Sequence record: ON529850.1
Length of the DNA stretch: 64,000 nt
Strand: one strand, 5' to 3'
Shown here: positions 1-64,000 of the stretch, one piece after another
How positions within the stretch are numbered: position 1 is the first letter of the stretch
Layout of the letters: each line of letters begins with the position of its first letter
The notes under the pieces: model-generated
What the model saw: the letters and a program-made list of their open reading frames with translations, nothing else
The model's database searches: none
What the model was told of the DNA's origin: nothing
Translations under genes and position numbers: made by a program

Positions 1-14
1 CCTGGGGTGGTTAT

Positions 15-54
15 CTCTAACTCACTCTTTCATGTTCCTTACAAAGTCCCATAA
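15..54 (+). repeat. 40-bp direct repeat, copy 1
   Basis: CTCTAACTCACTCT-N6-TTCCTTACAAA-N2-CCCATAA; 33/40 identical to 2469..2508. Confidence 0.85.
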
Positions 55-77
55 AGAGGTGGGTCCGTCCGGCGCAT

Positions 78-108
78 CAAAAAGCCCCCGCCGAGATTTC
101 GACGAGGG
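78..108 (-). terminator. intrinsic terminator after 135..1286
   Basis: GC stem with G-U pairs followed by U5 on minus strand. Confidence 0.6.
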
Positions 109-134
109 CCTCATGAAGCGGCGCTGCGTTTGCG

Positions 135-1286
135 CTACATGATCCAATCGTCGCTGAGCGACGGGACCTCCAGCAGACCCCGCGACATCGCCACCGGGCA
201 GATCGACAGCGCTTCGGCGATCGCCGTATAGAAGGAGAGCGGCGCGTTCAGATGCGTGTTGACGCCATACATCCCTTCACCGCCCGCTTCAAACCGCTTC
301 ATCAGGTCGACCAGGTATTGTTCGCCCAGCTCGTCGTCCTCCCGTTGCCGGCGATAGGCGCCGACGTCTTCCGGCGACGCGCCCTGGGCCTTCATCTCTT
401 CGATGTGGGCCGCCGTCTCAGCGCTATACCAGCTGGTGAGCTCTCGGGCGATGCGCGGCCGGCGCGACAAGTCCAGCAGGGCCGCCGCCACCTTCGGGAT
501 GCGCACGAAGTCTCGCAGATCGCGGAAGCCGTCGCCCCGCGCCCGGCGCGCCGCCTGGACCACCGACCCGACCCGCGTGAAGTGCTCGTCGCGTTCGTCC
601 ATCCAGCCGCGCTTGACGCCGAAGTCCAGCTGCGTCGCCTTGATGACCAGGCCGGCGAAACGGCCGCGCAGGGGCAGGTTGCGAATCTCGTCGATCGGCA
701 GATTATACCAGCCACGCAGCAGATAGTCCTGGCGCACCTTCTTCGAGTTGACCAGCACGCGCAGGATCGCCTGATATTCCGACGTGTCGTTGGGGGAAAC
801 GTCGGTGTGCAGGTCTCGCAGATCAGCGTCGGTTTCGCGGTCGTCTCGCGCTCGCTGACGCCGCGCCCGGATGGCGTTGACGTCCTTGCCCCGCGCCCGC
901 AGGCCGTAGGCGTCCATGATCTCGCTGAAGCGGGCGAAACCACCGAGAGAGCGCAACACGTCCAGGACGCCCTCCTCGTTGGCGTGAAAGACGCTGACGC
1001 CGCGACGATGATAGCCCGGCGACACCTCGAACAGGCCGCGCTCGCCCTCGACCCGGCGCAGGGTGCCGCGCTTCGCCATGTTGAAGAGGGTCTGACCGAG
1101 AATCTTGCGCTTCTCCTTGGTGTCCCACTCCATACCGATGGTGCTGATCAGAGAGTTCATCGACGCCTGACCTTGCAGCTGGACCGCCTCGACGATCGCG
1201 ATCTTGAAATCGTCCTGCCCCACCAGCTTCCCTTTGATCGTCTTGGGGGTGGTGTCGCCGCGTTTGCCGTGATTCTGGGCCGTCAT
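135..1286 (-). CDS. hypothetical protein, probable winged-helix DNA-binding domains
   Basis: 383-aa ORF with upstream SD; wHTH-like segments (TLFNMAKRGTLRRVEGERGLFEV; RVLVNSKKVRQDYLLRGWYNL). Confidence 0.75.
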   Translation of the reverse strand: MTAQNHGKRGDTTPKTIKGKLVGQDDFKIAIVEAVQLQGQASMNSLISTIGMEWDTKEKRKILGQTLFNMAKRGTLRRVEGERGLFEVSPGYHRRGVSVFHANEEGVLDVLRSLGGFARFSEIMDAYGLRARGKDVNAIRARRQRARDDRETDADLRDLHTDVSPNDTSEYQAILRVLVNSKKVRQDYLLRGWYNLPIDEIRNLPLRGRFAGLVIKATQLDFGVKRGWMDERDEHFTRVGSVVQAARRARGDGFRDLRDFVRIPKVAAALLDLSRRPRIARELTSWYSAETAAHIEEMKAQGASPEDVGAYRRQREDDELGEQYLVDLMKRFEAGGEGMYGVNTHLNAPLSFYTAIAEALSICPVAMSRGLLEVPSLSDDWIM

Positions 1287-1377
1287 TGTTCGTCCTACGG
1301 AGGGGATTTGTTGCTAGTATTTTATGGTAAAAAGAGGAAAGGTCAACAAAAGACCACCGCCACTGACTCTTTTCCTG

Positions 1378-1434
1378 TCACTCGGAGCTGCGCTCCTCGT
1401 GCCCGGCTCCGCCGGCGGAACCTTCGGTCGGACC
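1378..1434 (+). repeat. tri-hairpin dispersed repeat, copy 1
   Basis: TCACTCG-GAGC(TGC)GCTC-CTCGTG-CCCGGC(TCC)GCCGG-..ACC(TTC)GGT-CGGACC. Confidence 0.9.
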
Positions 1435-1534
1435 ACCGCCACCAGCGTGCTTGACCACCGCCAGGGCGTCATAATGGACCACCGCCTGTAACGACGAAAC
1501 GGACCTATGCCGGGCAGCACCACCGCCTATAGAT

Positions 1535-1577
1535 CGAAACGACCGAAACGCCTCCCCAGGGCGAAACGACCGAAACG
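1535..1577 (+). repeat. 16-bp direct repeat pair CGAAACGACCGAAACG
   Basis: exact copies at 1535..1550 and 1562..1577. Confidence 0.85.
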
Positions 1578-1629
1578 GCCTCCTCTACTTATCTTCACTC
1601 TAATCCGCCTATAGAATGAAGTCCTCAGC

Positions 1630-1734
1630 ATGTCCGGCTATGTCCGGTTTCTCCGCCCGAAACGGTCTAAACGGTTGAAAACGCTAGACCACCGCCCTGA
1701 CGTGCATGTCCATCCGATGTCCGGCTATGTCCGG
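1630..1734 (+). repeat. 18-bp direct repeat pair ATGTCCGGCTATGTCCGG
   Basis: exact copies at 1630..1647 and 1717..1734. Confidence 0.85.
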
Positions 1735-1746
1735 ATTCTTCTGCAA

Positions 1747-1812
1747 TCACTCGGAGCTGCGCTCCTCGTGCCCGCCTCCGGCGGCATCCTTCGGACGGAC
1801 CACTAGCGTGAT
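1747..1812 (+). repeat. tri-hairpin dispersed repeat, copy 2
   Basis: same scaffold; middle stem changed compensatorily to CCGCC(TCC)GGCGG. Confidence 0.9.
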
Positions 1813-1864
1813 CCCTCTCTGCGGGGACGGACCCCTGACACGCAGCGGCAGCGCCACCGTCCTG

Positions 1865-1897
1865 TTGACCCGTCGAAACGATCGTTGTAAAGAAACG
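1865..1897 (+). promoter_or_regulatory. probable promoter with the 12-bp box in flipped orientation
   Basis: TTGACC then TGTAAAGAAACG 15 bp later, upstream of 1925 ORF. Confidence 0.5.
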
Positions 1898-1924
1898 CCA
1901 CCCCAATCGAAAAGGACACCCCGT

Positions 1925-2143
1925 ATGGACGCCCCTCAGTTCCGTCAGCTGTTCCGACAGTTCATCCAGCAAGAGACCCAGCAGGCCGACGCCTCGCTTC
2001 AGATACGCCTGCTTGAGGCGGAGCGGATGATGGGTGAACTGACCGACGCCCAGGTCGAGACGTTCGCGGCGCTGCTGCGCAAGGCGTTCCGGCGTGACTT
2101 CCAGGATGAGCTGCTGGAGATGCAGCCTGGGTATCCGCGCTGA
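1925..2143 (+). CDS. hypothetical protein
   Basis: 72-aa ORF, SD AAGGA. Confidence 0.75.
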   Translation: MDAPQFRQLFRQFIQQETQQADASLQIRLLEAERMMGELTDAQVETFAALLRKAFRRDFQDELLEMQPGYPR

Positions 2144-2169
2144 CGCGGCCGATCTGCCGTAGGGAGGGA

Positions 2170-2242
2170 TTACGCCAGTGATCCGTCCGAAGGACCCTAC
2201 GGCGGAGCCGGACACGAGCGCCGCGCGAAGCGCACGCGAGTG
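2170..2242 (-). repeat. tri-hairpin dispersed repeat, copy 3 (inverted)
   Basis: reverse complement matches the consensus, loops TTC/TCC/TTC. Confidence 0.85.
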
Positions 2243-2468
2243 GTGGATCGGAAGGGAGACATTGCCGGCTGACGCGCAGCGGCATCGCCTCCCCTCTTCT
2301 CTCCAGACGCTGCGGACGAACTGAGCGGGACGCCCGCAGCAGCTTCACCGTATGGGGCGGTGGTGAGTCTGTCAACACTTGCGGTCTGTCCGCTGTCCTG
2401 GGACCGAGGACACCTGTAAACATCGCTTTACACTAATCCGGCATAACGCCACAGGAAGGTGACATTCA

Positions 2469-2508
2469 CTCTAACTCACTCTCCTAGATTCCTTACAAAT
2501 CCCCATAA
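2469..2508 (+). repeat. 40-bp direct repeat, copy 2
   Basis: 33/40 identical to 15..54. Confidence 0.85.
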
Positions 2509-2669
2509 CCCTGTTCGGTGGTTGGTTTCAGACTCCGCCGAAAACGGCTACGCCGGGTCCTCTTCAGGTGGGCGGTGGTGTGTGGTGGCGTTATGGAGTC
2601 AGCGCCCGGCGTCTTGTCGGGGCGTCCTCGCTATGATAGTCGGCATTTCTGACATTCGCGAGGACCCCT

Positions 2670-2813
2670 ATGCCCCAGGCCGACGAACACGACCGCGCTG
2701 ATCCGCAGCCGCCGGAGCGGAAGCATGGCCCACGGTGCTGGGGCAGCACGTCCTTTTCGGACGAGATGGCGTATTGCTATTGCGGCGATGAACCGCCGGC
2801 GGACGAGGCGTAA
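2670..2813 (+). CDS. small hypothetical protein (47 aa)
   Basis: SD GAGGA; TAA overlaps next ATG; below ORF-track cutoff. Confidence 0.6.
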   Translation: MPQADEHDRADPQPPERKHGPRCWGSTSFSDEMAYCYCGDEPPADEA

Positions 2814-3082
2814 TGCAGCCCTTCACCTGCACCGCCCGGATCGCCGTCGAGCCCCACGTCGATCGATCTGCCGTTGAGGCGCTTTACCATCTCAAGGGTG
2901 AGTTGACGGAGCGGCTGGAGAAGGCGGACGCCTACCCGCTCAGCTTCGATGTGACGCTGACCGCGACCACCCGATTCACCGTTTTCGCGGCTACGCCGGA
3001 AGAAGCTGACGTCAAGGCGCTCGCGGTCGCGGAGTCGTTGGGGTTGGGGGCGGTGGTTGAGATCACGCCGGAGCGCGGCTGA
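2813..3082 (+). CDS. small alpha/beta protein, tandem paralog 1
   Basis: coupled ORF; FTVFAATPEEA motif shared with neighbours. Confidence 0.8.
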   Translation: MQPFTCTARIAVEPHVDRSAVEALYHLKGELTERLEKADAYPLSFDVTLTATTRFTVFAATPEEADVKALAVAESLGLGAVVEITPERG

Positions 3083-3086
3083 CGTG

Positions 3087-3350
3087 ATGAAGCACTACAC
3101 CTTCACCGCCCGGATCGGCATCAGTCGGAACCACGACAGCGACACCGCCTGGGCGTGCCTGCATCTGCAAGGCGATGTGGAAAGCCGGATGGAGAAGGCG
3201 CGCGTCGTCGGGGTTGTTCAGGACGTCGCCTTGACGGTGACGATTCGGTTCACCGTCACCGCCCTCACGTTGGCGCGGGCTGAGTTTCAGGCGAACGCTG
3301 TGGCGAAGACTTACGGCCAGGTTCTTTCGATCAAGCGGGAGCGCGTCTGA
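3087..3350 (+). CDS. small alpha/beta protein, tandem paralog 2
   Basis: aligns by eye to 2813..3082 (FTARI..; T.RFTV.A.T). Confidence 0.8.
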   Translation: MKHYTFTARIGISRNHDSDTAWACLHLQGDVESRMEKARVVGVVQDVALTVTIRFTVTALTLARAEFQANAVAKTYGQVLSIKRERV

Positions 3351-3877
3351 TGCGTCAGTTCGACTTCACCCTCTATGTCCGGTTCTCGGGTTGGCAGCGC
3401 TACCCCATGCTTCAGGTCGATCAACTCGAATCGGACCTGCCGCCAGGATTGGAGATGAAGGTCGGTTTGACGCCTGCCTATGCGGTCGCCTGTTCCGTCA
3501 AGGCGCCTTCCTACGCGGAGGCAATCGACCTGGCGGTCGAGACGGCCAAGACGCGCGGGTTCGGGGTGTCGCTGACGCCGGAGCAGGAGGCGGTTTTGCA
3601 CGACCTGGAGAACCACCGCCTGTTCATGGCGCAGCAGGAGCAGGACCCCGCCTGGCGTCGTGAGCAGCGTCGGAACAGGAACGAAGAGCGTCACCGCGCG
3701 ATGTGCGCCGGCGGCGTGATGGAGTCGTTCGGATCGCCGCTGGAGCAGTGGGAGTTCTACGCCACCTACTTCCCCATCTCCGAGATCGCGCTGTCGGAAC
3801 CACCGCCCGAAGACATGAAAATCGTGATCCCGTTCGGGAGCAGCTTGAACGGAATCGCACCACCGCCCTCCAAATGA
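3350..3877 (+). CDS. tandem paralog 3 with C-terminal extension
   Basis: FDFTLYV ... SVKAPSYAEAIDLA. Confidence 0.75.
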   Translation: MRQFDFTLYVRFSGWQRYPMLQVDQLESDLPPGLEMKVGLTPAYAVACSVKAPSYAEAIDLAVETAKTRGFGVSLTPEQEAVLHDLENHRLFMAQQEQDPAWRREQRRNRNEERHRAMCAGGVMESFGSPLEQWEFYATYFPISEIALSEPPPEDMKIVIPFGSSLNGIAPPPSK

Positions 3878-3893
3878 TCCCGTTCGGGATCAC

Positions 3894-3965
3894 TCACTCG
3901 CGCCTTCGGCGCAGCGTTCGTGCCCGGCTGCGCCGGCGCATCCTTCGGACGGATCACTGACGTAA
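3894..3965 (+). repeat. tri-hairpin dispersed repeat, copy 4
   Basis: loops TTC/TGC/TTC; lies between paralogs 3 and 4. Confidence 0.85.
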
Positions 3966-3997
3966 ACCTCCCTGACGGGATCGACGACACGGACCCC

Positions 3998-4225
3998 ATG
4001 CCCCTTCAAGATTTCTGCCTCTACATCGCTTCGCCCGAGACGCCTGAAACGATCGCCCAGGCTCTGTATGGCGTCGGCGCCGATGACTTCTATGTCGATC
4101 CGGCTATGCGAATCGACTTCACCCTGACCGACGAGAGTTTCGAGAAGGCGGTGATCCGGGCGCTCCAGTGGTTGTCGCGCAGCGAGGTCGAGCTGACCAT
4201 TCAGAGCATCATCAACCTGGGCTAG
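3998..4225 (+). CDS. tandem paralog 4
   Basis: DFCLYI..ALYGVGADD..IDFTLTDESFEKAV. Confidence 0.7.
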   Translation: MPLQDFCLYIASPETPETIAQALYGVGADDFYVDPAMRIDFTLTDESFEKAVIRALQWLSRSEVELTIQSIINLG

Positions 4226-4228
4226 GGC

Positions 4229-4480
4229 ATGCGGCTTCAGTTCATTCGCCTTTACGTCGAGACGCCCGCGTCGGAGCTGTCGCTCTTCAACTGCTTGAAG
4301 GCGGCCGGCGGCTACGACGGAACGATCACGCGCTATCGCGGTGGTCTCTACATCAACGCCAGGGTGTTGGGGGAGACCGTCGCCGATGCCGTCTCGGCGT
4401 TGCGGCGCGCGCTTGAGCAGAGCACCATCCCGATGGAGTTCATCGCCGACCTGACCCCGCCACGCGAAACGCCCCTTTAA
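4229..4480 (+). CDS. tandem paralog 5
   Basis: FIRLYV..LKAAGGYDG..VLGETVADAV. Confidence 0.7.
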   Translation: MRLQFIRLYVETPASELSLFNCLKAAGGYDGTITRYRGGLYINARVLGETVADAVSALRRALEQSTIPMEFIADLTPPRETPL

Positions 4481-4564
4481 GCGCTGCGCGCGGGTCCTCC
4501 CGGTCAGGGGCGGTGGTGACGCGGAGGTGTAATTCTGACATTGAATTCCGCTTTGACGTAATGC

Positions 4565-4593
4565 TTGACGTTCGGCGATGGTTCGCATATACA
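4565..4593 (+). promoter_or_regulatory. sigma70-like promoter
   Basis: TTGACG-N17-TATACA. Confidence 0.7.
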
Positions 4594-4599
4594 GATCAG

Positions 4600-4790
4600 G
4601 TCATGGGCTGCTACACGATCTCCCCTTGGGAAGTGCAAAAGAGCGGTCCTTCGATGCAGTATCTCGGGGAGAGAGACGGTTGTAAGAGCTCCCCGCCCAC
4701 CCTCTCCTTGGATGGGGGTCCACGCGTTATGCGGGATAGTCGAAAGACAAAGTGGGTATCGTGCGAGGGGCGGCTACGGCTGCCCCTTTT
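4600..4790 (+). ncRNA. candidate ~190-nt structured RNA or attenuator leader
   Basis: promoter upstream; closing helix CACGAT/ATCGTG; GTC-GAAA-GAC hairpin; terminator GGGGCGGC-TACG-GCTGCCCC-TTTT. Confidence 0.55.
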
Positions 4791-4816
4791 CGCATCCACG
4801 GGACGGACCTACCTCC

Positions 4817-5014
4817 ATGTCGACCCATTTCATGCTCCCGCTGGAAGATCGCCTTGAAACACGCGATCGCGCCGCTGCGCTCCTGGAACGGCATCGCCCC
4901 GAGATCGGCAAGCTGCTGGCGGACGTCCAGGCGTTCGCACAAGACATTCAGTGCGCCCTGGCGGACATCCCGAACGACCGGCTGCGGAATATCGCCTTGT
5001 GTTGCGATCGTTGA
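4817..5014 (+). CDS. hypothetical protein
   Basis: 65-aa helical ORF; weak SD. Confidence 0.6.
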   Translation: MSTHFMLPLEDRLETRDRAAALLERHRPEIGKLLADVQAFAQDIQCALADIPNDRLRNIALCCDR

Positions 5015-5045
5015 CAACTGACGTGGATTGCGTCATCAACGCCGC

Positions 5046-5228
5046 ATGACCTACAAGCAGAAACTTCTCGTTAGCGCCCTGCTCTATCTTACGGCCGCCG
5101 GCCTGTTCGGCAGCGGCCTCGGCTACACGTTCGCCAACGGAGAGGATCGCATCAGCCTGGCGATTCTGATCGCCGCCCTGGGGGTGCTGCTGACCGCGCG
5201 TCATCTGCGTCTGCGGTGGAAGCTGTGA
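5046..5228 (+). CDS. small membrane protein
   Basis: two hydrophobic segments; coupled. Confidence 0.75.
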   Translation: MTYKQKLLVSALLYLTAAGLFGSGLGYTFANGEDRISLAILIAALGVLLTARHLRLRWKL

Positions 5229-5407
5229 AGACGAAGACCGACAAGATCATCATCTGCACCGCCCTCTTCCTGGGACTTTCCGGCGTTATTATGGGCGCGG
5301 TTGACCTGGCGCGGACCGGCGACGTGAGTTGGCAAGCTCTGGTGATTCAGTTCAGCTGGCTCGCCGTCCTGGTCGGCTACAGTCTGATTCGATTGAAGCG
5401 CGCGTGA
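5225..5407 (+). CDS. small membrane protein
   Basis: GTGA overlap; two TM segments. Confidence 0.75.
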   Translation: MKTKTDKIIICTALFLGLSGVIMGAVDLARTGDVSWQALVIQFSWLAVLVGYSLIRLKRA

Positions 5408-5637
5408 TGGTCCCGGAGTGGATCACCGTCGTCTATCTGGTCGGCGCCGGCCTGACGATGCTCTTCATCTGGGCGCAGAACTTCTACACCGGATCGCGCG
5501 ACTCCGGCCTGATGATAGGCTTCTGGTGGTTCGCTATTCTGCTGGCGGTCCTCATCTATTGGGCCGCCCGTTGGCTTCGTCAACAACTCGACAACGCGCC
5601 TATGGCGGAGACCATGACATGCACCCGCTCGAACTGA
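5407..5637 (+). CDS. small membrane protein
   Basis: TGATG overlap; two TM segments. Confidence 0.75.
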   Translation: MVPEWITVVYLVGAGLTMLFIWAQNFYTGSRDSGLMIGFWWFAILLAVLIYWAARWLRQQLDNAPMAETMTCTRSN

Positions 5638-5867
5638 CCCTCCTCTGGTTGCAGCTGGCGTTCGGCGCCTCCAGCGCCGGTCTCGTCTTCCTGGCGGTGG
5701 CGCTCTATCTGCCGAAGAGCAACCGGTGGGGCAACCGCGCCGCCCTGGCGTGGGTCGGTTCCAATCTCCTGGTGCTGATGTGTCTCGTCTGCGCCGTCCA
5801 TGCGGCCTATCTGCCGGGCGGCTACGCCGAAATCCTGACGGCGCTGCAACGTGAGGGGCTCGTCTGA
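5619..5867 (+). CDS. small membrane protein
   Basis: two TM segments. Confidence 0.75.
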   Translation: MHPLELTLLWLQLAFGASSAGLVFLAVALYLPKSNRWGNRAALAWVGSNLLVLMCLVCAVHAAYLPGGYAEILTALQREGLV

Positions 5868-6070
5868 TGGCGACCGCTCTCGTCGACACCGCCTTCACCT
5901 TCCTCTGCGTCGCCCTGGGGGCGGTCACAGTTTTGATTTTCCTGCACCGGGCGAATCGGGGTGGGGTCAGCAACCGCGCCGTCCTGTGGTCGGTCTCTCT
6001 GGGTTGCACCGCCATTGGCGCCATCTATTTCATCGGCGCTATGGTCGTGCTGTGGCAGGGGCTCCCCTGA
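5867..6070 (+). CDS. small membrane protein
   Basis: TGATG overlap; two TM segments. Confidence 0.75.
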   Translation: MATALVDTAFTFLCVALGAVTVLIFLHRANRGGVSNRAVLWSVSLGCTAIGAIYFIGAMVVLWQGLP

Positions 6071-6261
6071 TGGCTCCGCTTGAAGAACTGCTGTGGATCG
6101 TCTGCGGCTATTTCGGTCTTGCGGCGCTGCTCATGACTTACCGCCTGACGCGCCGGCCTAAGGGGCAGGTCATGGCGCTGGCGGATTTGGTCGCCGCATT
6201 TTCGGTCATTATCGGCGCCGTCTATCTGGTGGGCGCGATGATCACGCTGCATTTCGGATAA
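6070..6261 (+). CDS. small membrane protein
   Basis: TGATG overlap; two TM segments. Confidence 0.75.
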   Translation: MAPLEELLWIVCGYFGLAALLMTYRLTRRPKGQVMALADLVAAFSVIIGAVYLVGAMITLHFG

Positions 6262-6305
6262 GGCGTCGGGTCTCCTCGGAGGCCGGGCCGGAATAGGTTA
6301 GACAC

Positions 6306-6527
6306 ATGTGGAAGACTGTAACCGACGACGAGAAGCCCGTTCTGGTGGATCGATTGATCTCTCGCGAAGCGTGGGATGCGGGTTCATCGCTGCACGTCGC
6401 GGAAGTTCATGTCGTTGATGTCGACGGGACCGTCTACCGATATTTCCGCGCTCTTTCCGACCTTACCGGGGTGTCGGTTAAAGACGAGATCGAACGCTGG
6501 GACGGTGTCCCTTTCTCCTGCCCATGA
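6306..6527 (+). CDS. hypothetical protein
   Basis: 73-aa ORF ending at terminator. Confidence 0.7.
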   Translation: MWKTVTDDEKPVLVDRLISREAWDAGSSLHVAEVHVVDVDGTVYRYFRALSDLTGVSVKDEIERWDGVPFSCP

Positions 6528-6558
6528 AAAAGGCCGCCCTGGTCGGGGCGGCCTTTCT
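6527..6558. terminator. bidirectional intrinsic terminator
   Basis: AAAAGGCCGCCC-TGGTC-GGGGCGGCCTTTCT between convergent genes. Confidence 0.8.
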
Positions 6559-6564
6559 GATTCT

Positions 6565-6738
6565 TCAGCGGTTGTGCTGGTCGATCCGCTCCTGGGTCCA
6601 GTAGCGGGGCAGGAACGCCAGCGGGATCAGGATGGCGGCGAACACGATGCCGACCAGGATCAGATCGCCCGTGCCGTCATAGACCTTCGGGGCGGGCGGC
6701 GCGACGCCGACGACGGCGGTGGTTTTGGTGGGCTGCAT
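6565..6738 (-). CDS. small single-TM protein (57 aa)
   Basis: hand-translated MQPTKTTAVV...LILVGIVFAAILIPLAFL. Confidence 0.65.
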   Translation of the reverse strand: MQPTKTTAVVGVAPPAPKVYDGTGDLILVGIVFAAILIPLAFLPRYWTQERIDQHNR

Positions 6739-6747
6739 GGGACTTCC

Positions 6748-7071
6748 TTAGTTGTTGAGCGGGGGCATGGGATAGCCGCCCGGCGTCGCAATGGCGCACG
6801 ACACGCCGTAGCCGTTCGCCTTGGCGGTGGCGGTGACGAACTCACGCCCGTTGACACGCAGCACGCCGAATTCACACGGACCTTGCGTGGTCAGGCGCTG
6901 ATACGCCCAGGCGTAGCTGGGGGTCGGCGCCGCCTGGGTGGTGATGGGGACTTCGACCGACGCCGGTTGAAGGCCGGCCTGACGCGCCCGGTCCCATTCG
7001 CCGGCGGTGGAGGGTTGGCAACCGGCGACCAGAATCGCGAGGCAGGCGGCGTAGAAGGGGGTGTGTTTCAA
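6748..7071 (-). CDS. putative lipoprotein
   Basis: TTG start with SD GGAGG; lipobox ILVAGC. Confidence 0.7.
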   Translation of the reverse strand: MKHTPFYAACLAILVAGCQPSTAGEWDRARQAGLQPASVEVPITTQAAPTPSYAWAYQRLTTQGPCEFGVLRVNGREFVTATAKANGYGVSCAIATPGGYPMPPLNN

Positions 7072-7235
7072 GGGGTCTTCCTCCAGTCCTTGTTGATGTA
7101 GCGTTCGATCGTCGTGAGGTTTTCCAAGGAGCGATCGCGGTTCGCCGGGCCGATCTGCATCCACAGCGTCTCCACCAGGGTGCGAAGATTGTCGATCGCG
7201 GCCTCGGCCTGGCGCTTGGTGATCTTGTCGGTCAT
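7068..7235 (-). CDS. small hypothetical protein (55 aa)
   Basis: coupled at both ends; SD GGAGG. Confidence 0.65.
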   Translation of the reverse strand: MTDKITKRQAEAAIDNLRTLVETLWMQIGPANRDRSLENLTTIERYINKDWRKTP

Positions 7236-7663
7236 GCCTTCCTCCGATTTACGAGAGCGGCTTCGGCCTCATAGTAGGCGTCGCACCTCACCCGCTCACG
7301 CGACAGCCTGTCGAGCAGATATTTGATCCAGACGCGATAGGCCCACGCGATCCTGGCGTCGGGTTGATCGGGTATGGTCCGCCACAGGGAAGCCAAACGC
7401 TGACGCTCCTGGGCTTCCTGCTTCTCTACGTCTTTACGCTGGAAGACGGGGACGTCTCGGCTGCTGATGAGGTGGAAGCCATCATCAACCACCGTTCCAG
7501 CCGCCTTCAGAAAGGCGTGCGCCCGAGAACCCGCGAACATGGTCAAGACGGTGTCCTTACCGCCGTAGCGGATGCTCCACCAAAACGCCGTCCAGCGATG
7601 GGAGCGCTTCGTCTTCACCGATGGGGCGACGTCGTCGTCGCTCTGCTTGAGGTCGAATTCCAT
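7232..7663 (-). CDS. hypothetical protein
   Basis: SD GGAGG; coupled. Confidence 0.7.
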   Translation of the reverse strand: MEFDLKQSDDDVAPSVKTKRSHRWTAFWWSIRYGGKDTVLTMFAGSRAHAFLKAAGTVVDDGFHLISSRDVPVFQRKDVEKQEAQERQRLASLWRTIPDQPDARIAWAYRVWIKYLLDRLSRERVRCDAYYEAEAALVNRRKA

Positions 7664-7674
7664 GTCTTCCTCCG

Positions 7675-8052
7675 TTAGCCGATATAGACGGGCGCGAAAT
7701 GGGTGATGAGGTTGGTCCAGGCGACCGGAGCGATCGCGTCGGCGCGATGCAGCTGCACCGCTCCCGTCACCAGCAGAACGTGAACCACCGCGTCGGCGCA
7801 AGGATTCGAAGCGCCGGAGACGTGGGCGATCCAGCCCTCCTTGTTGCGCTCGCCCAGGTAGACGCCTGCCGGAACATCGACGTCGCTCGCGATGAAGGTC
7901 ATGTCGCCGTCATAGACTGAGACCCCGATCGGCAAGGCCGAGTCGACCACCACGATGTGATGGCGTCGGGTAGTCTCCACCAGCAAGGCGTCGCCTTTCT
8001 TCAACAGACGCATCTGCGCGCCTGTCACTGTGTCGCCGGGGGTGAAGTTCAT
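7675..8052 (-). CDS. hypothetical protein
   Basis: SD GAGGAG; first gene after boxed promoter. Confidence 0.75.
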   Translation of the reverse strand: MNFTPGDTVTGAQMRLLKKGDALLVETTRRHHIVVVDSALPIGVSVYDGDMTFIASDVDVPAGVYLGERNKEGWIAHVSGASNPCADAVVHVLLVTGAVQLHRADAIAPVAWTNLITHFAPVYIG

Positions 8053-8082
8053 CGGGGCTCCTCATTCGTTGCTGAGACGTCG

Positions 8083-8109
8083 TGTAAAGAAACGCCGAAA
8101 GCACGTCAA
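8083..8109 (-). promoter_or_regulatory. boxed phage promoter
   Basis: TTGACG-N9-CGTTTCTTTACA. Confidence 0.75.
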
Positions 8110-8175
8110 GCGGGAATGTTGCGCGGCGTCGGAAATCGCGGCAATCAGCGACAGCTTTCTATGCTGAGGGGAATC

Positions 8176-8688
8176 ATGGTGGGGACCACCGTCTATACGC
8201 AATATGACGTCGACTATCTCCCGCAACCGAATCTGATCGATCTCGTCCTGTCCACCGACCAGGCGCCGGCGCACCTCACCCGCACCGCCTTCATGGTGCC
8301 GGTGACGCCGCAGGGAGTGATCCTGGCGAACAACCGTCGACGCGGCGTGGAGATTCCGGGCGGGCATGTCGAGCCGGGCGAAACGCTTGCGGGCGCGGCC
8401 TGGCGGGAGACGTTGGAGGAGACGGGCTGCTACGCCGACCTGGCCTATCCGATCGGCTACCTGCGGATGGTTTCGGAAGCCCTGGTCCCGCTCGACTGGC
8501 CCTACCCTCACCCGATCTCGTATCAGCAGTTCTTCGCCGGCCGCATCCACGCCAGGGAGGCGTATGCGCCGAACGACGAATGCCTGGCACCGGTGACGGT
8601 GCTGCGGGACGCCGTGGCGCAGCTGGAGAAACCCACGACGCGCTACTTTGTCGAAGCGGCTTTGCGGCGTATCTCGGCCCGACCCTGA
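8176..8688 (+). CDS. Nudix hydrolase
   Basis: Nudix box GGHVEPGETLAGAAWRETLEETG. Confidence 0.9.
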   Translation: MVGTTVYTQYDVDYLPQPNLIDLVLSTDQAPAHLTRTAFMVPVTPQGVILANNRRRGVEIPGGHVEPGETLAGAAWRETLEETGCYADLAYPIGYLRMVSEALVPLDWPYPHPISYQQFFAGRIHAREAYAPNDECLAPVTVLRDAVAQLEKPTTRYFVEAALRRISARP

Positions 8689-8693
8689 GGGTT

Positions 8694-8760
8694 TCGCTCG
8701 CGGCTTCGCGCTCGCGACCGGCTGCGCCGGCCGGACCTGCGGTCGGATCACTGACGTAAT
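8694..8760 (+). repeat. tri-hairpin dispersed repeat, copy 5
   Basis: flanks changed compensatorily (CGCTCG/CTCGCG); loops TTC/TGC/TGC. Confidence 0.8.
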
Positions 8761-8797
8761 CGGCGTTGCGGACCACCACCGTGCGCGCGAAACGCCG

Positions 8798-8824
8798 TTG
8801 CGACTCCCATCGCATTCCTTTACG
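8798..8824 (+). promoter_or_regulatory. boxed phage promoter (variant)
   Basis: TTGCGA-N9-CATTCCTTTACG. Confidence 0.6.
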
Positions 8825-8858
8825 ACGATGCGGGACACCCGCTGAAAGGACAGGACGA

Positions 8859-9080
8859 ATGGACGCCGTTGCACCGCCTCGATACTGGCACCCGAAACGC
8901 CCGCCGAGCCCCTTCTACGCCCCGGACGATTATCACGGTTGGGGCACGCCTGAAGAGGAAGAGGCTGACCTTAATCGGACGATTCGCCGGTGGCGGCAGG
9001 TCCACGCCGGCCTGTCGTTGCGCGATCGCATTCGACATTTCTTCAGTCATAGCGGCTGCTTCGTCGTGGAGAACCTCTGA
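8859..9080 (+). CDS. hypothetical protein
   Basis: SD AGGA; coupled. Confidence 0.7.
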   Translation: MDAVAPPRYWHPKRPPSPFYAPDDYHGWGTPEEEEADLNRTIRRWRQVHAGLSLRDRIRHFFSHSGCFVVENL

Positions 9081-9706
9081 TGGATACGAACAACTTCTTC
9101 GACGACACCACGCATGAAGGCGCTCTGCTGATGGAGGAATACTTCGTCGAGCAGGCCGCCCGACGCCGCCGCCTGGGCTACATCACGGCGGACTACGAGC
9201 GGTCTGAGCTGAAGCGCCTGCACGCGATGATCCTCGCCGCCTTTCCCGAAGAGGCGGACGCTCCGCGCTACGTCGCGCGGGAGCTCACCCGAGTAGAGGC
9301 CCAGATCGAACGCATCGGCGCTGCGGTCTGGGAGATGTTCCATGCTCGGCATGGGGGCGAGTTCGATCCTTCCAGCGACAGCATGGCGAACGCCATGACG
9401 ATGCAGGCGGCGGACCGCGCCTGGGCGATCGCGCAGGAACCCGAGGCGCCGTCACAGGCGCTGCTCGTCCAGCTGCATTCCGACATCAACACGCGGATGG
9501 TCTCCAACGACTGGCCGTTCCTGGACGAAGTCTGCGCCACCCGCGACCCGGTGCGCATGTCGGGGTCGGAGACCATGACCTATCTGCGCGCCCTCTACGT
9601 CGTCCGTGACCGACTACCCGCCTACGGCGATTTCCTCGCCCGGTCCAAGGCGGCGTTCAAACGACGCGGACGACCTGACAGTGTCTTCCGGGGGTTGGGA
9701 GAATGA
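9080..9706 (+). CDS. hypothetical protein
   Basis: 208-aa coupled ORF. Confidence 0.8.
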   Translation: MDTNNFFDDTTHEGALLMEEYFVEQAARRRRLGYITADYERSELKRLHAMILAAFPEEADAPRYVARELTRVEAQIERIGAAVWEMFHARHGGEFDPSSDSMANAMTMQAADRAWAIAQEPEAPSQALLVQLHSDINTRMVSNDWPFLDEVCATRDPVRMSGSETMTYLRALYVVRDRLPAYGDFLARSKAAFKRRGRPDSVFRGLGE

Positions 9707-9879
9707 TCCCCGGCGTCCCGACCGAACAAGACCTGCACCGGCAGTATCGCTGGCGCAAGGAAGACGCCCTGCACCTCCTGGAGATGGGGCGCATCACCCT
9801 GGTGCAGTATGACGCCCGGATGGAGACCGCCAAATCGCGTCTGCTGGACGGTCTTGAGGAGTTGAAGAAACACGGTTGA
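9703..9879 (+). CDS. small hypothetical protein (58 aa)
   Basis: ATGA overlap; hand-translated. Confidence 0.7.
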   Translation: MIPGVPTEQDLHRQYRWRKEDALHLLEMGRITLVQYDARMETAKSRLLDGLEELKKHG

Positions 9880-9902
9880 CACACCTGTAGCGTTTCTTTA
9901 CA
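9876..9902 (+). promoter_or_regulatory. boxed phage promoter
   Basis: TTGACA-N9-CGTTTCTTTACA. Confidence 0.8.
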
Positions 9903-9930
9903 ACCCTCTTGAACTGAAGAGGAGAACGAC

Positions 9931-10377
9931 ATGACGATCCTGATCTGGAGGGCTGATCACGCGAATGAAGCGGTCGGCTACGCCATGGGACCGGACGGCA
10001 CCACCAGCCATACGGTGTTCGACATCCAGCTGAGCGCCGGCAAGCTCGTGGTCTACGACTACGTCAACAGCTCGGCCTTCAAGACCGATCACCTGGTCTC
10101 GGTCGAGCAGGCCAAGATCGCCTGTGAGATTCGCTACCGGTGGTGGTTGGAACAGATGGGGTTGATCGCCCTGTCGGCGCTCGACGAAGAGCAGGTGGCG
10201 GAAAACATCTCGACCGGCTACTGGCGCACGCGGTTGCAGATCAACGACGGCGTGAAATTGAACGCCCGACGCCTGGACCGCGCGCTCACCTCTTTGATCG
10301 AAGCCGGTCGGATCGAGTTCAAGGTCAGCGTGATCGACGGCAAAAGCGAGCCGGTTTACCGGAGGCCGATGTCGTGA
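9931..10377 (+). CDS. hypothetical protein with C-terminal wHTH-like segment
   Basis: SD AAGGAG; LDRALTSLIEAGRIEFKV. Confidence 0.75.
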   Translation: MTILIWRADHANEAVGYAMGPDGTTSHTVFDIQLSAGKLVVYDYVNSSAFKTDHLVSVEQAKIACEIRYRWWLEQMGLIALSALDEEQVAENISTGYWRTRLQINDGVKLNARRLDRALTSLIEAGRIEFKVSVIDGKSEPVYRRPMS

Positions 10378-10820
10378 GTTCGGTGTTTTCCGGACGGATA
10401 CGTCCTCACGGCTCCAGCGGCATGTCGATCGACCGCAGCGGCGCCCGTTGCGAGATCGGGCTGGGGAACCTGACGATCGACCTCTCCGACGAACAGGCGC
10501 GGATGCTGCGCCGTGGCCTGGTGGCGCTTTACGGCCTGCCGGCAGAGTTCCAGTTCGCTCGTCGAGAGGTCGCCAAACCGCCGCGCCGTATGCCGATCGA
10601 GTCCCTTCCGCCTGAGGCGATGGAGGTGCTGAAGGTCGTGACTGATGAATGGACGGACGTGGCGATTTTATGCGCCCGCGCCGACCTGCCGCGACCGGAT
10701 GCAGCGGTTCGCGCCTTGCTGTCGCAGCTGGCGAACGCTCGCCTGATCGAACGCCGCAAAATCCCGACCAGCGCTCGCCGCGCCCCCGTCGCCCACTATC
10801 GGCTGGCGCCGGCCGACTGA
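10374..10820 (+). CDS. hypothetical protein with C-terminal wHTH
   Basis: GTGA overlap; VRALLSQLANARLIERRK..HYRL. Confidence 0.7.
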   Translation: MSSVFSGRIRPHGSSGMSIDRSGARCEIGLGNLTIDLSDEQARMLRRGLVALYGLPAEFQFARREVAKPPRRMPIESLPPEAMEVLKVVTDEWTDVAILCARADLPRPDAAVRALLSQLANARLIERRKIPTSARRAPVAHYRLAPAD

Positions 10821-10996
10821 TGGCGTGGATCGTCATCCAGTGCGTCGTCTGTGGTAAGAAGACCGCCAACGGCCGGCTGCCCCGTGAGGGGCGGCATAAG
10901 GGTGACGGCTCCGAACGGTATCCACGACGGCATCAAGGCCAGGACGGTAAGGTATGCCCAGGCGTGTTCGAACACGGCCTGTGGTTGGACCCCTAG
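10820..10996 (+). CDS. small Cys-containing protein
   Basis: CVVC ... H..C; coupled. Confidence 0.7.
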   Translation: MAWIVIQCVVCGKKTANGRLPREGRHKGDGSERYPRRHQGQDGKVCPGVFEHGLWLDP

Positions 10997-11009
10997 AACA
11001 GGAGAAGAC

Positions 11010-11147
11010 ATGAAGATCGACAAGAAGGCGCTGAAGAAGTTGGTCCGCAAGGAGGTCAAGCGGACGCTGCGTAAACGAAAGGCGCGCAAGGCGGCCGACA
11101 GGATTGGAGCCAGGGCGTCGCAAGGCCCGCACAGCTTCGATAAATGA
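11010..11147 (+). CDS. small highly basic protein
   Basis: SD AGGAG; 18 of 45 residues K/R. Confidence 0.7.
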   Translation: MKIDKKALKKLVRKEVKRTLRKRKARKAADRIGARASQGPHSFDK

Positions 11148-11180
11148 GAAAACGCCGGCTGGAGAACCAGCCGGGCGTTC
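11148..11180. terminator. intrinsic terminator between convergent operons
   Basis: AACGCC-GGCTGG-AGAA-CCAGCC-GGGCGTT. Confidence 0.7.
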
Positions 11181-11232
11181 TGCTTTGTCAGGTCTGAGGA
11201 ATAGCTCCCCACAACCGGTCATAACTGACCGG

Positions 11233-11922
11233 TTAAATCTTCCAGAACGACTCCCGGTCTTTCCGCGAATAGGAGAGCGTCTCCAGGTGTTCGTCCTGTC
11301 CCGCCGTCTTGCGGAAGTAGAACCGCGACTGTCGATTCGGACGCCAGGTCGCGGCGACCGGATAGACGACGCCCTGCTGCAAGAGGCCGGCGAATTCCTC
11401 AACCAGGTAGCGTTCATCCACGGCGAGATTGTCGAGGGGATGCGTCTGGCGCAGCAGCCGCACCCAGCGCTGGTGCGGGTCGAAGCGCGTCTCGCCCATG
11501 CCGTAGGTCGCCACCGCCTGGCGGAAGGTGTAGACGTCGTCCGGTTCGTCGAAGGTGTGCTCGCAGGCGTAGAAGCGGCCCTTCATCGTCACTACCCAGG
11601 CGATAGGGATGCCTGCGAGGTCCGTCTCGGCGACCGTCAGTCGACCATCCGCCACGGCCGCGTCCAGGAGGTTCCGCAGCTGGGGATCGTCCGCCCGCGC
11701 CGGCGTGGCGTTGATCAAGCTGGACATGGTGAGTGCGAGTTTCACCGCCGAACGGGGGCGGGAATCGTCATAGATCAGGGGGGTCCCGTTCATGGCGACT
11801 GCGCGCCACATGGACCCGTCCTCCATGACGGCGCTCTCCAGGTCCATGCCGACGGCCGGCGCCGCGCCTACGGCGGAGATCGCCAGGGCGGAGGCGATCA
11901 GGGTGCGACGGTTCATTTTCAT
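11233..11922 (-). CDS. putative Tat-exported protein
   Basis: MKMNRRTLIASALAISAVGAAPA twin-arginine-type signal; SD AAGGAG. Confidence 0.75.
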   Translation of the reverse strand: MKMNRRTLIASALAISAVGAAPAVGMDLESAVMEDGSMWRAVAMNGTPLIYDDSRPRSAVKLALTMSSLINATPARADDPQLRNLLDAAVADGRLTVAETDLAGIPIAWVVTMKGRFYACEHTFDEPDDVYTFRQAVATYGMGETRFDPHQRWVRLLRQTHPLDNLAVDERYLVEEFAGLLQQGVVYPVAATWRPNRQSRFYFRKTAGQDEHLETLSYSRKDRESFWKI

Positions 11923-11999
11923 CGGAATCTCCTTCACCGCTTTGTGAGCAAACCGTCAGTCGGTGTCAAGCTCCGCAACATGTAACAGCGGCTTACAGG

Positions 12000-12130
12000 T
12001 TGTAATTGCGAACGGCCGGGGAGTTGAACTCACCCGGCCGTCCCAGCGAATCGCTCATCACGCCCTAAGCCCGCCCCCGAGCTAGACATGATGTCGACTC
12101 CGCCTCAGTGGTTGAGACACCGCCACTGGA
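12000..12130 (-). ncRNA. candidate small RNA
   Basis: TTGACC-N17-CAATAT at 12164..12136; hairpin GGCCGGG-TGAGTTCAACTC-CCCGGCC; no clear terminator. Confidence 0.35.
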
Positions 12131-12167
12131 CCTACATATTGACGTAAATCCTAACAGTGGTCAAGGA

Positions 12168-12524
12168 TTAGGCGACGCGCCATTCCTTCGCCAGCGGGTG
12201 GGTTTCGCTCTCCGCCCGGCGGCCGACGATGAGGCCGTCACGCGACAATCTCCACAGAGCCTGACGCACCGAATGCGTGGGCCGGTCGATCACCTTCCTG
12301 ACCTGACGGGTCGTTCGCCAGGTGTGGTGCAGGGCGATCTCGTCATAGACTTCGCGGGCATAACGCGGCAGATCATCCAGCGCGGCCTGGCGAGCGGCCG
12401 TCGGCTGGGGTTGCGGGGACTTCGCCGGTTGCGGCTCAGCGGATTCGGAACGGCGATAGGCATGGGAGACGGCGAGCACTCCCAGTCCGACGACGCCGAT
12501 GGCGAGGAGATTGAAAGCACGCAT
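12168..12524 (-). CDS. N-terminal TM, C-terminal winged-helix protein
   Basis: LLAIGVVGLGVLAV; TTRQVRKVIDRPTHSVRQALWRLSRDGLIVG. Confidence 0.7.
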   Translation of the reverse strand: MRAFNLLAIGVVGLGVLAVSHAYRRSESAEPQPAKSPQPQPTAARQAALDDLPRYAREVYDEIALHHTWRTTRQVRKVIDRPTHSVRQALWRLSRDGLIVGRRAESETHPLAKEWRVA

Positions 12525-12561
12525 CCGTAAAAAGCCTTTCCTGTGTTGAGCTTGAGGATGT

Positions 12562-12587
12562 TGTAAAGGAATGGAGGAGGCTGTCAA
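12562..12587 (-). promoter_or_regulatory. boxed phage promoter
   Basis: TTGACA-N8-CATTCCTTTACA. Confidence 0.75.
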
Positions 12588-12862
12588 CCCCGGCGTGCGA
12601 TTTCTCGCCCACTGACGACCTGAACGGCGCCGCAGGTGCAGTGGGTCGCCTGGATACGCGCATGTTTCGCCTGATGATGCCGGCGCAAGGCGTCGCCGCC
12701 ATAGATGGACAGGCCGACGATCCCCAGGATGACGCAGGGCAGCATGCCGCCGAACGGCCCGAGGTGCTTGCCGGCCTCGAACGACGCCCAGGCGATCAGT
12801 GGGAAGATGACCATGATGGCGGAGGCGAGGAGAAGGCCGGGGCGGGCTTCTTTAGGCAGCAT
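12584..12862 (-). CDS. membrane protein with C-terminal CxC
   Basis: two TM segments. Confidence 0.7.
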   Translation of the reverse strand: MLPKEARPGLLLASAIMVIFPLIAWASFEAGKHLGPFGGMLPCVILGIVGLSIYGGDALRRHHQAKHARIQATHCTCGAVQVVSGREIARRG

Positions 12863-13244
12863 CGTCGGGGACTTTCGAAAGGGTGTTGAAGAGCCGAATC
12901 AGGCGGGAGACGTAGACCTGTCCGAAGCTGTGATAGGTGTAGAAGAGGGAAGGGTGTCCGAAACATTCGTCGTTCCGGCCGACCTGATTCCTTGCCGCTC
13001 TCTCCGTCGCGTCGTGCGGCATGATGCAGCCGTTCGCCGCCGTGTGCAGGGCGCCGACGCAATAGGCGGTCTGAGGATCGTCGGGGCCGTGGTCGCGCAG
13101 GTGGCATGAGGGGACCTGGTTGTCCTGGACGACGTCGGCATACCATTCCGGCGTGTGCCCGCCCAGGTAGCCTTGCAGGCTGTCCTTGCGCCAGGGACAT
13201 TCACGACAGGGCGTCTTGTGGTGCAGCTGCCGGCGATCGTTCAC
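12852..13244 (-). CDS. Cys-rich protein, DUF6283-like
   Basis: PCRECPWRKD..G; SCH; YCVGAL pattern recalled, not searched. Confidence 0.65.
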   Translation of the reverse strand: MNDRRQLHHKTPCRECPWRKDSLQGYLGGHTPEWYADVVQDNQVPSCHLRDHGPDDPQTAYCVGALHTAANGCIMPHDATERAARNQVGRNDECFGHPSLFYTYHSFGQVYVSRLIRLFNTLSKVPDDAA

Positions 13245-13426
13245 GAATATTCACCCATCTGGAACGGACTCCCCTCAACGTCGACCAAGGGGTGAACGTC
13301 TTGGTCGTGATGCAGCCAGTGGTCGGCGCCCAACTGAGCCAGTTTCGCCGCTTCCTCCGGCGACGTCGCCTCGACCTCGACGGTGTCCTGGTAGGTGATG
13401 TTCAATTTCACAGAGTAACGGGGCAT
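13241..13426 (-). CDS. DpnD/PcfM-like small protein
   Basis: YSVKLNITYQDTVEVEATSPEEA. Confidence 0.7.
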   Translation of the reverse strand: MPRYSVKLNITYQDTVEVEATSPEEAAKLAQLGADHWLHHDQDVHPLVDVEGSPFQMGEYS

Positions 13427-13427
13427 T

Positions 13428-13643
13428 TCAGTCCTTGGTAAAGTAGCGTTCCCGACTGCTCGGATAGAGGTCATCCACGACCGCGCTGAGGATGTCTCGC
13501 AAGTCCGATGTAGAGCAGGACGTCATGAGAGCGCGGCGAAGATTGCGGCCGATCAACACCCGCCGTATTTCCTGCTTACCGCCTGCACCGCGCTCCCATA
13601 GTTCGATGATCTCTGCCATGGTAGGCGGTTGATAGCGGCCCAT
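13428..13643 (-). CDS. hypothetical protein
   Basis: coupled ORF. Confidence 0.7.
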   Translation of the reverse strand: MGRYQPPTMAEIIELWERGAGGKQEIRRVLIGRNLRRALMTSCSTSDLRDILSAVVDDLYPSSRERYFTKD

Positions 13644-13885
13644 TACGCCTCACCTCTCGGCTTGGCGGTGAACACCACCTTCATCTCCTTACACCAACCC
13701 CGGCCTGTAATCAGGGCGACCGCCAGTTCGCGTCGGGGCAGGTCCGCGAGAACGCACCGCTCCACCTCGACCTCGATCCCTGCATAATTCGCCCAGTCCC
13801 GCGCCTCGGCTATGGCTTTTGCCTTCGTCGTATAGGCGATCGGCCCGTCGTCACCATCTGGCAATGTATAGATCACACCCGCCAT
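13643..13885 (-). CDS. hypothetical protein
   Basis: coupled ORF. Confidence 0.75.
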   Translation of the reverse strand: MAGVIYTLPDGDDGPIAYTTKAKAIAEARDWANYAGIEVEVERCVLADLPRRELAVALITGRGWCKEMKVVFTAKPRGEA

Positions 13886-14391
13886 CAGTTTACCCCTTCT
13901 CCGAGAGCCTTGCGGATGAACGCGACGTCGCTTTGATCCGTGCCGGGGAAGGCGCGGATCGTGAGATCAGCTTGGACCAAGGCTTCGCGTAGGGCCTCGT
14001 TTTGCTCCGCAGCGTCCTCATAGAGCGGACGCCATTGCGCCGGCGTGGCGATCCGCGCGAACTCCGCGCCGAACGCATACCAGTTACGGACGACCCCACC
14101 GCCGATCCACCGATCCGTTTCGAATCGCATCAGGGCGCCGACGGGGACCTCATTCACCACGCCGGGCCGGTTGAACCTGACCAGGAGGGGCGTCTGCGAC
14201 GGCGTATCCAGGCCGACATCGCGCCAGCTCACGGGCGTCAATGCTTCGCGACCGTCGTGGATGGCGTTCGCCAGCCGCACGCATAGGGACTGCGCCGGCA
14301 GGCTGTCCTGGGGCCAGGCCTCGGCCAGGTCCGACATCACCGCAACCGCTTCCTGCAACGCCGTGCGGACGTCCTTGATCGGCCGGTTCAT
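13885..14391 (-). CDS. hypothetical protein
   Basis: ATGA overlap start. Confidence 0.75.
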   Translation of the reverse strand: MNRPIKDVRTALQEAVAVMSDLAEAWPQDSLPAQSLCVRLANAIHDGREALTPVSWRDVGLDTPSQTPLLVRFNRPGVVNEVPVGALMRFETDRWIGGGVVRNWYAFGAEFARIATPAQWRPLYEDAAEQNEALREALVQADLTIRAFPGTDQSDVAFIRKALGEGVN

Positions 14392-14921
14392 GGGTTTTCC
14401 TCCAGGATGGTGCAGCGCCCGCATTTGCGTGTCGACCAGGAGGGGTCGCACTCGCAGTCCATCGCCTCGACCCGGCCCAAGGCCCAGGCCAGTTTGGTTT
14501 CCAGGATGCTGGAACGCAGTTCGGCGGCCTGAGCCGCGACCTCCTCGTCACGGGCGCGGTCGATCGCCTGGTGCATCCGCGTTTTCGCGCGTTCCTTTTC
14601 GCTCCGCAGGGTATCGGCTTCCGCCAGAATCCGCAGAACGACCGACGGCTTCAGCGCTGCGATGAAGGCGGCGTCGCGGTCGACCTGGCCGCCATAGGAG
14701 GCCAAGACAGCTGCGATCGGATCGATTCCACCCTGCTGCGTCCAGGATGACACGCCGCATCTCCAGATGCCACGGGCGGTGTCGGCGTCCCATTCCGGAC
14801 TGGCTTCACGGGCCAACCGCGCCAGTTCGGAGCGTTCGTCGGCGGCTTGCCCACAAACCGCGCACGGGTTGTTCTCCGGCGCCGGTCGGCCTTCACACGC
14901 CACGCATATTTGTCGGTTCAC
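14388..14921 (-). CDS. Ead/Ea22-like motif protein with Cys clusters
   Basis: DAAFIAALKPSVVLRILAE; CxxC at both ends. Confidence 0.7.
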   Translation of the reverse strand: MNRQICVACEGRPAPENNPCAVCGQAADERSELARLAREASPEWDADTARGIWRCGVSSWTQQGGIDPIAAVLASYGGQVDRDAAFIAALKPSVVLRILAEADTLRSEKERAKTRMHQAIDRARDEEVAAQAAELRSSILETKLAWALGRVEAMDCECDPSWSTRKCGRCTILEENP

Positions 14922-15709
14922 GTCATGTCTCTAGGGTTATTGGCCTGTTGGATGGCGGCGAGGGCCTGATCGATCAGCGGGCCGATCTGGCGGCACATTT
15001 CCTGCGCCCGCCAGCCGTCGCAGCCCGCCTTATCCGCCCCTCTCATCGCCTGGGATCGGGCGACGAGCAGGGCTTCCATGGCGGCTCCCAGCGCCTTCTC
15101 AGGCCCGGACGAAGTCGCCTTATGCTGTATAGGTCCGGCGCGGCGCAGGCCGTAGAGATAGGGCCGTTCCGAGGCGTCTTCGTTCCACTCCCGTCGCTCG
15201 TCTTCCGACAGGTCTGACCACGGTTTGGTGCTGTTCTGCGCGCTAGAGGCGTTGTCGTTGTGATCGCGCATGCGTTCGTAAGCGCGCTGTCCGAGCGTTT
15301 TCCCGGCGCCGCTCATCGGCGGCATGACCGACAGGTCGATCAGCTTGAACCAGCCGTCCGCATTGATGTTGCAGGACCACCGACCGCAGGGCTTGTCCTG
15401 GGTCTTGTAGTCGAGGACGGTTCCGCCCAAACCAGTCGCGATATGCTTCGCCAGGTCGAAAGGCGACACGGCGTCCGCCACCCACGGCACGGCGATCAGG
15501 TCCAGATCACGTTCCAGCGTGCCGTGAACCCCGACGGCGTATCCGACCTCACGCGCCAGGGCTCGGATGCGGTTCACGTCCGGGGTCTCAGGCCATTCCC
15601 AGCCGTCCGCCGGCCGGGTCAGGGCGGTCCCGCATTTCGGGCATGGATCGACCGCGCGCGGCGAGTTGCAGGTGAGGCAGGCCCAGGCCACTGAAGGGCT
15701 GTCCGTCAT
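14918..15709 (-). CDS. hypothetical protein, N-terminal Zn ribbon
   Basis: CLTC..CPKC; coupled. Confidence 0.75.
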   Translation of the reverse strand: MTDSPSVAWACLTCNSPRAVDPCPKCGTALTRPADGWEWPETPDVNRIRALAREVGYAVGVHGTLERDLDLIAVPWVADAVSPFDLAKHIATGLGGTVLDYKTQDKPCGRWSCNINADGWFKLIDLSVMPPMSGAGKTLGQRAYERMRDHNDNASSAQNSTKPWSDLSEDERREWNEDASERPYLYGLRRAGPIQHKATSSGPEKALGAAMEALLVARSQAMRGADKAGCDGWRAQEMCRQIGPLIDQALAAIQQANNPRDMT

Positions 15710-16431
15710 TTTCGGTCGCTTTCTTTAGGCTCCTGGGCGCCTTCGATGATCTCGAAAATCAAGTCGGTGGCCTTGACGGCCTGTTCGGAAGATTCGCCGT
15801 AGCGATTCCAAATCAGCCGCCAAACCGCCTGCTTGGTGTCGCTCCATGGCGCCTGGCTCGTCTTGAAGGAATCACCGGCGTTCAGCCGCATTTCCAGCGC
15901 GCAGTAGGCGCTCCACAACTTACGCAGGACTTCGGCGTGCTCGCGCGAAATGGTCGCGGCGTTGTAGGTGCCGAAGACTTCGACTTCAAGGTCCCAGTCG
16001 TCGGGCAGGGGTTCCGGAGAGACGGGGACGGCGCGAAGTGCGGCGTCCTTGGCGTCCAGCCAGGCCCTCCGCGCCTGACCTTTCGCGCCGTTCGCTCCAC
16101 CACGATCCGCCGGCAGGGCGTCGTAGACTTCGAACAAACGCAGCGCCTTGATCGCCAGGGAATCGTCATGCCCGTCGCGGGCGGCGGCATCCCGCAGCAG
16201 CGGTTCGATGCCGGCCGGCGTGGTGCAGCCCCAGGCGAAGACGGCGACACGCGTCTTGCCGTCGGAGTCGATCAGCCAGACCGGTTCGTTTTCCAGGGCG
16301 TCGTTCAGGAGCGCACCGTGGAAATGCGCCACAGCGAGGTCAATCGTCGAAAAGACGAGGCGGCCGTCTTCGTCGTCGCCGTATTGGATGAACAGCGAGC
16401 CGGCGGGCGCGTTTTTCCAGGCGGCGGTCAT
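15706..16431 (-). CDS. hypothetical protein
   Basis: ATGA overlap start MTAAWK. Confidence 0.75.
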   Translation of the reverse strand: MTAAWKNAPAGSLFIQYGDDEDGRLVFSTIDLAVAHFHGALLNDALENEPVWLIDSDGKTRVAVFAWGCTTPAGIEPLLRDAAARDGHDDSLAIKALRLFEVYDALPADRGGANGAKGQARRAWLDAKDAALRAVPVSPEPLPDDWDLEVEVFGTYNAATISREHAEVLRKLWSAYCALEMRLNAGDSFKTSQAPWSDTKQAVWRLIWNRYGESSEQAVKATDLIFEIIEGAQEPKESDRK

Positions 16432-17273
16432 GCAGCTTCTCCCGGTTGGTTCACGATCAGTTGGGGGCGCAGCGCTTTCAGCAGCCCCAGCGCCTCGGTG
16501 GCGTATTGACTGATCTGATTGCGGTCCATCGACCGCTCTCCGGTTTGCAGGAGGATACCGGCGACCGCCACCACCACATCGGTGAGCGTTTCGTTGTCGT
16601 CCTCGACCACCGGCGCCGACTGAGCCGCCGCCTTGATCAGCTCCACCGAGCGCACGGCGTTGTCCAGCGCGACCGAGGCCAGATGATGGGCGTCCGGCGT
16701 CCATTCGTCACGCAGTCCGTGGTCGAGCCATTTCAGGGCTTCCGCCAGATTCGCCGTCATCGCGTCGGGCACATTGATGCGCATCGCCAGGAGACCGGAC
16801 ACCACCGTGGTGAAGTCGGCGCGCAGGCGCGCGAACTCCCCGGCGTCCCACGTCCAGTCGTGACCGTCGATACAGTCGCTGACCTGATCGCCGATCTCCG
16901 AGACCACCGCCTGGTCGATCAGTTCGATCAACGCCGTCGACGGTTTGCTGGTGCTCAGGATGGTGTTGAGGTCGACCTGATGGTCGGCGAACGAACGGCT
17001 GTAGCCGCCGCGCACTGCGTCCTGGGTCAGGCGATTGATGGCCCGGCCGTATTCCGAATAGTCGCGCAGCTTCATCTGGAAGGGCGCATCACAAGGGTCC
17101 TCGAAGATCGCCCCCGTCTTGATTCCATACCACTGGTAGAGGTCGGTGCCGACGTAGCGCATCAGGCGCAGTTCTCTGTAACCGACCTTGGGCATCGGAT
17201 TGACCGCCATCGATTCCATGTCGGGGACATGCACCATCGGGGCGTGGTCGGGGTGATCGTATTTCGTGTCCAA
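16428..17273 (-). CDS. hypothetical protein
   Basis: TTG start, SD GGAGG, after boxed promoter. Confidence 0.8.
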   Translation of the reverse strand: MDTKYDHPDHAPMVHVPDMESMAVNPMPKVGYRELRLMRYVGTDLYQWYGIKTGAIFEDPCDAPFQMKLRDYSEYGRAINRLTQDAVRGGYSRSFADHQVDLNTILSTSKPSTALIELIDQAVVSEIGDQVSDCIDGHDWTWDAGEFARLRADFTTVVSGLLAMRINVPDAMTANLAEALKWLDHGLRDEWTPDAHHLASVALDNAVRSVELIKAAAQSAPVVEDDNETLTDVVVAVAGILLQTGERSMDRNQISQYATEALGLLKALRPQLIVNQPGEAA

Positions 17274-17302
17274 GGCGGTCCTCCGTGTTGCGTCTTCGCG
17301 GT

Positions 17303-17328
17303 TGTAAAGGAACGAAAGCGCATGTCAA
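17303..17328 (-). promoter_or_regulatory. boxed phage promoter
   Basis: TTGACA-N8-CGTTCCTTTACA. Confidence 0.8.
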
Positions 17329-17382
17329 CCGGAAAATGACCGGCATTGATTGACAAGAAATCAGGCGATGGTAGAGACGATT

Positions 17383-17880
17383 ATGGCTATTGAAACCGAA
17401 CGACGCTTTCTTCTGACCGCCGCGCCGCCGCAGAGCGAGCTTCGCTCCGCCACAGTGCACCGGATCGACCAACGCTACCTCCACAATACAGGTGGATGGG
17501 CGATGCGAACACGCAAGACCACCTACCCGAACGGGTCCGTCTACCGACAGCTGACGCTGAAGCGACCGACCGGTGAAGTTGGATCGGCCGTCGAAATCGA
17601 GACGGTGATCAAGCCGGAGGTCTATGAAGAGCTGATCGCGGAAGCGGGGCTGCCGATCATCAAGAATCGGTTCCGCATCTCCAAGGGACCGCACACCTGG
17701 GAAGTCGATCAGTTCCTGAACAAGGACCTGGCCCCGTTGTGGATCGCCGAAGTCGAAGTGCGTTTTATGGCGGATCAGTTCGTCATCCCCGCGTGGGTGA
17801 ACGGCCCGGAAATCACGGGCGATCACCTTTATTCCAACGTCAACCTGGCGGCCCGGCTGACCACCGACGCGGTGATCTAA
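17383..17880 (+). CDS. CYTH domain protein
   Basis: IETERRF; IDQRYL; LTLK; EIE; WEVDQF; IAEVE; EITGD..YSN..L. Confidence 0.9.
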   Translation: MAIETERRFLLTAAPPQSELRSATVHRIDQRYLHNTGGWAMRTRKTTYPNGSVYRQLTLKRPTGEVGSAVEIETVIKPEVYEELIAEAGLPIIKNRFRISKGPHTWEVDQFLNKDLAPLWIAEVEVRFMADQFVIPAWVNGPEITGDHLYSNVNLAARLTTDAVI

Positions 17881-17886
17881 GGGCCA

Positions 17887-17944
17887 TCACTCGGAGCTGC
17901 GCTCCTCGTGCCCGGCTCCGCCGGCGGCACCTTCGGTCGGACCC
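17887..17944 (+). repeat. tri-hairpin dispersed repeat, copy 6
   Basis: near-identical to copy 1. Confidence 0.9.
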
Positions 17945-17975
17945 CTGACCGGAACAGCGTTTCGGATGAAAAGAC

Positions 17976-18167
17976 ATGAAGCTCTACCTCTTCCTCGCCG
18001 TCCTGGTCAGTCTGTTCGGCGCCGCAAAGGCGCGATGGACGTTCCGCCAGCTGCGTAATGACGGCCCCTATCAGGTCGAAGCCGCCATCTTGATCGGCAT
18101 CTACGCGATCGTGTCGATCGCCCTGTGTCTCGCCGTCCTTTTCGAGTGGAGCGCGTCGGCCGCCTAG
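17976..18167 (+). CDS. small membrane protein
   Basis: two hydrophobic segments. Confidence 0.7.
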   Translation: MKLYLFLAVLVSLFGAAKARWTFRQLRNDGPYQVEAAILIGIYAIVSIALCLAVLFEWSASAA

Positions 18168-18355
18168 ACCGAGGTGGTGCAGTGATCGCACGCCATCACG
18201 TAGGGGAGATTGAACGCCCCCACTTCGATGTGAAGGGCGACCTTCGTCCCATCGGTGAAACGGAACTCCACCTGGTTGCAGGCTGACGCATCGATCGCTT
18301 CGATCGTCTTGCCCACGAACCAGGCGGCGGCCTTGTTCAACGGCAGTTCCGACAT
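18164..18355 (-). CDS. hypothetical protein
   Basis: coupled ORF. Confidence 0.7.
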   Translation of the reverse strand: MSELPLNKAAAWFVGKTIEAIDASACNQVEFRFTDGTKVALHIEVGAFNLPYVMACDHCTTSV

Positions 18356-18618
18356 CAGCGGCGGATCACCTTGGTGGTGCGCACCGTGGCGCCCTTGAGG
18401 AAGCCCTGACAGACCACGCCCCTGACCCGCGAACCGCTCAGCGTGGTGGCTTCGAACTTGCGGGTGAAGCTGTCGTCTTCGCTACAACCGAAGATCGCCG
18501 GCCCGCTCAACTGGATGTCGCGCATCCCGTTGGCTTCCAGGGCGCCGCGCGCGGTGCGTTCGTTGACGGTGCAGCCCGACAGCAGCAGGGCGGCGGCGAT
18601 GATGGCGACTCGTTTCAT
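18355..18618 (-). CDS. putative lipoprotein
   Basis: lipobox LLLSGC; GCSEDDSF..F.A..GVVC. Confidence 0.8.
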   Translation of the reverse strand: MKRVAIIAAALLLSGCTVNERTARGALEANGMRDIQLSGPAIFGCSEDDSFTRKFEATTLSGSRVRGVVCQGFLKGATVRTTKVIRR

Positions 18619-18619
18619 A

Positions 18620-18970
18620 TCAGACAGTTCCTTGTGCGGTGGAGATCAGTTCGTCGAAGGCGGCGGCCGCTGTGGGTGTGAGCGCGTCGCGGCCGACCAT
18701 CAGCATGACGACGCCGCGCGCGTAGCCGACGAGGATGCTTTTCGCCTCGTCGGTCGAGGGCACAGCAGCGAAGGCGACGATCAGCGCGTCCAGGATCGCC
18801 TTGTGCTCTGCGACCATGCCGGTGAGGAGCCCGGCGGTGGCGTGCTTGGCGATATAGTCGACAATCGCCTGCTGCGAATCGAGATCGGGGGCGTCAAACA
18901 GGGCGAGCTGCGCCTTCACCGCCACTTGCAGGCGGTGGATGGTGTCGGTTCGCCGCGCGATGTCAGTCAC
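18620..18970 (-). CDS. hypothetical protein
   Basis: coupled ORF. Confidence 0.7.
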   Translation of the reverse strand: MTDIARRTDTIHRLQVAVKAQLALFDAPDLDSQQAIVDYIAKHATAGLLTGMVAEHKAILDALIVAFAAVPSTDEAKSILVGYARGVVMLMVGRDALTPTAAAAFDELISTAQGTV

Positions 18971-19157
18971 GAGTGATGCGCTCCATGAGTTCGAGGGATT
19001 GGGATCGCCCGAGGCGTCGGTGGCGGATGATTTCCACCGCCTCCACGTCCAGGACGATGGACAGGATGCGCTCCGCGCGATCCATGGCGGCGTCCAGGGT
19101 CGCGGCCGGCTCGCCGCGCTGGCGTTTGCCCTTCACGATGGTGTGGGTCTTGATCAC
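18963..19157 (-). CDS. hypothetical protein
   Basis: GTGA overlap with upstream stop. Confidence 0.65.
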   Translation of the reverse strand: MIKTHTIVKGKRQRGEPAATLDAAMDRAERILSIVLDVEAVEIIRHRRLGRSQSLELMERITRD

Positions 19158-19939
19158 GCCGCCTCGCCGTCGAGATAGACGTCGCGCGACTTCAGGATCG
19201 GCAGGGCGCCGCCCATGACGAACTCCGTGCGGTTGGCGACCCGATGGAGCGGCGGCATGTCGTCGACCACCATGACGGCGCGCGACATGACCGAGGGATT
19301 GCCGGCCCGAGGCATGGCGCCCCAACGCAGGTAGGTCCCCTGGCGGAACGACGCCGGATAGGCGTCGAAGTCCACGCCGCGCTCGGCGATCAAGTCCAGC
19401 ATCTGATCGCGGGTCTTGCGCTGCATTTCCTTGTGCGAGGCGACCGAACGGCACGCCATGGAGACGGCGTTGCGCTGGGCGTCCAGAGCGCGCCACAGGA
19501 TCATGTTGGCGGCCTCGTGGTCGTGCGGCAGCTGCAACACGCGGGCGTCGAACGCCGGCAGTCGGTCCTCAAAGGGAGCCCAGCCGCGAATCGCCTGCGC
19601 CATCTTCGCCGCCGCCATCGACGCCAGAACGCTGGTCAGCTTCTGGACCTTGCCCTCGAACATCACGCTGGAGGTGTGGTCTTCCGCCTTCCAGACCAGG
19701 CTGATTTCGTCGGATTGGGTGTAGGCGAAGCGTGCGCCGGTCTCGCGCATCAGGTGTTTCGCCACCGCGATCATGGCGTCGGTGAGCCTCTGATCGAACG
19801 GACGATCCATGCCTTTGGTGAACTTCGAGAACCCTTTGCCGTCGATCCTGGCGTAGATCGGCAGCGTCTGGAACAGGCGGTGATCGGTTTCACGGCGCTC
19901 ATACGCCTTCATCCGGTCGCCCAGGTCATCCTTCGACAT
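19154..19939 (-). CDS. thg1: tRNA(His) guanylyltransferase Thg1-like protein (3'-5' polymerase)
   Basis: DRMKAYE; ARIDGKGFSKFT; YTQSDEISL; FDARV; WRALDAQRNAV. Confidence 0.92.
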   Translation of the reverse strand: MSKDDLGDRMKAYERRETDHRLFQTLPIYARIDGKGFSKFTKGMDRPFDQRLTDAMIAVAKHLMRETGARFAYTQSDEISLVWKAEDHTSSVMFEGKVQKLTSVLASMAAAKMAQAIRGWAPFEDRLPAFDARVLQLPHDHEAANMILWRALDAQRNAVSMACRSVASHKEMQRKTRDQMLDLIAERGVDFDAYPASFRQGTYLRWGAMPRAGNPSVMSRAVMVVDDMPPLHRVANRTEFVMGGALPILKSRDVYLDGEAA

Positions 19940-19985
19940 GAATCCTCCTTCTTTCCCTTCCCATAGGAGAGGAACGACGACAGTG

Positions 19986-20294
19986 TCAAGCCGGAGTGAC
20001 GGGATTCCTGAACTCTTCCTTCAGCGTGTAGAGGCGAAGAATGCGTGCGCGCCCGTTGCTGTCGTGGCCGTGCATCCGGCTGATCTGAAAGCGAGCGTCA
20101 CGCGCCAGGTAGGAAGCCGCGACTTGAGCCCGATTGAGGGGATGCGGATTCATCCCCTTCCACAGGTTGATCGGCGGTTCGACGAAGAAGGCGTCGTTCA
20201 TCCAGCCATCCATCACGCAGACGCTCCAGCAGACCCCGCCGCCCTGCTCGACCATCAAGGCGATCATGGCGTCCCCGACGCGGTTGGTCTTCAC
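19986..20294 (-). CDS. hypothetical protein
   Basis: coupled ORF. Confidence 0.7.
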   Translation of the reverse strand: MKTNRVGDAMIALMVEQGGGVCWSVCVMDGWMNDAFFVEPPINLWKGMNPHPLNRAQVAASYLARDARFQISRMHGHDSNGRARILRLYTLKEEFRNPVTPA

Positions 20295-20959
20295 CAGACG
20301 TCTTCCGAGAAGAGTTTGCCCGGAACCGTCATCTTTTCGGCGCGCACCTGACCGGCGGCGATCGCCACTTCAGCGGCGCGTTCGCGGGTGGCGAACGACC
20401 CGTCCGACAGGAGGAAACCTTGATCGCTCCCGGCGGGGTATTCGTCCGAACCGCGCAGGTGGTGGATCGCGAAGAGATTGGCGTGACGCGCCGGCGGAGG
20501 CGCACTGACGATGACGTCCACCGCGCGTTCGTCACCCTGGGCCGTCTCCGGCGTGAACCGGACGATATGGGCGGCGGCGACGACCCGCAGCACGGGTTGA
20601 CGCTGCTTGAGCTCCGCCAGCAGGGCCAGCACCTTCAGAGGATCGCTATGTCGGTCGAACTCGGATTTCAGCTGGCGGCGCCGGCGGTCGTCGTCCGAGG
20701 CCAGCAGCATCTCGGCGATGCGGGTCTCGGCCGTGTCGGCGTTCGGGCGGTAGTCACGAAGCGCCCGTGCGGCCGCCTCCAAATCCGCGAAGGCTTCGTC
20801 GCCGATCAGGTCCTTGGCGATCTCGTCCGCCGTGCGTTCGGCGATCTGTTGACCTTCCCAATAGTCCCAGACCTTGGAGGTTTTGGAAATCTCAAAGCCG
20901 TTGAAAACGGCGTCCAGGATGAGGCTGCGCAGGCGGTGCGTCGACATCGGGGTTGTCAT
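20291..20959 (-). CDS. conserved phage hypothetical protein
   Basis: C-terminal QGFLLSDGSF..RERA..AGQ..LFSEDVW motif. Confidence 0.8.
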   Translation of the reverse strand: MTTPMSTHRLRSLILDAVFNGFEISKTSKVWDYWEGQQIAERTADEIAKDLIGDEAFADLEAAARALRDYRPNADTAETRIAEMLLASDDDRRRRQLKSEFDRHSDPLKVLALLAELKQRQPVLRVVAAAHIVRFTPETAQGDERAVDVIVSAPPPARHANLFAIHHLRGSDEYPAGSDQGFLLSDGSFATRERAAEVAIAAGQVRAEKMTVPGKLFSEDVW

Positions 20960-21543
20960 CAGGCGGCCTTTTTATCGGTAGCGAAATCATCCAGCGCATC
21001 GCGCAGGCGCTGGCCGGGGTTGTCGTCGGAATCCATCAGATGCGGGACGATGGACGGACCATGCTTCTCCAGATACGACATCACGGTCATCGCCTCCCGC
21101 GCGATCCGGGTGAGCTGTCGCGACGCCTGGCCGAAGGATTCGCCCCAGCGCAGCGCCTGGGCCTGTTCTTCAAGTCGGACCCGCCAGGCCTGGTCGCGAT
21201 CCTGTTTAACGAACGCCAGAACCGCTTTCAGGCCGAGAATTTCATCCAGCAGAGGACCGCAGGACGCCTCATTCGCGGCATTAGCCGCCTCCACCAGCTT
21301 TGTGCGGCGCGTGCTGGGCGGATAGTGCTTCATCCACGGTTCCAGCGCCTCGGCGGTCGCCGTCAACCGATCGCCGCACGCCTTGGCGGTGTCGGGCGTC
21401 GTGTCCGGCTCGTCGGCGATCAGCCGCAGGATGTCCTCCGCCAGCAACGCGGCCGTCGCCTGGGCGCCCTCCGGGGCCGTCTTATGCGGATGGTCATACA
21501 TGCCGCTGAGGATGAGATCGGTGATCTTGGCGTGAAGGGTCAT
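20959..21543 (-). CDS. hypothetical protein
   Basis: coupled ORF. Confidence 0.75.
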   Translation of the reverse strand: MTLHAKITDLILSGMYDHPHKTAPEGAQATAALLAEDILRLIADEPDTTPDTAKACGDRLTATAEALEPWMKHYPPSTRRTKLVEAANAANEASCGPLLDEILGLKAVLAFVKQDRDQAWRVRLEEQAQALRWGESFGQASRQLTRIAREAMTVMSYLEKHGPSIVPHLMDSDDNPGQRLRDALDDFATDKKAA

Positions 21544-21971
21544 TTATTTTCCCTATAGGTTTGCATGACTTCGCGAGCGCGGCGCAGGTCTGACCACCGG
21601 ATTTCCTCGCGTAACCCTCTGACGATGATTTCACCGAAAGAGCCCTCGCTCTCCGGGAACAGGTCGGCCTTTTCAGCATAGAGCGCGAAGGGGTATAGGG
21701 CACCGGCGAGGACGCGCATGGATTCCACGGACAGGTCGGCCCGACGCCGCCAGACCTTATAGGCGCCTTCATTCTCCGCCGATTCCCGACGCAGGGCGCC
21801 GATCAGATCGTGGTTTACGCGATTGACCTGTTGGGCGGCGTCGAGTTCGGCCTGGAGGCGTTCGACCATGGCGGCCGCCTGCGCCATCAGGATGATGCGC
21901 TCCTGGTGGACGGAATCGAGGTTCGCGTCCTTCGCCATATTGGCGCGCAACATGGCGGGCAGATCAACCAT
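21540..21971 (-). CDS. hypothetical coiled-coil protein
   Basis: coupled ORF. Confidence 0.75.
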   Translation of the reverse strand: MVDLPAMLRANMAKDANLDSVHQERIILMAQAAAMVERLQAELDAAQQVNRVNHDLIGALRRESAENEGAYKVWRRRADLSVESMRVLAGALYPFALYAEKADLFPESEGSFGEIIVRGLREEIRWSDLRRAREVMQTYRENK

Positions 21972-22341
21972 GGTTGACCACCGCCAGGATCAGGCCGTCT
22001 TCATCGTCCGGAACCTCGGTGTGGTCGCGTCGCGTCCGCCGCGCCGCGATCATCGCCAGCATTTGCGATAGAACCGCCATCTGGTGAGCGATGTCCTGTT
22101 CGTCGTATTCGCCCATTTCATCGACTTCGTCGTTCTTCCAGCACACCCGATAGGCGTCCTGGGGAACCGCACGGTTGTCGACGCGGACGCAGCCGCCGCA
22201 CACGAAGCTGAAGGGTTCGATGTCGCCGGCTTCCAGGCGTTCCCAGTCCTCGTCGGTCTCGATCGGCGGCAGCGCCTCGACGGCGTGCATCGGGGTGCAG
22301 TCCGTGCGCTTGCGCCAGCAGTTCGGAGGGGACATCAACAT
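21964..22341 (-). CDS. hypothetical protein
   Basis: coupled ORF. Confidence 0.75.
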   Translation of the reverse strand: MLMSPPNCWRKRTDCTPMHAVEALPPIETDEDWERLEAGDIEPFSFVCGGCVRVDNRAVPQDAYRVCWKNDEVDEMGEYDEQDIAHQMAVLSQMLAMIAARRTRRDHTEVPDDEDGLILAVVNHG

Positions 22342-22862
22342 CAGGGTTTGATCTCTTGCTTGGTCAGGAAGGCTTCGATTTCGGCCGTCCAGGGATTGTC
22401 GGCGCCCTTCTTGTTCAGCAGGGCGAGTTGATCTCCAGCGCTGTAGAGGATGGAGCCCGCTTCATGCAGGGCGACATCCAGCGCCACCAGCCCGTGTAAT
22501 ATTGTTGTCAGTTCATTTTGGCCGAGAAGGGCGCCCGCCCTTTGGAAGCCGGCGCGTTCCCAGGTGCTGAAATGCAGCTGCTCCAGGATAGCGTAGGCGT
22601 CTTTGGCCTGCTCCCGCGCCGCCCTAGACGGATCATAGGACGGTTCCGGCAGGGTGTATCGGACCTGCCGCGCGCCCTTGCCGCCGAACAGCTGCGCGAA
22701 GTGTTTCGCACAGACATAGGCGGTCAGGTTGTGGCGATTGCGCAGCGGGTCGTCGTAAGGAATTTCTTCCCCGACTTTACGCACGGCCGGCGCACCGCAG
22801 CACGCGCAGCGCTCCCCGCGACACGTCACGCTGATGAAGGGTTGCTGGGCAGAGTTGTTCAC
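22341..22862 (-). CDS. hypothetical protein with Cys cluster
   Basis: CRGERCACC..YVCAKHF. Confidence 0.75.
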   Translation of the reverse strand: MNNSAQQPFISVTCRGERCACCGAPAVRKVGEEIPYDDPLRNRHNLTAYVCAKHFAQLFGGKGARQVRYTLPEPSYDPSRAAREQAKDAYAILEQLHFSTWERAGFQRAGALLGQNELTTILHGLVALDVALHEAGSILYSAGDQLALLNKKGADNPWTAEIEAFLTKQEIKP

Positions 22863-23044
22863 GACGGCGCCTCAAGGCGTTGCAGGGTCTTGTAGCGACG
22901 ACGCAAGGCCGCCGCGACTTCCGTGTAGAATTCGACATCGCTGGAAGCGATCTCGGCTTCGTGGCGGTAGTAGGCGTCGCGACCTTTGCGCTTCGCCTCT
23001 TCCAGGCGCGCCAGGGTGATCGCGTAGAGGCGGTGAACCTTCAA
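22859..23044 (-). CDS. hypothetical protein
   Basis: GTGA overlaps. Confidence 0.7.
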   Translation of the reverse strand: MKVHRLYAITLARLEEAKRKGRDAYYRHEAEIASSDVEFYTEVAAALRRRYKTLQRLEAPS

Positions 23045-23634
23045 GGGGTGATCTCCGCCAGGACCGCCTTGCGGTAGGCGATGAACGACGCGATGACCAG
23101 CGCCAGGGCTTCGGTCGGAGCGTGACCAACGCCGTCCAGCTGCCCATACACCCTGGCTTCAGCCGGCGTGGCGGACGGTTCGTCATCGAACTCGATCACC
23201 CGCATGTAGAGGCCCGGAACGATTCGGATCGCCAAGGCGATCGCCGCGTCCACCGAAGCGGTGAACTGCGGGATGCTCTGGTCCAACTTGCTGCCCGCCA
23301 TGAAGGGCGGCCACAGGTCCGTCGCCGTCTTCCACGGTTCGGGAAGGTCGAGAATCTCCGCGATCCGCCAATCCAGCGTGCGCACCGGGCCTTTGGCCTT
23401 GTGAAGGTCCTTCAGAAGGACGTCGATCCGTGCGACCGCTTTGGGCGGATTGTCGTGGAGACGCTTGATCTTCTCGGCGCAGTCCTGGCAGCGGAGCGAC
23501 CGCTTCGCCGCGATATGGCCCGACCCGCAATCATGACATTGACTGACGTAGTCGCCGGGCGCCCAACCATAGCCGATCAGCGCGCGCGGATCGTCCACCG
23601 GCCGGGGTTCTTTGCAATCCTTCAGCGCGATCAT
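23041..23634 (-). CDS. hypothetical protein, Zn ribbon plus phage ABA-sandwich-like segment
   Basis: CHDC..CQDC; PQFTASVDAAIAL. Confidence 0.7.
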   Translation of the reverse strand: MIALKDCKEPRPVDDPRALIGYGWAPGDYVSQCHDCGSGHIAAKRSLRCQDCAEKIKRLHDNPPKAVARIDVLLKDLHKAKGPVRTLDWRIAEILDLPEPWKTATDLWPPFMAGSKLDQSIPQFTASVDAAIALAIRIVPGLYMRVIEFDDEPSATPAEARVYGQLDGVGHAPTEALALVIASFIAYRKAVLAEITP

Positions 23635-23930
23635 TTCGGGTCTTCCCAGGCTTCAGCGCCGCACAGACAGACCCCCTCATTACCGGGGCCGCCGTCGCAG
23701 ATGCGGCAGATACGAGTGTCAGGCTTTACGACAGTCGTGTGTTTTTGGCAACCCGGACAGACGTCCTCGCCGTCGATGCGTTTCCAACCCTGACGCTTGG
23801 CTTCGTCACGCGCCGTCTTGATCGAGCCGCCCCGAGGATTGTCGTTGCGGTCCGACCAGCAGACGAAACCGAACACATCCTCCGGAGAGGGCGTCCGGCG
23901 ATCGCACATGACCTCGACGTAGAGGCTCAT
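23631..23930 (-). CDS. Cys-rich hypothetical protein
   Basis: multiple CxxC. Confidence 0.7.
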   Translation of the reverse strand: MSLYVEVMCDRRTPSPEDVFGFVCWSDRNDNPRGGSIKTARDEAKRQGWKRIDGEDVCPGCQKHTTVVKPDTRICRICDGGPGNEGVCLCGAEAWEDPK

Positions 23931-24811
23931 GTCGCCTGCGCCGAGCCCTTGGCGCGCTCGTTGAAGCCGATGCGATTGAACAGGTCGATCAGGCAGGATC
24001 GGCCGGACCCCACGTCGGTCTTCATCAGCAGGGCGCGGATGTCTGCATCCGGAATCGCCTCCACCAGACTATCGTAGGTATAGGCGCTGTCGCCGAGGGC
24101 GGCGGCCGCCTGGGCGATCATGGCGTCGAGCTGCCCGACGATACGAACGCCGTGGTCGTTGACGCCTTCTTCGTAGGGCGTCCCGATCGGAGACCCGTGC
24201 TTCTGCGTCAGGTAGAGCACGCGGCTGCGTACCAGTCCCAGGACCTGGGCGATCAACACACGCTGACCGCTCAACGCCAGCACCAGGTCTTCTACCTTGG
24301 CGACGATGTCGTCGCACCATTCCGGCGAGCCCTTGTTGGCGGCCAGGAGGAGCGGTTCGATCTCGGTGAGCGCGCGATATTCCGGCGACATCTGGACCTG
24401 CGCCACGACCGATTCGAAGTCTTTGAACGGGTCCTCGTCCGCCGCCGACGGCCGGAGGGCCGCCCCCGCCATGTCGCAGGCGCGTTCAGCCGCCTCGCGG
24501 AACTTTTCATCGCGACTGTCGCACCGGGCGATCCACAGCTTGTCCTGACATTCGCGCAGCGCGGCTTCCAGCGCATCGATTCGCGACTTGCTGTCGTCGA
24601 TCACGCTGGCGTCGTGGACATAGAGCAGAGCGGCTTTCCAGCCCTGGCGCGCCGCGTAGGTCTGTCCGTCCATGAACAGGTAATGGTTGGGATGTTCCGT
24701 CAGGTCATAGTTGTTCTTGCCGGCCCATTTTTCGAACTGAACCTCTTCTCCTTGGCAGTTGCTGAGGATGGACGGATTGAAGGCTCTGCGGGTGTCTTTA
24801 CCGAGGGGCAT
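23927..24811 (-). CDS. hypothetical protein
   Basis: SD AAGGAG before MPLGK. Confidence 0.75.
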   Translation of the reverse strand: MPLGKDTRRAFNPSILSNCQGEEVQFEKWAGKNNYDLTEHPNHYLFMDGQTYAARQGWKAALLYVHDASVIDDSKSRIDALEAALRECQDKLWIARCDSRDEKFREAAERACDMAGAALRPSAADEDPFKDFESVVAQVQMSPEYRALTEIEPLLLAANKGSPEWCDDIVAKVEDLVLALSGQRVLIAQVLGLVRSRVLYLTQKHGSPIGTPYEEGVNDHGVRIVGQLDAMIAQAAAALGDSAYTYDSLVEAIPDADIRALLMKTDVGSGRSCLIDLFNRIGFNERAKGSAQAT

Positions 24812-24827
24812 GAATATCTCCTTCGAA

Positions 24828-25271
24828 TCAGATGTGCGGGGCGGTTTTGATTTTCGCCAGCAGCTCACCGGCGATCACATAGATGTTGTGCGAACTGCGC
24901 TGGGCGCCGTCGGCGCCCGTTTGCCGCCCCAGGTCGATCTGGGTCTCCGCCCGCTGGATCAGGTTCTGCGTCCCCAGGCGATGACGCGGGGGCAGGGCGT
25001 TGGCTTTTTCGGTGGCGACGTCCGAGCGGAAGCCGGCGCGGATGAGCGATTGGGCCACACCCAGCCGGGTCAGGAAGCCGCGCTCGTAATCCTGCATGAC
25101 GCGTTGTTCCGCCCAGGTGAGGTTGATCACCTCAGGCGCGCGGACGCATGCCGACATGGCGGTGAAGATGGCGGCGAAATGCGCCCGCCAGGACGGCTCC
25201 CACGCTTCGGCGACTTCCTCCGCCATGGCTTCAGAAGCGGCGTCCAGCATGTCTTCAGTGATGTCGGTCAA
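24828..25271 (-). CDS. hypothetical protein
   Basis: TTG start, SD GGAGG, after boxed promoter. Confidence 0.75.
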   Translation of the reverse strand: MTDITEDMLDAASEAMAEEVAEAWEPSWRAHFAAIFTAMSACVRAPEVINLTWAEQRVMQDYERGFLTRLGVAQSLIRAGFRSDVATEKANALPPRHRLGTQNLIQRAETQIDLGRQTGADGAQRSSHNIYVIAGELLAKIKTAPHI

Positions 25272-25299
25272 GAGCGTCCTCCGTGTTGTTCACGGGTGT

Positions 25300-25325
25300 T
25301 GTAAAGGAACGCTATCCGCTGTCAA
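25300..25325 (-). promoter_or_regulatory. boxed phage promoter
   Basis: TTGACA-N8-CGTTCCTTTACA. Confidence 0.8.
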
Positions 25326-25328
25326 CCC

Positions 25329-25795
25329 AAAATAAAGAGGCCCGAGCAGTTTCCTGATCGGGCCTCAAGGCGCCGGCGTGAACCGACGCTGCGCCTACCG
25401 TGAGGGGGATCACGGCGACGAAACCTGCTCCTGGGAGTTGAACCCGGCTTTCAGGCGACAAGCCCAAGTGACGTTGATTCGTCTCTCAGGGGGCAGACCA
25501 CGGCGAACCGTAGAAGGCGCCCCTGATAGTCGCCATACAGGTAAAATGGGCTTCCCGTATCAGGCGCTCGTAAGCCCCTGATCCGCCGACCGCGTGAAAA
25601 CGCGGCCACCGCCCCTCTCGACACTTTGCGGCGCCAGAGCCTATCCCCTGAGGGGTCCGCATGGATAGCGCGGTAGCCAGGCGACCCGCCGAAGCGCTGT
25701 CGTTACTCCCAGCCTATTCCTCTGATCTTCCCAAGCCCGTGTGCCGGCCAAGAGATCGACGAGGCCGGGAAACCCCGCCCCGTCGATGGCTCCTT
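25329..25795 (-). ncRNA. candidate large structured RNA (~450 nt)
   Basis: no minus-strand ORF in the track; at least 8 hairpins plus long-range GGGCTT/AAGCCC and GTCGCC/GGCGAC pairs; T-loop-like GGGTTCAACTCCC; ends in terminator GAGGCCCGA..TCGGGCCTC-TTTATTTT. Confidence 0.6.
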
Positions 25796-25849
25796 CTCCC
25801 ACACTTCCATCAGGGTGTCAACGGTCGTTGTGATTTTTGTCAAAAATCT

Positions 25850-25945
25850 TCAGGACGAAACCGACAGAAGAATCGGAAGCCCGACGCCGATGAACAGCGC
25901 CAGGAAAATGACGAAGGAAGTGAGAAATCTCGACAGGGTGCGCAT
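25850..25945 (-). CDS. 31-aa hydrophobic peptide
   Basis: MRTLSRFLTSFVIFLALFIGVGLPILLSVSS; TTGACG upstream; weak SD. Confidence 0.5.
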   Translation of the reverse strand: MRTLSRFLTSFVIFLALFIGVGLPILLSVSS

Positions 25946-25989
25946 ACGCCCACGCTTATCATTCGAGGGGACCGCGTCAAGGCGAATCG

Positions 25990-26085
25990 AAAAGGGCTCC
26001 CGCTTGATCAGCCGGGAGCCCTCCGAATGAGCGCGGATGCCAGCCCGCCACGACCGATGGCACGGAAGACACCCGTTTCGGCCGG
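25990..26085 (-). ncRNA. candidate ~95-nt small RNA
   Basis: TTGACG-N17-CATACT (26120..26092); hairpins; terminator GGGCTCCCG..CGGGAGCCC-TTTT. Confidence 0.6.
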
Positions 26086-26126
26086 ATGTTCAGTATGCCC
26101 TGTCGTGTTTGCCGCGTCAAGAACGC

Positions 26127-26285
26127 AAAAGCCCCCGGCGCGTGGGGCGCCGGGGGCCTGCACGCCCACCGAAGGGCGACACGGCCGTCTGTTAGGACCT
26201 ACTCCACGCGGCGGGTGTGCGCGGTTTCAATCCAGGCGCTGCTCTATAGGAGGTTACCAGCAACGGAGGTGAGCAGCACGACCGG
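26127..26285 (-). ncRNA. candidate ~160-nt small RNA with anti-SD loop
   Basis: TTGACA-N17-CATTGT (26320..26292); stem GCTGCTC/GAGCAGC whose loop holds CACCTCC and ACCTCCT; terminator 26157..26127. Confidence 0.65.
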
Positions 26286-26320
26286 ACCTCCACAATGGCA
26301 AACGCCAGGATCGCTGTCAA

Positions 26321-26722
26321 TCACTGTTGGGAAGAAATTTCGTACTTGGCTTCCAAGAACGAGAGCAAGGCCTCGAAATCTTCGAGAGCAATCTTTCGCA
26401 TCTGAGCGTCTTCTTCAACAAGCGCGCTGTCATGACGCTCTTGCAGGGTGGCGGCGTCTTCGAGTTGACCTTCAGGAAAACGCACGAGATTGCGGCCCGC
26501 GAGCGTATGGATGTCTTCCGGGTAGGGGCAGTCCAACGCGGTGGCGTCCAGGATTGCGTTCTGCTCCGTTGTTAGGAAGGCGCCGATAGCACACGGCCCG
26601 GAATAGGAGGCCGGATCACCTTGCCACGCGGCGTGTTGCTGGGCCTGGAGTCGGCCTTCCGTATAGGCGATCCGAGCCGCCTTCAGGATGTCGGGCATGT
26701 TCAGGTGAATGGTCTCAACCAT
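26321..26722 (-). CDS. hypothetical protein
   Basis: start MVETIHL overlaps upstream stop. Confidence 0.7.
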   Translation of the reverse strand: MVETIHLNMPDILKAARIAYTEGRLQAQQHAAWQGDPASYSGPCAIGAFLTTEQNAILDATALDCPYPEDIHTLAGRNLVRFPEGQLEDAATLQERHDSALVEEDAQMRKIALEDFEALLSFLEAKYEISSQQ

Positions 26723-27260
26723 GTGCGGTGTCGCCTTCGTATTGGTCGGAAATGCAGGGGTGATAGGCCACGATGCCGTAGGCTTCTTCGTTCGACAGGC
26801 GCGTGTCATAGAGCTGTCGCGCCAGCCAGGCCCGGTTGGAATCGATGGTATGTTCGCCGTCGCCGGAAAGGGACCGCGCGGCAGGCGGCGCAGGATCGCC
26901 CAAGCGCGCCTGAATCGCCGACGCGACCGCAAAGAGGATGCGTTCCTGTCTTGTCAGACCTTGGCCTTGATCCGGCGCCAACAGCCCCACCAGGGAATCC
27001 ACCAGGGGCGTGAGCCGTTCCGCCAGCTCCGCCTTCGCCGCCAGTTCGGCTTGCAGCGCATTCGCCTGCTGTTCGAGGCGCTTGGCGCGTTCGGCGTCGC
27101 TCTCGCCAACCGGCCCTGTGCGCAGGTTAGCGATCATCGTCTTGGTCGCTTCCGTCAGCCCCGGATAACGGAAGGCGCGCCGCGCCCAGGGTTGATCTCT
27201 CGCGAAGGCGGGATCGTTCGGATGGAGCGGGATTTCCGGGGACGGCATGTCGCTGTTCAT
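26715..27260 (-). CDS. hypothetical protein
   Basis: SD AAGGAG. Confidence 0.75.
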   Translation of the reverse strand: MNSDMPSPEIPLHPNDPAFARDQPWARRAFRYPGLTEATKTMIANLRTGPVGESDAERAKRLEQQANALQAELAAKAELAERLTPLVDSLVGLLAPDQGQGLTRQERILFAVASAIQARLGDPAPPAARSLSGDGEHTIDSNRAWLARQLYDTRLSNEEAYGIVAYHPCISDQYEGDTAHG

Positions 27261-27412
27261 GGGGTCTCCTTAGGGTGTGGCACGGGCCGATGCAGCTGGC
27301 GGGCAGGATCACGCGCCTGCTTGTCCAGGATGTCGCGCATGGTGGGCTTGAAGGGTTCGCATCCACAGATGACGTGGCTTTGGAACCCGCGCGGGCAGGT
27401 AAGGTCACGCAT
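27257..27412 (-). CDS. small Cys-containing protein (51 aa)
   Basis: hand-translated; coupled both ends. Confidence 0.6.
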   Translation of the reverse strand: MRDLTCPRGFQSHVICGCEPFKPTMRDILDKQARDPARQLHRPVPHPKETP

Positions 27413-28286
27413 CGGCGAGCGCCGAGGCGGCGATGGCGCCGGTGTGCGTTGACATGTCGCGCGCGGTGTTCGCGTTGGCGTTTCTCGGCGATGCTTCGGC
27501 GATCCGTTTCAGGGCGTCCTCATAGCGCGCCACCTTACGGGCCAAGGCGCTCGACAGGATCGAACGGATGGGCTGATCCGCTTCCGACACCTGCGGGCAG
27601 GAGCCGTCCATCAGTTCGCCCGCCGCCGCATAGGTGGCGTCCCAGAAGCGGCCGTAGTTGAAGGTGATCGTCTCTGCGTCGACATGCCCGGCCTTGATGA
27701 TCTCGGTCATGATGATGTCCTGCACGCAGCCGCGCAGCAGCCCGTAGTTGATCCCGATGCAGTCTCCTTCGAGCGCCCGGCTGAGCGCCGCCGCCTGGCG
27801 GAAGGCCAGCAACGGCAAGGCTTCACGAAGGGCCTTGACGGAACTGTCCAGGACGACTTGATAGTCATCGTCCTCCTGGGGGCTGTAGAGCTCCATCACC
27901 TTCACGAAGGGCGCCAGGATTTTGATGACGTCACGCCGCATCGGCAGGTTGATGTCGGTGTCGCCGACGGCGATCTTCGCCGCCAGGCGTTCGATCATAC
28001 GGGCCGCCCGCCATTCCGGCTCTTGCTCCAAGGCCCATTGAACGCCACGCCGGCCGAAACTGCGGTTCGTTTCGAACGAGGCCCTGGCCTTGCGATCCAG
28101 CGCTTCGACATGGGATTTGGCGGTGGGATCGACCACCTTCAGGAGGTGGCCGATGACGGCTTCAGCGGCCTTTTCAAAACCGACCAGATAAAGGCCGGCG
28201 ACGGACGGAGAAAGACCGGATGCGTCGGCCTTGATGTGCGCCTTGAGCACGGCGACCAGTTCTTTTTGCAAAGTCACCCGGCTCAT
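27405..28286 (-). CDS. hypothetical protein
   Basis: ATGA overlap start MSRVTL. Confidence 0.75.
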   Translation of the reverse strand: MSRVTLQKELVAVLKAHIKADASGLSPSVAGLYLVGFEKAAEAVIGHLLKVVDPTAKSHVEALDRKARASFETNRSFGRRGVQWALEQEPEWRAARMIERLAAKIAVGDTDINLPMRRDVIKILAPFVKVMELYSPQEDDDYQVVLDSSVKALREALPLLAFRQAAALSRALEGDCIGINYGLLRGCVQDIIMTEIIKAGHVDAETITFNYGRFWDATYAAAGELMDGSCPQVSEADQPIRSILSSALARKVARYEDALKRIAEASPRNANANTARDMSTHTGAIAASALADA

Positions 28287-28513
28287 GATTTGTCCTTTTT
28301 CACCAGGACATAGCCCTGACGTTCGATTTCCGCGAGAATGGTGCGCGCGTCCCAGAGATGCCCGCTGCGCTCTTGGCTGGAGCAGCGTTCCCAGTTGAGT
28401 TCGCGCAGGTGCTCCAAGGTGTAGGGCATGCCGGCCGGCAGGGGATTGCGCGGGCCGACCAGGCACCGCGCGAAACGGTGTTCCCACTGTTTGGGGGTCA
28501 GTTCGGCGTCCAT
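28283..28513 (-). CDS. hypothetical protein
   Basis: SD GGAAGG. Confidence 0.7.
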   Translation of the reverse strand: MDAELTPKQWEHRFARCLVGPRNPLPAGMPYTLEHLRELNWERCSSQERSGHLWDARTILAEIERQGYVLVKKDKS

Positions 28514-29184
28514 GCGTCGCCCTTCCTCCAGCCGTTCAGGACGGCCTCTTTCGCCTGCGGCAGCGAAGTTTTGTAGAAGGTGCGGTGCGCCTTGATCGTC
28601 GCGATCAGTTCGGCGCCGTGAAGCGTTTTCACGTCACGTTCGCTGATGACATTGCACCCCAGACAGACTCGATCGGCATGATCGGTGCTGCCGCATTCGT
28701 AGCAGGGTTCTGTCCCGGCCTGGGTGTCGACCGCCACTTCCTTGTCCGCCGCGTCATCGCGCAGCGTCACCCAGCGGCCATCCGATTCGATGATCCGCCA
28801 ACCCGAAGCCGGCGCATTTTCGTCTTTCAGGCGATCCGCGAGCTCGATGAAGATGCGCTGGGCATAGGGGACCAGGGCCGAACCCCAGGGGGCGGGAAGC
28901 GCGGCGAACTCATAGGCGCGGCGCAGCAGCAGGTCGTCGAACGATTCGCCCGACGCGCGCGCCGGCAGGTCTCCGATCGGATCGCTGGGATCGTCGTGCA
29001 CCGTGCGCCAGGCTCCGTAGGCGAGCCACTGGAACAGCTGGCGCGCCAGGTCTCCGGTCTCGGCCTCGGTGTAGGTCAGGCCCATCTGTTTCTGGCGCTC
29101 ATCGGCGCGCTGGACGTATTTCTGCTCCAAGAAGAGCCGGATCAGGTCGACCTCGGGGACCATCAAGCGTTCAGCCACGGGCAT
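28498..29184 (-). CDS. hypothetical protein
   Basis: SD AAGGA; CYEC..CLGC near C-terminus. Confidence 0.75.
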   Translation of the reverse strand: MPVAERLMVPEVDLIRLFLEQKYVQRADERQKQMGLTYTEAETGDLARQLFQWLAYGAWRTVHDDPSDPIGDLPARASGESFDDLLLRRAYEFAALPAPWGSALVPYAQRIFIELADRLKDENAPASGWRIIESDGRWVTLRDDAADKEVAVDTQAGTEPCYECGSTDHADRVCLGCNVISERDVKTLHGAELIATIKAHRTFYKTSLPQAKEAVLNGWRKGDAWTPN

Positions 29185-29200
29185 TTCCTTTCATCTGTCG

Positions 29201-29234
29201 CGTTCCTTTACAAGCTCCCTGCACATCCCGTCAA
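29201..29234 (-). promoter_or_regulatory. probable promoter with the 12-bp box in flipped orientation
   Basis: minus TTGACG-N16-TGTAAAGGAACG. Confidence 0.5.
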
Positions 29235-29242
29235 CCACCGTC

Positions 29243-29707
29243 GTGAAATTTGTCGATTCAGAAGGCTTCCGCTATATGGGCCGCATGTCTTTGTCTGAAT
29301 CGAACATTGAGCTCATCCGAGAGGTTGGCGCCGACGCCCTGTTTGACCAGGATTGGTCCTTGTTGGAGGCGTTGCTGACGCGCGCCCGGCAAGAAGGGCC
29401 GGTGGAGGAAGTCCCCGAATCTCCGCCGGAAGACCCGCGCCTGGAAGTGGTCAAAGCCTTCGCCATCCACCATGGTTTCTATAAGGAGAATGGCCGCCGC
29501 CGCCGATTCTATAGTCGATTGGATCGCGGGTCCGTCTATCTGTATGAGACGTTGGGTCGCCGCGATCATCGCCTGGTGGGGCGTGCGGTGGAGACCGGGG
29601 ATTCCTACTTCACCTATCGCGCGGAACCGCTGGCGTCACACGCTGGTAAATCCGTGCCGACCCGTGATCTCATGGCGGCCCTCAACGCCTTGGCGCTGAC
29701 CCTGTAA
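29243..29707 (+). CDS. hypothetical protein
   Basis: 154-aa ORF followed by hairpin; start uncertain. Confidence 0.7.
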   Translation: MKFVDSEGFRYMGRMSLSESNIELIREVGADALFDQDWSLLEALLTRARQEGPVEEVPESPPEDPRLEVVKAFAIHHGFYKENGRRRRFYSRLDRGSVYLYETLGRRDHRLVGRAVETGDSYFTYRAEPLASHAGKSVPTRDLMAALNALALTL

Positions 29708-29710
29708 CGC

Positions 29711-29741
29711 AAAACCCCCGCTGGATCGGCCAGCGGGGGTT
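29711..29741. terminator. hairpin terminator
   Basis: AAAACCCCCGCTGG-ATCGG-CCAGCGGGGGTT. Confidence 0.65.
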
Positions 29742-29837
29742 CGTGCCTGGAAAGGCGATTGCGATCAATGAAGATCACCTCGACCAGCTTGTGCGTCGCT
29801 ACACTCAACCCGTGCTCAGCCTGATCGGACTCCCTGT

Positions 29838-30530
29838 TTGCCAGTTGTTCTGACGATCGTCAACCCCACCGACAGAACTGTTGACTCCTTCAGAGCGTCA
29901 GGGCAGAAAGTCGCCATGATCTACGACCATCCCATGAAACTGGCGCGATCGATGGCGAAGGCCTGCGCCCGACTCAAGTCCCTGGGCTACGCTACAGGTG
30001 CGCTACGTGTCGGCGAGGCGGCCTACTTCAATGTCACGACCGCCCAGGGGCGCTATTTCGAAGTCATCGTCCGGGAAGTTCCCGACGACGAGCAGATCGC
30101 CAATATGAACAAATCGTATCCCGATATTCGGGCCGGCTACGCCGAGCTGGGCGCGATCGACTTCACCGACGTGCAGTCGCGGGAGAAGCCGCCTCAAAAA
30201 GCGTCGATGGAGTTGCGTGAACGTCTGGCGGCGGCCCGAGCGACCGTCAAACCCCAACCGACCGAACTTCTGCGTTCCGCCACGGCGACGGCGTTGCAGG
30301 CGAACGCGCATCTGTCCCACGACGGCGTCGACTATAGCGAATGGCTGCTGCGTGAATGGGCGCATCAGGTCATGACGGTCAATGTGCCGCCGGCCGAAGT
30401 GACGGATCGAGCCAACCTGATCCGCATGACCCACAACGCGATCCGGGACATGTCGAACCAGACGGATTCGTTCCTGAGCGAGGCGCAGGCGCGCAACATC
30501 ACCTTGCTGAAGGAATGGGTGAAGGCATGA
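29838..30530 (+). CDS. hypothetical protein
   Basis: 230-aa ORF; start uncertain (possibly 29916). Confidence 0.7.
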   Translation: MPVVLTIVNPTDRTVDSFRASGQKVAMIYDHPMKLARSMAKACARLKSLGYATGALRVGEAAYFNVTTAQGRYFEVIVREVPDDEQIANMNKSYPDIRAGYAELGAIDFTDVQSREKPPQKASMELRERLAAARATVKPQPTELLRSATATALQANAHLSHDGVDYSEWLLREWAHQVMTVNVPPAEVTDRANLIRMTHNAIRDMSNQTDSFLSEAQARNITLLKEWVKA

Positions 30531-31201
30531 TCCCCGAAACCGTTTCCAGTCAAGGCCTGCGCGCCAGGGCGAAACTGCTGCGCAAGACGGGGCAGGATTG
30601 CGCCGCCAGCCATGTTGAACAGGCGGCCGAAAAGATCGACATGCTGGAAGAGCTCGTGCGGCAGGCGAGAATCGGTCTTGAACCCCTGGCGGGCGGCGCC
30701 GCGCTTTATCGGGCGGAACGCGCCGATGTCGCCGTCGGACTTTCTCGGGCCGGTTCGTTCGGGCGTGAGGATCATGCGCCGGTGATTCAGGTGGCGCACC
30801 TGCGCGCCGCCGCCGCGACGCTTTCCGCCATCGACGCCTATCTCTACCCTGACATGGGCCAGGCCGGCTACGTCGTCGCCAGCCGCAAGCGCACGAAAGG
30901 GGAGGACCGCTACATCACCCTGTGGCGCGCCAATGCGGCAGGCTATGCCTGGTCCCTGCCGTGGGCCGGTCTCTATACAGCGGAAGAGGCGCGGAAGCAT
31001 TCCCTGGCGCCCGACGACGACTATCCTGAGACCCATTCCTATGCGGCTCCTCTGTCAGCGATACGACCGCTGTTCATCGCGCCCATGCCCGGTATGATCG
31101 ACAACGACACCGGCCCGGTGCTGCCGAACACGCCGGAGAACTGGCGTCTGTTGGGACGGCTGAGCGCCGCCCTGCATGGCCGGCTGGAGGCGACCGCGTG
31201 A
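30527..31201 (+). CDS. hypothetical protein
   Basis: ATGA overlap; YITLWRANAAGYAWSL..AGLY phage motif. Confidence 0.75.
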   Translation: MIPETVSSQGLRARAKLLRKTGQDCAASHVEQAAEKIDMLEELVRQARIGLEPLAGGAALYRAERADVAVGLSRAGSFGREDHAPVIQVAHLRAAAATLSAIDAYLYPDMGQAGYVVASRKRTKGEDRYITLWRANAAGYAWSLPWAGLYTAEEARKHSLAPDDDYPETHSYAAPLSAIRPLFIAPMPGMIDNDTGPVLPNTPENWRLLGRLSAALHGRLEATA

Positions 31202-31422
31202 AGCAGTTCATCGTCCATGCGGAACCTGAAGAGGCGCAGAGGGCGCTTCAACTGCTCCTGGAGAACGTGCCCTACCTGGACGAAGCGTCCATTCCGGTGG
31301 GGCATGGGTGGGGTGTGAGCTCGAACGGGTGCAAGTTCTTCGTCCGGCGCACAAAGTCTGGCTATTCGATTCACCAGGAACGCCCGATGAAGACGGCGTG
31401 CAAGGCTGCTGCGGATGACTGA
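31198..31422 (+). CDS. hypothetical protein
   Basis: GTGA overlap. Confidence 0.7.
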   Translation: MKQFIVHAEPEEAQRALQLLLENVPYLDEASIPVGHGWGVSSNGCKFFVRRTKSGYSIHQERPMKTACKAAADD

Positions 31423-31627
31423 CGCCCCGCCTGAGACCATCTCCTATCCGGTCTGGATCACGCAGGGCGGGATGATGGTGCGTCGCGACAGCCTTCCGCG
31501 AGAACACCCGGAATGCCTCTACAACTACATTCGGCGCGAATATGGCGTCGCTCCGGAGCAGTATGGCGTCTTCCAGCCGCCGGCCGGCGAGTTTTATCCT
31601 TCCCCTCAAGACCCCATGTTCAATTGA
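31415..31627 (+). CDS. hypothetical protein
   Basis: coupled. Confidence 0.7.
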   Translation: MTDAPPETISYPVWITQGGMMVRRDSLPREHPECLYNYIRREYGVAPEQYGVFQPPAGEFYPSPQDPMFN

Positions 31628-31701
31628 CCACCCTTGGTTTCCTCCTGTTCGGCGCCGTCATGTCGGCGCTCTGTGTTTTCGTTTGGAAGGCTCCGGCATG
31701 A
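31624..31701 (+). CDS. 25-aa hydrophobic peptide
   Basis: TTGA and ATGA overlaps at both ends. Confidence 0.5.
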   Translation: MTTLGFLLFGAVMSALCVFVWKAPA

Positions 31702-31895
31702 AGCGTGACGACGACATCGCGACGCTGAGAGCGGAACTTCACCTCCTGGAAGAGGTGTGCGCCTGCTACGCGGACGATGAGGACGCCTATCTGGACGGCC
31801 ATGGCGAGCCCTTCGGCTCCATCACGACGGAATGCGGCATGAAGGCCCGCCAGGCAAGAGCACGTTGGCGCGCCCGCGAGGAGGCTAATCGATGA
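31698..31895 (+). CDS. hypothetical protein
   Basis: ATGA overlap. Confidence 0.7.
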   Translation: MKRDDDIATLRAELHLLEEVCACYADDEDAYLDGHGEPFGSITTECGMKARQARARWRAREEANR

Positions 31896-32536
31896 TCTCG
31901 CCCGACGACATGAAGGCGCTGCGAGCGTTTGCGCTTGGGCGGTCCACCGACATTGAACCGGAGGCCGTGGCGGCGCTGTTGAGCGTGCATGAGCAGCTGA
32001 GCGCGGCCGCCTCCGACCTTCTGCGCGCGTCCCAGCCTTTCGCGGACGGTTCCGATGAGTTGGTCAAGACGGTTCGGGATGGTCGGAAAATCTGGCATCG
32101 CGTGCGCGGCGGCCGCAAGATCGCGGTCGGCGCCACGGAGTATGAAGACCTGGACGTGTTCATCGACATCGGCCGGGCGGCGGATCGTATGGCGCGCCTC
32201 TACGATGGACGCACGTCCCCGCCGCTGGATGAACCTCTGGTCTGGCTGCTGCGGATGATGCAGGCGACGGGCGGAGAAATCGACGCCAGCGACAATCGGT
32301 GGAGCCCTCTCAACCTGTTCTGCGGCGACCGGGGCGAAGGTCTCGACACCTTTAATCTGGCGATTAACCTGGGCTTGATCCAGTCCAGCCACGACAGCGA
32401 CTTCGACACGTCCCGCGCATGGTTGACGACCACCGGCAAGGCCTATGTCGCCGAGCTGCCGGCTGTCACCTACGGCGTCGATTCGGCGTTGATCGACGCC
32501 CAGCCGGCCTACAGGCGGACGTTGAAGGCGGACTGA
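31892..32536 (+). CDS. hypothetical protein with C-terminal wHTH-like segment
   Basis: LAINLGLI..AWLTTTGKAY. Confidence 0.75.
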   Translation: MISPDDMKALRAFALGRSTDIEPEAVAALLSVHEQLSAAASDLLRASQPFADGSDELVKTVRDGRKIWHRVRGGRKIAVGATEYEDLDVFIDIGRAADRMARLYDGRTSPPLDEPLVWLLRMMQATGGEIDASDNRWSPLNLFCGDRGEGLDTFNLAINLGLIQSSHDSDFDTSRAWLTTTGKAYVAELPAVTYGVDSALIDAQPAYRRTLKAD

Positions 32537-32632
32537 ACGGCTGTCAGAATTTCTGGACAGGACTGACAGAACCTGGTAAGGTCAAATCTCTTGAGACTTG
32601 AATGTTCTGTTTAACCTGCGCGGAGAGTTTCC

Positions 32633-32716
32633 ATGAAGGCCAACACCACCGTGATCGGTGATCCGGGCACGACCTGCATTGAAGGGTGGCCCGCCAAGGG
32701 CACCACCTCGATCTAG
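32633..32716 (+). CDS. 27-aa peptide with triple TTxI repeat
   Basis: SD GGAGAG; MKANTTVIGDPGTTCIEGWPAKGTTSI; own terminator. Confidence 0.55.
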   Translation: MKANTTVIGDPGTTCIEGWPAKGTTSI

Positions 32717-32740
32717 TATCGGACCCAGAGCTGATTTTTA

Positions 32741-32770
32741 GACCCGCGTCGGACCACCGGCGCGGGTTTT
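32741..32770 (+). terminator. intrinsic terminator
   Basis: ACCCGCG..CGCGGGT-TTT. Confidence 0.7.
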
Positions 32771-32862
32771 GCTTTGAGAGGCGTTCGATGCTATGCTTCC
32801 GGCATGCTGAAAATCAGACGCAGGATGATCGCTTAGGCACCTCGGTTCCGGGGTGCTTTACT

Positions 32863-32937
32863 GCGCCCTGGGTGTGATGGACAGCACAACCGTCTTCTAA
32901 ACGGCAAGACCAGGTTCGATCCCTGGAGGGCGCGCCA
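32863..32937 (+). tRNA. tRNA-Arg(UCU)
   Basis: acceptor GCGCCCT/AGGGCGC, anticodon loop CT-TCT-AA, T-arm CCAGG-TTCGATC-CCTGG, encoded CCA. Confidence 0.95.
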
Positions 32938-32941
32938 CCTA

Positions 32942-33005
32942 TCACTCGCTTGCGCTTCGCGCGGCGCTCGTGCCCGGCTTCGCCGGCCGCACCTTCGGTC
33001 GGACC
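32942..33005 (+). repeat. tri-hairpin dispersed repeat, copy 7
   Basis: starts 4 bp after tRNA CCA; loops TTC/TTC/TTC. Confidence 0.9.
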
Positions 33006-33138
33006 CCATGGAGGGACGGCCGAGACGACGTCTCGATCGGTTTAGAGAACCGACGAACTGTCAAGTTTAACTTGACAATTCCGACGATAGTTAAACCGCG
33101 ATAATTTGTGCTTGACCGTCGCATTTCGTTCCTATACA

Positions 33139-33325
33139 TCACCCCTCGTCGCGGCGCCTCCCGCCCCTCCTGACGACGACGGTAAGACGGACCCAGGGGT
33201 GATTTGGAAGGAGGCATCGTAGCGATGAAGGGGTGAGCGGCTGACGCCGAGCGCCCTGCCCGCCGGATTGCCGGCATGAAGGCGGGCTAGTCGATGCGTT
33301 TGGGTTCGACCCCCTGCCGTGACTC
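33139..33325 (+). ncRNA. candidate structured RNA / leader (anti-SD hairpin, 3-way junction, T-loop-like hairpin)
   Basis: TCACCCCT/AGGGGTGA enclosing CCTCCC..CCTCCT loop; GCATCG/CGATGC junction; GGGTTCGACCC. Confidence 0.5.
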
Positions 33326-33348
33326 CAACATTTCAGAAAGGACGCCCG

Positions 33349-33642
33349 ATGATAGTCAAGCCCAGGAAGCCGCTTTATGACGGCGTCGCGATGAACCGGG
33401 AATATCCGGACACCTTCTTCATCCCCAGCGAGGCGGACCGCACGAACCTGAAGCCCGGCGCGTCGGCCAAGATCGGCTGCGACGGCGAACGCTTCTGGAC
33501 GGAGATCAAGGAGGTGAGGATCACGCAGGCCGGCACTACCTATGTGGCGCGCGTCGACAACGACCTTCAACTGACCGCCCACGGTCTGAAGTGCGACGAT
33601 CTGGTCGAGATCGAGCCGAAGCATATCCTGGCGTTCAACTGA
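33349..33642 (+). CDS. DUF2314/YegJ-like protein
   Basis: ERFWTEI..YVARVDND..L..DDLVEIEPKHI pattern recalled; SD AAGGA. Confidence 0.65.
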   Translation: MIVKPRKPLYDGVAMNREYPDTFFIPSEADRTNLKPGASAKIGCDGERFWTEIKEVRITQAGTTYVARVDNDLQLTAHGLKCDDLVEIEPKHILAFN

Positions 33643-33658
33643 TGGCGACGATTATTGA

Positions 33659-33691
33659 AAAAGGCCCCTGGTGAACCAGGGGCCTTCTTTC
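33659..33691. terminator. bidirectional terminator
   Basis: AAAAGGCCCCTGG-TGAA-CCAGGGGGCCTTCTTT. Confidence 0.8.
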
Positions 33692-34334
33692 ATTCCGCGC
33701 CGTATCCGGGAGCGAGCGCTCTTTGGATGTTCACCCGCGCCCTGGCCTCCAGGGCCTTCTTGAACTGCGCGGTGTGGAAGATGGTCGGCTGGGTCAGCAT
33801 GTGGGCGAGGAAGCGCCGGCGCCCTTCATCATAAAGGGCTGGATCGGCGCCGCCCGCCAGGTATTCCGCCTTGATGTTGGCGCTGTTGCGATCGTATTCG
33901 GCCGGCTCGGCGCCCAGGCCCGCCAGGTCCAGGTCGATCATGTGCTCGATGATCGAGCGCCAGGCGACGGGATAGCCGCCTGGAACCAGGTCGGGATCGT
34001 GATTGATCGTCGCCAGGATCAGCGGTTGCACCGCCCCGCTGCGAAGGGTTTCGTGCCGGCCGGTGATCTGCTGCCAGGCCCTCAGGCTCTCGCGCTCGTT
34101 CCACCCCTTTTCCCGACCGATCTGATAGACGCAGTCGTGCGCCATGACCGCCGAAACGAAGTCGCCCTCCAGCTGATCCGAATCGATCGGATTGCGGTAG
34201 TCGGGGATGACGATCCCGCGCGTGCGGCCTGACGCGTGCAGCTCCAGCATCTCCAGGACATGGAAGACGCTGTGGTAGCGGCGATGCGGCTCGTCATAGA
34301 GGCGCAGAATCTGGAGGTCTTGAACGTAGATCAT
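33690..34334 (-). CDS. HD-superfamily phosphohydrolase (COG4339-like)
   Basis: YDEPHRRYHS..H; AHDCVY; NERES; ILATINH; DLDLAGLG; R..FL..IFHT. Confidence 0.85.
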   Translation of the reverse strand: MIYVQDLQILRLYDEPHRRYHSVFHVLEMLELHASGRTRGIVIPDYRNPIDSDQLEGDFVSAVMAHDCVYQIGREKGWNERESLRAWQQITGRHETLRSGAVQPLILATINHDPDLVPGGYPVAWRSIIEHMIDLDLAGLGAEPAEYDRNSANIKAEYLAGGADPALYDEGRRRFLAHMLTQPTIFHTAQFKKALEARARVNIQRALAPGYGAE

Positions 34335-34459
34335 AGGTGTCTTTTACGGGTTGACGGGAATGCTGTCAAAGTCGTATAGAGAGGCATAGGTCTAAGGGGA
34401 GGCCTTGGGTGTCCGCATGGCGGACGCGCGGCGCAGTCGCAAAAGCTAAAGAGCAGCGC

Positions 34460-34690
34460 TCACCCCACCTTACGCTTTTGAGCGTAGATCGCGCGAATGG
34501 GGTTCATCCCATCGTCGATCGGCTGGAACGCCTTCCACATTTCATTACGCCACGCCTTGGTCATCGCCAGGATGCGGTCGCGTTCGGGGCTGTCCAGCAC
34601 CTCGCCCGTCTCGGGATCGACGACGTAAAAGCCATGCGTCATCAACCGGCGGAAGTCGTCGCACAGGCGTTCGGAAGGCGTTACAGCCAT
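34460..34690 (-). CDS. hypothetical protein
   Basis: start MAVTPS. Confidence 0.65.
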   Translation of the reverse strand: MAVTPSERLCDDFRRLMTHGFYVVDPETGEVLDSPERDRILAMTKAWRNEMWKAFQPIDDGMNPIRAIYAQKRKVG

Positions 34691-34923
34691 ATGAAGGGAC
34701 TGCCGGGCGGCAAGCGCATGCGGATGTCGTCGGCGTAGGCATCCATCGCCGCCATATAGACTTCGCTCTCCAGCTGTTCCGCCGACGGTGCGTTGATGAA
34801 GGCGGCGGTGAGGTCGCGGCGTGCGCACAGGGCGTGGCCCACCGTCACGACTTCGAAGTCGGCGCCCAACGCTTTTTGCAGGCGCGCGATCTGCGCCCAG
34901 TGGTGAACAACGAACAGTTTCAT
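34681..34923 (-). CDS. hypothetical protein
   Basis: coupled. Confidence 0.65.
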   Translation of the reverse strand: MKLFVVHHWAQIARLQKALGADFEVVTVGHALCARRDLTAAFINAPSAEQLESEVYMAAMDAYADDIRMRLPPGSPFIWL

Positions 34924-34954
34924 GGCCGCATCTTCGCACGCCGGCGGCCGGCGT

Positions 34955-35179
34955 TCAAGAATCCTGACGTTCGCGCCACAGCCGACGCGAGAACGTCATG
35001 AGGGGATCATCCGGTCCACGCAACGGCACGCCGTCCTGGATGCGGCAGTAACCGACAATCGGCGTATGGCGGATCGACCCGGACTTGATCATGAACAGGA
35101 CGGTGCGCTCCCTCAGGGTCATATAGAAGGGGTCTTCGGCGAACCAGACCTCATAGCGCTGTTTGGATTTCTTCCCCAT
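34955..35179 (-). CDS. hypothetical protein
   Basis: 74-aa ORF. Confidence 0.65.
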   Translation of the reverse strand: MGKKSKQRYEVWFAEDPFYMTLRERTVLFMIKSGSIRHTPIVGYCRIQDGVPLRGPDDPLMTFSRRLWRERQDS

Positions 35180-35223
35180 AGAAGAAGATTATCACCGGAA
35201 CCTGAGGTGGGGAAGGAAATAGA

Positions 35224-35249
35224 TTGACAACGCTTAGCGTTCCTTTACA
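35224..35249 (+). promoter_or_regulatory. boxed phage promoter
   Basis: TTGACA-N8-CGTTCCTTTACA. Confidence 0.8.
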
Positions 35250-35274
35250 ACGGCTCCGAACAGAGGAGCCCGCC

Positions 35275-36252
35275 ATGACCCCTACCGATTTCCCGATCAC
35301 CTTCGCGATCATCGATCCCCGCTCGGCCAAGCGCCTGGAAGCAGCGCTCATTCGCATCGAAGACTTCATGGGGAAGGGCCTGCTGATCAAGGCGGAGTTC
35401 GATGCTATTCGTTCCGACGTCGCGACGGCCACCGAAGGCGCCTGGCGCAAGGTGGTGCAGGAGAAATACACCTACAACGGGCGGTGGGAGGCGCTGACGG
35501 AAGCCGAGCGCAAGCTGGAGCAGTCCTTCTCGATCGCCTATCCGCACGTCCTTCCCGGTTATCTGAAGCGCGCGAAAGCCGCCAAGTCCGCCGCCGGCCC
35601 GATGCGTGATGATATGATCGCCTGGCTGGAAGAGATCGTGCCGCTGTCGCAGCAGCTGATCCAGCTGAAGGGCATGATCGGCAAGCGGGCGCCCAAGGCG
35701 ACCAAGACGTCGATCGCGCGAGACGAACGCGACGCCAAGGCGATGACCTGCCAGTGCTGCGCCCGGCGCATCCTGGCCGAGACCGGCAAGATCGCACACC
35801 ATGGCTATGAGCGACCGGGCGGCGGCTATCAGACCTCGTCGTGCGTCGGCGCCCTGCAACTGCCGTTCGAGGTCAGCCGGGACGCCCTGGGACGGCATAT
35901 TGAACAGGTGACGGCCTCGTTGGCGGATCACCGACGGGTCACCGCCATGATCGAGGCCGAGACCATTCGGTTTACCTGGGCCTATAAGGCCAAGGGCGAA
36001 ACATCCTGGAAGTCTCAAGACCGTTTTGTGAAAATCTCCCGATCGTCGTTCGACGACGCGGTCAAAACCTGGGCGGCCGAGCGCCTGTATCAGGAGCGTC
36101 AACCGACGTTCGATGAACTGAAGGCGCGGAAACTGGCGAACCGCCGGGCGCATGAACACCGCGAACAGGCCTATCTGGACGGACAGCAGCATCGCTTCGA
36201 CCACTGGGCGCAGACCCATGAATGGCGCGAGGGCGCCTGGGAGGTCCTGTGA
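35275..36252 (+). CDS. conserved phage protein with CxxC/HGY/C metal site
   Basis: SD GAGGAG; TCQCC..IAHHGY..G..C.G..PFEVS. Confidence 0.85.
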   Translation: MTPTDFPITFAIIDPRSAKRLEAALIRIEDFMGKGLLIKAEFDAIRSDVATATEGAWRKVVQEKYTYNGRWEALTEAERKLEQSFSIAYPHVLPGYLKRAKAAKSAAGPMRDDMIAWLEEIVPLSQQLIQLKGMIGKRAPKATKTSIARDERDAKAMTCQCCARRILAETGKIAHHGYERPGGGYQTSSCVGALQLPFEVSRDALGRHIEQVTASLADHRRVTAMIEAETIRFTWAYKAKGETSWKSQDRFVKISRSSFDDAVKTWAAERLYQERQPTFDELKARKLANRRAHEHREQAYLDGQQHRFDHWAQTHEWREGAWEVL

Positions 36253-36431
36253 TGGATGAGGATTACGAGATCGCTTTTGACGGCGCGCACGACGCCCTGA
36301 ACAGGATGCGACGCGCCCATGAACGCGGAACGGGATGCCACCTCACCGCCGACATGATTCGTAGCCTGTCCGTCACGCTGATCGGGCAGATGTGGAGCGA
36401 TGATGATCCCCGGCAGGAAACAAGCACCTGA
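36252..36431 (+). CDS. hypothetical protein
   Basis: TGATG overlap. Confidence 0.7.
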   Translation: MDEDYEIAFDGAHDALNRMRRAHERGTGCHLTADMIRSLSVTLIGQMWSDDDPRQETST

Positions 36432-36436
36432 AATAC

Positions 36437-36641
36437 AAAACGCCCCCGGCAGGACCGGGGGCGTCAGGGCGGTGTAGAATAAACGACACGATCTGAACAG
36501 GTTCTGGGCTCCGCTCCCCCGTTAGCCGTTCAACCGGCTCACCGTAATGCCTGACGGTGATCATCGCCGGGTTGCAGTCCTACCCCCGGCTGGCTGAGCT
36601 TCTAGGGAGACCGAAATCTCCGAGTGCTGCGCTCACTTTGC
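36437..36641 (-). ncRNA. candidate ~200-nt structured RNA
   Basis: TTGACT-N16-CATGAT (36675..36648); four consecutive hairpins; terminator 36464..36437. Confidence 0.55.
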
Positions 36642-36683
36642 CTGGAGATCATGCCTGATCGGATGAAAAAGTCAAGCTTTAGG

Positions 36684-36881
36684 CTAGGCCCAAGCTCTCG
36701 TATCGTGACGCCGGCGCGGCATGCCGTGGTCCTCGCGACGGTCTTCGAACACTTCGATCGCCCGCACCAACTTGGCTCGCACCTCATTGCGGCGGTCGTC
36801 CTTGCGGATTTTGGGCAGTTCGTCGAGCGCCAGCCTCAGGGTGTCCTCGATCAGGTCGCCGTAATGGTCGTCGATGATCAT
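36684..36881 (-). CDS. hypothetical protein
   Basis: ATGA overlap. Confidence 0.7.
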   Translation of the reverse strand: MIIDDHYGDLIEDTLRLALDELPKIRKDDRRNEVRAKLVRAIEVFEDRREDHGMPRRRHDTRAWA

Positions 36882-37126
36882 GCGCAGTCCTCGAAAGGCA
36901 TCGAATCGACGATGACGATCCCGGCGACATCGAGCCGCAGACCCTGGCCGTCACCACCGTATTCCGCCGCCAGCACAACACGGGCGCCGTCCCGGCGTTG
37001 ATGCCAGACCTGCCAGCCGCCGGTGCGGGTGCAGGTGACCTCGACATTGTAGGGGAGGTTGAAGAGCGATGTGCGCTCCATATCCTCAGTCGTGACATGC
37101 AGGTCGTGGTAGGAGGGTGCGATCAC
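36878..37126 (-). CDS. hypothetical protein
   Basis: GTGA overlap. Confidence 0.7.
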   Translation of the reverse strand: MIAPSYHDLHVTTEDMERTSLFNLPYNVEVTCTRTGGWQVWHQRRDGARVVLAAEYGGDGQGLRLDVAGIVIVDSMPFEDCA

Positions 37127-37425
37127 TTTCTCACCTCGAAGGTGACGCCGTTCGGACTGTTGAGGATTTCACCGTAGAGCGGAACGACGTCGAACACTTC
37201 GACCGAGCCGTCAGCCCATCCCTTGCAACCCTTCAAGTCCCGCTCCTGCAACAGGCGAAGATGCGCTTCACCGGCCTCGAAGGAGGTGAAGATGGTTGCA
37301 CGCGTCGGCGCGCGGTTCCACATCGCCGGCGTTTCGTAATAGACGACCCGGACAACGCTGTCGGGAGAAGTCCGGGTTGAACGCAGGACCCAGCAATGCT
37401 CTTCCAGGAGGGTGATCTTAGCCAT
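37123..37425 (-). CDS. hypothetical protein
   Basis: coupled. Confidence 0.7.
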   Translation of the reverse strand: MAKITLLEEHCWVLRSTRTSPDSVVRVVYYETPAMWNRAPTRATIFTSFEAGEAHLRLLQERDLKGCKGWADGSVEVFDVVPLYGEILNSPNGVTFEVRK

Positions 37426-37435
37426 AGACAACTCG

Positions 37436-37894
37436 TTAGAAGGAATAGCCGAACACGATGCGCTCGATGCCCATCTGGCGCATTTGTTCCAGGTCGTTGA
37501 AGAATCCCCGCCCCAGAAAATCGCGCAACACCACGGTCACGTCCGCTCCGCCGCGACGATCCACGAATGACTGATCGTAGTCGTAGGCGAGCAGCTCATC
37601 CAGGGTCAGCCAGCTGGCGCAGTGACCGAGGTCGTTGCCGGCGCTATACCAGGCGTCCCATGCGCCGTTATGCAGCAAGCCTTCCGGTGGCTCCGGCGGC
37701 CAGTCCGCCGGGAGGCCTCGGGCCGGGGCGATGACGGGAGACTGAGACAGATTCCGCGTGCCCGACAAGAAGCCGAACATACCATAGGAGCGCCAGCTCA
37801 GGGGCGACCGCTCGCCGTCGAAATTCCCTGTTACCGTCACCCAGGCGCCAGACTCGTCGCGGCGCTGCGCGCGAAGTCGAATATCAGTGCCCAC
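37436..37894 (-). CDS. conserved phage hypothetical protein
   Basis: MGTDI..RSY..F..L.G.RN..RGLP.D..H..SWLTL.EL motif. Confidence 0.8.
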   Translation of the reverse strand: MGTDIRLRAQRRDESGAWVTVTGNFDGERSPLSWRSYGMFGFLSGTRNLSQSPVIAPARGLPADWPPEPPEGLLHNGAWDAWYSAGNDLGHCASWLTLDELLAYDYDQSFVDRRGGADVTVVLRDFLGRGFFNDLEQMRQMGIERIVFGYSF

Positions 37895-38246
37895 GACGCA
37901 CCGTCGGAACGGCCGCCAAGGCTTCTTCCATCGCTTCCTTGCCGCCAGGACGGCAGCCGACAGGCATCTCAGAGCCAAATCGGGTCAAGGCGTAGACCTG
38001 GACCAGTTCTTCGCCCGCCACCATGTAGACGCATCCGGTCGGTTCCAGGGTCACGAAGGTTTTACGGCCCTGATTGGAAGTCTCGATGGTTTTGGTCTGC
38101 CAGGCGATGGCGGGCGCTTTAGGCTGCACTTGCGCCGGAGGCGGTGGCGTGTTGGATTGAACCTCTTCAGCGCAACCGACCACGCCGGCGACCAGGGCCA
38201 GGACGAAGAAAGGCGACGCCAGGCCGAAGCAGTGTTTCCAGTTCAT
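37884..38246 (-). CDS. putative lipoprotein
   Basis: hydrophobic leader, VAGVVGC. Confidence 0.7.
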   Translation of the reverse strand: MNWKHCFGLASPFFVLALVAGVVGCAEEVQSNTPPPPAQVQPKAPAIAWQTKTIETSNQGRKTFVTLEPTGCVYMVAGEELVQVYALTRFGSEMPVGCRPGGKEAMEEALAAVPTVRRGH

Positions 38247-38386
38247 CGGCCGCGCCCCGCGACACGCATCTCCAGGTCTTGACGCCAGTTCGCCCATTCC
38301 TTGTCGACGTCACGCCGTTCTCGCACGACAAGAGCCGCCAGCGTCAGGGCGGGCAGGGCCAGAAGGGACCACATCATAGGTCGCAT
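38243..38386 (-). CDS. small single-TM protein (47 aa)
   Basis: hand-translated; coupled. Confidence 0.6.
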   Translation of the reverse strand: MRPMMWSLLALPALTLAALVVRERRDVDKEWANWRQDLEMRVAGRGR

Positions 38387-38586
38387 AGCATGTCCTCTAC
38401 GACTTTCGGATTGCCGAACAACGCCATGTAGGCGGCAAGCAGGCCACCGCCACAGAGCTGAACCAGGCGGACGTCCGGAATAGGCGCGCCAAACACGGCC
38501 GCCAGAAACAGGACCATGGTCACGAGCAGGCAGCCGGCGAAAAAGCCTTGGGCTCCCAGAACCAGGCGGTTGAAAAGGTTCCGCAT
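38374..38586 (-). CDS. small membrane protein
   Basis: two TM segments. Confidence 0.7.
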   Translation of the reverse strand: MRNLFNRLVLGAQGFFAGCLLVTMVLFLAAVFGAPIPDVRLVQLCGGGLLAAYMALFGNPKVVEDMLCDL

Positions 38587-38975
38587 CACGAAGCTGGCCT
38601 CACCCGATAGGTGTTGAGGCGGCAGCCGTTGTGTCGCTCCACGCCGTTGGCGTCTCGGGCCGTGTTCGGACTGATCCCGCCGCCGGTCGTCACGATGTAT
38701 TCGCAACCCGTGGAGGGGATGGTCATGATGAACGCCCCATTGTTGAGGCTGGACGGCATGTCAGCGGGAATGGCGTTGAAAACCGCCAGCGCGCCGACGG
38801 GCCTGGACTTCGTCGGCTTTTCGCCCGACGGGGCCTCTGCGACATGCACTTCGCGCTCGGAGTAGCGCACTTCACAGCCGCCCAGCAGCGCGAGCGAGGC
38901 GACGCCGAGAGCGGAGGCGATCAGCACCGAAGCGGCTCGACGCCCGAAGAAGAAGGCGGTCAGGCGATCGCTCAT
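38586..38975 (-). CDS. putative lipoprotein
   Basis: LALLGGC lipobox. Confidence 0.75.
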   Translation of the reverse strand: MSDRLTAFFFGRRAASVLIASALGVASLALLGGCEVRYSEREVHVAEAPSGEKPTKSRPVGALAVFNAIPADMPSSLNNGAFIMTIPSTGCEYIVTTGGGISPNTARDANGVERHNGCRLNTYRVRPAS

Positions 38976-39148
38976 TACGTTCTCGCGGCGCCGAAACGCA
39001 CCGACAGGATGTTTCCGTCGCGGTTCATCACCGCTTGGTGGCCGTTCGTCGGCTTGGCGGGCTTCGGCTTGAGGCCGTGGTCCTTGCGTCCCGGCATCAG
39101 CAGCGTGTTCAGCGTGAAGGACAGGGCGGGATCAAAGGTGTTGTTCAT
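38975..39148 (-). CDS. small hypothetical protein
   Basis: coupled. Confidence 0.6.
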   Translation of the reverse strand: MNNTFDPALSFTLNTLLMPGRKDHGLKPKPAKPTNGHQAVMNRDGNILSVRFGAART

Positions 39149-39206
39149 GTGAGGTTTTCCCTTTCTTGTGTTCAAACGGACTGCGTAACGGCGCCGTTCG
39201 AAAAGA

Positions 39207-39695
39207 TCAATTCAATTCGTCAGGATTACTGACGGCGGTTGCCGGTGACACGATCCCTCGCATCAGGTCGATCGCCTGGGGTCGATAGTGGACCCATGCC
39301 GGTCCATAGGGTTCCATTTCACCCGGCCCAGTGGTGTGCCAGGTTTCCTGAAGCGGATCGGTTCCGGACGCGGCGCACAGCCGAATGGCGAGGTCATCCA
39401 CCAGGTCTTCATGATTGGCGGATTCGCGCCAGATCGCGTCGATGACCGCCTGGCCCTCGGCGCCGCGATAGAGGGACGCGATGGCGTTGGGGGAGAGTTT
39501 GGCGATCCCGCCGCGCATGATGTTGACCAGAACCGCTTGCGGATCGCGCAGATATTCCTGGGTCTTCTCCCAGGCGGTGTCCAGTTCTCCCCACCACCAG
39601 AGAAAGGACGCGGATTGCGCCTGATCCTGGGGATCGTCCGATTCCGCCAAGGCTTCACCGACGGCTTTCAACTTGCTCAGGAGATCGTCCATCAC
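39207..39695 (-). CDS. hypothetical protein
   Basis: coupled. Confidence 0.75.
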   Translation of the reverse strand: MMDDLLSKLKAVGEALAESDDPQDQAQSASFLWWWGELDTAWEKTQEYLRDPQAVLVNIMRGGIAKLSPNAIASLYRGAEGQAVIDAIWRESANHEDLVDDLAIRLCAASGTDPLQETWHTTGPGEMEPYGPAWVHYRPQAIDLMRGIVSPATAVSNPDELN

Positions 39696-40366
39696 TGATC
39701 GTCCGGTTGCGCCGACAGACGTTCATAGAGGGCCGGATAGTTCAGGCGCACCCAGTCGTGCGCGCCGCGCTTCCACGCCACCTTGACTGCCTCTTCCAGA
39801 TCGGTCGTCAGGCCTTCGATCTTGTCCGCCTGGCGCAGCAGGACCGCAATGGCTTCGGCGCCGTCGCGGTTGTGCGGATGCGCGGTCACCTGGTCCGACT
39901 GTCCCGGCCCGAACGACAGGTAGGAGTTGTAGGTTTCGCCCAAACGCGTCACCAGGGGCTCCAGCTCCGCCGACGTGCGCCTGGCGATCCAGGCCAACTT
40001 GCCGACGTGGGTCAGGAGATCGTCTTGGGGCGCGCGCGGTCCGGCGGCCTTGCACACCTCATGCGTCCACGACAGGTTGTCGATGACGTCGCGGTCGGGC
40101 CAGGCTTCAGTGCCGACCGAGCCGGTGATCAGCTCGCCGCGCGCCCGGTGGATGGCGAATCCCGACATCGCGCGGTAGACCGCAACGGCGAGCATGCCGT
40201 AATCCCAGTCGATCGTATTGCCGGAGACATAGCGTCGATTGTCTTCGTCAGCCTGCTCCAGCGCGGCCATGCCGGCATAGATCATGTCCTGCGGGAGAAG
40301 AGAATCGCTGAAAGCGCGCGATTCGTCGTCCACCGGCAGGGGGAAGGTTTGAAGAGCTTCGGTCAA
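39692..40366 (-). CDS. hypothetical protein
   Basis: TTGA overlap start. Confidence 0.75.
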   Translation of the reverse strand: MTEALQTFPLPVDDESRAFSDSLLPQDMIYAGMAALEQADEDNRRYVSGNTIDWDYGMLAVAVYRAMSGFAIHRARGELITGSVGTEAWPDRDVIDNLSWTHEVCKAAGPRAPQDDLLTHVGKLAWIARRTSAELEPLVTRLGETYNSYLSFGPGQSDQVTAHPHNRDGAEAIAVLLRQADKIEGLTTDLEEAVKVAWKRGAHDWVRLNYPALYERLSAQPDDQ

Positions 40367-41004
40367 GCGTAGGGCTCCAGTTCCAGGGTGTTCGCGGTGA
40401 TGAAATCACGCAACGTCTTGCCCTTCTCCGTCAAGACGCATTGATCGTCGATCAGGTGCTTCATCAACAGGTATCGGTGGGTTCGATCCGGGTCGAGCGT
40501 GTGGCCGTGGGACGACGGTGCCATTTCGCAGGCGTCGTTGAGGCCATAGGCTTCCAAGTTGACCAGGACATAACGGACGTCTGCGCCGAGGATGACGGCG
40601 GCGTCGAACAACCTTTGACGGACGTCTTCCTGCCGCGCACGTTCCCCCGCCGCCGCATCGACCCCTTTCAGGGTCTCATCGGTCATGGCGGTGAGCGCGT
40701 TCTGCGCCCAGGTGTTGTTCTGTCGCGCGGCCTCTTCGAGACCAGGCTGAACAGCGTAAGTCGACCAGAGCTCCATCCCGAAGTGCACCCAACCGGTGTC
40801 TTCGGTGTTGCGGGTTCCGTCGATGTTCAGCCCGGCCGACCCCATAGGACGCATCCGCGCCGTCGCCATCAAGGCGCGCCAACGCCTGGCGTCTTCGATG
40901 GCGGACACCAAGGCGTTCAACACCAGGGGATCAACCTGATCAGACCCGAGCGCCTGCTGAAGCAGTTTTTGCAGTTCTTGCGGGATGAATTCGGCGTCGG
41001 TCAT
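40363..41004 (-). CDS. hypothetical protein with C-terminal wHTH-like tail
   Basis: SD GAGG; LMKHLIDDQCVLTEKG. Confidence 0.75.
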   Translation of the reverse strand: MTDAEFIPQELQKLLQQALGSDQVDPLVLNALVSAIEDARRWRALMATARMRPMGSAGLNIDGTRNTEDTGWVHFGMELWSTYAVQPGLEEAARQNNTWAQNALTAMTDETLKGVDAAAGERARQEDVRQRLFDAAVILGADVRYVLVNLEAYGLNDACEMAPSSHGHTLDPDRTHRYLLMKHLIDDQCVLTEKGKTLRDFITANTLELEPYA

Positions 41005-41035
41005 GTGGGGTCCCCCTCGTTGCTGTCAGCGGTGT

Positions 41036-41062
41036 TGTAAAGAAACGAAGTAGCGCTGTCAA
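41036..41062 (-). promoter_or_regulatory. boxed phage promoter
   Basis: TTGACA-N9-CGTTTCTTTACA. Confidence 0.8.
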
Positions 41063-41066
41063 CGCT

Positions 41067-41366
41067 TCATCGCGCCCTTAGATACGCTTCAGGGAAGTCG
41101 GGGTATTCGCCTTCCATGCGTGTGATGCGCCGGGCTCGCAGCTCCTGCACCATCTGAAGCGCACCTCGCTGGTGCGCGGCGATGAATTCCTTGTCGAACA
41201 GGCGGCGGTGTTTCACGTAGTCGATGAATGCGACCTGTTTGCGCGCCTGGGCGGAATCCCAACCGCAACACCAGTCGAACGACGAATCGTGAGGGCAGGC
41301 GGTCCGGGGCTCTCCCCGACGAAACGCCGCCACCCCTTCAGCGAATCGCTCCTCAACCAACCCCAT
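41067..41366 (-). CDS. Rmf-like (ribosome modulation factor motif) protein
   Basis: FAEGVAAFRRG..ACPH..W..GW pattern. Confidence 0.55.
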   Translation of the reverse strand: MGLVEERFAEGVAAFRRGEPRTACPHDSSFDWCCGWDSAQARKQVAFIDYVKHRRLFDKEFIAAHQRGALQMVQELRARRITRMEGEYPDFPEAYLRAR

Positions 41367-41587
41367 TACAGGCGCGTCCAGAAGGGGACGCGACGGGTGC
41401 CGACCGCCGAGATGTCGTCGAGCCGGATGTAGAGGGGCACGCCGCGCGCGCCGTCCCATTTCAACCCCGACAGGTTGTTGTCGCCGCTGGATGTCGCGGT
41501 GATGTCGCTGGCGAAAAAGCGGATCACGGCGCCGCTCTTCATGAGCAGGCGCACCTCCAGCTTGCGAAAACGGAACTTCCGTTTCAT
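41366..41587 (-). CDS. hypothetical protein
   Basis: coupled. Confidence 0.7.
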   Translation of the reverse strand: MKRKFRFRKLEVRLLMKSGAVIRFFASDITATSSGDNNLSGLKWDGARGVPLYIRLDDISAVGTRRVPFWTRL

Positions 41588-41676
41588 GCGCGCGCCCTCG
41601 CCGCCTTACGACGATCAATGAGGCCGGTGATGAAGCCGGCGGCGCCGCCGAGGATCAAGCCGAGATAGGGGAACCA
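41584..41676 (-). CDS. 30-aa single-TM peptide
   Basis: hand-translated; ATGA overlap. Confidence 0.55.
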   Translation of the reverse strand, partial: WFPYLGLILGGAAGFITGLIDRRKAARARA

Positions 41677-41800
41677 TTCATAGTGCATTGACAACCTCCC
41701 TGAAAAACACCCCCTGCCTAAGAAAGGCGCGGAGTGTTGTCAACCTCGACATTCGCTCTTTCTGTGTCAGAATAGTCGGCGAATGTTGGAGCCCCTACGC

Positions 41801-42268
41801 ATGGAACGCCTGCTTGTTGTGGATTTTTGCGTCAGAGTCGTCATCGACGACGAAGGCTTGGCTGAGGGGGAGCGACGCATTGCGGCGGCCTTGGAAACGG
41901 AAGCGGAGCTGACGCTGGACGGCGCCGTCGCGCGCCTGGCCCATGCCTATCCCTGGGCGACGGCCGCATTGGAAGAGTGGGTGGAGCGTAACAGGGCCTT
42001 CACCGCAAGGGCGTTGGAGCGGCGTCCGTGGGAGGAGGGGCTCCATGTCACCGCCGTCGTCTATGACCGATGCTTCGCCGGCGGCTACGGCCTGGACGCG
42101 ACGCAGGACGGGACCGACGTCTATTCTCACCTGGACCCGATCGAAACCCCGCTGATGACGATCCACTACCTGTTCGAGCAGTCCGCGCAGGAACATCGGA
42201 CGCTGGCGGAGTTTGTCGTGAACGCCATGAATGACGCCTGGCGCAAAGAAAACGGCCCGGCCTGGTGA
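41801..42268 (+). CDS. hypothetical protein
   Basis: SD GGAG. Confidence 0.7.
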   Translation: MERLLVVDFCVRVVIDDEGLAEGERRIAAALETEAELTLDGAVARLAHAYPWATAALEEWVERNRAFTARALERRPWEEGLHVTAVVYDRCFAGGYGLDATQDGTDVYSHLDPIETPLMTIHYLFEQSAQEHRTLAEFVVNAMNDAWRKENGPAW

Positions 42269-42301
42269 GGCCGGGCCGCGTAAAGCGCGCCGTGACGGTG
42301 T

Positions 42302-42682
42302 TTAGGCGGAAACCGTTCTCGCCGCGTAGTTCGGGTCGATGCGACGCAGCGCCTTCGACACCGCCGCCCGCGAGACGCCGTAGCGTTCCGCCAGAGAGGC
42401 CAGGCTGTGACGGCCGGTCTTGTAGAGCTTCGCCGCCTCCGCGTGATCGAACTTCGGCGGGTTGCCGCCCGTTTCCTTCAGCAGGGTTGGCGCCTTGCGC
42501 TCGACTTCGGCGCGGATCAGGGAGCCGCTGACGCCGTACATCGCGCCGACTTCCGCCAGGGTGTAGTTGCCCGAGCCATAGGTGCGGACCGCTTCTTCGC
42601 GGTCGAACGCCACACGCGGCGCCCACGGCATCTTCGCGCGTTGTTTGCGGGGCTTGCGTTCGGTGTTGGCGGTCTTGGTCAT
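42302..42682 (-). CDS. tandem HTH DNA-binding protein
   Basis: YTLAEVGAMYGVSGSLI; HSLASLAERYGVSRAAV. Confidence 0.85.
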   Translation of the reverse strand: MTKTANTERKPRKQRAKMPWAPRVAFDREEAVRTYGSGNYTLAEVGAMYGVSGSLIRAEVERKAPTLLKETGGNPPKFDHAEAAKLYKTGRHSLASLAERYGVSRAAVSKALRRIDPNYAARTVSA

Positions 42683-42744
42683 CGCGTGTCCTCCAGAAGT
42701 GAATGTAGGGGAGATGTAGCGCGGCGATCTGAAGATGTCAACTA

Positions 42745-43644
42745 CTATTTTTCAAAATAATTCGACGTTGACTCGGACCACAACAGGCTGATCGCATAGG
42801 GATCGCCGGACGCCTCGTAAGCGCCCAGGATTTGCGCCCGCCCCGTATCCAGCAAGCGACGGACGACGTGGATGTCGACCGACCACGCTTCCGGCGTAAG
42901 GGCTCCGTCGGCGTCAGTGCTGGTCGCTATGATGGTGCCAACCGTCCAACGGCCGCCCTTGGTTTTATAGAGGGCGTCTTCGTTCTCGGGCCGGCGCATG
43001 ATCGCAATCGTCTCTTCAGCGACCATTTCCATACGCCGCGCGTTTTCGGCTTCTTGAGCCGCCCGCTCAGCTTCACGCCTCAAGGCATCGTGGCGCCTCA
43101 CCTCCGACTTGGCCGCATTGAGCATGTCTTTCTCCGAGACGAAGGGACCGTCCCAGAGGACGTCGCCGCTTGTTAGGGAAACGTGCCTGAGGACCGACTC
43201 CAGGCTGCGGTCGTCTGCCACCAGGACGTCGACGTTTTTCAGGAAAGCGTGCCCATAGACACGGCGAATCGAGAAAATCGTTTCGTTCTTCCCCTGGATC
43301 AGGTGCGAGAATCTCCGGTGAACGGCCGCCTTTTCTTCCGGCGACCCTTCCAGGGGAAGGCCGGGGAGGAGGATGGTGGGCAGGGCCACCGTCCTAAAGT
43401 CCAGGCTCGCCGTCCAGAACCATCCACGTCGCCAGAAGAAGCCCTCACCAGGGACAACTGGGCCGTTTTCTTCCTGGAGGGTCGGCCAAGATGCGACGAC
43501 CGAGGTGGTCATAGAAGAGCGGCCGTCCCCCTTCGCCGTCCAGCTTGCCCAGATTCGGGCTTCCTCTTCGTTCGAAGCCTGGACCAAGACACGCTCTTGA
43601 ACCGTCCGCGTCACGAGGATGCTGTAGTTTTTCTGTTCAGTCAT
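42745..43644 (-). CDS. hypothetical protein, DpnD/PcfM-like N-terminus
   Basis: SD AAGGAGG; VLVQASNEEEAR. Confidence 0.75.
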   Translation of the reverse strand: MTEQKNYSILVTRTVQERVLVQASNEEEARIWASWTAKGDGRSSMTTSVVASWPTLQEENGPVVPGEGFFWRRGWFWTASLDFRTVALPTILLPGLPLEGSPEEKAAVHRRFSHLIQGKNETIFSIRRVYGHAFLKNVDVLVADDRSLESVLRHVSLTSGDVLWDGPFVSEKDMLNAAKSEVRRHDALRREAERAAQEAENARRMEMVAEETIAIMRRPENEDALYKTKGGRWTVGTIIATSTDADGALTPEAWSVDIHVVRRLLDTGRAQILGAYEASGDPYAISLLWSESTSNYFEK

Positions 43645-43876
43645 GTTCGCTCCTCCTTTTCGTTCGGCGTCTCTCGGTCCATTCCGGATTCCACGCCTTC
43701 GCCGTCTTTCGCGCCAACTCTGGGTCCCAAGCCCGAACCGCACCGCGAATCGTGGTTTGCTCATAGCCGTAGATGCGGCCGAGTTCACTGTAGGTCGCCC
43801 CGTCCCGCCGCGCTTGCAGGAGCTGCGCCCGCTGGATGTCGGTCAACGCCGCCAGGGTCGGGGCGTATTTACCCAC
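43637..43876 (-). CDS. HTH DNA-binding protein
   Basis: GATYSELGRIYGYEQTTIRGAV. Confidence 0.75.
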   Translation of the reverse strand: MGKYAPTLAALTDIQRAQLLQARRDGATYSELGRIYGYEQTTIRGAVRAWDPELARKTAKAWNPEWTERRRTKRRSEHD

Positions 43877-44057
43877 GACCGGTCTTGATCCACGCGCTGA
43901 TGCGGTCTCGACTGCCGAACAGAAGGGTGGACAAGGTGCGTTCGGCCGCGACGAGAACCTGGGCGTTCTCCAGCGACGGGTCTGCGTCGAACTTGCGCTT
44001 GGCCTGGTCATAGGCGGCGTTCGCGTGTGGGATCGCGCGGAAGGCTTGCGTCGTCAT
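43869..44057 (-). CDS. hypothetical protein
   Basis: ATGA overlap. Confidence 0.7.
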   Translation of the reverse strand: MTTQAFRAIPHANAAYDQAKRKFDADPSLENAQVLVAAERTLSTLLFGSRDRISAWIKTGRG

Positions 44058-44212
44058 CCTGCGCTCACCGCTGCGAGGAAGTGGCGTTGGGTTTGCTCCA
44101 ACCACCGCTCGAAAGGATGGTGTTCGGAGCGCACGCCGGCGCGCGGTTCCGCCTGATCGAACAAGGCTTCAGCAGCGCGGATTTGTTCAGGCGTGGGCGT
44201 CGGTCCGCTCAT
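44054..44212 (-). CDS. small hypothetical protein (52 aa)
   Basis: hand-translated; coupled both ends. Confidence 0.65.
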   Translation of the reverse strand: MSGPTPTPEQIRAAEALFDQAEPRAGVRSEHHPFERWLEQTQRHFLAAVSAG

Positions 44213-44457
44213 TTCAGAGCCGCCTTAGCCCGCACCTTGCTGTCGTCCGCCAGGGTATAGGCGGCGACGACGCCCTGCCCGCGCGGGGTTGCGATGTCGA
44301 AGCCCTTGTTGCGCAGTTTCGACAGGATCACCTTGAAGCTGGCGTCGTTTTCGGTGACGCCTTCCATCAGGCCGGCCTTGTCGAGGGGCTTCTTCGCCTT
44401 CACCAGGCGCGACAGGATGATTTGTTCGCTGGGGGTCAGCGTCGGGGTTTGGGTCAT
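44209..44457 (-). CDS. winged-helix DNA-binding protein
   Basis: SFKVILSKLRNKGFDI..G..YTL. Confidence 0.8.
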   Translation of the reverse strand: MTQTPTLTPSEQIILSRLVKAKKPLDKAGLMEGVTENDASFKVILSKLRNKGFDIATPRGQGVVAAYTLADDSKVRAKAALK

Positions 44458-44458
44458 G

Positions 44459-44779
44459 TCAGATCACCAGAATTCGGTTGAAGTCGAAGATGTCGTAGAG
44501 GTCGTTCAGGATGTTCTTCACCTCGTCCGGATCGTCCTCGGCGTCGTGGCAATAGTCGATGAAGTCCTCCAGCAGATCGACCAGGGCAAGATCGTGCGCC
44601 ACGTCCTTCTTGTGGATGAAGTCGTGCAGGCGCGGCGCCACCGCATTGATGATGCGCTTGACGTCACCCACGACAAGTTCGTCGAGATTTTTCAACTGAT
44701 CCACGAGGTCACGCAGGCGGATAGAATAGCGCCAGCGGTGGCCGTGTTCCTGAATTCCGGCGAGGGCGGCAGGGTGCAT
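44459..44779 (-). CDS. hypothetical protein
   Basis: acidic C-terminus. Confidence 0.75.
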   Translation of the reverse strand: MHPAALAGIQEHGHRWRYSIRLRDLVDQLKNLDELVVGDVKRIINAVAPRLHDFIHKKDVAHDLALVDLLEDFIDYCHDAEDDPDEVKNILNDLYDIFDFNRILVI

Positions 44780-44788
44780 GGTGCGTTC

Positions 44789-45025
44789 CTAGAGGGTTTG
44801 CAGACGATCGCCAGGGCGGAGCCGGCGCATCTGACGCGGTTCATAGCAGACCACCGACATACCGTTATGGAAGAAGTCGGTATCGAAACCGCAGCCTCGC
44901 ACCTCCACTTTGCCGATGTAGCCGTAATACTTGGCGTGGGGGTCGCAGACGACCACGAAATCGCCGTCGTGATAGGCCCCCGGCTCGGTGGCGCTGATGG
45001 GGTAGGAGGTGAACTCCTGACTCAT
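44789..45025 (-). CDS. small beta-rich protein (KOW/SH3-like?)
   Basis: GDFVVV..G..GKV. Confidence 0.7.
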   Translation of the reverse strand: MSQEFTSYPISATEPGAYHDGDFVVVCDPHAKYYGYIGKVEVRGCGFDTDFFHNGMSVVCYEPRQMRRLRPGDRLQTL

Positions 45026-45354
45026 TTGATGCTCTCCCTGAACGCCGCCCAGTCTTTTATCCCAGCCTCTGTGACCTCACGACCCTGGTAGCCCAGACGC
45101 GCCTTCAGGCGAGAACTGGAGAACCGACTGATACGCCCGACCGGGACAACCGCCCGTCCAAGTCGGGACGGGTCAAGGATTTTTCCATAGCCGGTGTGAT
45201 CCAGCGGGTCATGCCCGTGCCACAGGCCGGTGAACAGCTTGAGACCGGGCGTTCGGGTGTTCAGGCCGGCGCGGACCTCGCGCCCCTTCACCACCAAGCC
45301 CACCCAAAGCCGATTGCGGGAGTCGCCTCGCAGGCGGTAGAGAACGGCCGACAT
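45022..45354 (-). CDS. hypothetical protein
   Basis: TGATG overlap. Confidence 0.7.
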   Translation of the reverse strand: MSAVLYRLRGDSRNRLWVGLVVKGREVRAGLNTRTPGLKLFTGLWHGHDPLDHTGYGKILDPSRLGRAVVPVGRISRFSSSRLKARLGYQGREVTEAGIKDWAAFRESIK

Positions 45355-45698
45355 CAGCACACCGTCCCGTTGGGGATACCCTGGATGTGCAGAGGCTCCT
45401 GGGTGTCGAGAAGGCGCAGGGCTCCGCCGTGGGCGTCTCGTTCCGGTGCGTAGCCGGCGTCCTCCAGCAGCTCTTCACACCGCAGCAGCATCTGCGCGAT
45501 CGTGTCGCTGTCATCACCCAGCTTCGAAATCCAGCTGACGACCACCGAACCCTCATCGACGCCCTTACGCACGCGAAAGCCCGAAGCGACGTTCAGAAAG
45601 CCGCGCACTTTCGCCGGCTTCATCGTCGAGCGTTTCAGACCACCGCGCGACAACACGGCGCCGACGGCCTGGGTGGTAAAGCTGAGTCTACGGGTCAA
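45354..45698 (-). CDS. hypothetical protein
   Basis: TTG start, SD AAGGAGG. Confidence 0.75.
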   Translation of the reverse strand: MTRRLSFTTQAVGAVLSRGGLKRSTMKPAKVRGFLNVASGFRVRKGVDEGSVVVSWISKLGDDSDTIAQMLLRCEELLEDAGYAPERDAHGGALRLLDTQEPLHIQGIPNGTVC

Positions 45699-45727
45699 TG
45701 CGGTCCTCCTTGTGTTGAGTGACGGTG

Positions 45728-45754
45728 TGTAAAGAAACGAAAACCGTGTGTCAA
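45728..45754 (-). promoter_or_regulatory. boxed phage promoter
   Basis: TTGACA-N9-CGTTTCTTTACA. Confidence 0.8.
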
Positions 45755-45757
45755 CGC

Positions 45758-46057
45758 TTAAATATACACCGACGCTTCGAGGCCCGCGTCCTGGTTCAGG
45801 GCCGCTTCGGCGTTACGCTGGGCATCCGCGCGGAACTGGTCGCGATCCTCTTGCGTGACCAGTGGCATGGGGATGGGTCCGCCTTGCACTACAAGGCCGC
45901 CGCGCTCGGCGAGCTTTAGGCAGGTTTCAGGCGTGCTGAACCACGACACATGCGGCTGCGCCTTCCCTGGAAACAGGGTGCTTTCGCTCACCAGTCGGAA
46001 CCGATGGGGCGGGTATGCCCAGCCCGACGGAGCTTTTTCGATCCAGGCGCGACGCAT
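45758..46057 (-). CDS. hypothetical protein
   Basis: TGATG overlap. Confidence 0.7.
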   Translation of the reverse strand: MRRAWIEKAPSGWAYPPHRFRLVSESTLFPGKAQPHVSWFSTPETCLKLAERGGLVVQGGPIPMPLVTQEDRDQFRADAQRNAEAALNQDAGLEASVYI

Positions 46058-46524
46058 CAGGCGTTCTGCGATTTGGGCCAGCGCTTACGCACGCCGGCGG
46101 CGATCTGACGCCCGCGTTCCGTGAGGGCGTAAGACGGGAAGGGGGCGATCAGCCCCAGACGGACCAGGTGAGTCAGGACCGATTGCAGCTGGATGATGTC
46201 GCTGGGCAACGGACGATCTTCGTCAAGGCGCAGCAAGGTGCGACGGTCTTCCTTGTCCAGCATGGTGTAGATGGATTGGCGATCGGCGGGGTCCAGCGCA
46301 TCCGTCTCGATCAGGGTGGGGTCGGTGCGCAGCGCTAGGGTCTCCAGACCCCGCGACATCTCGTAGATCACCGATTCGGCGCTGTGCCGATCCATCGAGC
46401 GCACGGCGCCGATCAGGCGGTTGGCGATCTCCAGCGCCAACCAGGCGGAGATCGCAAGCGGTGAATCGCTCGGTTCGGCCGAAAGCAGGTCGTCGAAAGC
46501 GCTGTCCAGGGGAATGTCGGTCAT
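46057..46524 (-). CDS. hypothetical protein with C-terminal wHTH
   Basis: SD AAGGAGG; LTHLVRLGLI..YALTERG. Confidence 0.75.
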   Translation of the reverse strand: MTDIPLDSAFDDLLSAEPSDSPLAISAWLALEIANRLIGAVRSMDRHSAESVIYEMSRGLETLALRTDPTLIETDALDPADRQSIYTMLDKEDRRTLLRLDEDRPLPSDIIQLQSVLTHLVRLGLIAPFPSYALTERGRQIAAGVRKRWPKSQNA

Positions 46525-46552
46525 GTGGCCCTCCTTTTCTGTCAATCGACTC

Positions 46553-46579
46553 TGTAAAGGAATGGAAGACCACCGTCAA
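46553..46579 (-). promoter_or_regulatory. boxed phage promoter
   Basis: TTGACG-N9-CATTCCTTTACA. Confidence 0.75.
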
Positions 46580-46583
46580 CGCT

Positions 46584-46646
46584 TCACTCGCTGGGCTTCG
46601 CCTGCGCTCGTGCCCGGCTCCGCCGGCGGCACCTCCGGTCGGTCCA
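46584..46646 (+). repeat. tri-hairpin dispersed repeat, copy 8
   Basis: loops TTC/TCC/TCC; abuts a minus-strand -35. Confidence 0.9.
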
Positions 46647-46714
46647 CCGGCTTGCGCCCGTTTCGATAGGTTGGTAAACATCACCCTACCTATCTAACGA
46701 ATGGACGAAACGAC

Positions 46715-47026
46715 ATGACGACGTCTCAGGTCGACTACGGTGAAGTGCTTTACCAGGCTTCGCTCGTCTCGCATGCCGCTGAACGGCTTCTGGAGGAGCA
46801 GACGCGCCTCACCACCCTGCTCGGCGCGCTCAATGTCCGTAACCGTCAGCCCGACGCCGCCTTGAAGACCAAGTACGGCAAGCTGTCGGAATACGGCGAG
46901 GGTGAGATGACCCGCATGTTCCTGGCGGGCATGAAGGATTCCGAGATCGCGAAACGCTTCCAGGTGACGCCGGCCGCAGTCGCGAACCGGCGCCGGTCCT
47001 GGAACGCGGGTTTCAAGCGCGTCTAG
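46715..47026 (+). CDS. HTH DNA-binding protein
   Basis: GMKDSEIAKRFQVTPAAVANRR. Confidence 0.8.
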   Translation: MTTSQVDYGEVLYQASLVSHAAERLLEEQTRLTTLLGALNVRNRQPDAALKTKYGKLSEYGEGEMTRMFLAGMKDSEIAKRFQVTPAAVANRRRSWNAGFKRV

Positions 47027-47265
47027 TCCGCCTTGGGCGGATAGGGCAAGGGGACGAACGGACGCCCTTCTCCGGCGTCCAGAAGCGTATCCAAGATCGG
47101 ATCGCGCTGTTCGGCCGTCAGCGCCCACAGGTCGCCCGTGCCGCCGCTGGTGTAGATCGAAATGAGGAGCCAGCGCAGGTTCTGCGCGGTGTTTTCCACC
47201 GCGACGCCGGCGTCGGCCGCTTCGAAATAGCGCTCGTGGTGGCGCTCTTCCTCTTCAGGGGTCAT
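47023..47265 (-). CDS. hypothetical protein
   Basis: SD GGAG before MTPEEE. Confidence 0.65.
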   Translation of the reverse strand: MTPEEEERHHERYFEAADAGVAVENTAQNLRWLLISIYTSGGTGDLWALTAEQRDPILDTLLDAGEGRPFVPLPYPPKAD

Positions 47266-47404
47266 GAGTTCTCCAGGGGAAAAGCTCCCGCCGCCGGCGG
47301 TGATTCCAGCGAACCCTTGCGGATGAAGCGGCGCAGCCGGGGGGCGCGCGCCTGACTTCGCGGGAGGTCCTGACGGACGAACCACCCTGCCACATTCAGA
47401 ACAA

Positions 47405-47516
47405 TAACAAAAGCCCCGGCGAACGCCAGGGCTTGAGAAATAAGGCCCCGCTCCGGAGCGGGGCCTCGGGTGCTTCAGAAAGGCGTTCCAAACCTTGTAA
47501 TAGCCTAACTTCTGAC
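47405..47516 (-). ncRNA. candidate ~110-nt small RNA
   Basis: TTGCAT-N16-TATAAT (47550..47523); TCAGAA/TTCTGA hairpin; two terminator hairpins. Confidence 0.55.
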
Positions 47517-47558
47517 CCCGCCATTATAGTCGAAAGGCGGGGAAATGCAAGAATCCTG

Positions 47559-47621
47559 TCACAAGGAGACAAGCGTGATGACAAAGACGAACAGGAACAC
47601 CCTGACTGCCAGGCGAATCAT
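47559..47621 (-). CDS. 20-aa hydrophobic peptide
   Basis: MIRLAVRVFLFVFVITLVSL; ATGA overlap with upstream stop. Confidence 0.55.
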   Translation of the reverse strand: MIRLAVRVFLFVFVITLVSL

Positions 47622-48019
47622 TTGAAAGCCCGTCGCAGAAGGGAAAACTTGGGGCAGGGGCGGATTTCGAAATCCTCCACCACCCCGATGTTCGTCGCCG
47701 TCACGTAGTCGAGATCGACCAGGTGCATCACGCCGATGGTGGCTTCTCCGGACGTCATCCAGAACCCCTCTCCGCAGAGCACGTCGGTGTAGAAGGCCAA
47801 CGTGCCGTGCTTCTCCAGGAGAACCACCAGGGCACCGGCCGGGGTCGTCACCCAGTAACGCTCGTTCGCGATCAACTGGATGGTCGCCAGGCCCTCTTCC
47901 TCCAGCTTGCGCAGCAGCCTCAGCTGGGAGCCCTTGTGGTTGAGTGCGCTGACGCGGTTGATCGGGCTCCCATAGCCATGGAGCCGGTTCAGCATGGTCA
48001 TCGGGATCATGGCGGGCAT
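47618..48019 (-). CDS. hypothetical protein with wHTH-like N-terminus
   Basis: LLRKLEEEGLA..YWVTTPAG. Confidence 0.7.
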   Translation of the reverse strand: MPAMIPMTMLNRLHGYGSPINRVSALNHKGSQLRLLRKLEEEGLATIQLIANERYWVTTPAGALVVLLEKHGTLAFYTDVLCGEGFWMTSGEATIGVMHLVDLDYVTATNIGVVEDFEIRPCPKFSLLRRAFK

Positions 48020-48021
48020 GG

Positions 48022-48921
48022 TCAGGGCACCGCCTGGACGCCGAACTTGACGTCGCCGGCCACACCACACGCCGACATCGCCCAGCCAGGCCCGACGATC
48101 ATCCGCATCCAGTCGTCGTAGGTCGTCCCCTTCGAGGCGCCGTAGGGGTTCAGGGTCAGCCATTGCGCCAGGGGTTCAGGCGTCTCGAACACCGGTGAGA
48201 TCGGGCTGCCTTCCGACACCGTTTCCCACATCTGGTAGCCGGGGCCTTCGGGCGGCTCTTCCGAGGCCCAGTTCTCGTAGGCGTCCTTGGCCTCCTGGGA
48301 GCGCCAGATCACGCCCGAACCTTCGCAGTGCGGACAGGCGTAGTCGACGCCGGCACGGTGGGCGCGATCGCGCAACACCACCGACATGTTAATGGAATCG
48401 TGCCCCATGCCCGACAGCGACCAGGCGTTGACCTCCTCGGCGGAGGGGATGTAGGGCGGCGACTTCTCCACCCAGCCGGTCTCCCTGGACCAGTTGTGGG
48501 TGAAGTCGTGCAAACGCACGGCCTTGACCAACGCCAGGACGTCGTCCTGATCAAGGAAATGGCAGCCGCTCTGATTGAAGAGGGCGCACAGGCGCCGCTG
48601 CTCACGTTGAATGGCGTCTTCACCGCGACCATAGTAGTGTGGCGCGTTCGCGACATTACGCTCGGCGGCCTGTCGGATGGCCGGATGATCCGGCGCGAAG
48701 GGAGTCTTGCCCGCCTTGACCGGATCGATGCCGCCCAGGTGACCATACCATTCGCGCCGGTGTTTGCGCGCGAAGGCGCTGTAGCCGAGCGAGGCGTTGT
48801 CCTGGTCATCCCAACATTCGGAGCAGGACTCACCGTAAGGGAGGGTGTTGATGAAGCCCTTCCAAGGCTCGTTGAGCGGCCAGTCGAAGTCCATCGGCAC
48901 GCGGCGAAGTTGTCTACCCAT
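48022..48921 (-). CDS. conserved phage hypothetical protein
   Basis: MGR.LRRVP.DFDWPL; PPEGPGYQMWETVSEGSPISPVF. Confidence 0.85.
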   Translation of the reverse strand: MGRQLRRVPMDFDWPLNEPWKGFINTLPYGESCSECWDDQDNASLGYSAFARKHRREWYGHLGGIDPVKAGKTPFAPDHPAIRQAAERNVANAPHYYGRGEDAIQREQRRLCALFNQSGCHFLDQDDVLALVKAVRLHDFTHNWSRETGWVEKSPPYIPSAEEVNAWSLSGMGHDSINMSVVLRDRAHRAGVDYACPHCEGSGVIWRSQEAKDAYENWASEEPPEGPGYQMWETVSEGSPISPVFETPEPLAQWLTLNPYGASKGTTYDDWMRMIVGPGWAMSACGVAGDVKFGVQAVP

Positions 48922-48998
48922 AATCGGTTCCCCTAGTCTAGCGAGACGGCCGTGCTGGCAATCGCTGTGTGTCGTTTAATGATGCAGGCGAGGCCTGG

Positions 48999-49697
48999 TC
49001 AGCAGGCGTGCCCGTCATAGCTGCCAGCGATCGTCGACGGAGACCCCTCCGCCGCAACATGGCCCAGGTCCTTGCGTCCCAGGGCCATGCCGGCGTGTTT
49101 CTTGTCCGTCCCATAGACCTCGGTGAACAGGGCGTCGCCGTATGCGACCCGTTCGCGCCGATAGTGGGTTTCGTCGAAGATCGGCTGGACGTCGAGCCCG
49201 AACCGGTGACAGAATTCGCGATAGGTGTGGTCGGCTTTCAGGAAGAACGGCTCCAACACCTCGCATTCCTTCTGGTGCAGATAGGCGGCGCCGCGCGCTT
49301 CGCTGAAGCACGACTTCGTCACCGCCACTGCGATCTGCTCGTCCCGAGACAGCGACTTGAAGGGGATGGTTTCGCCTTTGAACAGCGGCTCTTCAGGATC
49401 GAACTCCAGGTAGCCCGCCTCATCGAAGCGATAGCCGTAGCAGTCCACGACGAAATCGTTCACGCTCGACGAGCACATGACACGCGCCGGATAGCGCAGT
49501 TGCAGCGCGTAGACGAGGCGATGGGCGCTCTTGAAATCTTCTACCGGGTCGTTGGTCGCGAAGCGGATGTCCGGCTCGGCCGCCTTGATCATGTCCGGGA
49601 GGGTCAGGACGACCGCGCGGTAGGCATTCAGCCGCCGATCCTCGACGGAGTGGTCGTCATAGTCGATCGCCAGAAAGTAATTAGCCGGCATCCGCAT
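48999..49697 (-). CDS. hypothetical protein
   Basis: SD AGGAG. Confidence 0.75.
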   Translation of the reverse strand: MRMPANYFLAIDYDDHSVEDRRLNAYRAVVLTLPDMIKAAEPDIRFATNDPVEDFKSAHRLVYALQLRYPARVMCSSSVNDFVVDCYGYRFDEAGYLEFDPEEPLFKGETIPFKSLSRDEQIAVAVTKSCFSEARGAAYLHQKECEVLEPFFLKADHTYREFCHRFGLDVQPIFDETHYRRERVAYGDALFTEVYGTDKKHAGMALGRKDLGHVAAEGSPSTIAGSYDGHAC

Positions 49698-49905
49698 TCT
49701 CCTGTTGTGGGAGAGCCGTCAGGTCGCACCGCGCACAGACGTCGCCGCGATAGACTCGCTTCTCTTCGATATTGTGATAGCGGATGGGGCCGTTCCATCC
49801 GGACGGGTTCGGGACCGATTCCATCACGGTAACCGGCACCGTATCGTAGCGCGGGCGCATGCGGTGGCCGAAGATGCGGCACCACAGGGGAGCGGGATGG
49901 GTCAA
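49681..49905 (-). CDS. hypothetical protein
   Basis: TTG start, SD AAGGAGG; LWCRIFGH motif. Confidence 0.7.
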   Translation of the reverse strand: MTHPAPLWCRIFGHRMRPRYDTVPVTVMESVPNPSGWNGPIRYHNIEEKRVYRGDVCARCDLTALPQQENADAG

Positions 49906-49934
49906 GGGGTCCTCCTTCAATCTCATGACTTTGC

Positions 49935-49961
49935 TGTAAAGGAATGTTCAGCGTAGGTCAA
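49935..49961 (-). promoter_or_regulatory. boxed phage promoter
   Basis: TTGACC-N9-CATTCCTTTACA. Confidence 0.75.
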
Positions 49962-49984
49962 CCCGAAAATTGAAGGGGGCGCGA

Positions 49985-50332
49985 TCAGCCTCGGGCGGCG
50001 CGTCTCGCCCGTTCCAGATGTTCCGGCGGGCAGGGTGGTTCAGCGCTGAGCGTCGTCAGATAGGCTCGCCCTTGATCGGTGATCTCGTAGTCGCCGCGAC
50101 AGCCGCAAGGGCATCCGTCGATCACACCCCTGCGGATCAATCCCGCCATCTTGGCGCGGATCAGCTTGTCCGGGGTGTCTTCCGGAAAAAGGGGCGCGAC
50201 CGAGTGGTCCCAGAAGGTTGGATCGACCGAATCGGACCAGCACCAGGTGCCCCATCGACCATTGAGGGACGCGATGAACTCCACCAGAGGGCGATCGGGA
50301 AAGTCCTTCGCCTGGAGACGCCCGTTCTTCAT
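49985..50332 (-). CDS. wHTH-like phage protein
   Basis: KMAGLIRRGVIDGCPCGCRGDYEITDQG. Confidence 0.75.
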   Translation of the reverse strand: MKNGRLQAKDFPDRPLVEFIASLNGRWGTWCWSDSVDPTFWDHSVAPLFPEDTPDKLIRAKMAGLIRRGVIDGCPCGCRGDYEITDQGRAYLTTLSAEPPCPPEHLERARRAARG

Positions 50333-50625
50333 GGCAAGGCCTCACCGGTCGCACCCACCCAGAGCGCTTCCAGGATGGCGTCGTTCAGCCCCGTCAGGCG
50401 TTTGATCCCGTCCAGGAAAGCCGTCTTGAGGTGCAGGGCGTAGGCGTCGCCGGCGAACTTTTCCATGACCGCCATGATGTCCAGGTCGGTGGACTTCGTC
50501 GAGAGGGCGGAGATGGCGGCGGGAATCGGCGCATCGGGGTGCAGGACGCCCGCTTCGCAGGACAGGTCGTCCGGCTCAGCGGCGATCTTTTCGCGCAGCC
50601 AGTGTGGATCGATGTGCATCCGCAT
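50329..50625 (-). CDS. hypothetical protein
   Basis: TGATG overlap. Confidence 0.7.
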   Translation of the reverse strand: MRMHIDPHWLREKIAAEPDDLSCEAGVLHPDAPIPAAISALSTKSTDLDIMAVMEKFAGDAYALHLKTAFLDGIKRLTGLNDAILEALWVGATGEALP

Positions 50626-51110
50626 CAGTTCGGGTCCGCCAGGCGAGCGCCGCCCAGGTAGCGGATATAGACGCCGTTCAGCACGGCGCCGCACAACGCC
50701 AGGGCGGGTGTGTAGGAGGTGAACTCGCAGTAGTCGTCCATGTGGTCGTCGCTGATATAGCCGGGACCACCGACCCAGGCGCGGAAAATCGTGGGATCGC
50801 CGTTGGCGCCGGGGTATTCGGTGAACCCGATCACCCAGCCGTCGAGAAAGCGATCCTTCAGCCCCATCACCGCGTCAATCGACGCCGTCAGACGCTGAAC
50901 GACGCCCGCCGTCCCGCGCCGGGCTTCTGCGGCGGAGAATCGGTCGTCCTGGATACGATAGGCCAGGCCTTCAACGAGGAACTTCACCCCGCGATCCAGG
51001 TCGCGAACGGGTTCACGCGCTTCACCCAGCCGACGGTGCAGCTCCAGAACACGCGGGCCGTCCCGGCCGGCGTCCCAGGGCACTTCACGTTTATCAGCGG
51101 GATGCGTCAT
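50625..51110 (-). CDS. hypothetical protein
   Basis: SD GGAGG. Confidence 0.75.
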   Translation of the reverse strand: MTHPADKREVPWDAGRDGPRVLELHRRLGEAREPVRDLDRGVKFLVEGLAYRIQDDRFSAAEARRGTAGVVQRLTASIDAVMGLKDRFLDGWVIGFTEYPGANGDPTIFRAWVGGPGYISDDHMDDYCEFTSYTPALALCGAVLNGVYIRYLGGARLADPN

Positions 51111-51181
51111 GTCTTCCTCCGAAATACAGGTAGAGCGGGTTTGCCAGCTTTCGCGACAATCCGCAAGTGGACCGCCGAGAT

Positions 51182-51649
51182 TCACGCTGCCAGGCTGCGT
51201 TCGAACTTCTCGATCAGACGGTCGTATTTGTGCTCAGGCGCCTGCCCAAGGCGCTCCGCCAAAGACTTCAGAACCGCCCTAGTGGGAATCTTGTGCGCCA
51301 GCGCGTCGGGAACCTTGTAGATGATCTGGCGATCCTCCTGACAGATCACCACCAGGCGGCTGTTGATTTTGTCGACATAGAAGGACCGCAGGCGAAAGTC
51401 CTCTTTCGTCCAGGGGGTCTCGGGCTGGAAGCGCCTGAGAAGCTGACGCGCCTCCTGACGTCCATAGGTCGCCGCCTCATGATCGCCGGCGCGGCCGGAG
51501 CCCGCCAGGGTGATCTTGTGGCGAGAACCGTCCGGCGCGGTGATCACCGCAGCGGCGTGGCGCTTTGCGCGATGGAACTCGACCAGGAACCCGGCGGGTT
51601 TCAGGATCGCTTCAATCGCCGTGAGTTTGGCGCGCTCGTGGCTGGTCAT
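51182..51649 (-). CDS. hypothetical protein
   Basis: ATGA overlap. Confidence 0.75.
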   Translation of the reverse strand: MTSHERAKLTAIEAILKPAGFLVEFHRAKRHAAAVITAPDGSRHKITLAGSGRAGDHEAATYGRQEARQLLRRFQPETPWTKEDFRLRSFYVDKINSRLVVICQEDRQIIYKVPDALAHKIPTRAVLKSLAERLGQAPEHKYDRLIEKFERSLAA

Positions 51650-52026
51650 GCGCCGCGCCCGAGGATGGAGGCCGCCTTGTTCCAGGCGCGTAGTGTCGGA
51701 GGCACGATCGGTTTTTCCCCTTCATTGTAGAGCATGGCGGACACCACCGTCGCGACCCATTCCAGCTGCTGATCGCGCAGCCGAAGTATCCAGTAGCGTG
51801 CGATCATGTCGTCGGGATCGCCCATGGCCTGCGCCAGGGCCAGGCAGTCGGCGGTGTCCTGCCGCGCCGAGGAGAGAAGACCGCGCAGGTCGGCGGGATT
51901 GACCGTCTCGCGCGCCTCGTCGATCCCGCGCAGGGCGCCTTTCAGCTTGTGCGGGCAGGTATAGGCGCGCCGCACTTCCGTTTCGGCGTCGACGCAAATC
52001 CGCAGGAGGAAATCGCGATAGGTCAT
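51646..52026 (-). CDS. hypothetical protein
   Basis: start MTYRDF. Confidence 0.7.
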   Translation of the reverse strand: MTYRDFLLRICVDAETEVRRAYTCPHKLKGALRGIDEARETVNPADLRGLLSSARQDTADCLALAQAMGDPDDMIARYWILRLRDQQLEWVATVVSAMLYNEGEKPIVPPTLRAWNKAASILGRGA

Positions 52027-52095
52027 CGGGCGCTCAGTCCTGGCCCGCAAACACTGCCCATGATCATCTCCTCCAAGTTCATCGTCACTGACGGA

Positions 52096-52122
52096 TGTAA
52101 AGGAATGAAGAAAGCACGTCAA
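52096..52122 (-). promoter_or_regulatory. boxed phage promoter
   Basis: TTGACG-N9-CATTCCTTTACA. Confidence 0.75.
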
Positions 52123-52132
52123 GCGCATAAAG

Positions 52133-52161
52133 AAAAGGCGGCGGGTTTCCCCCGCCGCCTT
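52133..52161 (-). terminator. intrinsic terminator
   Basis: AAGGCGGCGGG..CCCGCCGCCTTTT on minus. Confidence 0.75.
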
Positions 52162-52167
52162 GAAGTC

Positions 52168-52611
52168 TTAGTCCTGCTTCTGCGGGACCGACACGGTCAC
52201 GTTGCGCGGGACCGATCGCCCCGCTTCGAGGACGGGCATGCCGGCCTCGGTGGGGATGTAGATGGTCTGGCGACCTTCCTTGCCGGCGGTTTCCTGCAAC
52301 ATGTGGATGTAGGACCACCGCAGGTAGTTGTCCGGACCGCCGAGCGATTCCGACATGATGCGGTTCGCTTCGTTGGTGCCCTTGGCGCGTTCGATTTCCG
52401 CCTGGGCGGTCAGTTTGGCGGAATCCAGCGCCGCCTGGGCTTCCAGGACGCGGATGCGTCGATCCTGGGTGGCGGCCTCGTAGGAGGCCTTGCCTTCCAT
52501 CTGACGCTTGTAGACGTTGTAGGTGGGGCAGCCCACCAGGGCGCCGGAAATGGCGAGAACGACCAGAAGGATGATGGTGATAGTGACGGAAACGACGCTG
52601 CGGTCGGACAT
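52168..52611 (-). CDS. SPFH/band-7-related phage membrane protein
   Basis: N-terminal TM; AEIERAKG..ANRIM..SL..YLRW; IYIPTEAGMPVLEAGR. Confidence 0.8.
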   Translation of the reverse strand: MSDRSVVSVTITIILLVVLAISGALVGCPTYNVYKRQMEGKASYEAATQDRRIRVLEAQAALDSAKLTAQAEIERAKGTNEANRIMSESLGGPDNYLRWSYIHMLQETAGKEGRQTIYIPTEAGMPVLEAGRSVPRNVTVSVPQKQD

Positions 52612-52661
52612 AGGCTCTCCTTTCATTGACAGGAAGTCTGTCGGTGGATGTCAGGAGGTCG

Positions 52662-52688
52662 TGTAAAGAAACGATTAGACGCGGTCAA
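52662..52688 (-). promoter_or_regulatory. boxed phage promoter
   Basis: TTGACC-N9-CGTTTCTTTACA. Confidence 0.75.
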
Positions 52689-52875
52689 GCGTTTTTCGTT
52701 CCCACCGCACGAGAAGCCAGATCAGGGGCAGGAGGGGCCAGATCAGCCATTTGACCATGAGGTCGCCCTGGTCGAGCACCGACATCCCGCCCCAACGACA
52801 CATGGCGAGAACCATCACGAGGCCGCCCGTGACATAGGAAAGGATTCCCAGACCAAAGAGATCGAGTTCGGTCAT
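52675..52875 (-). CDS. small membrane protein
   Basis: two hydrophobic segments; ATGA overlap. Confidence 0.7.
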   Translation of the reverse strand: MTELDLFGLGILSYVTGGLVMVLAMCRWGGMSVLDQGDLMVKWLIWPLLPLIWLLVRWERKTLDRV

Positions 52876-53207
52876 CCTGCGTTCTCCTGAACGACCCTTC
52901 GTTCGCGCATCCAGATCAACCACCGATCGTGAAGAAGGTCTGTCAGCATTTCCAGCTTCTTCGCCAGCAGGGGGTGATCTTCACGCACGCGCGCCTCGAC
53001 CGCTCTGATGACACGGAACCAGTCGTGGAGGGCTTTTTCCGTCACATCGGTGTCCCGGATCAACTTCATGGACAAACCGCGAAAGGTCTGGGCCAGGTAG
53101 TCGACGCGATCGGGATGCTCTTCCAGGAAGGCGCGCAGGAACGACCGCGCCTCGTCGGGCGTGCAGGTCAGGCTCTGGATGCGGTGCAGGCCAGGGTAGA
53201 GGATCAT
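52872..53207 (-). CDS. hypothetical protein
   Basis: SD GGAGG; ATGA overlap. Confidence 0.7.
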   Translation of the reverse strand: MILYPGLHRIQSLTCTPDEARSFLRAFLEEHPDRVDYLAQTFRGLSMKLIRDTDVTEKALHDWFRVIRAVEARVREDHPLLAKKLEMLTDLLHDRWLIWMRERRVVQENAG

Positions 53208-53461
53208 CGGCCGGCCCTCCGATTCTGTTCGTCCTGGCAGTTCGGGTCTCCGTAGCCATGGTTCATGGGGGAGGTGCATCCCGCCATGCAGGCCCAGTCG
53301 CAGGGGTGCTCTTCGGGCGGGACCGGTTCCACCAGCGCGGCGCGGACCGCCGTGACCACGACCTCGTTCTGGGTCAGGTTGTTGCGGAAGGCGTGGACGC
53401 GCAACTTCTCGGCCAGTGCGGGCGGAAGGTAGAAAGTGCGGCCGACAGGACGATCGCTCAC
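53204..53461 (-). CDS. ribbon-helix-helix protein
   Basis: GRTFYLPPALAEKLRVHAFRNNLTQNEVVVTAV. Confidence 0.75.
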   Translation of the reverse strand: MSDRPVGRTFYLPPALAEKLRVHAFRNNLTQNEVVVTAVRAALVEPVPPEEHPCDWACMAGCTSPMNHGYGDPNCQDEQNRRAGR

Positions 53462-53772
53462 AATGGGTCTCCTTCGTTCCACGCGACGCTGCTCAGGAAG
53501 CGCTGGCGCGCTTCTTCATCGAATTCGCGCTGGAAGGCCTCTTCGCGCTCGCGTTCCTCCTGCTCCCATTGGGCTTCCAGATGCGCCTGATAGACGTCAT
53601 TAGCCCCGGCGCCCCAGTAGTCGCATTCAAGGCCGCAAGAACGGCACTTCTCTCGCGAGATCGTTTCCACGTAATCCGTGGAGTTGCATTTCGGGCAGCG
53701 GGTGCGCCGGTTGGACGCCTGGATCGGGGCGCCCGTGTCGACGTGACCGTTTTTATAGCGCGGATAAGTCAT
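53458..53772 (-). CDS. Zn-ribbon protein
   Basis: CPKC..CRSC; acidic tail. Confidence 0.75.
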   Translation of the reverse strand: MTYPRYKNGHVDTGAPIQASNRRTRCPKCNSTDYVETISREKCRSCGLECDYWGAGANDVYQAHLEAQWEQEEREREEAFQREFDEEARQRFLSSVAWNEGDPL

Positions 53773-53954
53773 CGCGCCGTCCATAGGCGTGCCGTCCCGG
53801 CGACAACGCCCGGTGAACCTTTCGCGGAGGCTTGATAACGGCGACGCATTTGAGGGATGTCACGCATGGCGAACCAGGCGTCGTCCGTGACGAACATTCG
53901 CATTATCCGCGCCATCAGGTGTCCGTTGGCCTGCATCCAATCCTCGATGTTCAT
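53769..53954 (-). CDS. hypothetical protein
   Basis: coupled. Confidence 0.7.
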   Translation of the reverse strand: MNIEDWMQANGHLMARIMRMFVTDDAWFAMRDIPQMRRRYQASAKGSPGVVAGTARLWTAR

Positions 53955-54547
53955 GACGACTTATCCTTCTCCCACAGGTGGTCGAAGAGGCTTTGGTGGA
54001 GGCGGACCGATCCCGTGGCGCACACCCCCTTGATCGGGAGCTCTTTCTGGAACCATTCCAGAACTTTCTGCCGTTGTTCGGGCGTGTCGGGCGGGCCGAG
54101 GTCATCCACGATGAACAGGGGATTGCGCGACTTGCCCGAATACTGGTTCAGGGTAGGGACCGCCGTCTTGGGCGAGAAAACGGGCCAATCGAATCCCACC
54201 CCGCGCCGAGACATGGCTGCGAACTTCGCCAGAGCTTCCTTCTGGTAAGGATAGAGCTTCACCCCTGTCACGGCTTCGGCGAAGTCCGCCAGACTGCACG
54301 TTTCGATGTCCAGGTGAAAGGTCGCCGGCGCCGCCAAGCCGGCGCGCGCCCGGCTGACGTGGCGACCGGTTCCGGAACAGACGTAGCAAGGCTTTGAGTG
54401 AGGTTCACCGCCCATATGGGTAATGGTTCCGCCGGGACGAAACTGCGCCATGTATTCGTCGGTTCCGTCAACCCATCCCCGTCCTTCACAGGTGCGGCAG
54501 CGCAGCGGCTCCAGAGACCAATCCGGGGTCATTTGCATGCCCGTCAC
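53951..54547 (-). CDS. hypothetical protein with CxxCxGxG motifs
   Basis: CRTCEGRG; CYVCSGTG. Confidence 0.7.
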   Translation of the reverse strand: MTGMQMTPDWSLEPLRCRTCEGRGWVDGTDEYMAQFRPGGTITHMGGEPHSKPCYVCSGTGRHVSRARAGLAAPATFHLDIETCSLADFAEAVTGVKLYPYQKEALAKFAAMSRRGVGFDWPVFSPKTAVPTLNQYSGKSRNPLFIVDDLGPPDTPEQRQKVLEWFQKELPIKGVCATGSVRLHQSLFDHLWEKDKSS

Positions 54548-54981
54548 GCCGCCGCCTTCTCGCGGTCGCGTTGCAGCATCGCGTCGGACCAGGTCGAGAC
54601 CACCGTGTCGATGTCCTGCGGGGTCGCGGCGTAAAGCCATTCGCAGTGATAATGGCCCCAGGTGTAGGGATAGCCGCCGTTGTCCCAGAACTCGCGCACC
54701 ACCGGCTGCGCCGCCTGGACGAAAAACCCTTTGACACGGGCCATCATCAACGCCTCGGCGACGTCTTCAGCGTCGGGGTAATCGGCGCCGTCGGCGAAGC
54801 GCTGGAGGGCGGCGCACTGCTTGTAGAGCAGGGCGTCGTCGTTCTCAGGGAGGTTGTAGCAGAACTCCTCCTTGAAGATGTCCGGGAAGGAATTGCCGGC
54901 CGCCAAGGCGCCCTGGATATGGATCAGGTTTTCGATCCGCGCGAAGCTGTTGAACCAGTCATGGGCAGGGGCGTCAGTCAT
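54544..54981 (-). CDS. hypothetical protein
   Basis: coupled. Confidence 0.75.
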   Translation of the reverse strand: MTDAPAHDWFNSFARIENLIHIQGALAAGNSFPDIFKEEFCYNLPENDDALLYKQCAALQRFADGADYPDAEDVAEALMMARVKGFFVQAAQPVVREFWDNGGYPYTWGHYHCEWLYAATPQDIDTVVSTWSDAMLQRDREKAAA

Positions 54982-55606
54982 GGCGATCTTCTTTCTTGAG
55001 CGGTTTGCAGAGGTGATGCACCAACGCCTTCAGCATTCGATCGAAATCCGGTGCGTAATCCGGGTCCCCCAGGTCATCGTCAGGCGGCAGGGTGTCCCAG
55101 TTGATGCCGGCGGTCCCGCGCATGAGGGTGGCGTCGTCGAGCCCCGTCAGCATTTGAAGCGCTTGGCGGGCATGATCCAGGTAGAAGGCCCAGCTGGGCC
55201 AAGCCTGATCTCCGCCATCATCCTGGATCGTCCATACCGCGTCGTCAGGGCGCCCGGAGGAGAGACAGATGGCACGCGCCATGTTCTTCAGAACAGGGTG
55301 GACCCGATCCAGCTCGATGCGGGGCGGACGTCCTTCCGATTGGATGAACGACTGGTGGGAAAGGCGTTCGACCGCTTGTCCCCGGCGATGCACCAGGGCA
55401 TAGCGATCGTAAATCGTGTAGGTGATGCAGGATTGGCCGTCAGGCGTGAACGCGCGCAGCGTCACATCCCCTTCATCCTGTTCGAGTTCGGGCTCCAGAT
55501 AAAGCTGTCGAGACCCGTCCGCACAGGCCGGACAGTTGTCGACGGCGCCGTAGCCGAGGCTGATCTTACCCAGGTCGCTACACACCCGGCATTTGTAGTC
55601 GGTCAC
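54974..55606 (-). CDS. hypothetical protein, N-terminal CxxC pairs
   Basis: CRVC..CPAC. Confidence 0.75.
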   Translation of the reverse strand: MTDYKCRVCSDLGKISLGYGAVDNCPACADGSRQLYLEPELEQDEGDVTLRAFTPDGQSCITYTIYDRYALVHRRGQAVERLSHQSFIQSEGRPPRIELDRVHPVLKNMARAICLSSGRPDDAVWTIQDDGGDQAWPSWAFYLDHARQALQMLTGLDDATLMRGTAGINWDTLPPDDDLGDPDYAPDFDRMLKALVHHLCKPLKKEDRHD

Positions 55607-55827
55607 ACCAGGCTCCGATCAATCCAGTAGACATCATCGTCGCGGGTGGACGTCGCCTTGATGACGAAACCGATCAGACGCCCATTATGACGCCAGTCGA
55701 CACGCGTGGGCAGACCACCGACCGGCACCTCGAACGCCAGGCCGCCATAGGCCATCTCGTAGCGACGCACCGCATCGTGGAAGGCGCGTTTACCAATGCG
55801 TCGATAGTCGGTTTTCATCTGCAACAC
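55603..55827 (-). CDS. hypothetical protein
   Basis: first gene after variant promoter. Confidence 0.7.
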   Translation of the reverse strand: MLQMKTDYRRIGKRAFHDAVRRYEMAYGGLAFEVPVGGLPTRVDWRHNGRLIGFVIKATSTRDDDVYWIDRSLV

Positions 55828-55886
55828 AGGGTTAGAATCTCCTTCGTGGACCTTTGCCGTTTCTTAACAGCAATACATCGAAAGCG

Positions 55887-56144
55887 TCAAGCACGCTTCC
55901 AGTGCAAGTCTCCCGGCCTCACCCACCCAGCGCCCCTTACATAGTCCAGCTGATCATTGTAGACGGCCTGGTCATCCTCGTAGGGGATTTTCACCCCTGG
56001 ACAGTCCGTCGTCAGAGACCCTTCACCGCCGCCGCATCGCGCGCAGCTGAACAGGGTCATGTGAACGCAGTCGCCTCGGGAGCACTGATCCGACGGCGGA
56101 TTAGGGCAGTTCTGCCGCAGGTGTTTGGGCCAGCTCAGGATCAT
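55887..56144 (-). CDS. Cys-rich phage protein
   Basis: CARCGGGEGSLTTDCPG; TGATG overlap. Confidence 0.7.
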   Translation of the reverse strand: MILSWPKHLRQNCPNPPSDQCSRGDCVHMTLFSCARCGGGEGSLTTDCPGVKIPYEDDQAVYNDQLDYVRGAGWVRPGDLHWKRA

Positions 56145-56728
56145 CAGTAGCAGAACCAGCCAGGGCATTCCGTGCAAGACACGCCGCCGCCTGAAGCCGA
56201 GACGATGACGCCGGTGCAGCCTGGCGTGCGGTTATGGAGGCTCTTATGCTCTTCCGTCTCTCCGCGCGCCCGGCGCGTGGCGTCAACGGAACACCAATCA
56301 CACAGCTTGCGGCCGTCCACGATGTTTTCGTTCCCCTTCGTCCCGCCGCGCGCACCCTTGCACGCTTCGCAGTCATCAGGACCAAGCGGGATCGCCATCA
56401 TGCCGATGACGCCCTCCATCGCTTCCAGCGCGGTCTCGATGGTGACGAAGGCTTCGCCTTCATCCGGCTTCACCGGCGCCGGCAGGTTGTAGAAGGCGTC
56501 CCGCGCCGCATGAGCGATGGGACCCACACGCAGCGCTTCACGCTGGGCGCACCCCAAAAAGCGCAAGGAACGGACAATCCGATGCGCCATCAACAGGTCT
56601 TCTTCGGCCTTCATCCGCAGATCGTCTGACAGACCACCCGCCGCCAAATGCCTTTCCAGGTCCGCAGCATAGCCTTTGTGGTAGGCGATGATGTCGTCCA
56701 GTGTGAGCGGAATCAGTCGGTCGGTCAC
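56144..56728 (-). CDS. hypothetical protein with Cys clusters
   Basis: CEAC..GNEN..LCDWC. Confidence 0.75.
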   Translation of the reverse strand: MTDRLIPLTLDDIIAYHKGYAADLERHLAAGGLSDDLRMKAEEDLLMAHRIVRSLRFLGCAQREALRVGPIAHAARDAFYNLPAPVKPDEGEAFVTIETALEAMEGVIGMMAIPLGPDDCEACKGARGGTKGNENIVDGRKLCDWCSVDATRRARGETEEHKSLHNRTPGCTGVIVSASGGGVSCTECPGWFCY

Positions 56729-57165
56729 GCCTCGTCCTTGTCTCGGAGCACGTCCAGCGCCTCGGTGAGCGCCTTCGCCATGTGTTTGTGATAGTCGTAG
56801 ACCACTTCCAGATGATCCCGCTCAGCGGCGGTCATCCGGTGCCCGCGATACGTCAGTTCTTGCCTCGCCGAGATCGACACCATGCGATGGTGATCCCGAA
56901 CGCCGCGCAGCCTGACTTCCACTCCGGTGCGCGGGATTGTCACCGAGCGAGGCGTCACTTCCGGTTTGTCCGGATCATAGAGAGGCAGCGCCAGGGCGTC
57001 TTCCAGATTCGACAGGAACCCGTCGAAGGTCGGTGATTCATCATAGACGTGGGCGATTGCGTTGTAGCCGTTCGGCTTGCCTTCCCGGTCATAATAGACG
57101 TCGTGAAGACCGTAACGGACATCGTCGCCGTCGACATAGCGGATCACGCGGAGATTCCAGGTCAT
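56725..57165 (-). CDS. conserved phage hypothetical protein
   Basis: MTWNLRVI..YGLHDVYYD..G.P motif. Confidence 0.75.
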   Translation of the reverse strand: MTWNLRVIRYVDGDDVRYGLHDVYYDREGKPNGYNAIAHVYDESPTFDGFLSNLEDALALPLYDPDKPEVTPRSVTIPRTGVEVRLRGVRDHHRMVSISARQELTYRGHRMTAAERDHLEVVYDYHKHMAKALTEALDVLRDKDEA

Positions 57166-57539
57166 GCGCGGTCCAGGTAGGTTTCAGGATCGTCAATGTC
57201 GATGACGCCTTGGTGATGCCAGTCGTGCAGGAGGTTCTCGTAAAGCTTGGACGCCTCGACCAGGCCTTGCTGGGTCAGCCACATCAGGCTTTCGCCGTGC
57301 TTGTTCGTTCCAGTGCGGGCCAGTCGGTTGGAAACCAGCTCCGCCGCGACGACGAGATCGTCATACGGTTCATCCCCATCTTCCAGATCGACTACGCCGA
57401 GCTCCAGCTTGTCGTTCGTCGACCGCAGCTCGTAGCCGCTTTCCTGGACCGGCTTTTGGGTGAACGGGTCGATGATGTCCCGCGCCTGCCAGAACGTCAC
57501 CAGGAGATCGACCGCATCGCCGCTGAGGGTCTTAGCCAT
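57162..57539 (-). CDS. wHTH-like protein
   Basis: ELVSNRLA..MWLTQQG. Confidence 0.7.
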   Translation of the reverse strand: MAKTLSGDAVDLLVTFWQARDIIDPFTQKPVQESGYELRSTNDKLELGVVDLEDGDEPYDDLVVAAELVSNRLARTGTNKHGESLMWLTQQGLVEASKLYENLLHDWHHQGVIDIDDPETYLDRA

Positions 57540-57672
57540 GATTGTAGATTTCTTCGTTGGAGTAGCGTCCGCAGGCCAAATGAATGACGCCGAACGCGAT
57601 GGGGGTGAGGACGAGGGCGCAAAGCCCGACCGGAATGATCCACAGCAGGTGGACAGCGTCGAAATCCGACAT
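57532..57672 (-). CDS. small single-TM protein (46 aa)
   Basis: SD GGAGG; hand-translated. Confidence 0.65.
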   Translation of the reverse strand: MSDFDAVHLLWIIPVGLCALVLTPIAFGVIHLACGRYSNEEIYNHG

Positions 57673-57743
57673 GAAACCCAACCCTCCCTTATGTCGTTTT
57701 CATGACCCTAACGAACGCTGTCAATCCTGGCAAGAGGCGCCAG

Positions 57744-57959
57744 TCACCAACCGACCGCTTTACTGATCTCGGGGGTCCAGCCGCCTTCTTGGGCGAAACG
57801 GGCGATAATCCGTTCCATCACCTTGGCCTCCCGCGCGAAAGCTTCGTCGAAATCACGGGTGCCGGCGGCGTCTTCGCCAGGCGACGGGAGAAACCGCATC
57901 CAGCGGGCGAGCTGGAACTTGTCAGCGGATTCCACGGCGGAAATGTCGGGAAAGGTCAT
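57744..57959 (-). CDS. hypothetical protein
   Basis: ATGA overlap. Confidence 0.75.
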   Translation of the reverse strand: MTFPDISAVESADKFQLARWMRFLPSPGEDAAGTRDFDEAFAREAKVMERIIARFAQEGGWTPEISKAVGW

Positions 57960-58378
57960 GTGGTTTCCATTTCTTGCTGGAATCGCCTGACGCGCAACTT
58001 ATGACGCGCTATGTCGCGGGAAACGAGTTCGGCGAAAATATAGACTTCCGCCTCGCTTATGGTGGCGAAAGTATCGTAAACGCGGTAAAGGCCGGCGCCT
58101 CCGGTTGAATAGACGATCTGATAACCGCCCCTTTCGACTGGATCGAGCCAGATGTCCGGAGAATTCAACTCCGTTAGACATACCAGGGAGCCGTGTCGAT
58201 AGTTCTCGTCCTCACCCCAAGACAGACGCCCGGCGTAAAAGTCCGACTCCTTCAATCTCGGGGTAGACCGCTCTTTCAGGTAGGATTCCGCCAAGGCTTC
58301 GAGTTCCAGAGCGGTGACGGTTTTTCCGGCGATGATCGCGCGCGCCGTAGCCAGTGGCGTCAAGGGCTTCAACGCCAT
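57956..58378 (-). CDS. hypothetical protein
   Basis: coupled; lower-GC composition. Confidence 0.7.
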   Translation of the reverse strand: MALKPLTPLATARAIIAGKTVTALELEALAESYLKERSTPRLKESDFYAGRLSWGEDENYRHGSLVCLTELNSPDIWLDPVERGGYQIVYSTGGAGLYRVYDTFATISEAEVYIFAELVSRDIARHKLRVRRFQQEMETT

Positions 58379-58998
58379 TGCCGTCTCCCTCGCATCTCGG
58401 CGTGTTCGCGCAGTATAGCGGCAACGTCGCGGTCAAGCGTCGTTTCTTTCCAGATGTCCTTGGCGTCTTTGCGCCAGGCGTCCGGTCGATAGGACGCCAG
58501 CGCTTTGATGAAGAAGGGCTCGATCTCCTCCCAGGACATATAACCGTCCAACGGATGGACGCTGGTGCGGCGATGCTCGACGTGCGGGTTCTTGTTGATC
58601 CCGGCGTCGATCGCGCCTTCCCGGCCGGCGGGATGAAGACCGATTCGGATACGGGCGCCACGATACCGGGCGTAGAAATAGGTTCCATCCGCCAGACGGC
58701 CTTCCCACTGGCTGGGGCAGACGGTGCAGGTCTGCACGATCTCAGCGAAGACCGACGGGTCCAAGCGAAAGTCCCGAACGTCGAACCGTTTCCAGCCGAA
58801 GCCGAGATGTTTGTGAACGGAGCGGGCCTTGGCTCCTGGACGGGCCTGAACGGTCATAGAATCGAACTGCGCGAAGATCGACCGCGACAGCACCGACGCC
58901 GGCGCGTTGATCCACCCGCGAGACGGCAGGTTGCGAATCAAAGCGCGTTCGCCGCGCAGATGCGGGATCGGACCGACATAGGTGGCGTAGAGGTTCAT
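58369..58998 (-). CDS. hypothetical protein
   Basis: TCTVCPSQWEG..YARYR motif; ATGA overlap. Confidence 0.75.
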   Translation of the reverse strand: MNLYATYVGPIPHLRGERALIRNLPSRGWINAPASVLSRSIFAQFDSMTVQARPGAKARSVHKHLGFGWKRFDVRDFRLDPSVFAEIVQTCTVCPSQWEGRLADGTYFYARYRGARIRIGLHPAGREGAIDAGINKNPHVEHRRTSVHPLDGYMSWEEIEPFFIKALASYRPDAWRKDAKDIWKETTLDRDVAAILREHAEMRGRRQWR

Positions 58999-59495
58999 CG
59001 TTTGTCTTTCAGCCTCTGCTCCACACAGGGCGGCACGAGCCACGAAATGTCTTCGCCAAGCGCGGAGAGTTCGCGGGCCATGCTGGACGAGACGTGAAGG
59101 AACTCCGTCGGGCAGATCAGGTAGACCATCGGCAGGTCCGGGGCGATGCGTTCCATGGCGCCGTGGATGCTGAACTCGTCGTTGAAGTCACTGACCTGAC
59201 GGAAAGCGCGCACGAGATGCGTCGCCTTATAGTCCCGCGCCTTCTGAGCGAGACCACCCGAGAACGCGATCGTCACCATGCGGCCCATGTCGTCAGGGAA
59301 CTGCGCCTCACACGCCTCCTGGATCATGCTGATCCTCTCGAAGGGAGTGAACAACCCGGTCTTCGCGGCGTTGCGCCCCACGCCGATGACCAGGCTATCG
59401 AAGACGGTCAGGGCCTGGCGGATCACATCGAGATGCCCTCGTGTGATCGGGTCGAACGAGCCGGCGTAGAAGCCGATTTTCAGATTGCGGGTCAT
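58995..59495 (-). CDS. coaD: phosphopantetheine adenylyltransferase
   Basis: YAGSFDPITRGHLDVI; LFTPFERISMI; LVRAFRQVSDF..E; VSSS.AREL. Confidence 0.9.
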   Translation of the reverse strand: MTRNLKIGFYAGSFDPITRGHLDVIRQALTVFDSLVIGVGRNAAKTGLFTPFERISMIQEACEAQFPDDMGRMVTIAFSGGLAQKARDYKATHLVRAFRQVSDFNDEFSIHGAMERIAPDLPMVYLICPTEFLHVSSSMARELSALGEDISWLVPPCVEQRLKDKR

Positions 59496-59743
59496 TCCGC
59501 CTCCCATCCGTCCCAGATGTCCATCGTTTCGCCTGTGCCCCGGAAGACTTCGATCTTGTCGATCGTGTTTTCATTCGATTGGAGGCGCATGATCCGGTCC
59601 CTGGACCCAGGATTGGGTCGTCTCCAGGAGGGAACGGTGCGGCGGGCGGCTTCCCGCGCCTCGCCGGCGGTCAGCCCCTTGATCAAGGAAACCTTCCCGC
59701 CTTGGGTGATGGTGAGCAGGCACCAATCCGCCGTCTCGCTCAT
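59492..59743 (-). CDS. hypothetical protein
   Basis: ATGA overlap. Confidence 0.7.
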   Translation of the reverse strand: MSETADWCLLTITQGGKVSLIKGLTAGEAREAARRTVPSWRRPNPGSRDRIMRLQSNENTIDKIEVFRGTGETMDIWDGWEAE

Positions 59744-60177
59744 GGGTGCAGGTCCAGGGCGTGGGTCGCCGCCGCCAACAGCGCCTTGGGGCCGAAAACG
59801 TAGGCGCAGGTGTCGAGGGGAATCAGGTGGAAGGAGTCTCCGTCCAGCAGCGGGTAGGTCGGATCGTGGATCACGCCGTGCGGCACGTTGATCTTGGAGG
59901 CGACCTCCAGGACGCGACGCATGACGCGCTCGTTGACCCCCATGCACAGCACGGTGCCGAACCCGTCGGCCTGCTGCTGCCACTTGCCGAACCAGTTCTG
60001 ATGCTTGGTGCTCCAGGTCTTCCAGTCCTTGAGCGCCACCTGCGTGCCGGCGTGGTGGGCTTGCGCGCACGCCTTGCCGGGATTCATCGACGCCAAGTCG
60101 TTGCGCATCAGCAGATACAGGGTGAACTCGGGGTCGGCCGCGTGTTCGGCGGCTTCGAAGGCGGTGGCGTCGGTCAC
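59740..60177 (-). CDS. PTH2-like peptidyl-tRNA hydrolase
   Basis: YLLMRNDL.SMNPGKACAQAHHA; W; G.GTVL; IHDPTY; TC..FGP. Confidence 0.75.
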   Translation of the reverse strand: MTDATAFEAAEHAADPEFTLYLLMRNDLASMNPGKACAQAHHAGTQVALKDWKTWSTKHQNWFGKWQQQADGFGTVLCMGVNERVMRRVLEVASKINVPHGVIHDPTYPLLDGDSFHLIPLDTCAYVFGPKALLAAATHALDLHP

Positions 60178-60458
60178 GCTTCATGTCCTTGCAGGGCTGG
60201 GAAGGCGTCGATCAACGCGTTCGCCAGGCGATTGGCGGACCCTCCGATGGGTCCGGTATAGAAGTGGTGGTAGATGATCTGTTCGATCGTTTCGACCAGA
60301 ACAGGTCCGGCGACGGCCGGCGGCCGCAGCAGCGCCTTGACGATTGCGTCGCGGTTATCCACCAGCAGATCGGATACGATTTTCTCGTCCGTGACGCCGC
60401 GAAGGCCGCCGCAACCGGCGATCTTCTCGGCGAGTTTGAGATTATTCATCGCGATCAA
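60174..60458 (-). CDS. hypothetical protein
   Basis: coupled. Confidence 0.7.
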   Translation of the reverse strand: MIAMNNLKLAEKIAGCGGLRGVTDEKIVSDLLVDNRDAIVKALLRPPAVAGPVLVETIEQIIYHHFYTGPIGGSANRLANALIDAFPALQGHEA

Positions 60459-60906
60459 TCCTCTGAGCCAGGGGCGTCTTGGGGCGGGGAAGCCACAGCG
60501 TCACTTCAGGCGCGTTGCGTTCCCAAGTGATGTAACGATCCTTTTGCTGGTCATAGACCGACCATTCATAGGGGACGCCGGGATAGTGTTCCGCCGATCC
60601 CGTCCGCGCGATCCATTCCTCCAGGGTTCCCCAGCAGTCGACCATGCCCCACATGGGCCATCCCCAGTCTTCACCGCAGAAGATGACGTCGACTTGATCT
60701 CCGAACTTGCCCGGAGGCTGGTCGATCAGTCGGTTCCAGACCGTCACGCCGCCATAGAGGCGGTCACGGGCGTCCTGGATGAACTCGGCGCACTGACGCC
60801 CCGAGAAAGGCGCCGCCGGATTGTCGCTCAGAAAGGCGGCGATCGCCGTCATGGCGTCATAGTCCCACTGGCGTTGGTCGAATTCCTTTGTCGGCGTGCG
60901 TGTCAT
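60442..60906 (-). CDS. hypothetical protein
   Basis: SD GGAGG; Trp-rich. Confidence 0.75.
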   Translation of the reverse strand: MTRTPTKEFDQRQWDYDAMTAIAAFLSDNPAAPFSGRQCAEFIQDARDRLYGGVTVWNRLIDQPPGKFGDQVDVIFCGEDWGWPMWGMVDCWGTLEEWIARTGSAEHYPGVPYEWSVYDQQKDRYITWERNAPEVTLWLPRPKTPLAQRIDRDE

Positions 60907-60935
60907 CGGTGTCCTCCATGTATGTCATGGATTGC

Positions 60936-60962
60936 TGTAAAGAAACGAAACGCCGCTGTCCA
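60936..60962 (-). promoter_or_regulatory. boxed phage promoter (variant -35)
   Basis: TGGACA-N9-CGTTTCTTTACA. Confidence 0.7.
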
Positions 60963-60980
60963 GAGGGCAGCGGCGCTTTC

Positions 60981-61322
60981 TTAGTCAGTGATCCCGGCCT
61001 CAGCGGCATACCGATCCAGCAGGGCTTGCATGGTCGGATTGGACGCATATCGCCAGGTCCAGGGTGTTTTACCCGGCTCCGCCCCGTTGAACCGACAGCG
61101 CCAGATATAGGCCCGTTCGCTCAGCGGGTGGTTGATCGCGTCGCCGCTGAACCCCGCCAGACGGAAGCTGGCGTGGATGATTTCCGGGGTGAGCGGGTCG
61201 GGAGGCGTGAAGCCGACCTTGACCTTCACCTCTGCGGCGGGGGTCAAGGTCGTTTCCGGCGGCTCCAGGGTCCAACCTGCCTTGCGCAGCAGCTTGATGG
61301 CGGCCTTGATCTCCGGCGTCAT
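60981..61322 (-). CDS. hypothetical protein
   Basis: ATGA overlap. Confidence 0.7.
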   Translation of the reverse strand: MTPEIKAAIKLLRKAGWTLEPPETTLTPAAEVKVKVGFTPPDPLTPEIIHASFRLAGFSGDAINHPLSERAYIWRCRFNGAEPGKTPWTWRYASNPTMQALLDRYAAEAGITD

Positions 61323-61504
61323 GGGCACATGGACTGGATGGAGGTCAGCGCCCTGTCTCGATACCGATTTTTGTCCGCGTCCGTCGTCATCAGCCAGGCC
61401 GGCGTGGTGCGGTCGGTACGCGTAACCTCCCTGGCGTGTCGCGCGTCACTCTCGTAAAGCGCGATCGCCAGGGTCTCGATCTGAATGGCGTCTTGCAGGG
61501 TCAA
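61319..61504 (-). CDS. hypothetical protein
   Basis: TTGA overlap. Confidence 0.7.
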   Translation of the reverse strand: MTLQDAIQIETLAIALYESDARHAREVTRTDRTTPAWLMTTDADKNRYRDRALTSIQSMCP

Positions 61505-62739
61505 CGCACGCGCCCGGCCAGTTGAGCGATGCGGTTTTCGATCTCCTTGCGGCGGGTCTCGGCCGCCGCCAGACGTTCGGTCGTCTGGTGGTCGAAGCGA
61601 TCCAGCATGGAGCGGGTTTCTTCCTCCATCCGGGCGAACTGCGTCCGCTGGAAGGATTCGATCGCCTCGCGTTCCTTGGTGAGGTTGGCGAAGATGCGCG
61701 ATTCGCCTTCATCCAGCTCCTTCAGCGCCTGGCGCATGGTTTCCAGCTCCCGCGCGATCTCGCCGCCCGCCGCGTTGCGATCGGGGCCGTAGCCGTTGAG
61801 TTCGCGCAGTTCCGACACCCAGGCGGCCGGCACATTGAGTTGCTCCGCCAGCTTGCGGTCGCTCATGTCGCCCTGATAGCGTTCGCGATCCTCGTCGTAG
61901 TGCACGTCCAGGGCGTCGCGAATCATCCGCGATTCCTTGGACGAACGGGAACGCGGCGTCGCCGGGGCCTCGTAGAGATCGCGCACCGTTTCAGCGGTCG
62001 TCGCGACCGCCGCCGGCTGGACCGACTGCGTCTTCGGCGCCGGTTTGGCAGCAGGCTTGGCAGCCTTCTTGCTCTTGGGCGCATAGCACACCGGCTCCTT
62101 GCCTTCATGCTCCTTCTGAAGCTCCGTTCGACGGGCTTCCAGGCGAGCGATATGCTCTTCGTGGGTTTCCGTCGGTTGACGGCGCAGCACCGCGATCTGT
62201 TCTTCGGTCAGCGGCTTGTTCCAGCGCTTCTCCATCGAGCAGATGCCCGCCAGGCGCCCGCGCGCCGCGCACAGCTGCTTGTAGCGCACTTCCTTCGACA
62301 GCTCCGGCGTCGCCGCCGGCACCACCGAAAGGGCGGGCTTGGGCCGTTCCGCCGCCGCCGCCTTCAGGGAGGTGACGCTCTTGTCGACCTTGTCCTGGAC
62401 GCTCTTCGACTGGGCCTGCTTCAGGCGTTCTTCCATCAAGGTCGGTGCGGATGGCTTCATGGTCGGCGTATCCTTCAGTTTAGCGGCGCGAGCGGCCTTT
62501 TCGGTTGAACAGGAGGGGCAAAGGTCTTTGCGGCGGTTGTTCCGCATCTGCCAGCCCGACTGGCGGAAAATGCGTTGAGCCATCTCAGGCGCGAACGAGC
62601 CGCTGTTCTTGGGCGTCGGTATTTTCGCTTTCGCCGGACATCTGGAGCACTCGGCGACGACATGGTTGCGTCGGATGGTGTCGAGGGCGCCTTCCACCGG
62701 GAAGGAGGCGATTTTGAAGACTGCACGAGCGCTCGCCAT
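61501..62739 (-). CDS. multidomain protein: N-terminal Cys4 site, HTH, coiled-coil tail
   Basis: CSRC..CPSC; SDRKLAEQLNVPAAWVSELRE. Confidence 0.8.
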   Translation of the reverse strand: MASARAVFKIASFPVEGALDTIRRNHVVAECSRCPAKAKIPTPKNSGSFAPEMAQRIFRQSGWQMRNNRRKDLCPSCSTEKAARAAKLKDTPTMKPSAPTLMEERLKQAQSKSVQDKVDKSVTSLKAAAAERPKPALSVVPAATPELSKEVRYKQLCAARGRLAGICSMEKRWNKPLTEEQIAVLRRQPTETHEEHIARLEARRTELQKEHEGKEPVCYAPKSKKAAKPAAKPAPKTQSVQPAAVATTAETVRDLYEAPATPRSRSSKESRMIRDALDVHYDEDRERYQGDMSDRKLAEQLNVPAAWVSELRELNGYGPDRNAAGGEIARELETMRQALKELDEGESRIFANLTKEREAIESFQRTQFARMEEETRSMLDRFDHQTTERLAAAETRRKEIENRIAQLAGRVR

Positions 62740-63497
62740 CAGTCACGCTCCACGGCGACGTGGGTGAGGCGCCCTTGGGTCGAGAACGATGACGTGACCG
62801 TCCACCAGCCTTCGAGTTCCGGAAGTTCGGGGGCGGTGGACATATCCAGCTGCCCGAACCACCATAGGAGATCGCGCTGATGCTTGTTCAGCGTCATGGC
62901 GACTTCGCGATCCTCGAAATAGACCGTGACCGGCTGGGGATCGACGTCTTCCGTCGTTCGGGGGCTGTGCCCGAATCGCCCATCATACATTTCGATGGGC
63001 GGCCGCGCCCACCATCGGCCGTCTTCATCCCGGTAGATCACGACGTTGTCGCCGTCTTTCAGGGGGGTTTCGGTCTGGATGATTCCGGCGCCGTAGAGGC
63101 GGTAATCGCCCCCGCGCTTGATGTGGGTGCGCCTGGGGCGTGCATGGCTCTCCAGCATCATGCCCAGGCAGGCCTGGAGGGTGGAGAGCGTTTGGGCGGT
63201 GATCGCGATGTCGTCGTCGATCCAGCCGGTGTAGGCGTCCCCGGCGACGATCTTGTCCTGGGCGTATTGCTCGGCGTCATCCTGCGCGTTGCCGATCAGG
63301 TATCTGAGGACGACGACGTCGTCGGCGGTTCCCTGACGGAAGATCGTCAACAGCCGATCGAGGAGTTCTTGGTGAAGGGTGAGCTGCTTGCGAGCCTGGT
63401 CGCGCTGCTCAGCACTGTAGAGGTTTCCGTCCGCCTTGATGACCTGAGCAGCGCTCTCGATCTCGGCACGATGGTAGGCGATTACTGGGGCTAACAA
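62739..63497 (-). CDS. hypothetical protein with HIKRGGDY (DUF1653-like) segment
   Basis: TTG start, SD AAGGAGG; H.K.G..Y..VVIYR..WARP..MYDGRF. Confidence 0.75.
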   Translation of the reverse strand: MLAPVIAYHRAEIESAAQVIKADGNLYSAEQRDQARKQLTLHQELLDRLLTIFRQGTADDVVVLRYLIGNAQDDAEQYAQDKIVAGDAYTGWIDDDIAITAQTLSTLQACLGMMLESHARPRRTHIKRGGDYRLYGAGIIQTETPLKDGDNVVIYRDEDGRWWARPPIEMYDGRFGHSPRTTEDVDPQPVTVYFEDREVAMTLNKHQRDLLWWFGQLDMSTAPELPELEGWWTVTSSFSTQGRLTHVAVERD

Positions 63498-63524
63498 GGG
63501 GTCCTCCTTACTGTTGACGGCACT

Positions 63525-63551
63525 CGTAAAGGAACGAAATGCGTATGTCAA
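63525..63551 (-). promoter_or_regulatory. boxed phage promoter
   Basis: TTGACA-N9-CGTTCCTTTACG. Confidence 0.8.
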
Positions 63552-63554
63552 CGA

Positions 63555-63965
63555 TCATTGTATCGATGGTGCCGAAGGGGGTGATCGCGGGTCGATCGGA
63601 TGAGCGCGAAGCATGCCTATGGCTTGACGCCAGCGCGCGTCTCGGTGGACGTGGAAGCGCAGCTTCGCCGCCTCGATCTCGCGGTCCACAAGGTCGCTGG
63701 CGGGGAAACGCTCGCGCAGGGCTTCCACGTTTCGCACGCCGTCATCGAGAATCGATTCGGTGTCCTTCCAGACCTGATCGAACTTGTCCTTCAGGAACGC
63801 CATGCGGGCCTGACTGTTGGATCGGGTCAGGATCGTATGCAGCGGAATATGGGCCGGCTGAAGCCCAATGAGGCCGACTCCGCCCTTTTCGGACAGCTCG
63901 GTGAGCTCCACGAGGGTCACTTCACCAAATTCGCGCTCGACCAACGCCCAACGATGCTCGATCAT
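63555..63965 (-). CDS. hypothetical protein
   Basis: 136-aa ORF, ATGA overlap. Confidence 0.7.
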   Translation of the reverse strand: MIEHRWALVEREFGEVTLVELTELSEKGGVGLIGLQPAHIPLHTILTRSNSQARMAFLKDKFDQVWKDTESILDDGVRNVEALRERFPASDLVDREIEAAKLRFHVHRDARWRQAIGMLRAHPIDPRSPPSAPSIQ

Positions 63966-64000
63966 GCTCAGGCGCCCTGGATGTCGCGGCGATGGTCATC

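Follow-up and report, generated by a model that had tools for sequence, protein, structure and literature searches.

The DNA analysed here (the window) comprises the first 64 kb of the genome of Brevundimonas phage vB_BpoS-Gurke, a phiCbK-like giant phage of 321.5 kb. It contains eight copies of a tri-hairpin element whose structure is real and under selection, whose orientation follows the DNA strand independently of gene direction, and which is coupled to the recombination sequence Chi. The element most likely acts as folded single-stranded DNA in replication or end-repair. Our leading explanation, held tentatively, is that it is a strand-specific, Chi-coupled signal of the bottom DNA strand, acting as a single-strand initiation (ssi, or priming) site.

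The eight copies reported by a previous sequence-only reading are all recovered at their places by a covariance model, and the 20-nt core CTCGYGNCCGSCTNCGSCGG, with at most one mismatch, has eight matches in the window, where shuffles would give 0.03. The whole-genome scan which that reading had proposed gives exactly 11 copies in Gurke (E<=4e-10), the next match having an E-value of only 0.4; the three further copies lie at 69.6, 87.8 and 121.5 kb. The domain thus spans 1.4-121.6 kb, with 10 of the 11 copies on the + strand and an irregular spacing (five copies within 9 kb, followed by gaps of 9-34 kb). Relatives were found in the phages Kikimora, Colossus and CcrPW, in four other Brevundimonas jumbo phages and in small contigs bearing integrase and primase genes. 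The element has no match in Rfam.

The scaffold proposed earlier holds: CAC-TC-(hairpin 1)-TC-GTG, one nucleotide, CCGGC-TNC-GCCGG, a linker of 2-4 nt, and NCC-TNC-GGN, where hairpin 1 is either short or takes one of several longer forms that contain a bulge or wobble. All 24 loops of the window copies read TGC, TTC or TCC, as described; in hairpin 2 of the wider family, 9 of 36 loops are four bases long (TGCC or TGAC) and keep the T...C ends. The compensatory swaps quoted for copy 2 (CCGCC/GGCGG) and copy 5 (CGC/GCG) are real, and so is the deviation of copy 4 at the base of hairpin 1 (TTCGTG). In a set of 36 distinct copies, pairing holds in 97% of stem cells and 7 of 13 stem pairs show compensatory changes; none of 500 shuffles did as well, and slid controls reached at most 47%. 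All changes in the core stems go from one Watson-Crick pair to another, with no G.U-type one-sided change in 468 stem cells. Five orthologous copies (310 nt) differ between Gurke and Kikimora at three positions, all in the loop N or linker, for a genome identity of about 93%. Among the other orthologues, copies 2 and 3 have exchanged the hairpin-1 type as a whole, and copy 8 shows differences at several positions.

Could such a repeat be a selfish REP/MITE-like element, spread into the lagging-strand template by an HUH-type transposase and now largely functionless? It is multi-copy, about 65 nt long and palindromic, occurs in unrelated genome types, is sometimes embedded in ORF 3' ends, and has a polarity relative to a replication-linked marker as in IS200/IS605-type insertions; the exchange of hairpin-1 types at orthologous sites also fits. 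However, all eight window copies have orthologues in Kikimora, as do five Colossus copies in CcrPW, the copy next to tRNA-Arg is kept across distant Brevundimonas phages, and the element is far more conserved in sequence than the genome background. Only two of 11 Gurke/Kikimora indel breakpoints touch it. Neither a GTAG head nor a target duplication was found at the elements, nor a transposase among the part of the proteins scanned. The REP-like mobilisation suggested earlier finds no support, given the orthology of the copies and the missing GTAG head, and we regard a selfish origin as quite improbable.

The GACCACCGCC boxes flanking the elements are the reverse complement of GCGGTGGT, the Chi sequence of Caulobacter (PMC5443536), which we assume to hold for Brevundimonas. 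The identity of these boxes with host Chi, and hence the coupling of the tri-hairpin to Chi, are newly recognised here. There are 21 occurrences of the octamer, compared with 3.4 expected, and its core is the most strand-polar 7-mer in Gurke (p=5e-17), with a strand ratio of 60:15 over 0.56-117.5 kb and 10:75 elsewhere; the arm so defined by the first range coincides with the tri-hairpin domain. A co-oriented Chi core lies within 60 nt of seven of the 11 Gurke elements, versus 0.91 expected (P<5e-5), and an anti-oriented one within 60 nt of none. Chi sits on the bottom strand, which carries the GNA loops, usually 3' of the hairpins and 8-56 nt away.

At the left end, the first 8 kb of the window hold 16 Chi octamers and five elements in co-oriented blocks. 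An array of six host Chi octamers on the minus strand (1353..1695, with GACCACCGCC boxes on the plus strand) surrounds copies 1 and 2. Copy 1 (1375..1436, + strand, 78.9 bits, short hairpin 1) is embedded in it, with Chi complements at 1353 and 1432; directly left of the array, an AT-rich patch (1305..1345), as read from the sequence, may hold a sigma-70-like leftward promoter (TTGACC-N16-TAAAAT) for GURKE_00010. Copy 2 (1744..1803, +), which carries the CCGCC/GGCGG hairpin 2 and a 3' extension to about 1830, has a Chi complement at 1688; hairpin 1 at its Kikimora orthologue is of the long type. Copy 3 (2157..2246, -; core 2178-2246, 3' extension module 2157-2177) is the sole inverted copy, and the Chi sites beside it (2357, 2572, 3050) are likewise inverted; an extra Kikimora gene is inserted exactly at its outer end (2152/2157). 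Copy 4 (3887..3957, +) is preceded by a GATCCCGTTCGGGATC hairpin (3876-3891) and a Chi complement at 3859; behind it, an extension module runs to about 3985. Because this copy overlaps the GTG start annotated for GURKE_00070, which is doubtful, the earlier statement that all copies are intergenic depends on the annotation. Copies 5 (8691..8751, +, hairpin 1 base CGC/GCG) and 6 (17884..17945, +) begin 6 nt past the stop of GURKE_00220 and 7 nt past that of GURKE_00420, with Chi cores at 8775 and 17860, respectively. Copy 7 (32939..33007, +) begins 5 nt past tRNA-Arg, a position retained in Kikimora and Domovoi; Kabachok retains it too, with a gene inserted between tRNA and element. Copy 8 (46581..46647, +) lies between divergent genes; a leftward promoter-like motif abuts its 5' end with the -35 (GTCAAC), and a Chi core is present at 46569.

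A structured RNA is the obvious alternative: a terminator or insulator lacking a U-tract, a 3'-end stabiliser that keeps exonucleases off, or a site bound by a regulatory protein, any of which could act in either orientation since the hairpins are roughly symmetric. At least seven sense copies begin 5-17 nt past a stop codon or tRNA 3' end (copies 4 to 7, the copy at 121.5 kb, Colossus copies 1 and 5, and Domovoi), several copies lie directly upstream of the next promoter's -35, like a terminator-promoter cassette, and in Kabachok the inserted promoter and ORF cassette ends exactly at the element. Tight gene spacing carries little information, however, because short spacers force any 65-nt insert to abut its neighbours. 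The long hairpin-1 forms have T.G wobbles in their distal part on the top strand, which would be A.C on the bottom strand; these favour RNA and count against a bottom-strand reading. On the other hand, the core stems show no wobble intermediates, no Rfam family is matched, and a U-tract or T-run is absent from both strands of the element, whereas canonical hairpin-plus-T terminators are present elsewhere in the same genome and another, predicted separately, is found 90 nt past a Colossus copy. The element does not resemble an RNA terminator.

Its orientation is also independent of transcription. At least two Gurke copies are antisense. The Gurke copies at 69.6 and 87.8 kb are on the + strand among minus genes, as is one of the two Papperlapapp copies, both on +. 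Of the six Colossus copies, all on -, two are sense, three are antisense and one lies between divergent genes; two of those in antisense are inside translationally coupled operons, in ORF 3' ends with a GTGATG stop/start overlap. A role free of orientation leaves the polarity (Gurke 10/11, Colossus 6/6, CcrPW 5/5 on the - strand) and the co-orientation of Chi unexplained. This fixed orientation and the antisense copies in operons lend support to the strand-specific DNA signal that had been proposed, and placement on one strand with adjoining Chi argues for folded single-stranded DNA rather than an ordinary RNA terminator. We consider an RNA role improbable.

T5-type nicks all lie on one strand, as the copies do. 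The element could be a recognition site for a strand-specific nickase or recombinase, such as an HNH enzyme making T5-like single-strand interruptions or the short tyrosine recombinase GURKE_02790; the genome encodes HNH nucleases, and GURKE_02790, of 226 aa and with a catalytic domain only, adjoins the primase gene. Yet nothing ties these enzymes to the element, recombination sites in direct repeat would delete DNA, and covarying hairpins are no known requirement of nick sites, making this reading very unlikely.

Which strand folds? The bottom strand, with its GNA loops and tandem G.A pairs, had been proposed and indeed appears the better candidate from its mini-hairpin motifs, its predicted stability and the presence of Chi on the same strand. 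The 36 copies hold 57 GCGNAGC, 13 GCGNNAGC and 44 CCGNAGG motifs on this strand, which DNA parameters predict to be stabler than the top strand in 32 of them. Such mini-hairpins occur in the G4 origin, RSF1010 ssiA (CCGAAGG) and N4 promoters (GCGGAGC); they bind SSB poorly and strongly resist exonucleases (PMC13037366). Hairpin 2 on the bottom strand, with a 5-bp stem and a GGA, GCA or GAA loop, contains GCGGAGC, the mini-hairpin of the N4 promoters (PMC13037366), and a + gene lies to the right of eight of the 11 Gurke copies, as for a template-strand promoter read by a phage RNA polymerase. However, the gene ahead is co-directional for only three of the six Colossus copies, several copies are within operons, and the three largest candidate proteins gave no match resembling a virion RNA polymerase. 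We know of no such enzyme in this phage subfamily. The N4-type promoter entertained earlier thus finds neither a polymerase among the proteins tested nor a consistent downstream gene direction, and is the most remote of the explanations considered.

We infer that DNA rather than RNA folds, that the bottom strand is active and that the output of this Chi-coupled signal is probably priming. The signal would operate once the bottom strand (the minus strand for + copies) becomes single-stranded. It would fold into three compact mini-hairpins with GNA or GNNA loops, hairpin 1 having a tandem G.A motif at its base. Under the usual Chi rules, the bottom strand would be the lagging-strand template, and also the 3'-ended strand spared by the host AddAB enzyme after Chi recognition. 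The hairpins may resist SSB coating and mark a start site for complementary-strand synthesis by a primase, either the phage primase-polymerase GURKE_02780 or host DnaG, so that the element would be an ssi signal serving one arm of the genome in lagging-strand or recombination-dependent replication. The confinement of copies to one of two Chi-polarity arms and their irregular spacing are unexpected for a general lagging-strand device, and GC/AT skew over 1-105 kb, in which the + (top) strand appears the more exposed, conflicts with the Chi-based choice of strand.

The hairpins might instead serve the AddAB/Chi reaction itself, protecting the first-entering arm or channelling it into recombination, an explanation that we hold unlikely but ahead of the other alternatives. 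Once AddAB enters linear phage DNA and recognises Chi, the bottom-strand tri-hairpin would be the first 3'-strand DNA spared, and its nuclease-resistant mini-hairpins, which bind SSB poorly, would block 3' exonucleases or shape the loading of RecA and SSB. The location of Chi on the hairpin strand, mostly on the 3' side, the co-oriented blocks of the first 8 kb and the confinement of elements to one Chi arm all fit. To our knowledge, a hairpin partner of Chi has no precedent, which weakens this explanation. Chi is recognised only as single-stranded DNA, with a probability of about 0.23 per site in Caulobacter (PMC5443536), so that arrays of sites, and helpers, would be of use. Synteny with Colossus, whose genome ends are mapped (PMC3556154), would make the element-bearing arm terminase-proximal, packaged last and injected first; the same analogy would leave about 24 kb, terminase genes included, outside the first Chi of the correct orientation. 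Moreover, four of the 11 copies lack a Chi core within 60 nt, about 50 of the 60 Chi sites in the arm have no tri-hairpin, and Brevundimonas Chi is assumed from Caulobacter.

The priming reading draws on the small contigs. GURKE_02780 (134.7-138.3 kb, outside the window) is a homologue of their primase domain (same PHROG, 31% identity, E=5e-62). This candidate primase-polymerase, like the Chi link and the copies and relatives outside the window, was overlooked by the sequence-only reading. The link to the enzyme is not exclusive, since a primase homologue occurs without the element in phiCbK-type and Bertelyvirus relatives, where neither search pattern matches, and in a 60% identical relative of the small elements, L228, which has none near its primase gene. 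In three related integrase-bearing contigs, the element lies 300 nt downstream of a primase-helicase gene and borders an AT-rich region with direct and inverted iterons on its flanks; the iterons vary between the three, while the tri-hairpin and its Chi box are conserved. Two copies in the same orientation flank the replication module, a poor fit to simple bidirectional leading-strand priming. The element thus adjoins an iteron/AT-rich origin there, and this layout of primase gene, element and origin resembles that of pRN1 (PMC4234260) and can be likened to that of RSF1010 (PMC8567376).

The genome of Brevundimonas phage vB_BpoS-Gurke (ON529850.1) is 321,510 bp long, with 63% G+C, and belongs to the Dolichocephalovirinae, the phiCbK-like jumbo siphophages; its bases 1-64000 form the window. 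We compared the entire Gurke genome with the first 50 kb of Kikimora, which is about 93% identical to it, and with pieces of Colossus, CcrPW, Domovoi, Kabachok and Papperlapapp. The eight copies of a three-hairpin element (hereafter tri-hairpin; c1-c8, left to right) reported by the sequence-only reading were all recovered in place by a repeat finder, seven direct and one inverted, and a 20-nt core occurs eight times in the window against 0.03 expected. The order of parts is (A/T)T-CAC-TC-[variable hairpin]-TC-GTG, N, CCGGC-TNC-GCCGG, a linker of 2-4 nt, NCC-TNC-GGN and then CGGAYCAC. The TNC loops claimed in that reading hold throughout the window, where all 24 loops are TGC, TTC or TCC, and the compensatory stem swaps it quoted are present. 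A covariance model built from 20 copies finds 11 copies in the genome at E<=4e-10, the next match having E=0.4. The three copies beyond the window lie at 69.6, 87.8 and 121.5 kb, and none is found past 122 kb.

The family was searched by blastn and pattern scans, followed by the covariance model. Tri-hairpins occur in the Brevundimonas phages Kikimora (8 orthologous copies), Domovoi, Marchewka, Bambus, Kabachok and Papperlapapp, in the Caulobacter phages CcrColossus (6 copies) and CcrPW (5), in four IMG/VR contigs of 32-40 kb and in five metagenome contigs. Neither pattern scan gave a match in phiCbK-type or Bertelyvirus genomes, the plasmid search returned no tri-hairpin, and the phiCbK genome paper contains no description of one. 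For a host REP family, scanning contigs with a too degenerate pattern yielded chance singletons only, in unrelated high-GC genomes. The element and its model can be used as a marker for a set of uncultivated integrative replicons.

Covariation was assessed on 36 distinct copies and 13 stem pairs. Standard pairs occupy 97% of stem cells, two-sided changes affect seven of the 13 pairs (31 cells), and one-sided changes of the G-C to G-U type are absent from every stem cell of the 36 copies. None of 500 shuffles matched the observed pairing and covariation, and sliding the partners reduced pairing to 47% or less. Loops are T...C in every case: those of hairpin 2 are TCC (19), TGCC (7), TGC (5), TTC (3) or TGAC (2), those of hairpin 3 TTC (23), TCC (12) or TGC (1), and the TC/TC internal loop is retained in 35 copies. 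Between Gurke and Kikimora, five of the eight orthologous copies (310 nt) show three differences, all at loop-middle or linker positions, against a genome-wide divergence of about 7%. Copy 8 has several differences, including one compensatory G-C to C-G change, and in copies 2 and 3 the entire hairpin 1 has switched between a 'short' and a 'long' type, which indicates exchange between copies. The copy that follows tRNA-Arg is retained in Domovoi, and in Kabachok a promoter-plus-ORF is inserted between the tRNA and the element. The tri-hairpins are under selection. A protein-coding constraint on the minus strand was rejected on reading the sequence, since the variable positions (the middle base of the loops) are not codon third positions.

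Is this selection exerted on transcripts or on DNA? The element lies on the + strand in 10 of 11 Gurke copies, 7 of 8 in Kikimora and both in Papperlapapp. All six Colossus and all five CcrPW copies lie on the opposite strand, and the records of these two phages run the other way round. In every genome the copies are found in the interval that separates the primase-polymerase gene from the terminase genes, with the top strand (the one carrying the T...C loops) antiparallel to the primase gene. The Gurke copies at 69.6 and 87.8 kb are on the + strand amid minus genes, as is one of the two Papperlapapp copies, and of the six minus-strand copies of Colossus two are sense and three antisense, the sixth lying in a divergent gap. 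The orientation of the tri-hairpin tracks DNA, not transcription.

Two of the antisense Colossus copies fall in the last 60 nt of an ORF, where the end of the element forms the GTGATG in which the stop codon overlaps the start of the following gene; the third is 90 nt from a separately predicted terminator. Antisense copies in ORF 3' ends are those of GURKE_01600 (19571-19921 of Gurke piece L002) and of Colossus gp291 and gp390 (pieces L248 and L250), so that the tri-hairpin encodes the final 20-30 residues of these proteins; in Colossus it is the terminal GTGAT that supplies the TGA/ATG overlap with the following gene.

A hairpin acting in the transcript would agree with the position of the sense copies, 5-17 nt from stop codons, yet this spacing carries little weight because the intergenic spacers are so short that the tri-hairpin is the spacer. 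No T-run follows the element on either strand, while canonical terminators with hairpin and T-run are present elsewhere in the Gurke genome. A known RNA family was also considered and found no Rfam match: at the gathering threshold the window gave tRNA-Arg alone, and positions 1200-4100 gave no match on either strand up to E=5. The tri-hairpin does not behave as an ordinary terminator, and a hairpin serving transcripts would be an improbable reading of these sequences.

The polarity of the tri-hairpin is shared by another signal. The Chi octamer of Caulobacter, 5'-GCGGTGGT-3', attenuates AddAB in vivo (PMC5443536), and we assume the same sequence for Brevundimonas. The GACCACCGCC boxes around copy 1 are its reverse complement; the apparent 'iterons' at 1352-1696, considered as initiator sites, were rejected as such, being an array of host Chi octamers. 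The window holds 21 octamers against 3.4 expected, a six-fold excess, with 16 of them within the first 8 kb. When all 7-mers of the Gurke genome were compared without preselection, the Chi core ACCACCG/CGGTGGT came out as the most strand-polar (p=5e-17), with a ratio of 60:15 on one strand at 0.56-117.5 kb and 10:75 in the remaining genome. These data show a host-type Chi that is both over-represented and sharply polar in phage DNA. The switch from one arm to the other is sharp where it falls between 320.5 and 0.56 kb, and diffuse over 107-140 kb, where the primase gene sits; such a two-arm arrangement predicts the position of genome ends or origin. The arm at 0.56-117.5 kb matches the tri-hairpin domain at 1.4-121.6 kb.

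At close range, a co-oriented Chi core is found within 60 nt of 7 of the 11 Gurke tri-hairpins, against 0.91 expected, and none of 20,000 permutations reaches that number. Complete octamers occur near four of them (P=3.5e-4) and anti-oriented cores near none of the 11. The inverted copy (2178-2246) adjoins three inverted octamers, and a matching Chi box precedes the tri-hairpin in small integrase-bearing contigs and in sequence piece L193. Chi lies on the bottom strand, the one whose hairpins have GNA loops, and mostly 3' of them. Both signals are strand-specific, polar along the genome, co-oriented and adjacent, and the tri-hairpin may resemble Chi also in being read on single-stranded DNA. 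They differ in that Chi is an unstructured 8 nt and the tri-hairpin a separate structured unit of 65 nt, and only about one-sixth of the Chi cores in the tri-hairpin arm have a tri-hairpin. A cap for Chi tails or a modulator of AddAB would be the second-ranked reading, and an unlikely one.

Several observations point to the bottom strand as the one that folds. Over the 36 copies it carries 57 GCGNAGC, 13 GCGNNAGC and 44 CCGNAGG motifs, that is, a C-G closing pair with a G...A loop of 3-4 nt, as in mini-hairpin DNA, and it places tandem G.A at the base of hairpin 1. It is predicted to be stabler than the top strand in 29 of 36 copies with RNA parameters and in 32 with DNA parameters, both with no special loop bonuses. 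Mini-hairpin motifs have been reviewed by Hirao at the complementary-strand origin of G4, in ssiA of RSF1010 (CCGAAGG) and in N4 promoters (GCGGAGC); they bind SSB poorly and resist nucleases (PMC13037366). Because Chi is recognised on the single strand that has the 3' end and is over-represented in the lagging-strand template (PMC5443536), the bottom strand is expected to be single-stranded in both processes. Two observations run contrary to bottom-strand folding: T.G wobbles on the top strand in the distal part of long hairpin-1 forms, and a GC/AT skew suggesting that the + strand is the more exposed at 1-105 kb. We draw no fork direction from GC skew, which is weak and at odds with Chi polarity. 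As a test of the folded strand, wobble pairs give mixed evidence: distal hairpin 1 has T.G on the top strand, other variants have T.C (G.A on the bottom), and A.C on top (G.T on the bottom) occurs beside hairpin 3 in copies 2 and 4.

A probable origin context is seen outside Gurke. A primase-helicase of 1026 aa, carrying a DUF5906 domain and assigned to DNA-primase PHROGs, is encoded by three related contigs that also bear an integrase. In all three a tri-hairpin lies 300 nt downstream of the primase-helicase gene, immediately next to an AT-rich region that has direct and inverted iterons on its flanks and that we infer to be an origin. The iterons vary by contig (GTGTCCA, GTCCCGAC and GATGTCCA); the tri-hairpin and Chi box are conserved. 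A second tri-hairpin in the same orientation lies upstream of the primase-helicase operon. In Gurke, copy 1 alone adjoins an AT-rich patch.

GURKE_02780 (34675-38283 of piece L003, 1202 aa), annotated as hypothetical, is primase-polymerase/helicase-like. It shares phrog_10537 with the 1026-aa protein and aligns with it over 555 residues at 31% identity (E=5e-62), a GLDxD motif and a Cys/His cluster being among the shared features; this homology makes it a candidate reader of the tri-hairpin. The link is not exclusive, since the protein is present in all Dolichocephalovirinae, phiCbK-type phages having the primase homologue and no canonical tri-hairpin, and since L228, from a relative 60% identical, lacks the element near its primase gene; an exclusive pairing was thus ruled out. 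An origin beside the Gurke primase gene was also discarded, as no iterons or AT-rich region occur there and the only hairpin is that of an ordinary terminator. The adjacent 'integrase', GURKE_02790 (L003 38393-39073), is a tyrosine-recombinase catalytic domain of 226 aa with no N-terminal domain, and the 'DNA primase' GURKE_04560 (28831-29745 of piece L006) is an ArdC-N plus zincin-peptidase protein.

Other repeats were seen around the tri-hairpins. A second module of about 28 nt, GGAYCACTGRCGTAATCCCTCCCTRCGG (AGGGAGGG on the other strand), follows several copies (1804-1830, 2157-2177, 3958-3985 and 8752-8775) and is duplicated after copy 3 of Kikimora (about 2414-2453 of its piece L171). A hairpin, GATCCCGTTCGGGATC, precedes copy 4 at 3876-3891; in Kabachok and Domovoi it recurs within tandem repeats of 59 nt that follow the tRNA-Arg copy (L221 2560-2760; L220 2560-2680). 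Direct repeats between copies 1 and 2 (CGAAACGACCGAAACG twice, ATGTCCGGCTATGTCCGG twice) occupy 1535-1585, 1631-1648 and 1717-1734, and a 40-nt direct repeat of 83% identity, CTCTAACTCACTCT...TTCCTTACAAA...CCCATAA, at 15-54 and 2469-2508, brackets gene 00010, the Chi array and copies 1-3. Many start codons have, about 30 nt upstream, the promoter-like motif TTGAC-N(10-12)-CGTT(T/C)CTTTACA, which appears here, on the minus strand, as TGTAAAG(A/G)AA(C/T)G...GTCAAC; in the window it is recorded at 8083-8112, 12556-12590, 17297-17331, 25294-25328, 41036-41069, 45728-45761, 46553-46586, 52096-52125, 52662-52695, 60936-60969 and 63525-63558, and the small integrase-bearing contigs have the same -10-like box. 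Further along the genome, some 20 very regular intergenic cassettes separate small minus-strand genes at 276-300 kb (L006 26000-50000) and continue to about 313 kb, each with a GC hairpin and short T-run, GTTAAGGTTAAC boxes, a TTGACAC...CTAGA promoter-like block and a AACGGAGACACCC ribosome site. An 8-kb stretch with no annotated gene adjoins the DNA polymerase gene (22373-30194 of piece L004, 172.4-180.2 kb of Gurke).

Taken as a whole, the tri-hairpin is a conserved, strand-polar, Chi-coupled hairpin signal, and it most likely acts as folded single-stranded DNA. An ssi-type priming role is the first-ranked, if tentative, candidate for its function. More speculatively, and in our opinion rather doubtfully, tri-hairpin and Chi may form one module by which Caulobacterales phages and small mobile replicons exploit the attack of host AddAB: Chi would turn AddAB off, and on the 3' strand thus spared the neighbouring mini-hairpins would block exonucleases and give a start site for recombination-dependent DNA synthesis. 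To our knowledge, no structured cis-acting partner has been described for any Chi system. If the interpretation is true, jumbo dsDNA phages would have their first described hairpin signal that is both multi-copy and genome-polar, and Chi sites their first structured element in physical linkage; it would also be relevant to the survival of a linear 320-kb genome in the face of host AddAB, and would offer testable handles on the replication of phiCbK-like phages (origin, fork direction, priming).

How does the tri-hairpin compare with known hairpin systems? REP/BIME elements and T4-type PeSL cassettes are likewise multi-copy intergenic palindromes at gene ends, sometimes by promoters, and the exchange of sequence between copies adds to the resemblance. 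However, REPs come as inverted pairs where the tri-hairpin has uniform DNA-strand polarity and stable orthologous positions, all eight window copies having a Kikimora orthologue rather than the variable presence expected of REPs. The GTAG head of REP/RAYT systems is absent, the tri-hairpin head being (A/T)TCACTCG, and the subset of Gurke proteins scanned included no RAYT (HUH) gene. The REP-like mobilisation suggested earlier finds no support in head or orthology, and a selfish repeat of this kind would be quite improbable. A nick or recombination site is a very improbable reading. Tri-hairpins lack the GTTRRRY cores of integron attC sites (RYYYAAC ... GTTRRRY, with extrahelical bases), and the sole recombinase found in Gurke is the 226-aa catalytic domain where attC calls for IntI. 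A gene-cassette boundary, attC- or PeSL-like, was ruled out, as only 2 of 11 Gurke/Kikimora indel breakpoints touch a tri-hairpin.

Promoters of the N4 virion RNA polymerase have a 5-bp stem, a 3-nt GGA or GAA loop and a GCGGAGC mini-hairpin on one strand, as does the tri-hairpin. Hairpins of this type can be extruded from supercoiled DNA. The likeness to N4 drawn in the sequence-only reading stands as far as form is concerned, bottom-strand hairpin 2 being CCGGC-GNA-GCCGG in 27 of 36 copies, within the 5-7-bp stem and 3-nt loop that N4 requires on the template strand. It does not extend to the enzyme or to placement: none of three large Gurke proteins tested matched a virion RNA polymerase, the N4 promoter is one hairpin and not three, and orientation to downstream genes is inconsistent (a co-directional gene is faced by 8 of 11 copies in Gurke and 3 of 6 in Colossus). 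An N4-type promoter thus appears so improbable that we give it hardly any weight.

The small contigs recall pRN1, where a stem-loop lies downstream of the primase-polymerase/helicase gene as the element and iterons do, about 300 nt downstream; similar layouts have been reported in phages (PMC4234260). The pRN1 structure is a single 100-nt stem-loop with no iterons, whereas the contigs have an extra copy upstream of the operon, and the Gurke primase gene has its nearest tri-hairpin 13 kb away.

The ori_c of phage G4 and ssiA/ssiB of RSF1010 are one-strand hairpins, active only when single-stranded and in one orientation; for the tri-hairpin, uniform strand polarity and Chi co-orientation are observed and such activity is predicted. 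G4 ori_c has three adjacent hairpins too, and ssiA holds the CCGAAGG mini-hairpin of tri-hairpin bottom-strand hairpin 3. The ssiA/ssiB sites adjoin an iteron origin, and the archaeo-eukaryotic-type primase RepB' starts in GTG 3' of the hairpin (PMC13037366, PMC8567376); the inverted pair c2/c3 resembles them. There is no sequence homology, however, and the architecture differs, with three hairpins of 3-6 bp against one of 21 nt in ssiA. One or two such signals serve the G4 and RSF1010 replicons at their origin, whereas Gurke scatters 11 copies in a 321-kb dsDNA genome, and the linkage to Chi sets the tri-hairpin, a putative priming signal, apart from both.

Follow-up and report, generated by a model that had tools for sequence, protein, structure and literature searches.

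The stable RNAs C and D from the tRNA gene region of phage T4 are small phage RNAs of unknown function encoded in a dedicated RNA gene cluster, and the locus described in this study resembles them in these respects. The T4 species share a transcript with tRNAs, from which processing sets them free, whereas the units of our locus possess their own promoters and terminators and include no tRNA. Small RNAs were also found by RNA-seq in the transcriptomes of the Pseudomonas jumbo phages PA5oct, phiKZ and 201phi2-1 (PMC7318152, PMC8244752, PMC11512511). Like the RNAs reported here, they are non-coding, reside in giant phage genomes and are mostly without an assigned function so far; they have no sequence relation to our locus, which is known from comparative evidence only. 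The 'ornate' RNAs GOLLD and ROOL of phages and prophages are large, heavily structured and non-coding, combine a conserved with a variable part, have no known protein partner or function and occur in tRNA-rich genomes (PMC12286853). All of this applies to the largest RNA of our locus, RNA4, although it is smaller than GOLLD and ROOL (PMC12286853), belongs to phages of Alphaproteobacteria, does not lie beside a tRNA array and is described here from sequence alone. In Alphaproteobacteria, sRNAs of the Cuckoo/alpha-r14 type, whose loops carry CCUCCUCCC, share with our RNA1 the C/U-rich, anti-Shine-Dalgarno-like loop motifs, the Rho-independent terminator end and the location in a small RNA gene cluster (PMC4615179). 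In type I toxin-antitoxin loci, as in ours, a gene for a hydrophobic peptide of roughly 30 aa lies next to small RNA genes.

The window analyzed in this study consists of bases 1-64000 of ON529850.1, the genome of Brevundimonas phage vB_BpoS-Gurke, a giant phage of 321 kb. The genome paper reports CDS and tRNA calls only, with 29 tRNAs in the phage (PMC10070969). Within this window we describe an island that is probably a compact early locus, in which the housekeeping RNA polymerase of the host would use four closely spaced promoters to produce RNA1, RNA2, the mRNA of a small peptide and RNA4, a new large structured RNA.

Organization and conservation of the island

The island occupies positions 25329-26320 on the minus strand, about 1 kb, and is flanked by GURKE_00610 and GURKE_00590 (Table 1). 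Four promoter-like sites and three strong hairpin-plus-U terminators were found on this strand, together with no long conserved ORF. The sequence TTGAC[AG] occurs six times on the minus strand of this 1 kb, compared with 44 times in 64 kb (about 0.7 per kb). No paralogues of the island were found elsewhere in the 64-kb window, and no direct or tandem repeats within the island itself. The flanking protein genes carry a recurrent host-type promoter, from which we infer that the region is probably expressed early.

Table 1. Positions of the island features and neighbouring genes in the window.
Feature	Position	Strand	Description
GURKE_00610	26321-26722	-	neighbour gene, upstream of the island
Promoter-like site P1	26292..26320	-	TTGACA, 17-nt spacer, CATTGT; -35 abuts the GURKE_00610 stop codon
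RNA1	26127..26287	-	~160 nt; outer helix, 7-bp stem with 26-nt loop, two small hairpins, terminator
RNA1 apical loop	26245..26270	-	26 nt; two ACCUCC motifs, anti-Shine-Dalgarno-like
Terminator T1 (RNA1)	26127..26159	-	13-bp GC stem, UUUU; stem kept in relatives, loop differs
Promoter-like site P2	26092..26120	-	TTGACG, 17-nt spacer, CATACT
RNA2	25990..26085	-	~96 nt; one long interrupted hairpin and terminator hairpin
RNA2 terminator hairpin	25992-26023	-	10-bp hairpin and UUUU, end at 25990
Promoter-like site P3	25952..25980	-	TTGACG, 17-nt spacer, AAGCGT; ATG 7 nt past hexamer
31-codon ORF	25850..25945	-	hydrophobic peptide, single transmembrane segment; ATG at 25945
RNA4 promoter region	25793..25850	-	A/T-rich upstream stretch, TTGACA (25816-25821), 17-nt spacer, GAGAAG (25793-25798)
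RNA4	25330..25786	-	~455 nt structured RNA, 5' hairpin through to terminator T4
RNA4 5' hairpin	25754..25787	-	in all lineages, sequences differ; six pairs with compensatory changes
RNA4 conserved core	25614..25753	-	closing helix P1, junction with four helices, invariant unpaired stretches
T-loop-like hairpin, RNA4 3' domain	25430..25448	-	6-bp stem, 7-nt loop UUCAACU
Terminator T4 (RNA4)	25330..25366	-	13-bp stem, U-rich tail; one compensatory pair
GURKE_00590	24828-25271	-	neighbour gene, downstream of the island
GURKE_00600	25661..26272	+	GenBank CDS, 203 aa; antisense to the island

The island of Kikimora is 95% identical to that of Gurke. A more distant metagenomic relative, located via the neighbouring gene and present on 15 contigs, shows 74% nucleotide identity. 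Searching the neighbour proteins in IMG/VR gave no relatives. The metagenomic relative keeps the whole layout, with four -35 boxes, three terminators, all three RNAs and the 31-codon ORF in the same length and frame. The -35 boxes and the second hexamers at the -10 position are kept in the relatives, and the spacers diverge. Promoter P1 of the metagenomic relative has an unchanged -35 box and a single base change in the second hexamer, whereas the spacer has diverged; at the position of P2 it has a different -10-like element, of the type common in this phage. For P3, Gurke, Kikimora and the metagenomic relative have the -35 box, the hexamer and the ATG at identical spacing but with different letters in the spacer. 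In the RNA4 promoter, neither of the hexamers nor the distance between them varies in 15 of 15 homologues from two gene contexts, and the A/T-rich stretch is also similar; the second hexamer GAGAAG is atypical and lacks the usual final T. A generic sigma-70 scan under strict rules accepted P2 alone, rejecting three of the four island promoters, and only one terminator was accepted. The first-pass annotation had proposed a 1-kb minus-strand island of promoter, RNA and terminator units, holding three RNAs and a 31-aa membrane peptide; the signals and their retention in the relatives bear out both the arrangement and the inventory.

GenBank annotates the 203-aa CDS GURKE_00600 on the opposite strand, and several ORFs of 40-70 aa are present in the island of Gurke, as expected if the island encoded protein through GURKE_00600 or another ORF. 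However, the 31-codon ORF is the sole island ORF of at least 25 aa that is open and in frame in all lineages, and all the others are broken by stops or frame-shifting indels in the relatives. In the GURKE_00600 stretch, after the frame-shifting indels, there are three in-frame stops in Kikimora and four in the metagenomic relative. Its counterpart in Kikimora carries no annotation, and it has no family match in the protein libraries. Substitutions in the island track base-pairing and not codon periodicity. By these comparisons GURKE_00600 is probably spurious and not a gene, and the island is almost certainly not protein-coding outside the small peptide. Annotation of giant phages can thus bury RNA genes beneath spurious CDS calls, and assemblies from raw reads provide comparative data able to rescue such hidden genes.

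The layout, its conservation, the lack of coding potential beyond the peptide and the covariation described below were computed directly. A dedicated non-coding locus, made of separate promoter-RNA-terminator units together with a real gene for a small membrane peptide, is supported by these data. This part of the first-pass annotation stands, given that no ORF is conserved except the 31-codon one, that promoter hexamers are kept and that compensatory changes occur; the likeness to a tRNA cluster, which it also drew, is mere analogy.

Assignment to a known RNA family was based on Rfam 15, with membership defined as a covariance-model score at or above the gathering threshold of the family. At this threshold, the sole match in the whole window is a tRNA-Arg at 32863, 7 kb from the island. 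Within the island at E<=10, no family was found, and the best hit, SdsR_RyeB, scored 21.6 bits, below its threshold of 38 (E 0.49). ARAGORN predicted a single tRNA for the window, but neither the island nor L003 contained any. The earlier description of the RNAs as non-tRNA agrees with both searches, as no Rfam family was found for any of them.

RNA4 and its homologues

RNA4 is the most widely conserved element of the island. It had been described as a hairpin-rich region of about 450 nt with a strong terminator, and it is indeed a structured RNA ended by a terminator; what has to be corrected is that it possesses its own strongly conserved promoter. Its fold has a z-score of -4.3 relative to dinucleotide shuffles, and its size ranges from 455 to about 600 nt. 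Among Gurke-type sequences, 153 pairs were counted on the same alignments from which the structures were predicted, with 98% paired, 13 compensatory and 14 one-sided changes. The 5' half, comprising the 5' hairpin and the junction core, was recovered in 15 sequences, which represent at least six lineages and occur in two different gene neighbourhoods. It contains 46 predicted pairs, with 99.5% of the cells paired and 10 pairs with compensatory changes, compared with 0-2 in slid controls. The core is 82-88% identical in distant lineages and has invariant unpaired stretches, such as AAGAUCAGAGGAA in Gurke. Its closing helix P1 has four different sequences and is complementary every time. In the terminator T4 of relative L018 the loop is inverted and the stem is kept.

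Three pairings proposed for RNA4 were not retained. The first model of helix P2 (GGGCUUG with UAGGCUC) was dropped because the L024 lineage has altered one strand only; an alternative P2 (UCAGAG with CUCUGA) is compatible with every sequence, yet it never varies and hence yields no covariation. Pairing of the P4 loop with GGAAUAG in a pseudoknot is disrupted by two changes in the L024 lineage. A duplex of RNA4 with the X RNA, suggested by the common GGGGUCC and GGAUAG, is unsupported, as X is altered in Bambus and Marchewka and RNA4 shows no matching change.

The helices of RNA4 covary, the invariant bases lie in junctions and the peripheral hairpins come and go, which suggests that it acts via its three-dimensional fold and not as an antisense regulator. 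With a multi-helix junction core and a variable 3' domain, it may work as a protein scaffold or sponge, as a self-assembling particle or as a ribozyme. The GOLLD and ROOL models of Rfam gave no match in sequence or structure to the island or its homologues even at E<=10, nothing was found at E<=1 for the Kabachok locus and five metagenomic homologue loci with any Rfam family, and an exact 19-mer of the core gave only four chance matches, in low-GC contigs, across viral, genome and metagenome collections. RNA4 is best read as a new large structured phage RNA outside all described families that were searched.

The island RNAs might instead be cis-acting untranslated regions, with RNA1 as the 3' UTR and terminator of the GURKE_00610 operon and RNA4 as a long leader, of the riboswitch or attenuator type, that controls downstream read-through. 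No terminator lies between GURKE_00610 and RNA1, so that transcription of the upstream operon can also yield RNA1 at its 3' end. In the Kabachok clade, moreover, the RNA4 homologue has an end hairpin with an interrupted U-tract, which leaves only 17 nt, and no promoter, ahead of a gene of 72 aa. However, a conserved -35 box and hexamer precede every unit, and Gurke-type phages have a strong separate promoter beyond T4. The genes downstream of RNA4 are unrelated between its two contexts, so no conserved class of downstream gene accompanies it, and between the conserved core and the terminator lie about 300 nt of variable hairpins, unlike the expression platforms of known riboswitches. No cis-regulatory family of Rfam was matched. 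An origin as untranslated regions is hence unlikely for the island RNAs, and RNA4 does not show the make-up of a riboswitch or cis-regulatory leader, in which a conserved aptamer is coupled directly to an expression platform ahead of one class of genes.

A further possibility is that the RNAs are decoys against host defence, either as tRNA-like mimics by which anticodon nucleases are titrated or as mimics of CRISPR or ToxI-type repeats. The T-loop-like hairpin in the 3' domain of RNA4 points in this direction; Kikimora and the metagenomic relative retain its UUCRAnn loop form, and L024 and L027 have comparable hairpins. The phage also invests heavily in tRNAs, with a Thg1-family enzyme 6 kb away in addition to its tRNA genes, and the island is located among probable early genes. 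However, neither ARAGORN nor the Rfam tRNA and tmRNA models detected anything tRNA-like in the island, the lack of direct and tandem repeats argues against ToxI-like or CRISPR-repeat mimics, and the host provides no known defence context. Decoys therefore seem quite improbable. The idea of RNA4 as a tmRNA or tRNA-like molecule, which came from this hairpin and a CCA-like end in Kabachok, was likewise rejected, since ARAGORN was negative and the CCA context is unconserved; in Bambus and Marchewka an insertion interrupts the CCA-like 3' stretch. The criterion here was a cloverleaf or tRNA-like domain with an acceptor stem and 3' CCA context and, for tmRNA, two-piece alphaproteobacterial forms included, a tag reading frame as well.

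RNA4 as an independently transcribed structured RNA is a clean candidate for further study, with an invariant promoter, a junction core with many compensatory changes and two gene contexts. It was found in at least 16 public samples and seven isolates, and the host and phages are already in culture. Large structured RNAs without known function are rare, several of them (GOLLD and ROOL) are phage-derived, and each new class so far has led to new RNA biology. It is tempting to propose, though we hold it doubtful, that RNA4 is the first representative of a new class of large ornate phage RNAs. Such an RNA would act via its own fold, by catalysis as a ribozyme, by assembling itself into a particle or by scaffolding an RNA-protein machine on which giant phages of Alphaproteobacteria depend early in infection, and RNA1, RNA2 and the peptide would serve this RNA-based takeover programme as accessories specific to their lineage. 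A role of the island in host takeover or anti-defence, which the first-pass annotation also raised, is speculation.

RNA1, the membrane peptide and RNA2

RNA1 and RNA2 are known from three lineages. A blastn search with each alone against 50,697 phage records returned only Gurke, Kikimora and chance terminator-like matches. RNA1 has a fold z-score of -2.5 relative to dinucleotide shuffles. In four sequences, 37 pairs are 99% paired, with two compensatory and six one-sided changes, few events at the depth of three lineages available for both RNAs, whose structures, too, were predicted from the alignments used in the counts. Variable columns are found at 40 of 91 unpaired positions compared with 12 of 74 paired ones.

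The apical loop of RNA1 is unpaired in the consensus fold. The second of its ACCUCC-type motifs (CCUCCUAU) is kept in all three lineages, whereas the metagenomic relative has a changed version of one of the two CCUCC motifs. The probability that a 26-nt loop contains CCUCC twice by chance is about 5e-4, a figure calculated post hoc. Loop motifs of the CCUCC type are established in anti-SD mimicry by alphaproteobacterial sRNAs (PMC4615179), and the RNA1 loop would most likely pair with the Shine-Dalgarno regions of host or phage mRNAs and block the initiation of translation. A duplex search within the window gave no specific target of the loop above background. RNA1 was rejected as a member of the Cuckoo family. 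Cuckoo has two to four adjacent hairpins, each with the 9-mer CCUCCUCCC (PMC4615179), whereas RNA1 is phage-encoded, has no Rfam match and contains one large 26-nt loop with two shorter motifs, ACCUCC and ACCUCCUAU, the 9-mer being absent.

The third unit encodes a single-pass membrane peptide of 31 residues, and its mRNA is probably leaderless, as the short distance from the P3 hexamer to the ATG would place the predicted transcription start at the start codon. This unit lacks its own terminator, so that its transcription must continue into RNA4. The peptide of the metagenomic relative has the same length, shares the N-terminus and a GLP motif, and has a GRAVY of 1.64 compared with 1.68; dN/dS is about 0.55, which indicates only mild constraint. 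The peptide belongs to no family in Pfam, PHROGs or NCBIfam, and among the neighbour genes the sole match in protein-family searches is one PHROG of unknown function for GURKE_00610.

The size and hydrophobicity of the peptide are typical for type I toxins, and small RNAs are encoded directly beside its gene, which would fit a type I toxin-antitoxin-like module with the peptide as membrane toxin and a neighbouring small RNA as antisense regulator. However, the complementarity of RNA1 and RNA2 to the peptide mRNA is no better than that of shuffled sequences in Gurke and the relative (z -0.2 to +1.5), and RNA-RNA pairing among the island products in general is not above background. An antisense promoter was looked for and not found, and all units lie on the same strand, with no antisense relation between them. 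No toxin or defence-related family in NCBIfam, Pfam or PHROGs was matched. The island differs in these points from known type I loci, and such a module is very unlikely.

RNA2 has a fold z-score of -2.8 relative to dinucleotide shuffles and 27 pairs with one compensatory and one one-sided change. It is 100% identical in Kikimora, whereas the flanking genes are 74-97% identical. The sequence of RNA2 is thus constrained beyond structural need, which points to a probable protein partner or base-pairing target.

Layout and transcription signals of the island

The window matches bases 1-64000 of Brevundimonas phage vB_BpoS-Gurke exactly (ON529850.1, 321.5 kb, Dolichocephalovirinae, host B. pondensis LVF1), and the island lies in an extended series of small hypothetical genes. 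The Gurke genome paper presents CDS and tRNA calls only, without mention of non-coding RNAs, and its ARAGORN analysis found no tmRNA (PMC10070969). By direct reading of the minus strand, the island is divided into four units, RNA1, RNA2, a 31-codon ORF, and RNA4. The organization described in the first-pass annotation, promoter-RNA-terminator units with a 31-aa ORF and a hairpin-rich region of ~450 nt, is thereby confirmed as real. That this layout is more than chance is supported by two results: TTGAC[AG] occurs six times on the minus strand of the 1-kb island versus 44 times in 64 kb, and the folds score z of -4.3 (RNA4), -2.5 (RNA1), and -2.8 (RNA2) against dinucleotide shuffles. The second hexamers of the island promoters are weak by E. 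coli standards; a scan with strict criteria for sigma-70 promoters and terminators passes the second promoter and a single terminator, and all other island signals fail. In our view the island is likely to be a genuine locus of ncRNAs and a micropeptide.

Features of the island and of other regions in the window (Kikimora positions where stated)
Feature	Position	Strand	Description
GURKE_00610	26321-26722	-	upstream flank, unknown function
RNA1 unit	26320-26127	-	TTGACA 26320, 17 nt, CATTGT; ~160 nt; 13-bp GC hairpin + UUUU to 26127
RNA1 loop	26245-26270	-	26 nt, closed by predicted 7-bp stem
RNA2 unit	26120-25990	-	TTGACG 26120, 17 nt, CATACT; ~96 nt; 10-bp hairpin + UUUU to 25990
Peptide unit	25980-25850	-	TTGACG 25980, 17 nt, AAGCGT, 6 nt, ATG 25945; 31-codon hydrophobic ORF to 25850
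RNA4 unit	25821-25330	-	A/T-rich stretch, TTGACA 25821, 17 nt, GAGAAG; ~455 nt of hairpins; 13-bp terminator with U-rich tail, last base 25330
RNA4 5' part	25614-25758	-	shared with five other phages
T-loop-like hairpin in RNA4	25430-25448	-	6-bp stem, 7-nt loop
GURKE_00600	25661-26272	+	GenBank CDS, 203 aa, antisense to RNA genes
Recurrent protein-gene promoter	25298-25325	-	TTGACA, 16 nt, TACAAC
Further sites of this promoter	near 8109 (-), 9876 (+), 12587 (-), 17328 (-), 35224 (+), 41062 (-), 45754 (-), 46579 (-), 52122 (-), 63551 (-)
GURKE_00590	24828-25271	-	downstream flank, unknown function
X unit	4565-4792	+	TTGACG, 15 nt, CATATA; structured RNA, ~195 nt; GC hairpin + UUUU
Extra unit, Kikimora	4990-5245 (~800-1050 of the sequence used, L013)		TTGACG promoter; hairpin + U-tract end
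83-aa ORF	4229-4481	+	position of KIKIMORA_00080
Thg1-family gene	19154-19939	-	tRNA-His guanylyltransferase-like, Pfam E 1e-30
Triphosphatase gene	17503-17880	+	annotated inorganic triphosphatase
Stretches without annotated gene	1287-1924, 2144-2669, 32537-33348, 47266-47617		350-800 nt each

The recurrent protein-gene promoter is found at ten or more other places in the window, with the same -35 box and the same T-rich -10 region. These sites are highly similar, with a conserved T-rich stretch before TACAAC, and often a similar leader comes next, whose GGAGG ribosome-binding site is strong. The second hexamers of the island RNA units differ from this promoter. Because the recurrent promoter fits the Caulobacter housekeeping type, the island region is probably transcribed early by the host polymerase.

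Conservation and coding potential

In the relative Kikimora (ON529857), the island is 95.3% identical to that of Gurke and RNA2 is unchanged over 100 nt, against an identity of 74-97% in neighbouring genes. A search of IMG/VR with the flanking proteins found no relatives, and a search of three large collections for an exact 19-mer from the core of RNA4 yielded nothing but chance matches. Metagenomic relatives were reached via neighbouring proteins. A GURKE_00590 homologue, 75% identical, is present on 15 Logan/ENA contigs, and a 1038-nt gap without called gene, flanked by homologues of GURKE_00610 and GURKE_00590, aligns with the island at 74% identity. All four -35 boxes (one with a single-base difference), the hexamer distances, the three terminators, and the length and frame of the 31-codon ORF are kept, with the spacers mostly rewritten and the terminator loops altered. 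At the second promoter, the metagenomic relative has another -10-like element in the same position, of the kind found in the phage's protein-gene promoters; this is turnover of the element, with selection keeping the promoter functional.

Among ORFs of at least 25 aa on both strands, the 31-codon ORF is the single one without stops or frame-shifting indels in both Kikimora and the metagenomic variants, and a protein-coding island is scarcely conceivable. GURKE_00600 has no annotated counterpart in Kikimora. Past frame-shifting indels, its stretch carries three in-frame stops in Kikimora and four in the metagenomic relative, and a family search gave no match. Interrupted in relatives and without a family, it was rejected as a gene and is probably spurious, a mis-annotation.

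The 31-aa peptide keeps its N-terminus, a GLP motif, and its hydrophobicity in the metagenomic relative (GRAVY 1.64 vs 1.68). Many of the changes are synonymous or conservative, and dN/dS is ~0.55 versus 0.27 for GURKE_00590. Its mRNA is probably leaderless, since the ATG lies 7 nt past the promoter hexamer in every lineage; leaderless mRNAs are common in Caulobacter. That the locus is a type I toxin-antitoxin module is highly improbable, as complementarity is not above that of shuffles. No terminator was found after the ORF, so the peptide transcript must run on into RNA4. Likewise, none was found between GURKE_00610 and RNA1, and the RNA1 sequence will therefore exist as a 3' UTR too; that the RNAs are UTRs or leaders is considered unlikely.

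RNA4 as a proposed new RNA family

RNA4 is the main result of the analysis. By blastn, its 5' part is 85% identical to intergenic sequence that lacks annotation in five further giant Brevundimonas phages (Kabachok, Domovoi, Papperlapapp, Bambus, and Marchewka). The gene neighbourhood in this Kabachok clade differs from that in Gurke: a 240-aa gene and a CYTH-domain gene are divergent from the homologue, and an unrelated 72-aa gene lies downstream of it. Six further metagenomic loci were found via homologues of the 240-aa gene, and in all six the core of RNA4 occupies the corresponding position with 82-88% identity. Across 15 sequences (14 distinct), the two promoter hexamers show no variation and are always 17 nt apart.

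The 5' half is predicted to fold into a 5' hairpin, a short CGGC/GCCG helix, UCAGAG/CUCUGA, and helices P3, P4, and P5, with P3 in two parts capped by a UUCG-type loop. Structural covariation in relatives, a check proposed in the first-pass annotation, is seen here: with structures predicted and then counted on the same alignments, 99.5% of the cells are paired over 46 pairs, ten of which show compensatory and six one-sided changes. When the partners are slid by 1-2 columns, pairing is 34-45% and the number of compensatory pairs 0-2. For the most part, the covariation events fall between a few clades. In the closing helix P1, four lineages have four unrelated sequences, all of them complementary, either perfectly or with wobble pairs, and invariant bases reside mostly in junction strands. 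In the downstream region, Gurke-type sequences share 153 pairs, predicted and counted in the same way, with 13 compensatory changes. Across clades entire hairpins are gained or lost, and the length ranges from ~455 to about 600 nt; the T-loop-like hairpin recurs in several lineages. In one metagenomic variant (L018, ~5915-5925), GGAAAC in the terminator loop is replaced by its own reverse complement with the stem intact, a hairpin-loop flip.

No Rfam model matches RNA4 or its homologues, and the island contains no tRNA-like gene call, in agreement with the earlier description of its RNAs as non-tRNA. Closest in kind to RNA4 are the large ornate RNAs GOLLD and ROOL, which are encoded by phages or prophages, have conserved and variable domains, and are of unknown function (PMC12286853). 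RNA4 falls outside both, having no model match. We regard it as a new RNA family of a kind already known. The island overall resembles the ncRNA sets that transcriptome studies have reported for Pseudomonas jumbo phages, as well as the stable RNAs encoded in the tRNA region of phage T4.

If RNA4 is functional, we slightly favour that it would act through its own fold and not as an antisense RNA. A role of the island in host takeover or anti-defence is possible. The island contains no ToxI-like or CRISPR-repeat-like arrays, and it is very unlikely that the RNAs serve as defence decoys.

RNA1, RNA2, and other elements

The consensus fold of RNA1, predicted from four sequences, comprises an outer helix, the stem closing the 26-nt loop, two small hairpins, and the terminator. 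Counted on the alignments used for prediction, its 37 pairs have 99% of cells paired, with two compensatory and six one-sided changes; 44% of unpaired columns are variable versus 16% of paired ones. The loop displays ACCUCC twice in Gurke and Kikimora. The metagenomic relative retains the second motif (CCUCCUAU) and has another C/U-rich string in place of the first. The chance of two CCUCC within a loop of this size is ~5e-4, a post hoc figure. Similar anti-Shine-Dalgarno motifs are found in the loops of cuckoo sRNAs from Alphaproteobacteria (PMC4615179), though RNA1 lies outside the definition of that family, and sRNAs with such motifs appear closest to RNA1 in proposed mode of working. Tentatively, RNA1 might act as a Shine-Dalgarno-masking regulator.

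RNA2 is predicted to fold into a single long interrupted hairpin followed by the terminator, with one compensatory and one one-sided change in 27 pairs, counted on the alignments used for prediction. Many stem positions are invariant where covariation would be permitted, which suggests that the sequence as such is constrained. Besides Kikimora, relatives of neither RNA1 nor RNA2 were detectable among 50,697 phage records.

The X unit, in the unannotated gap 4226-4816, is a second unannotated promoter-RNA-terminator unit, with no Rfam match. Its core of ~40 nt is common to a ~250-nt unit in all five Kabachok-clade phages, located directly downstream of the RNA4 homologue and convergent to the 72-aa gene. 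Kikimora has an extra unit after X, absent from Gurke at the corresponding place. The 83-aa ORF is unannotated in Gurke, where locus tag 00080 is skipped, and is unrelated to the 72-aa gene.

The Thg1-family and triphosphatase genes lie 6-8 kb from the island. In Pfam searches the Gurke triphosphatase gave no match and the Kabachok copy matched CYTH; it is the CYTH operon that the RNA4 homologue adjoins in that clade. These genes, together with 29 tRNA genes in Gurke, point to heavy investment of the phage in RNA-end biochemistry. A promoter and terminator scan covered two of the four further stretches without annotated gene. One of the four carries a tRNA-Arg and, in divergent orientation, TTGACA boxes at 33064 and 33072.
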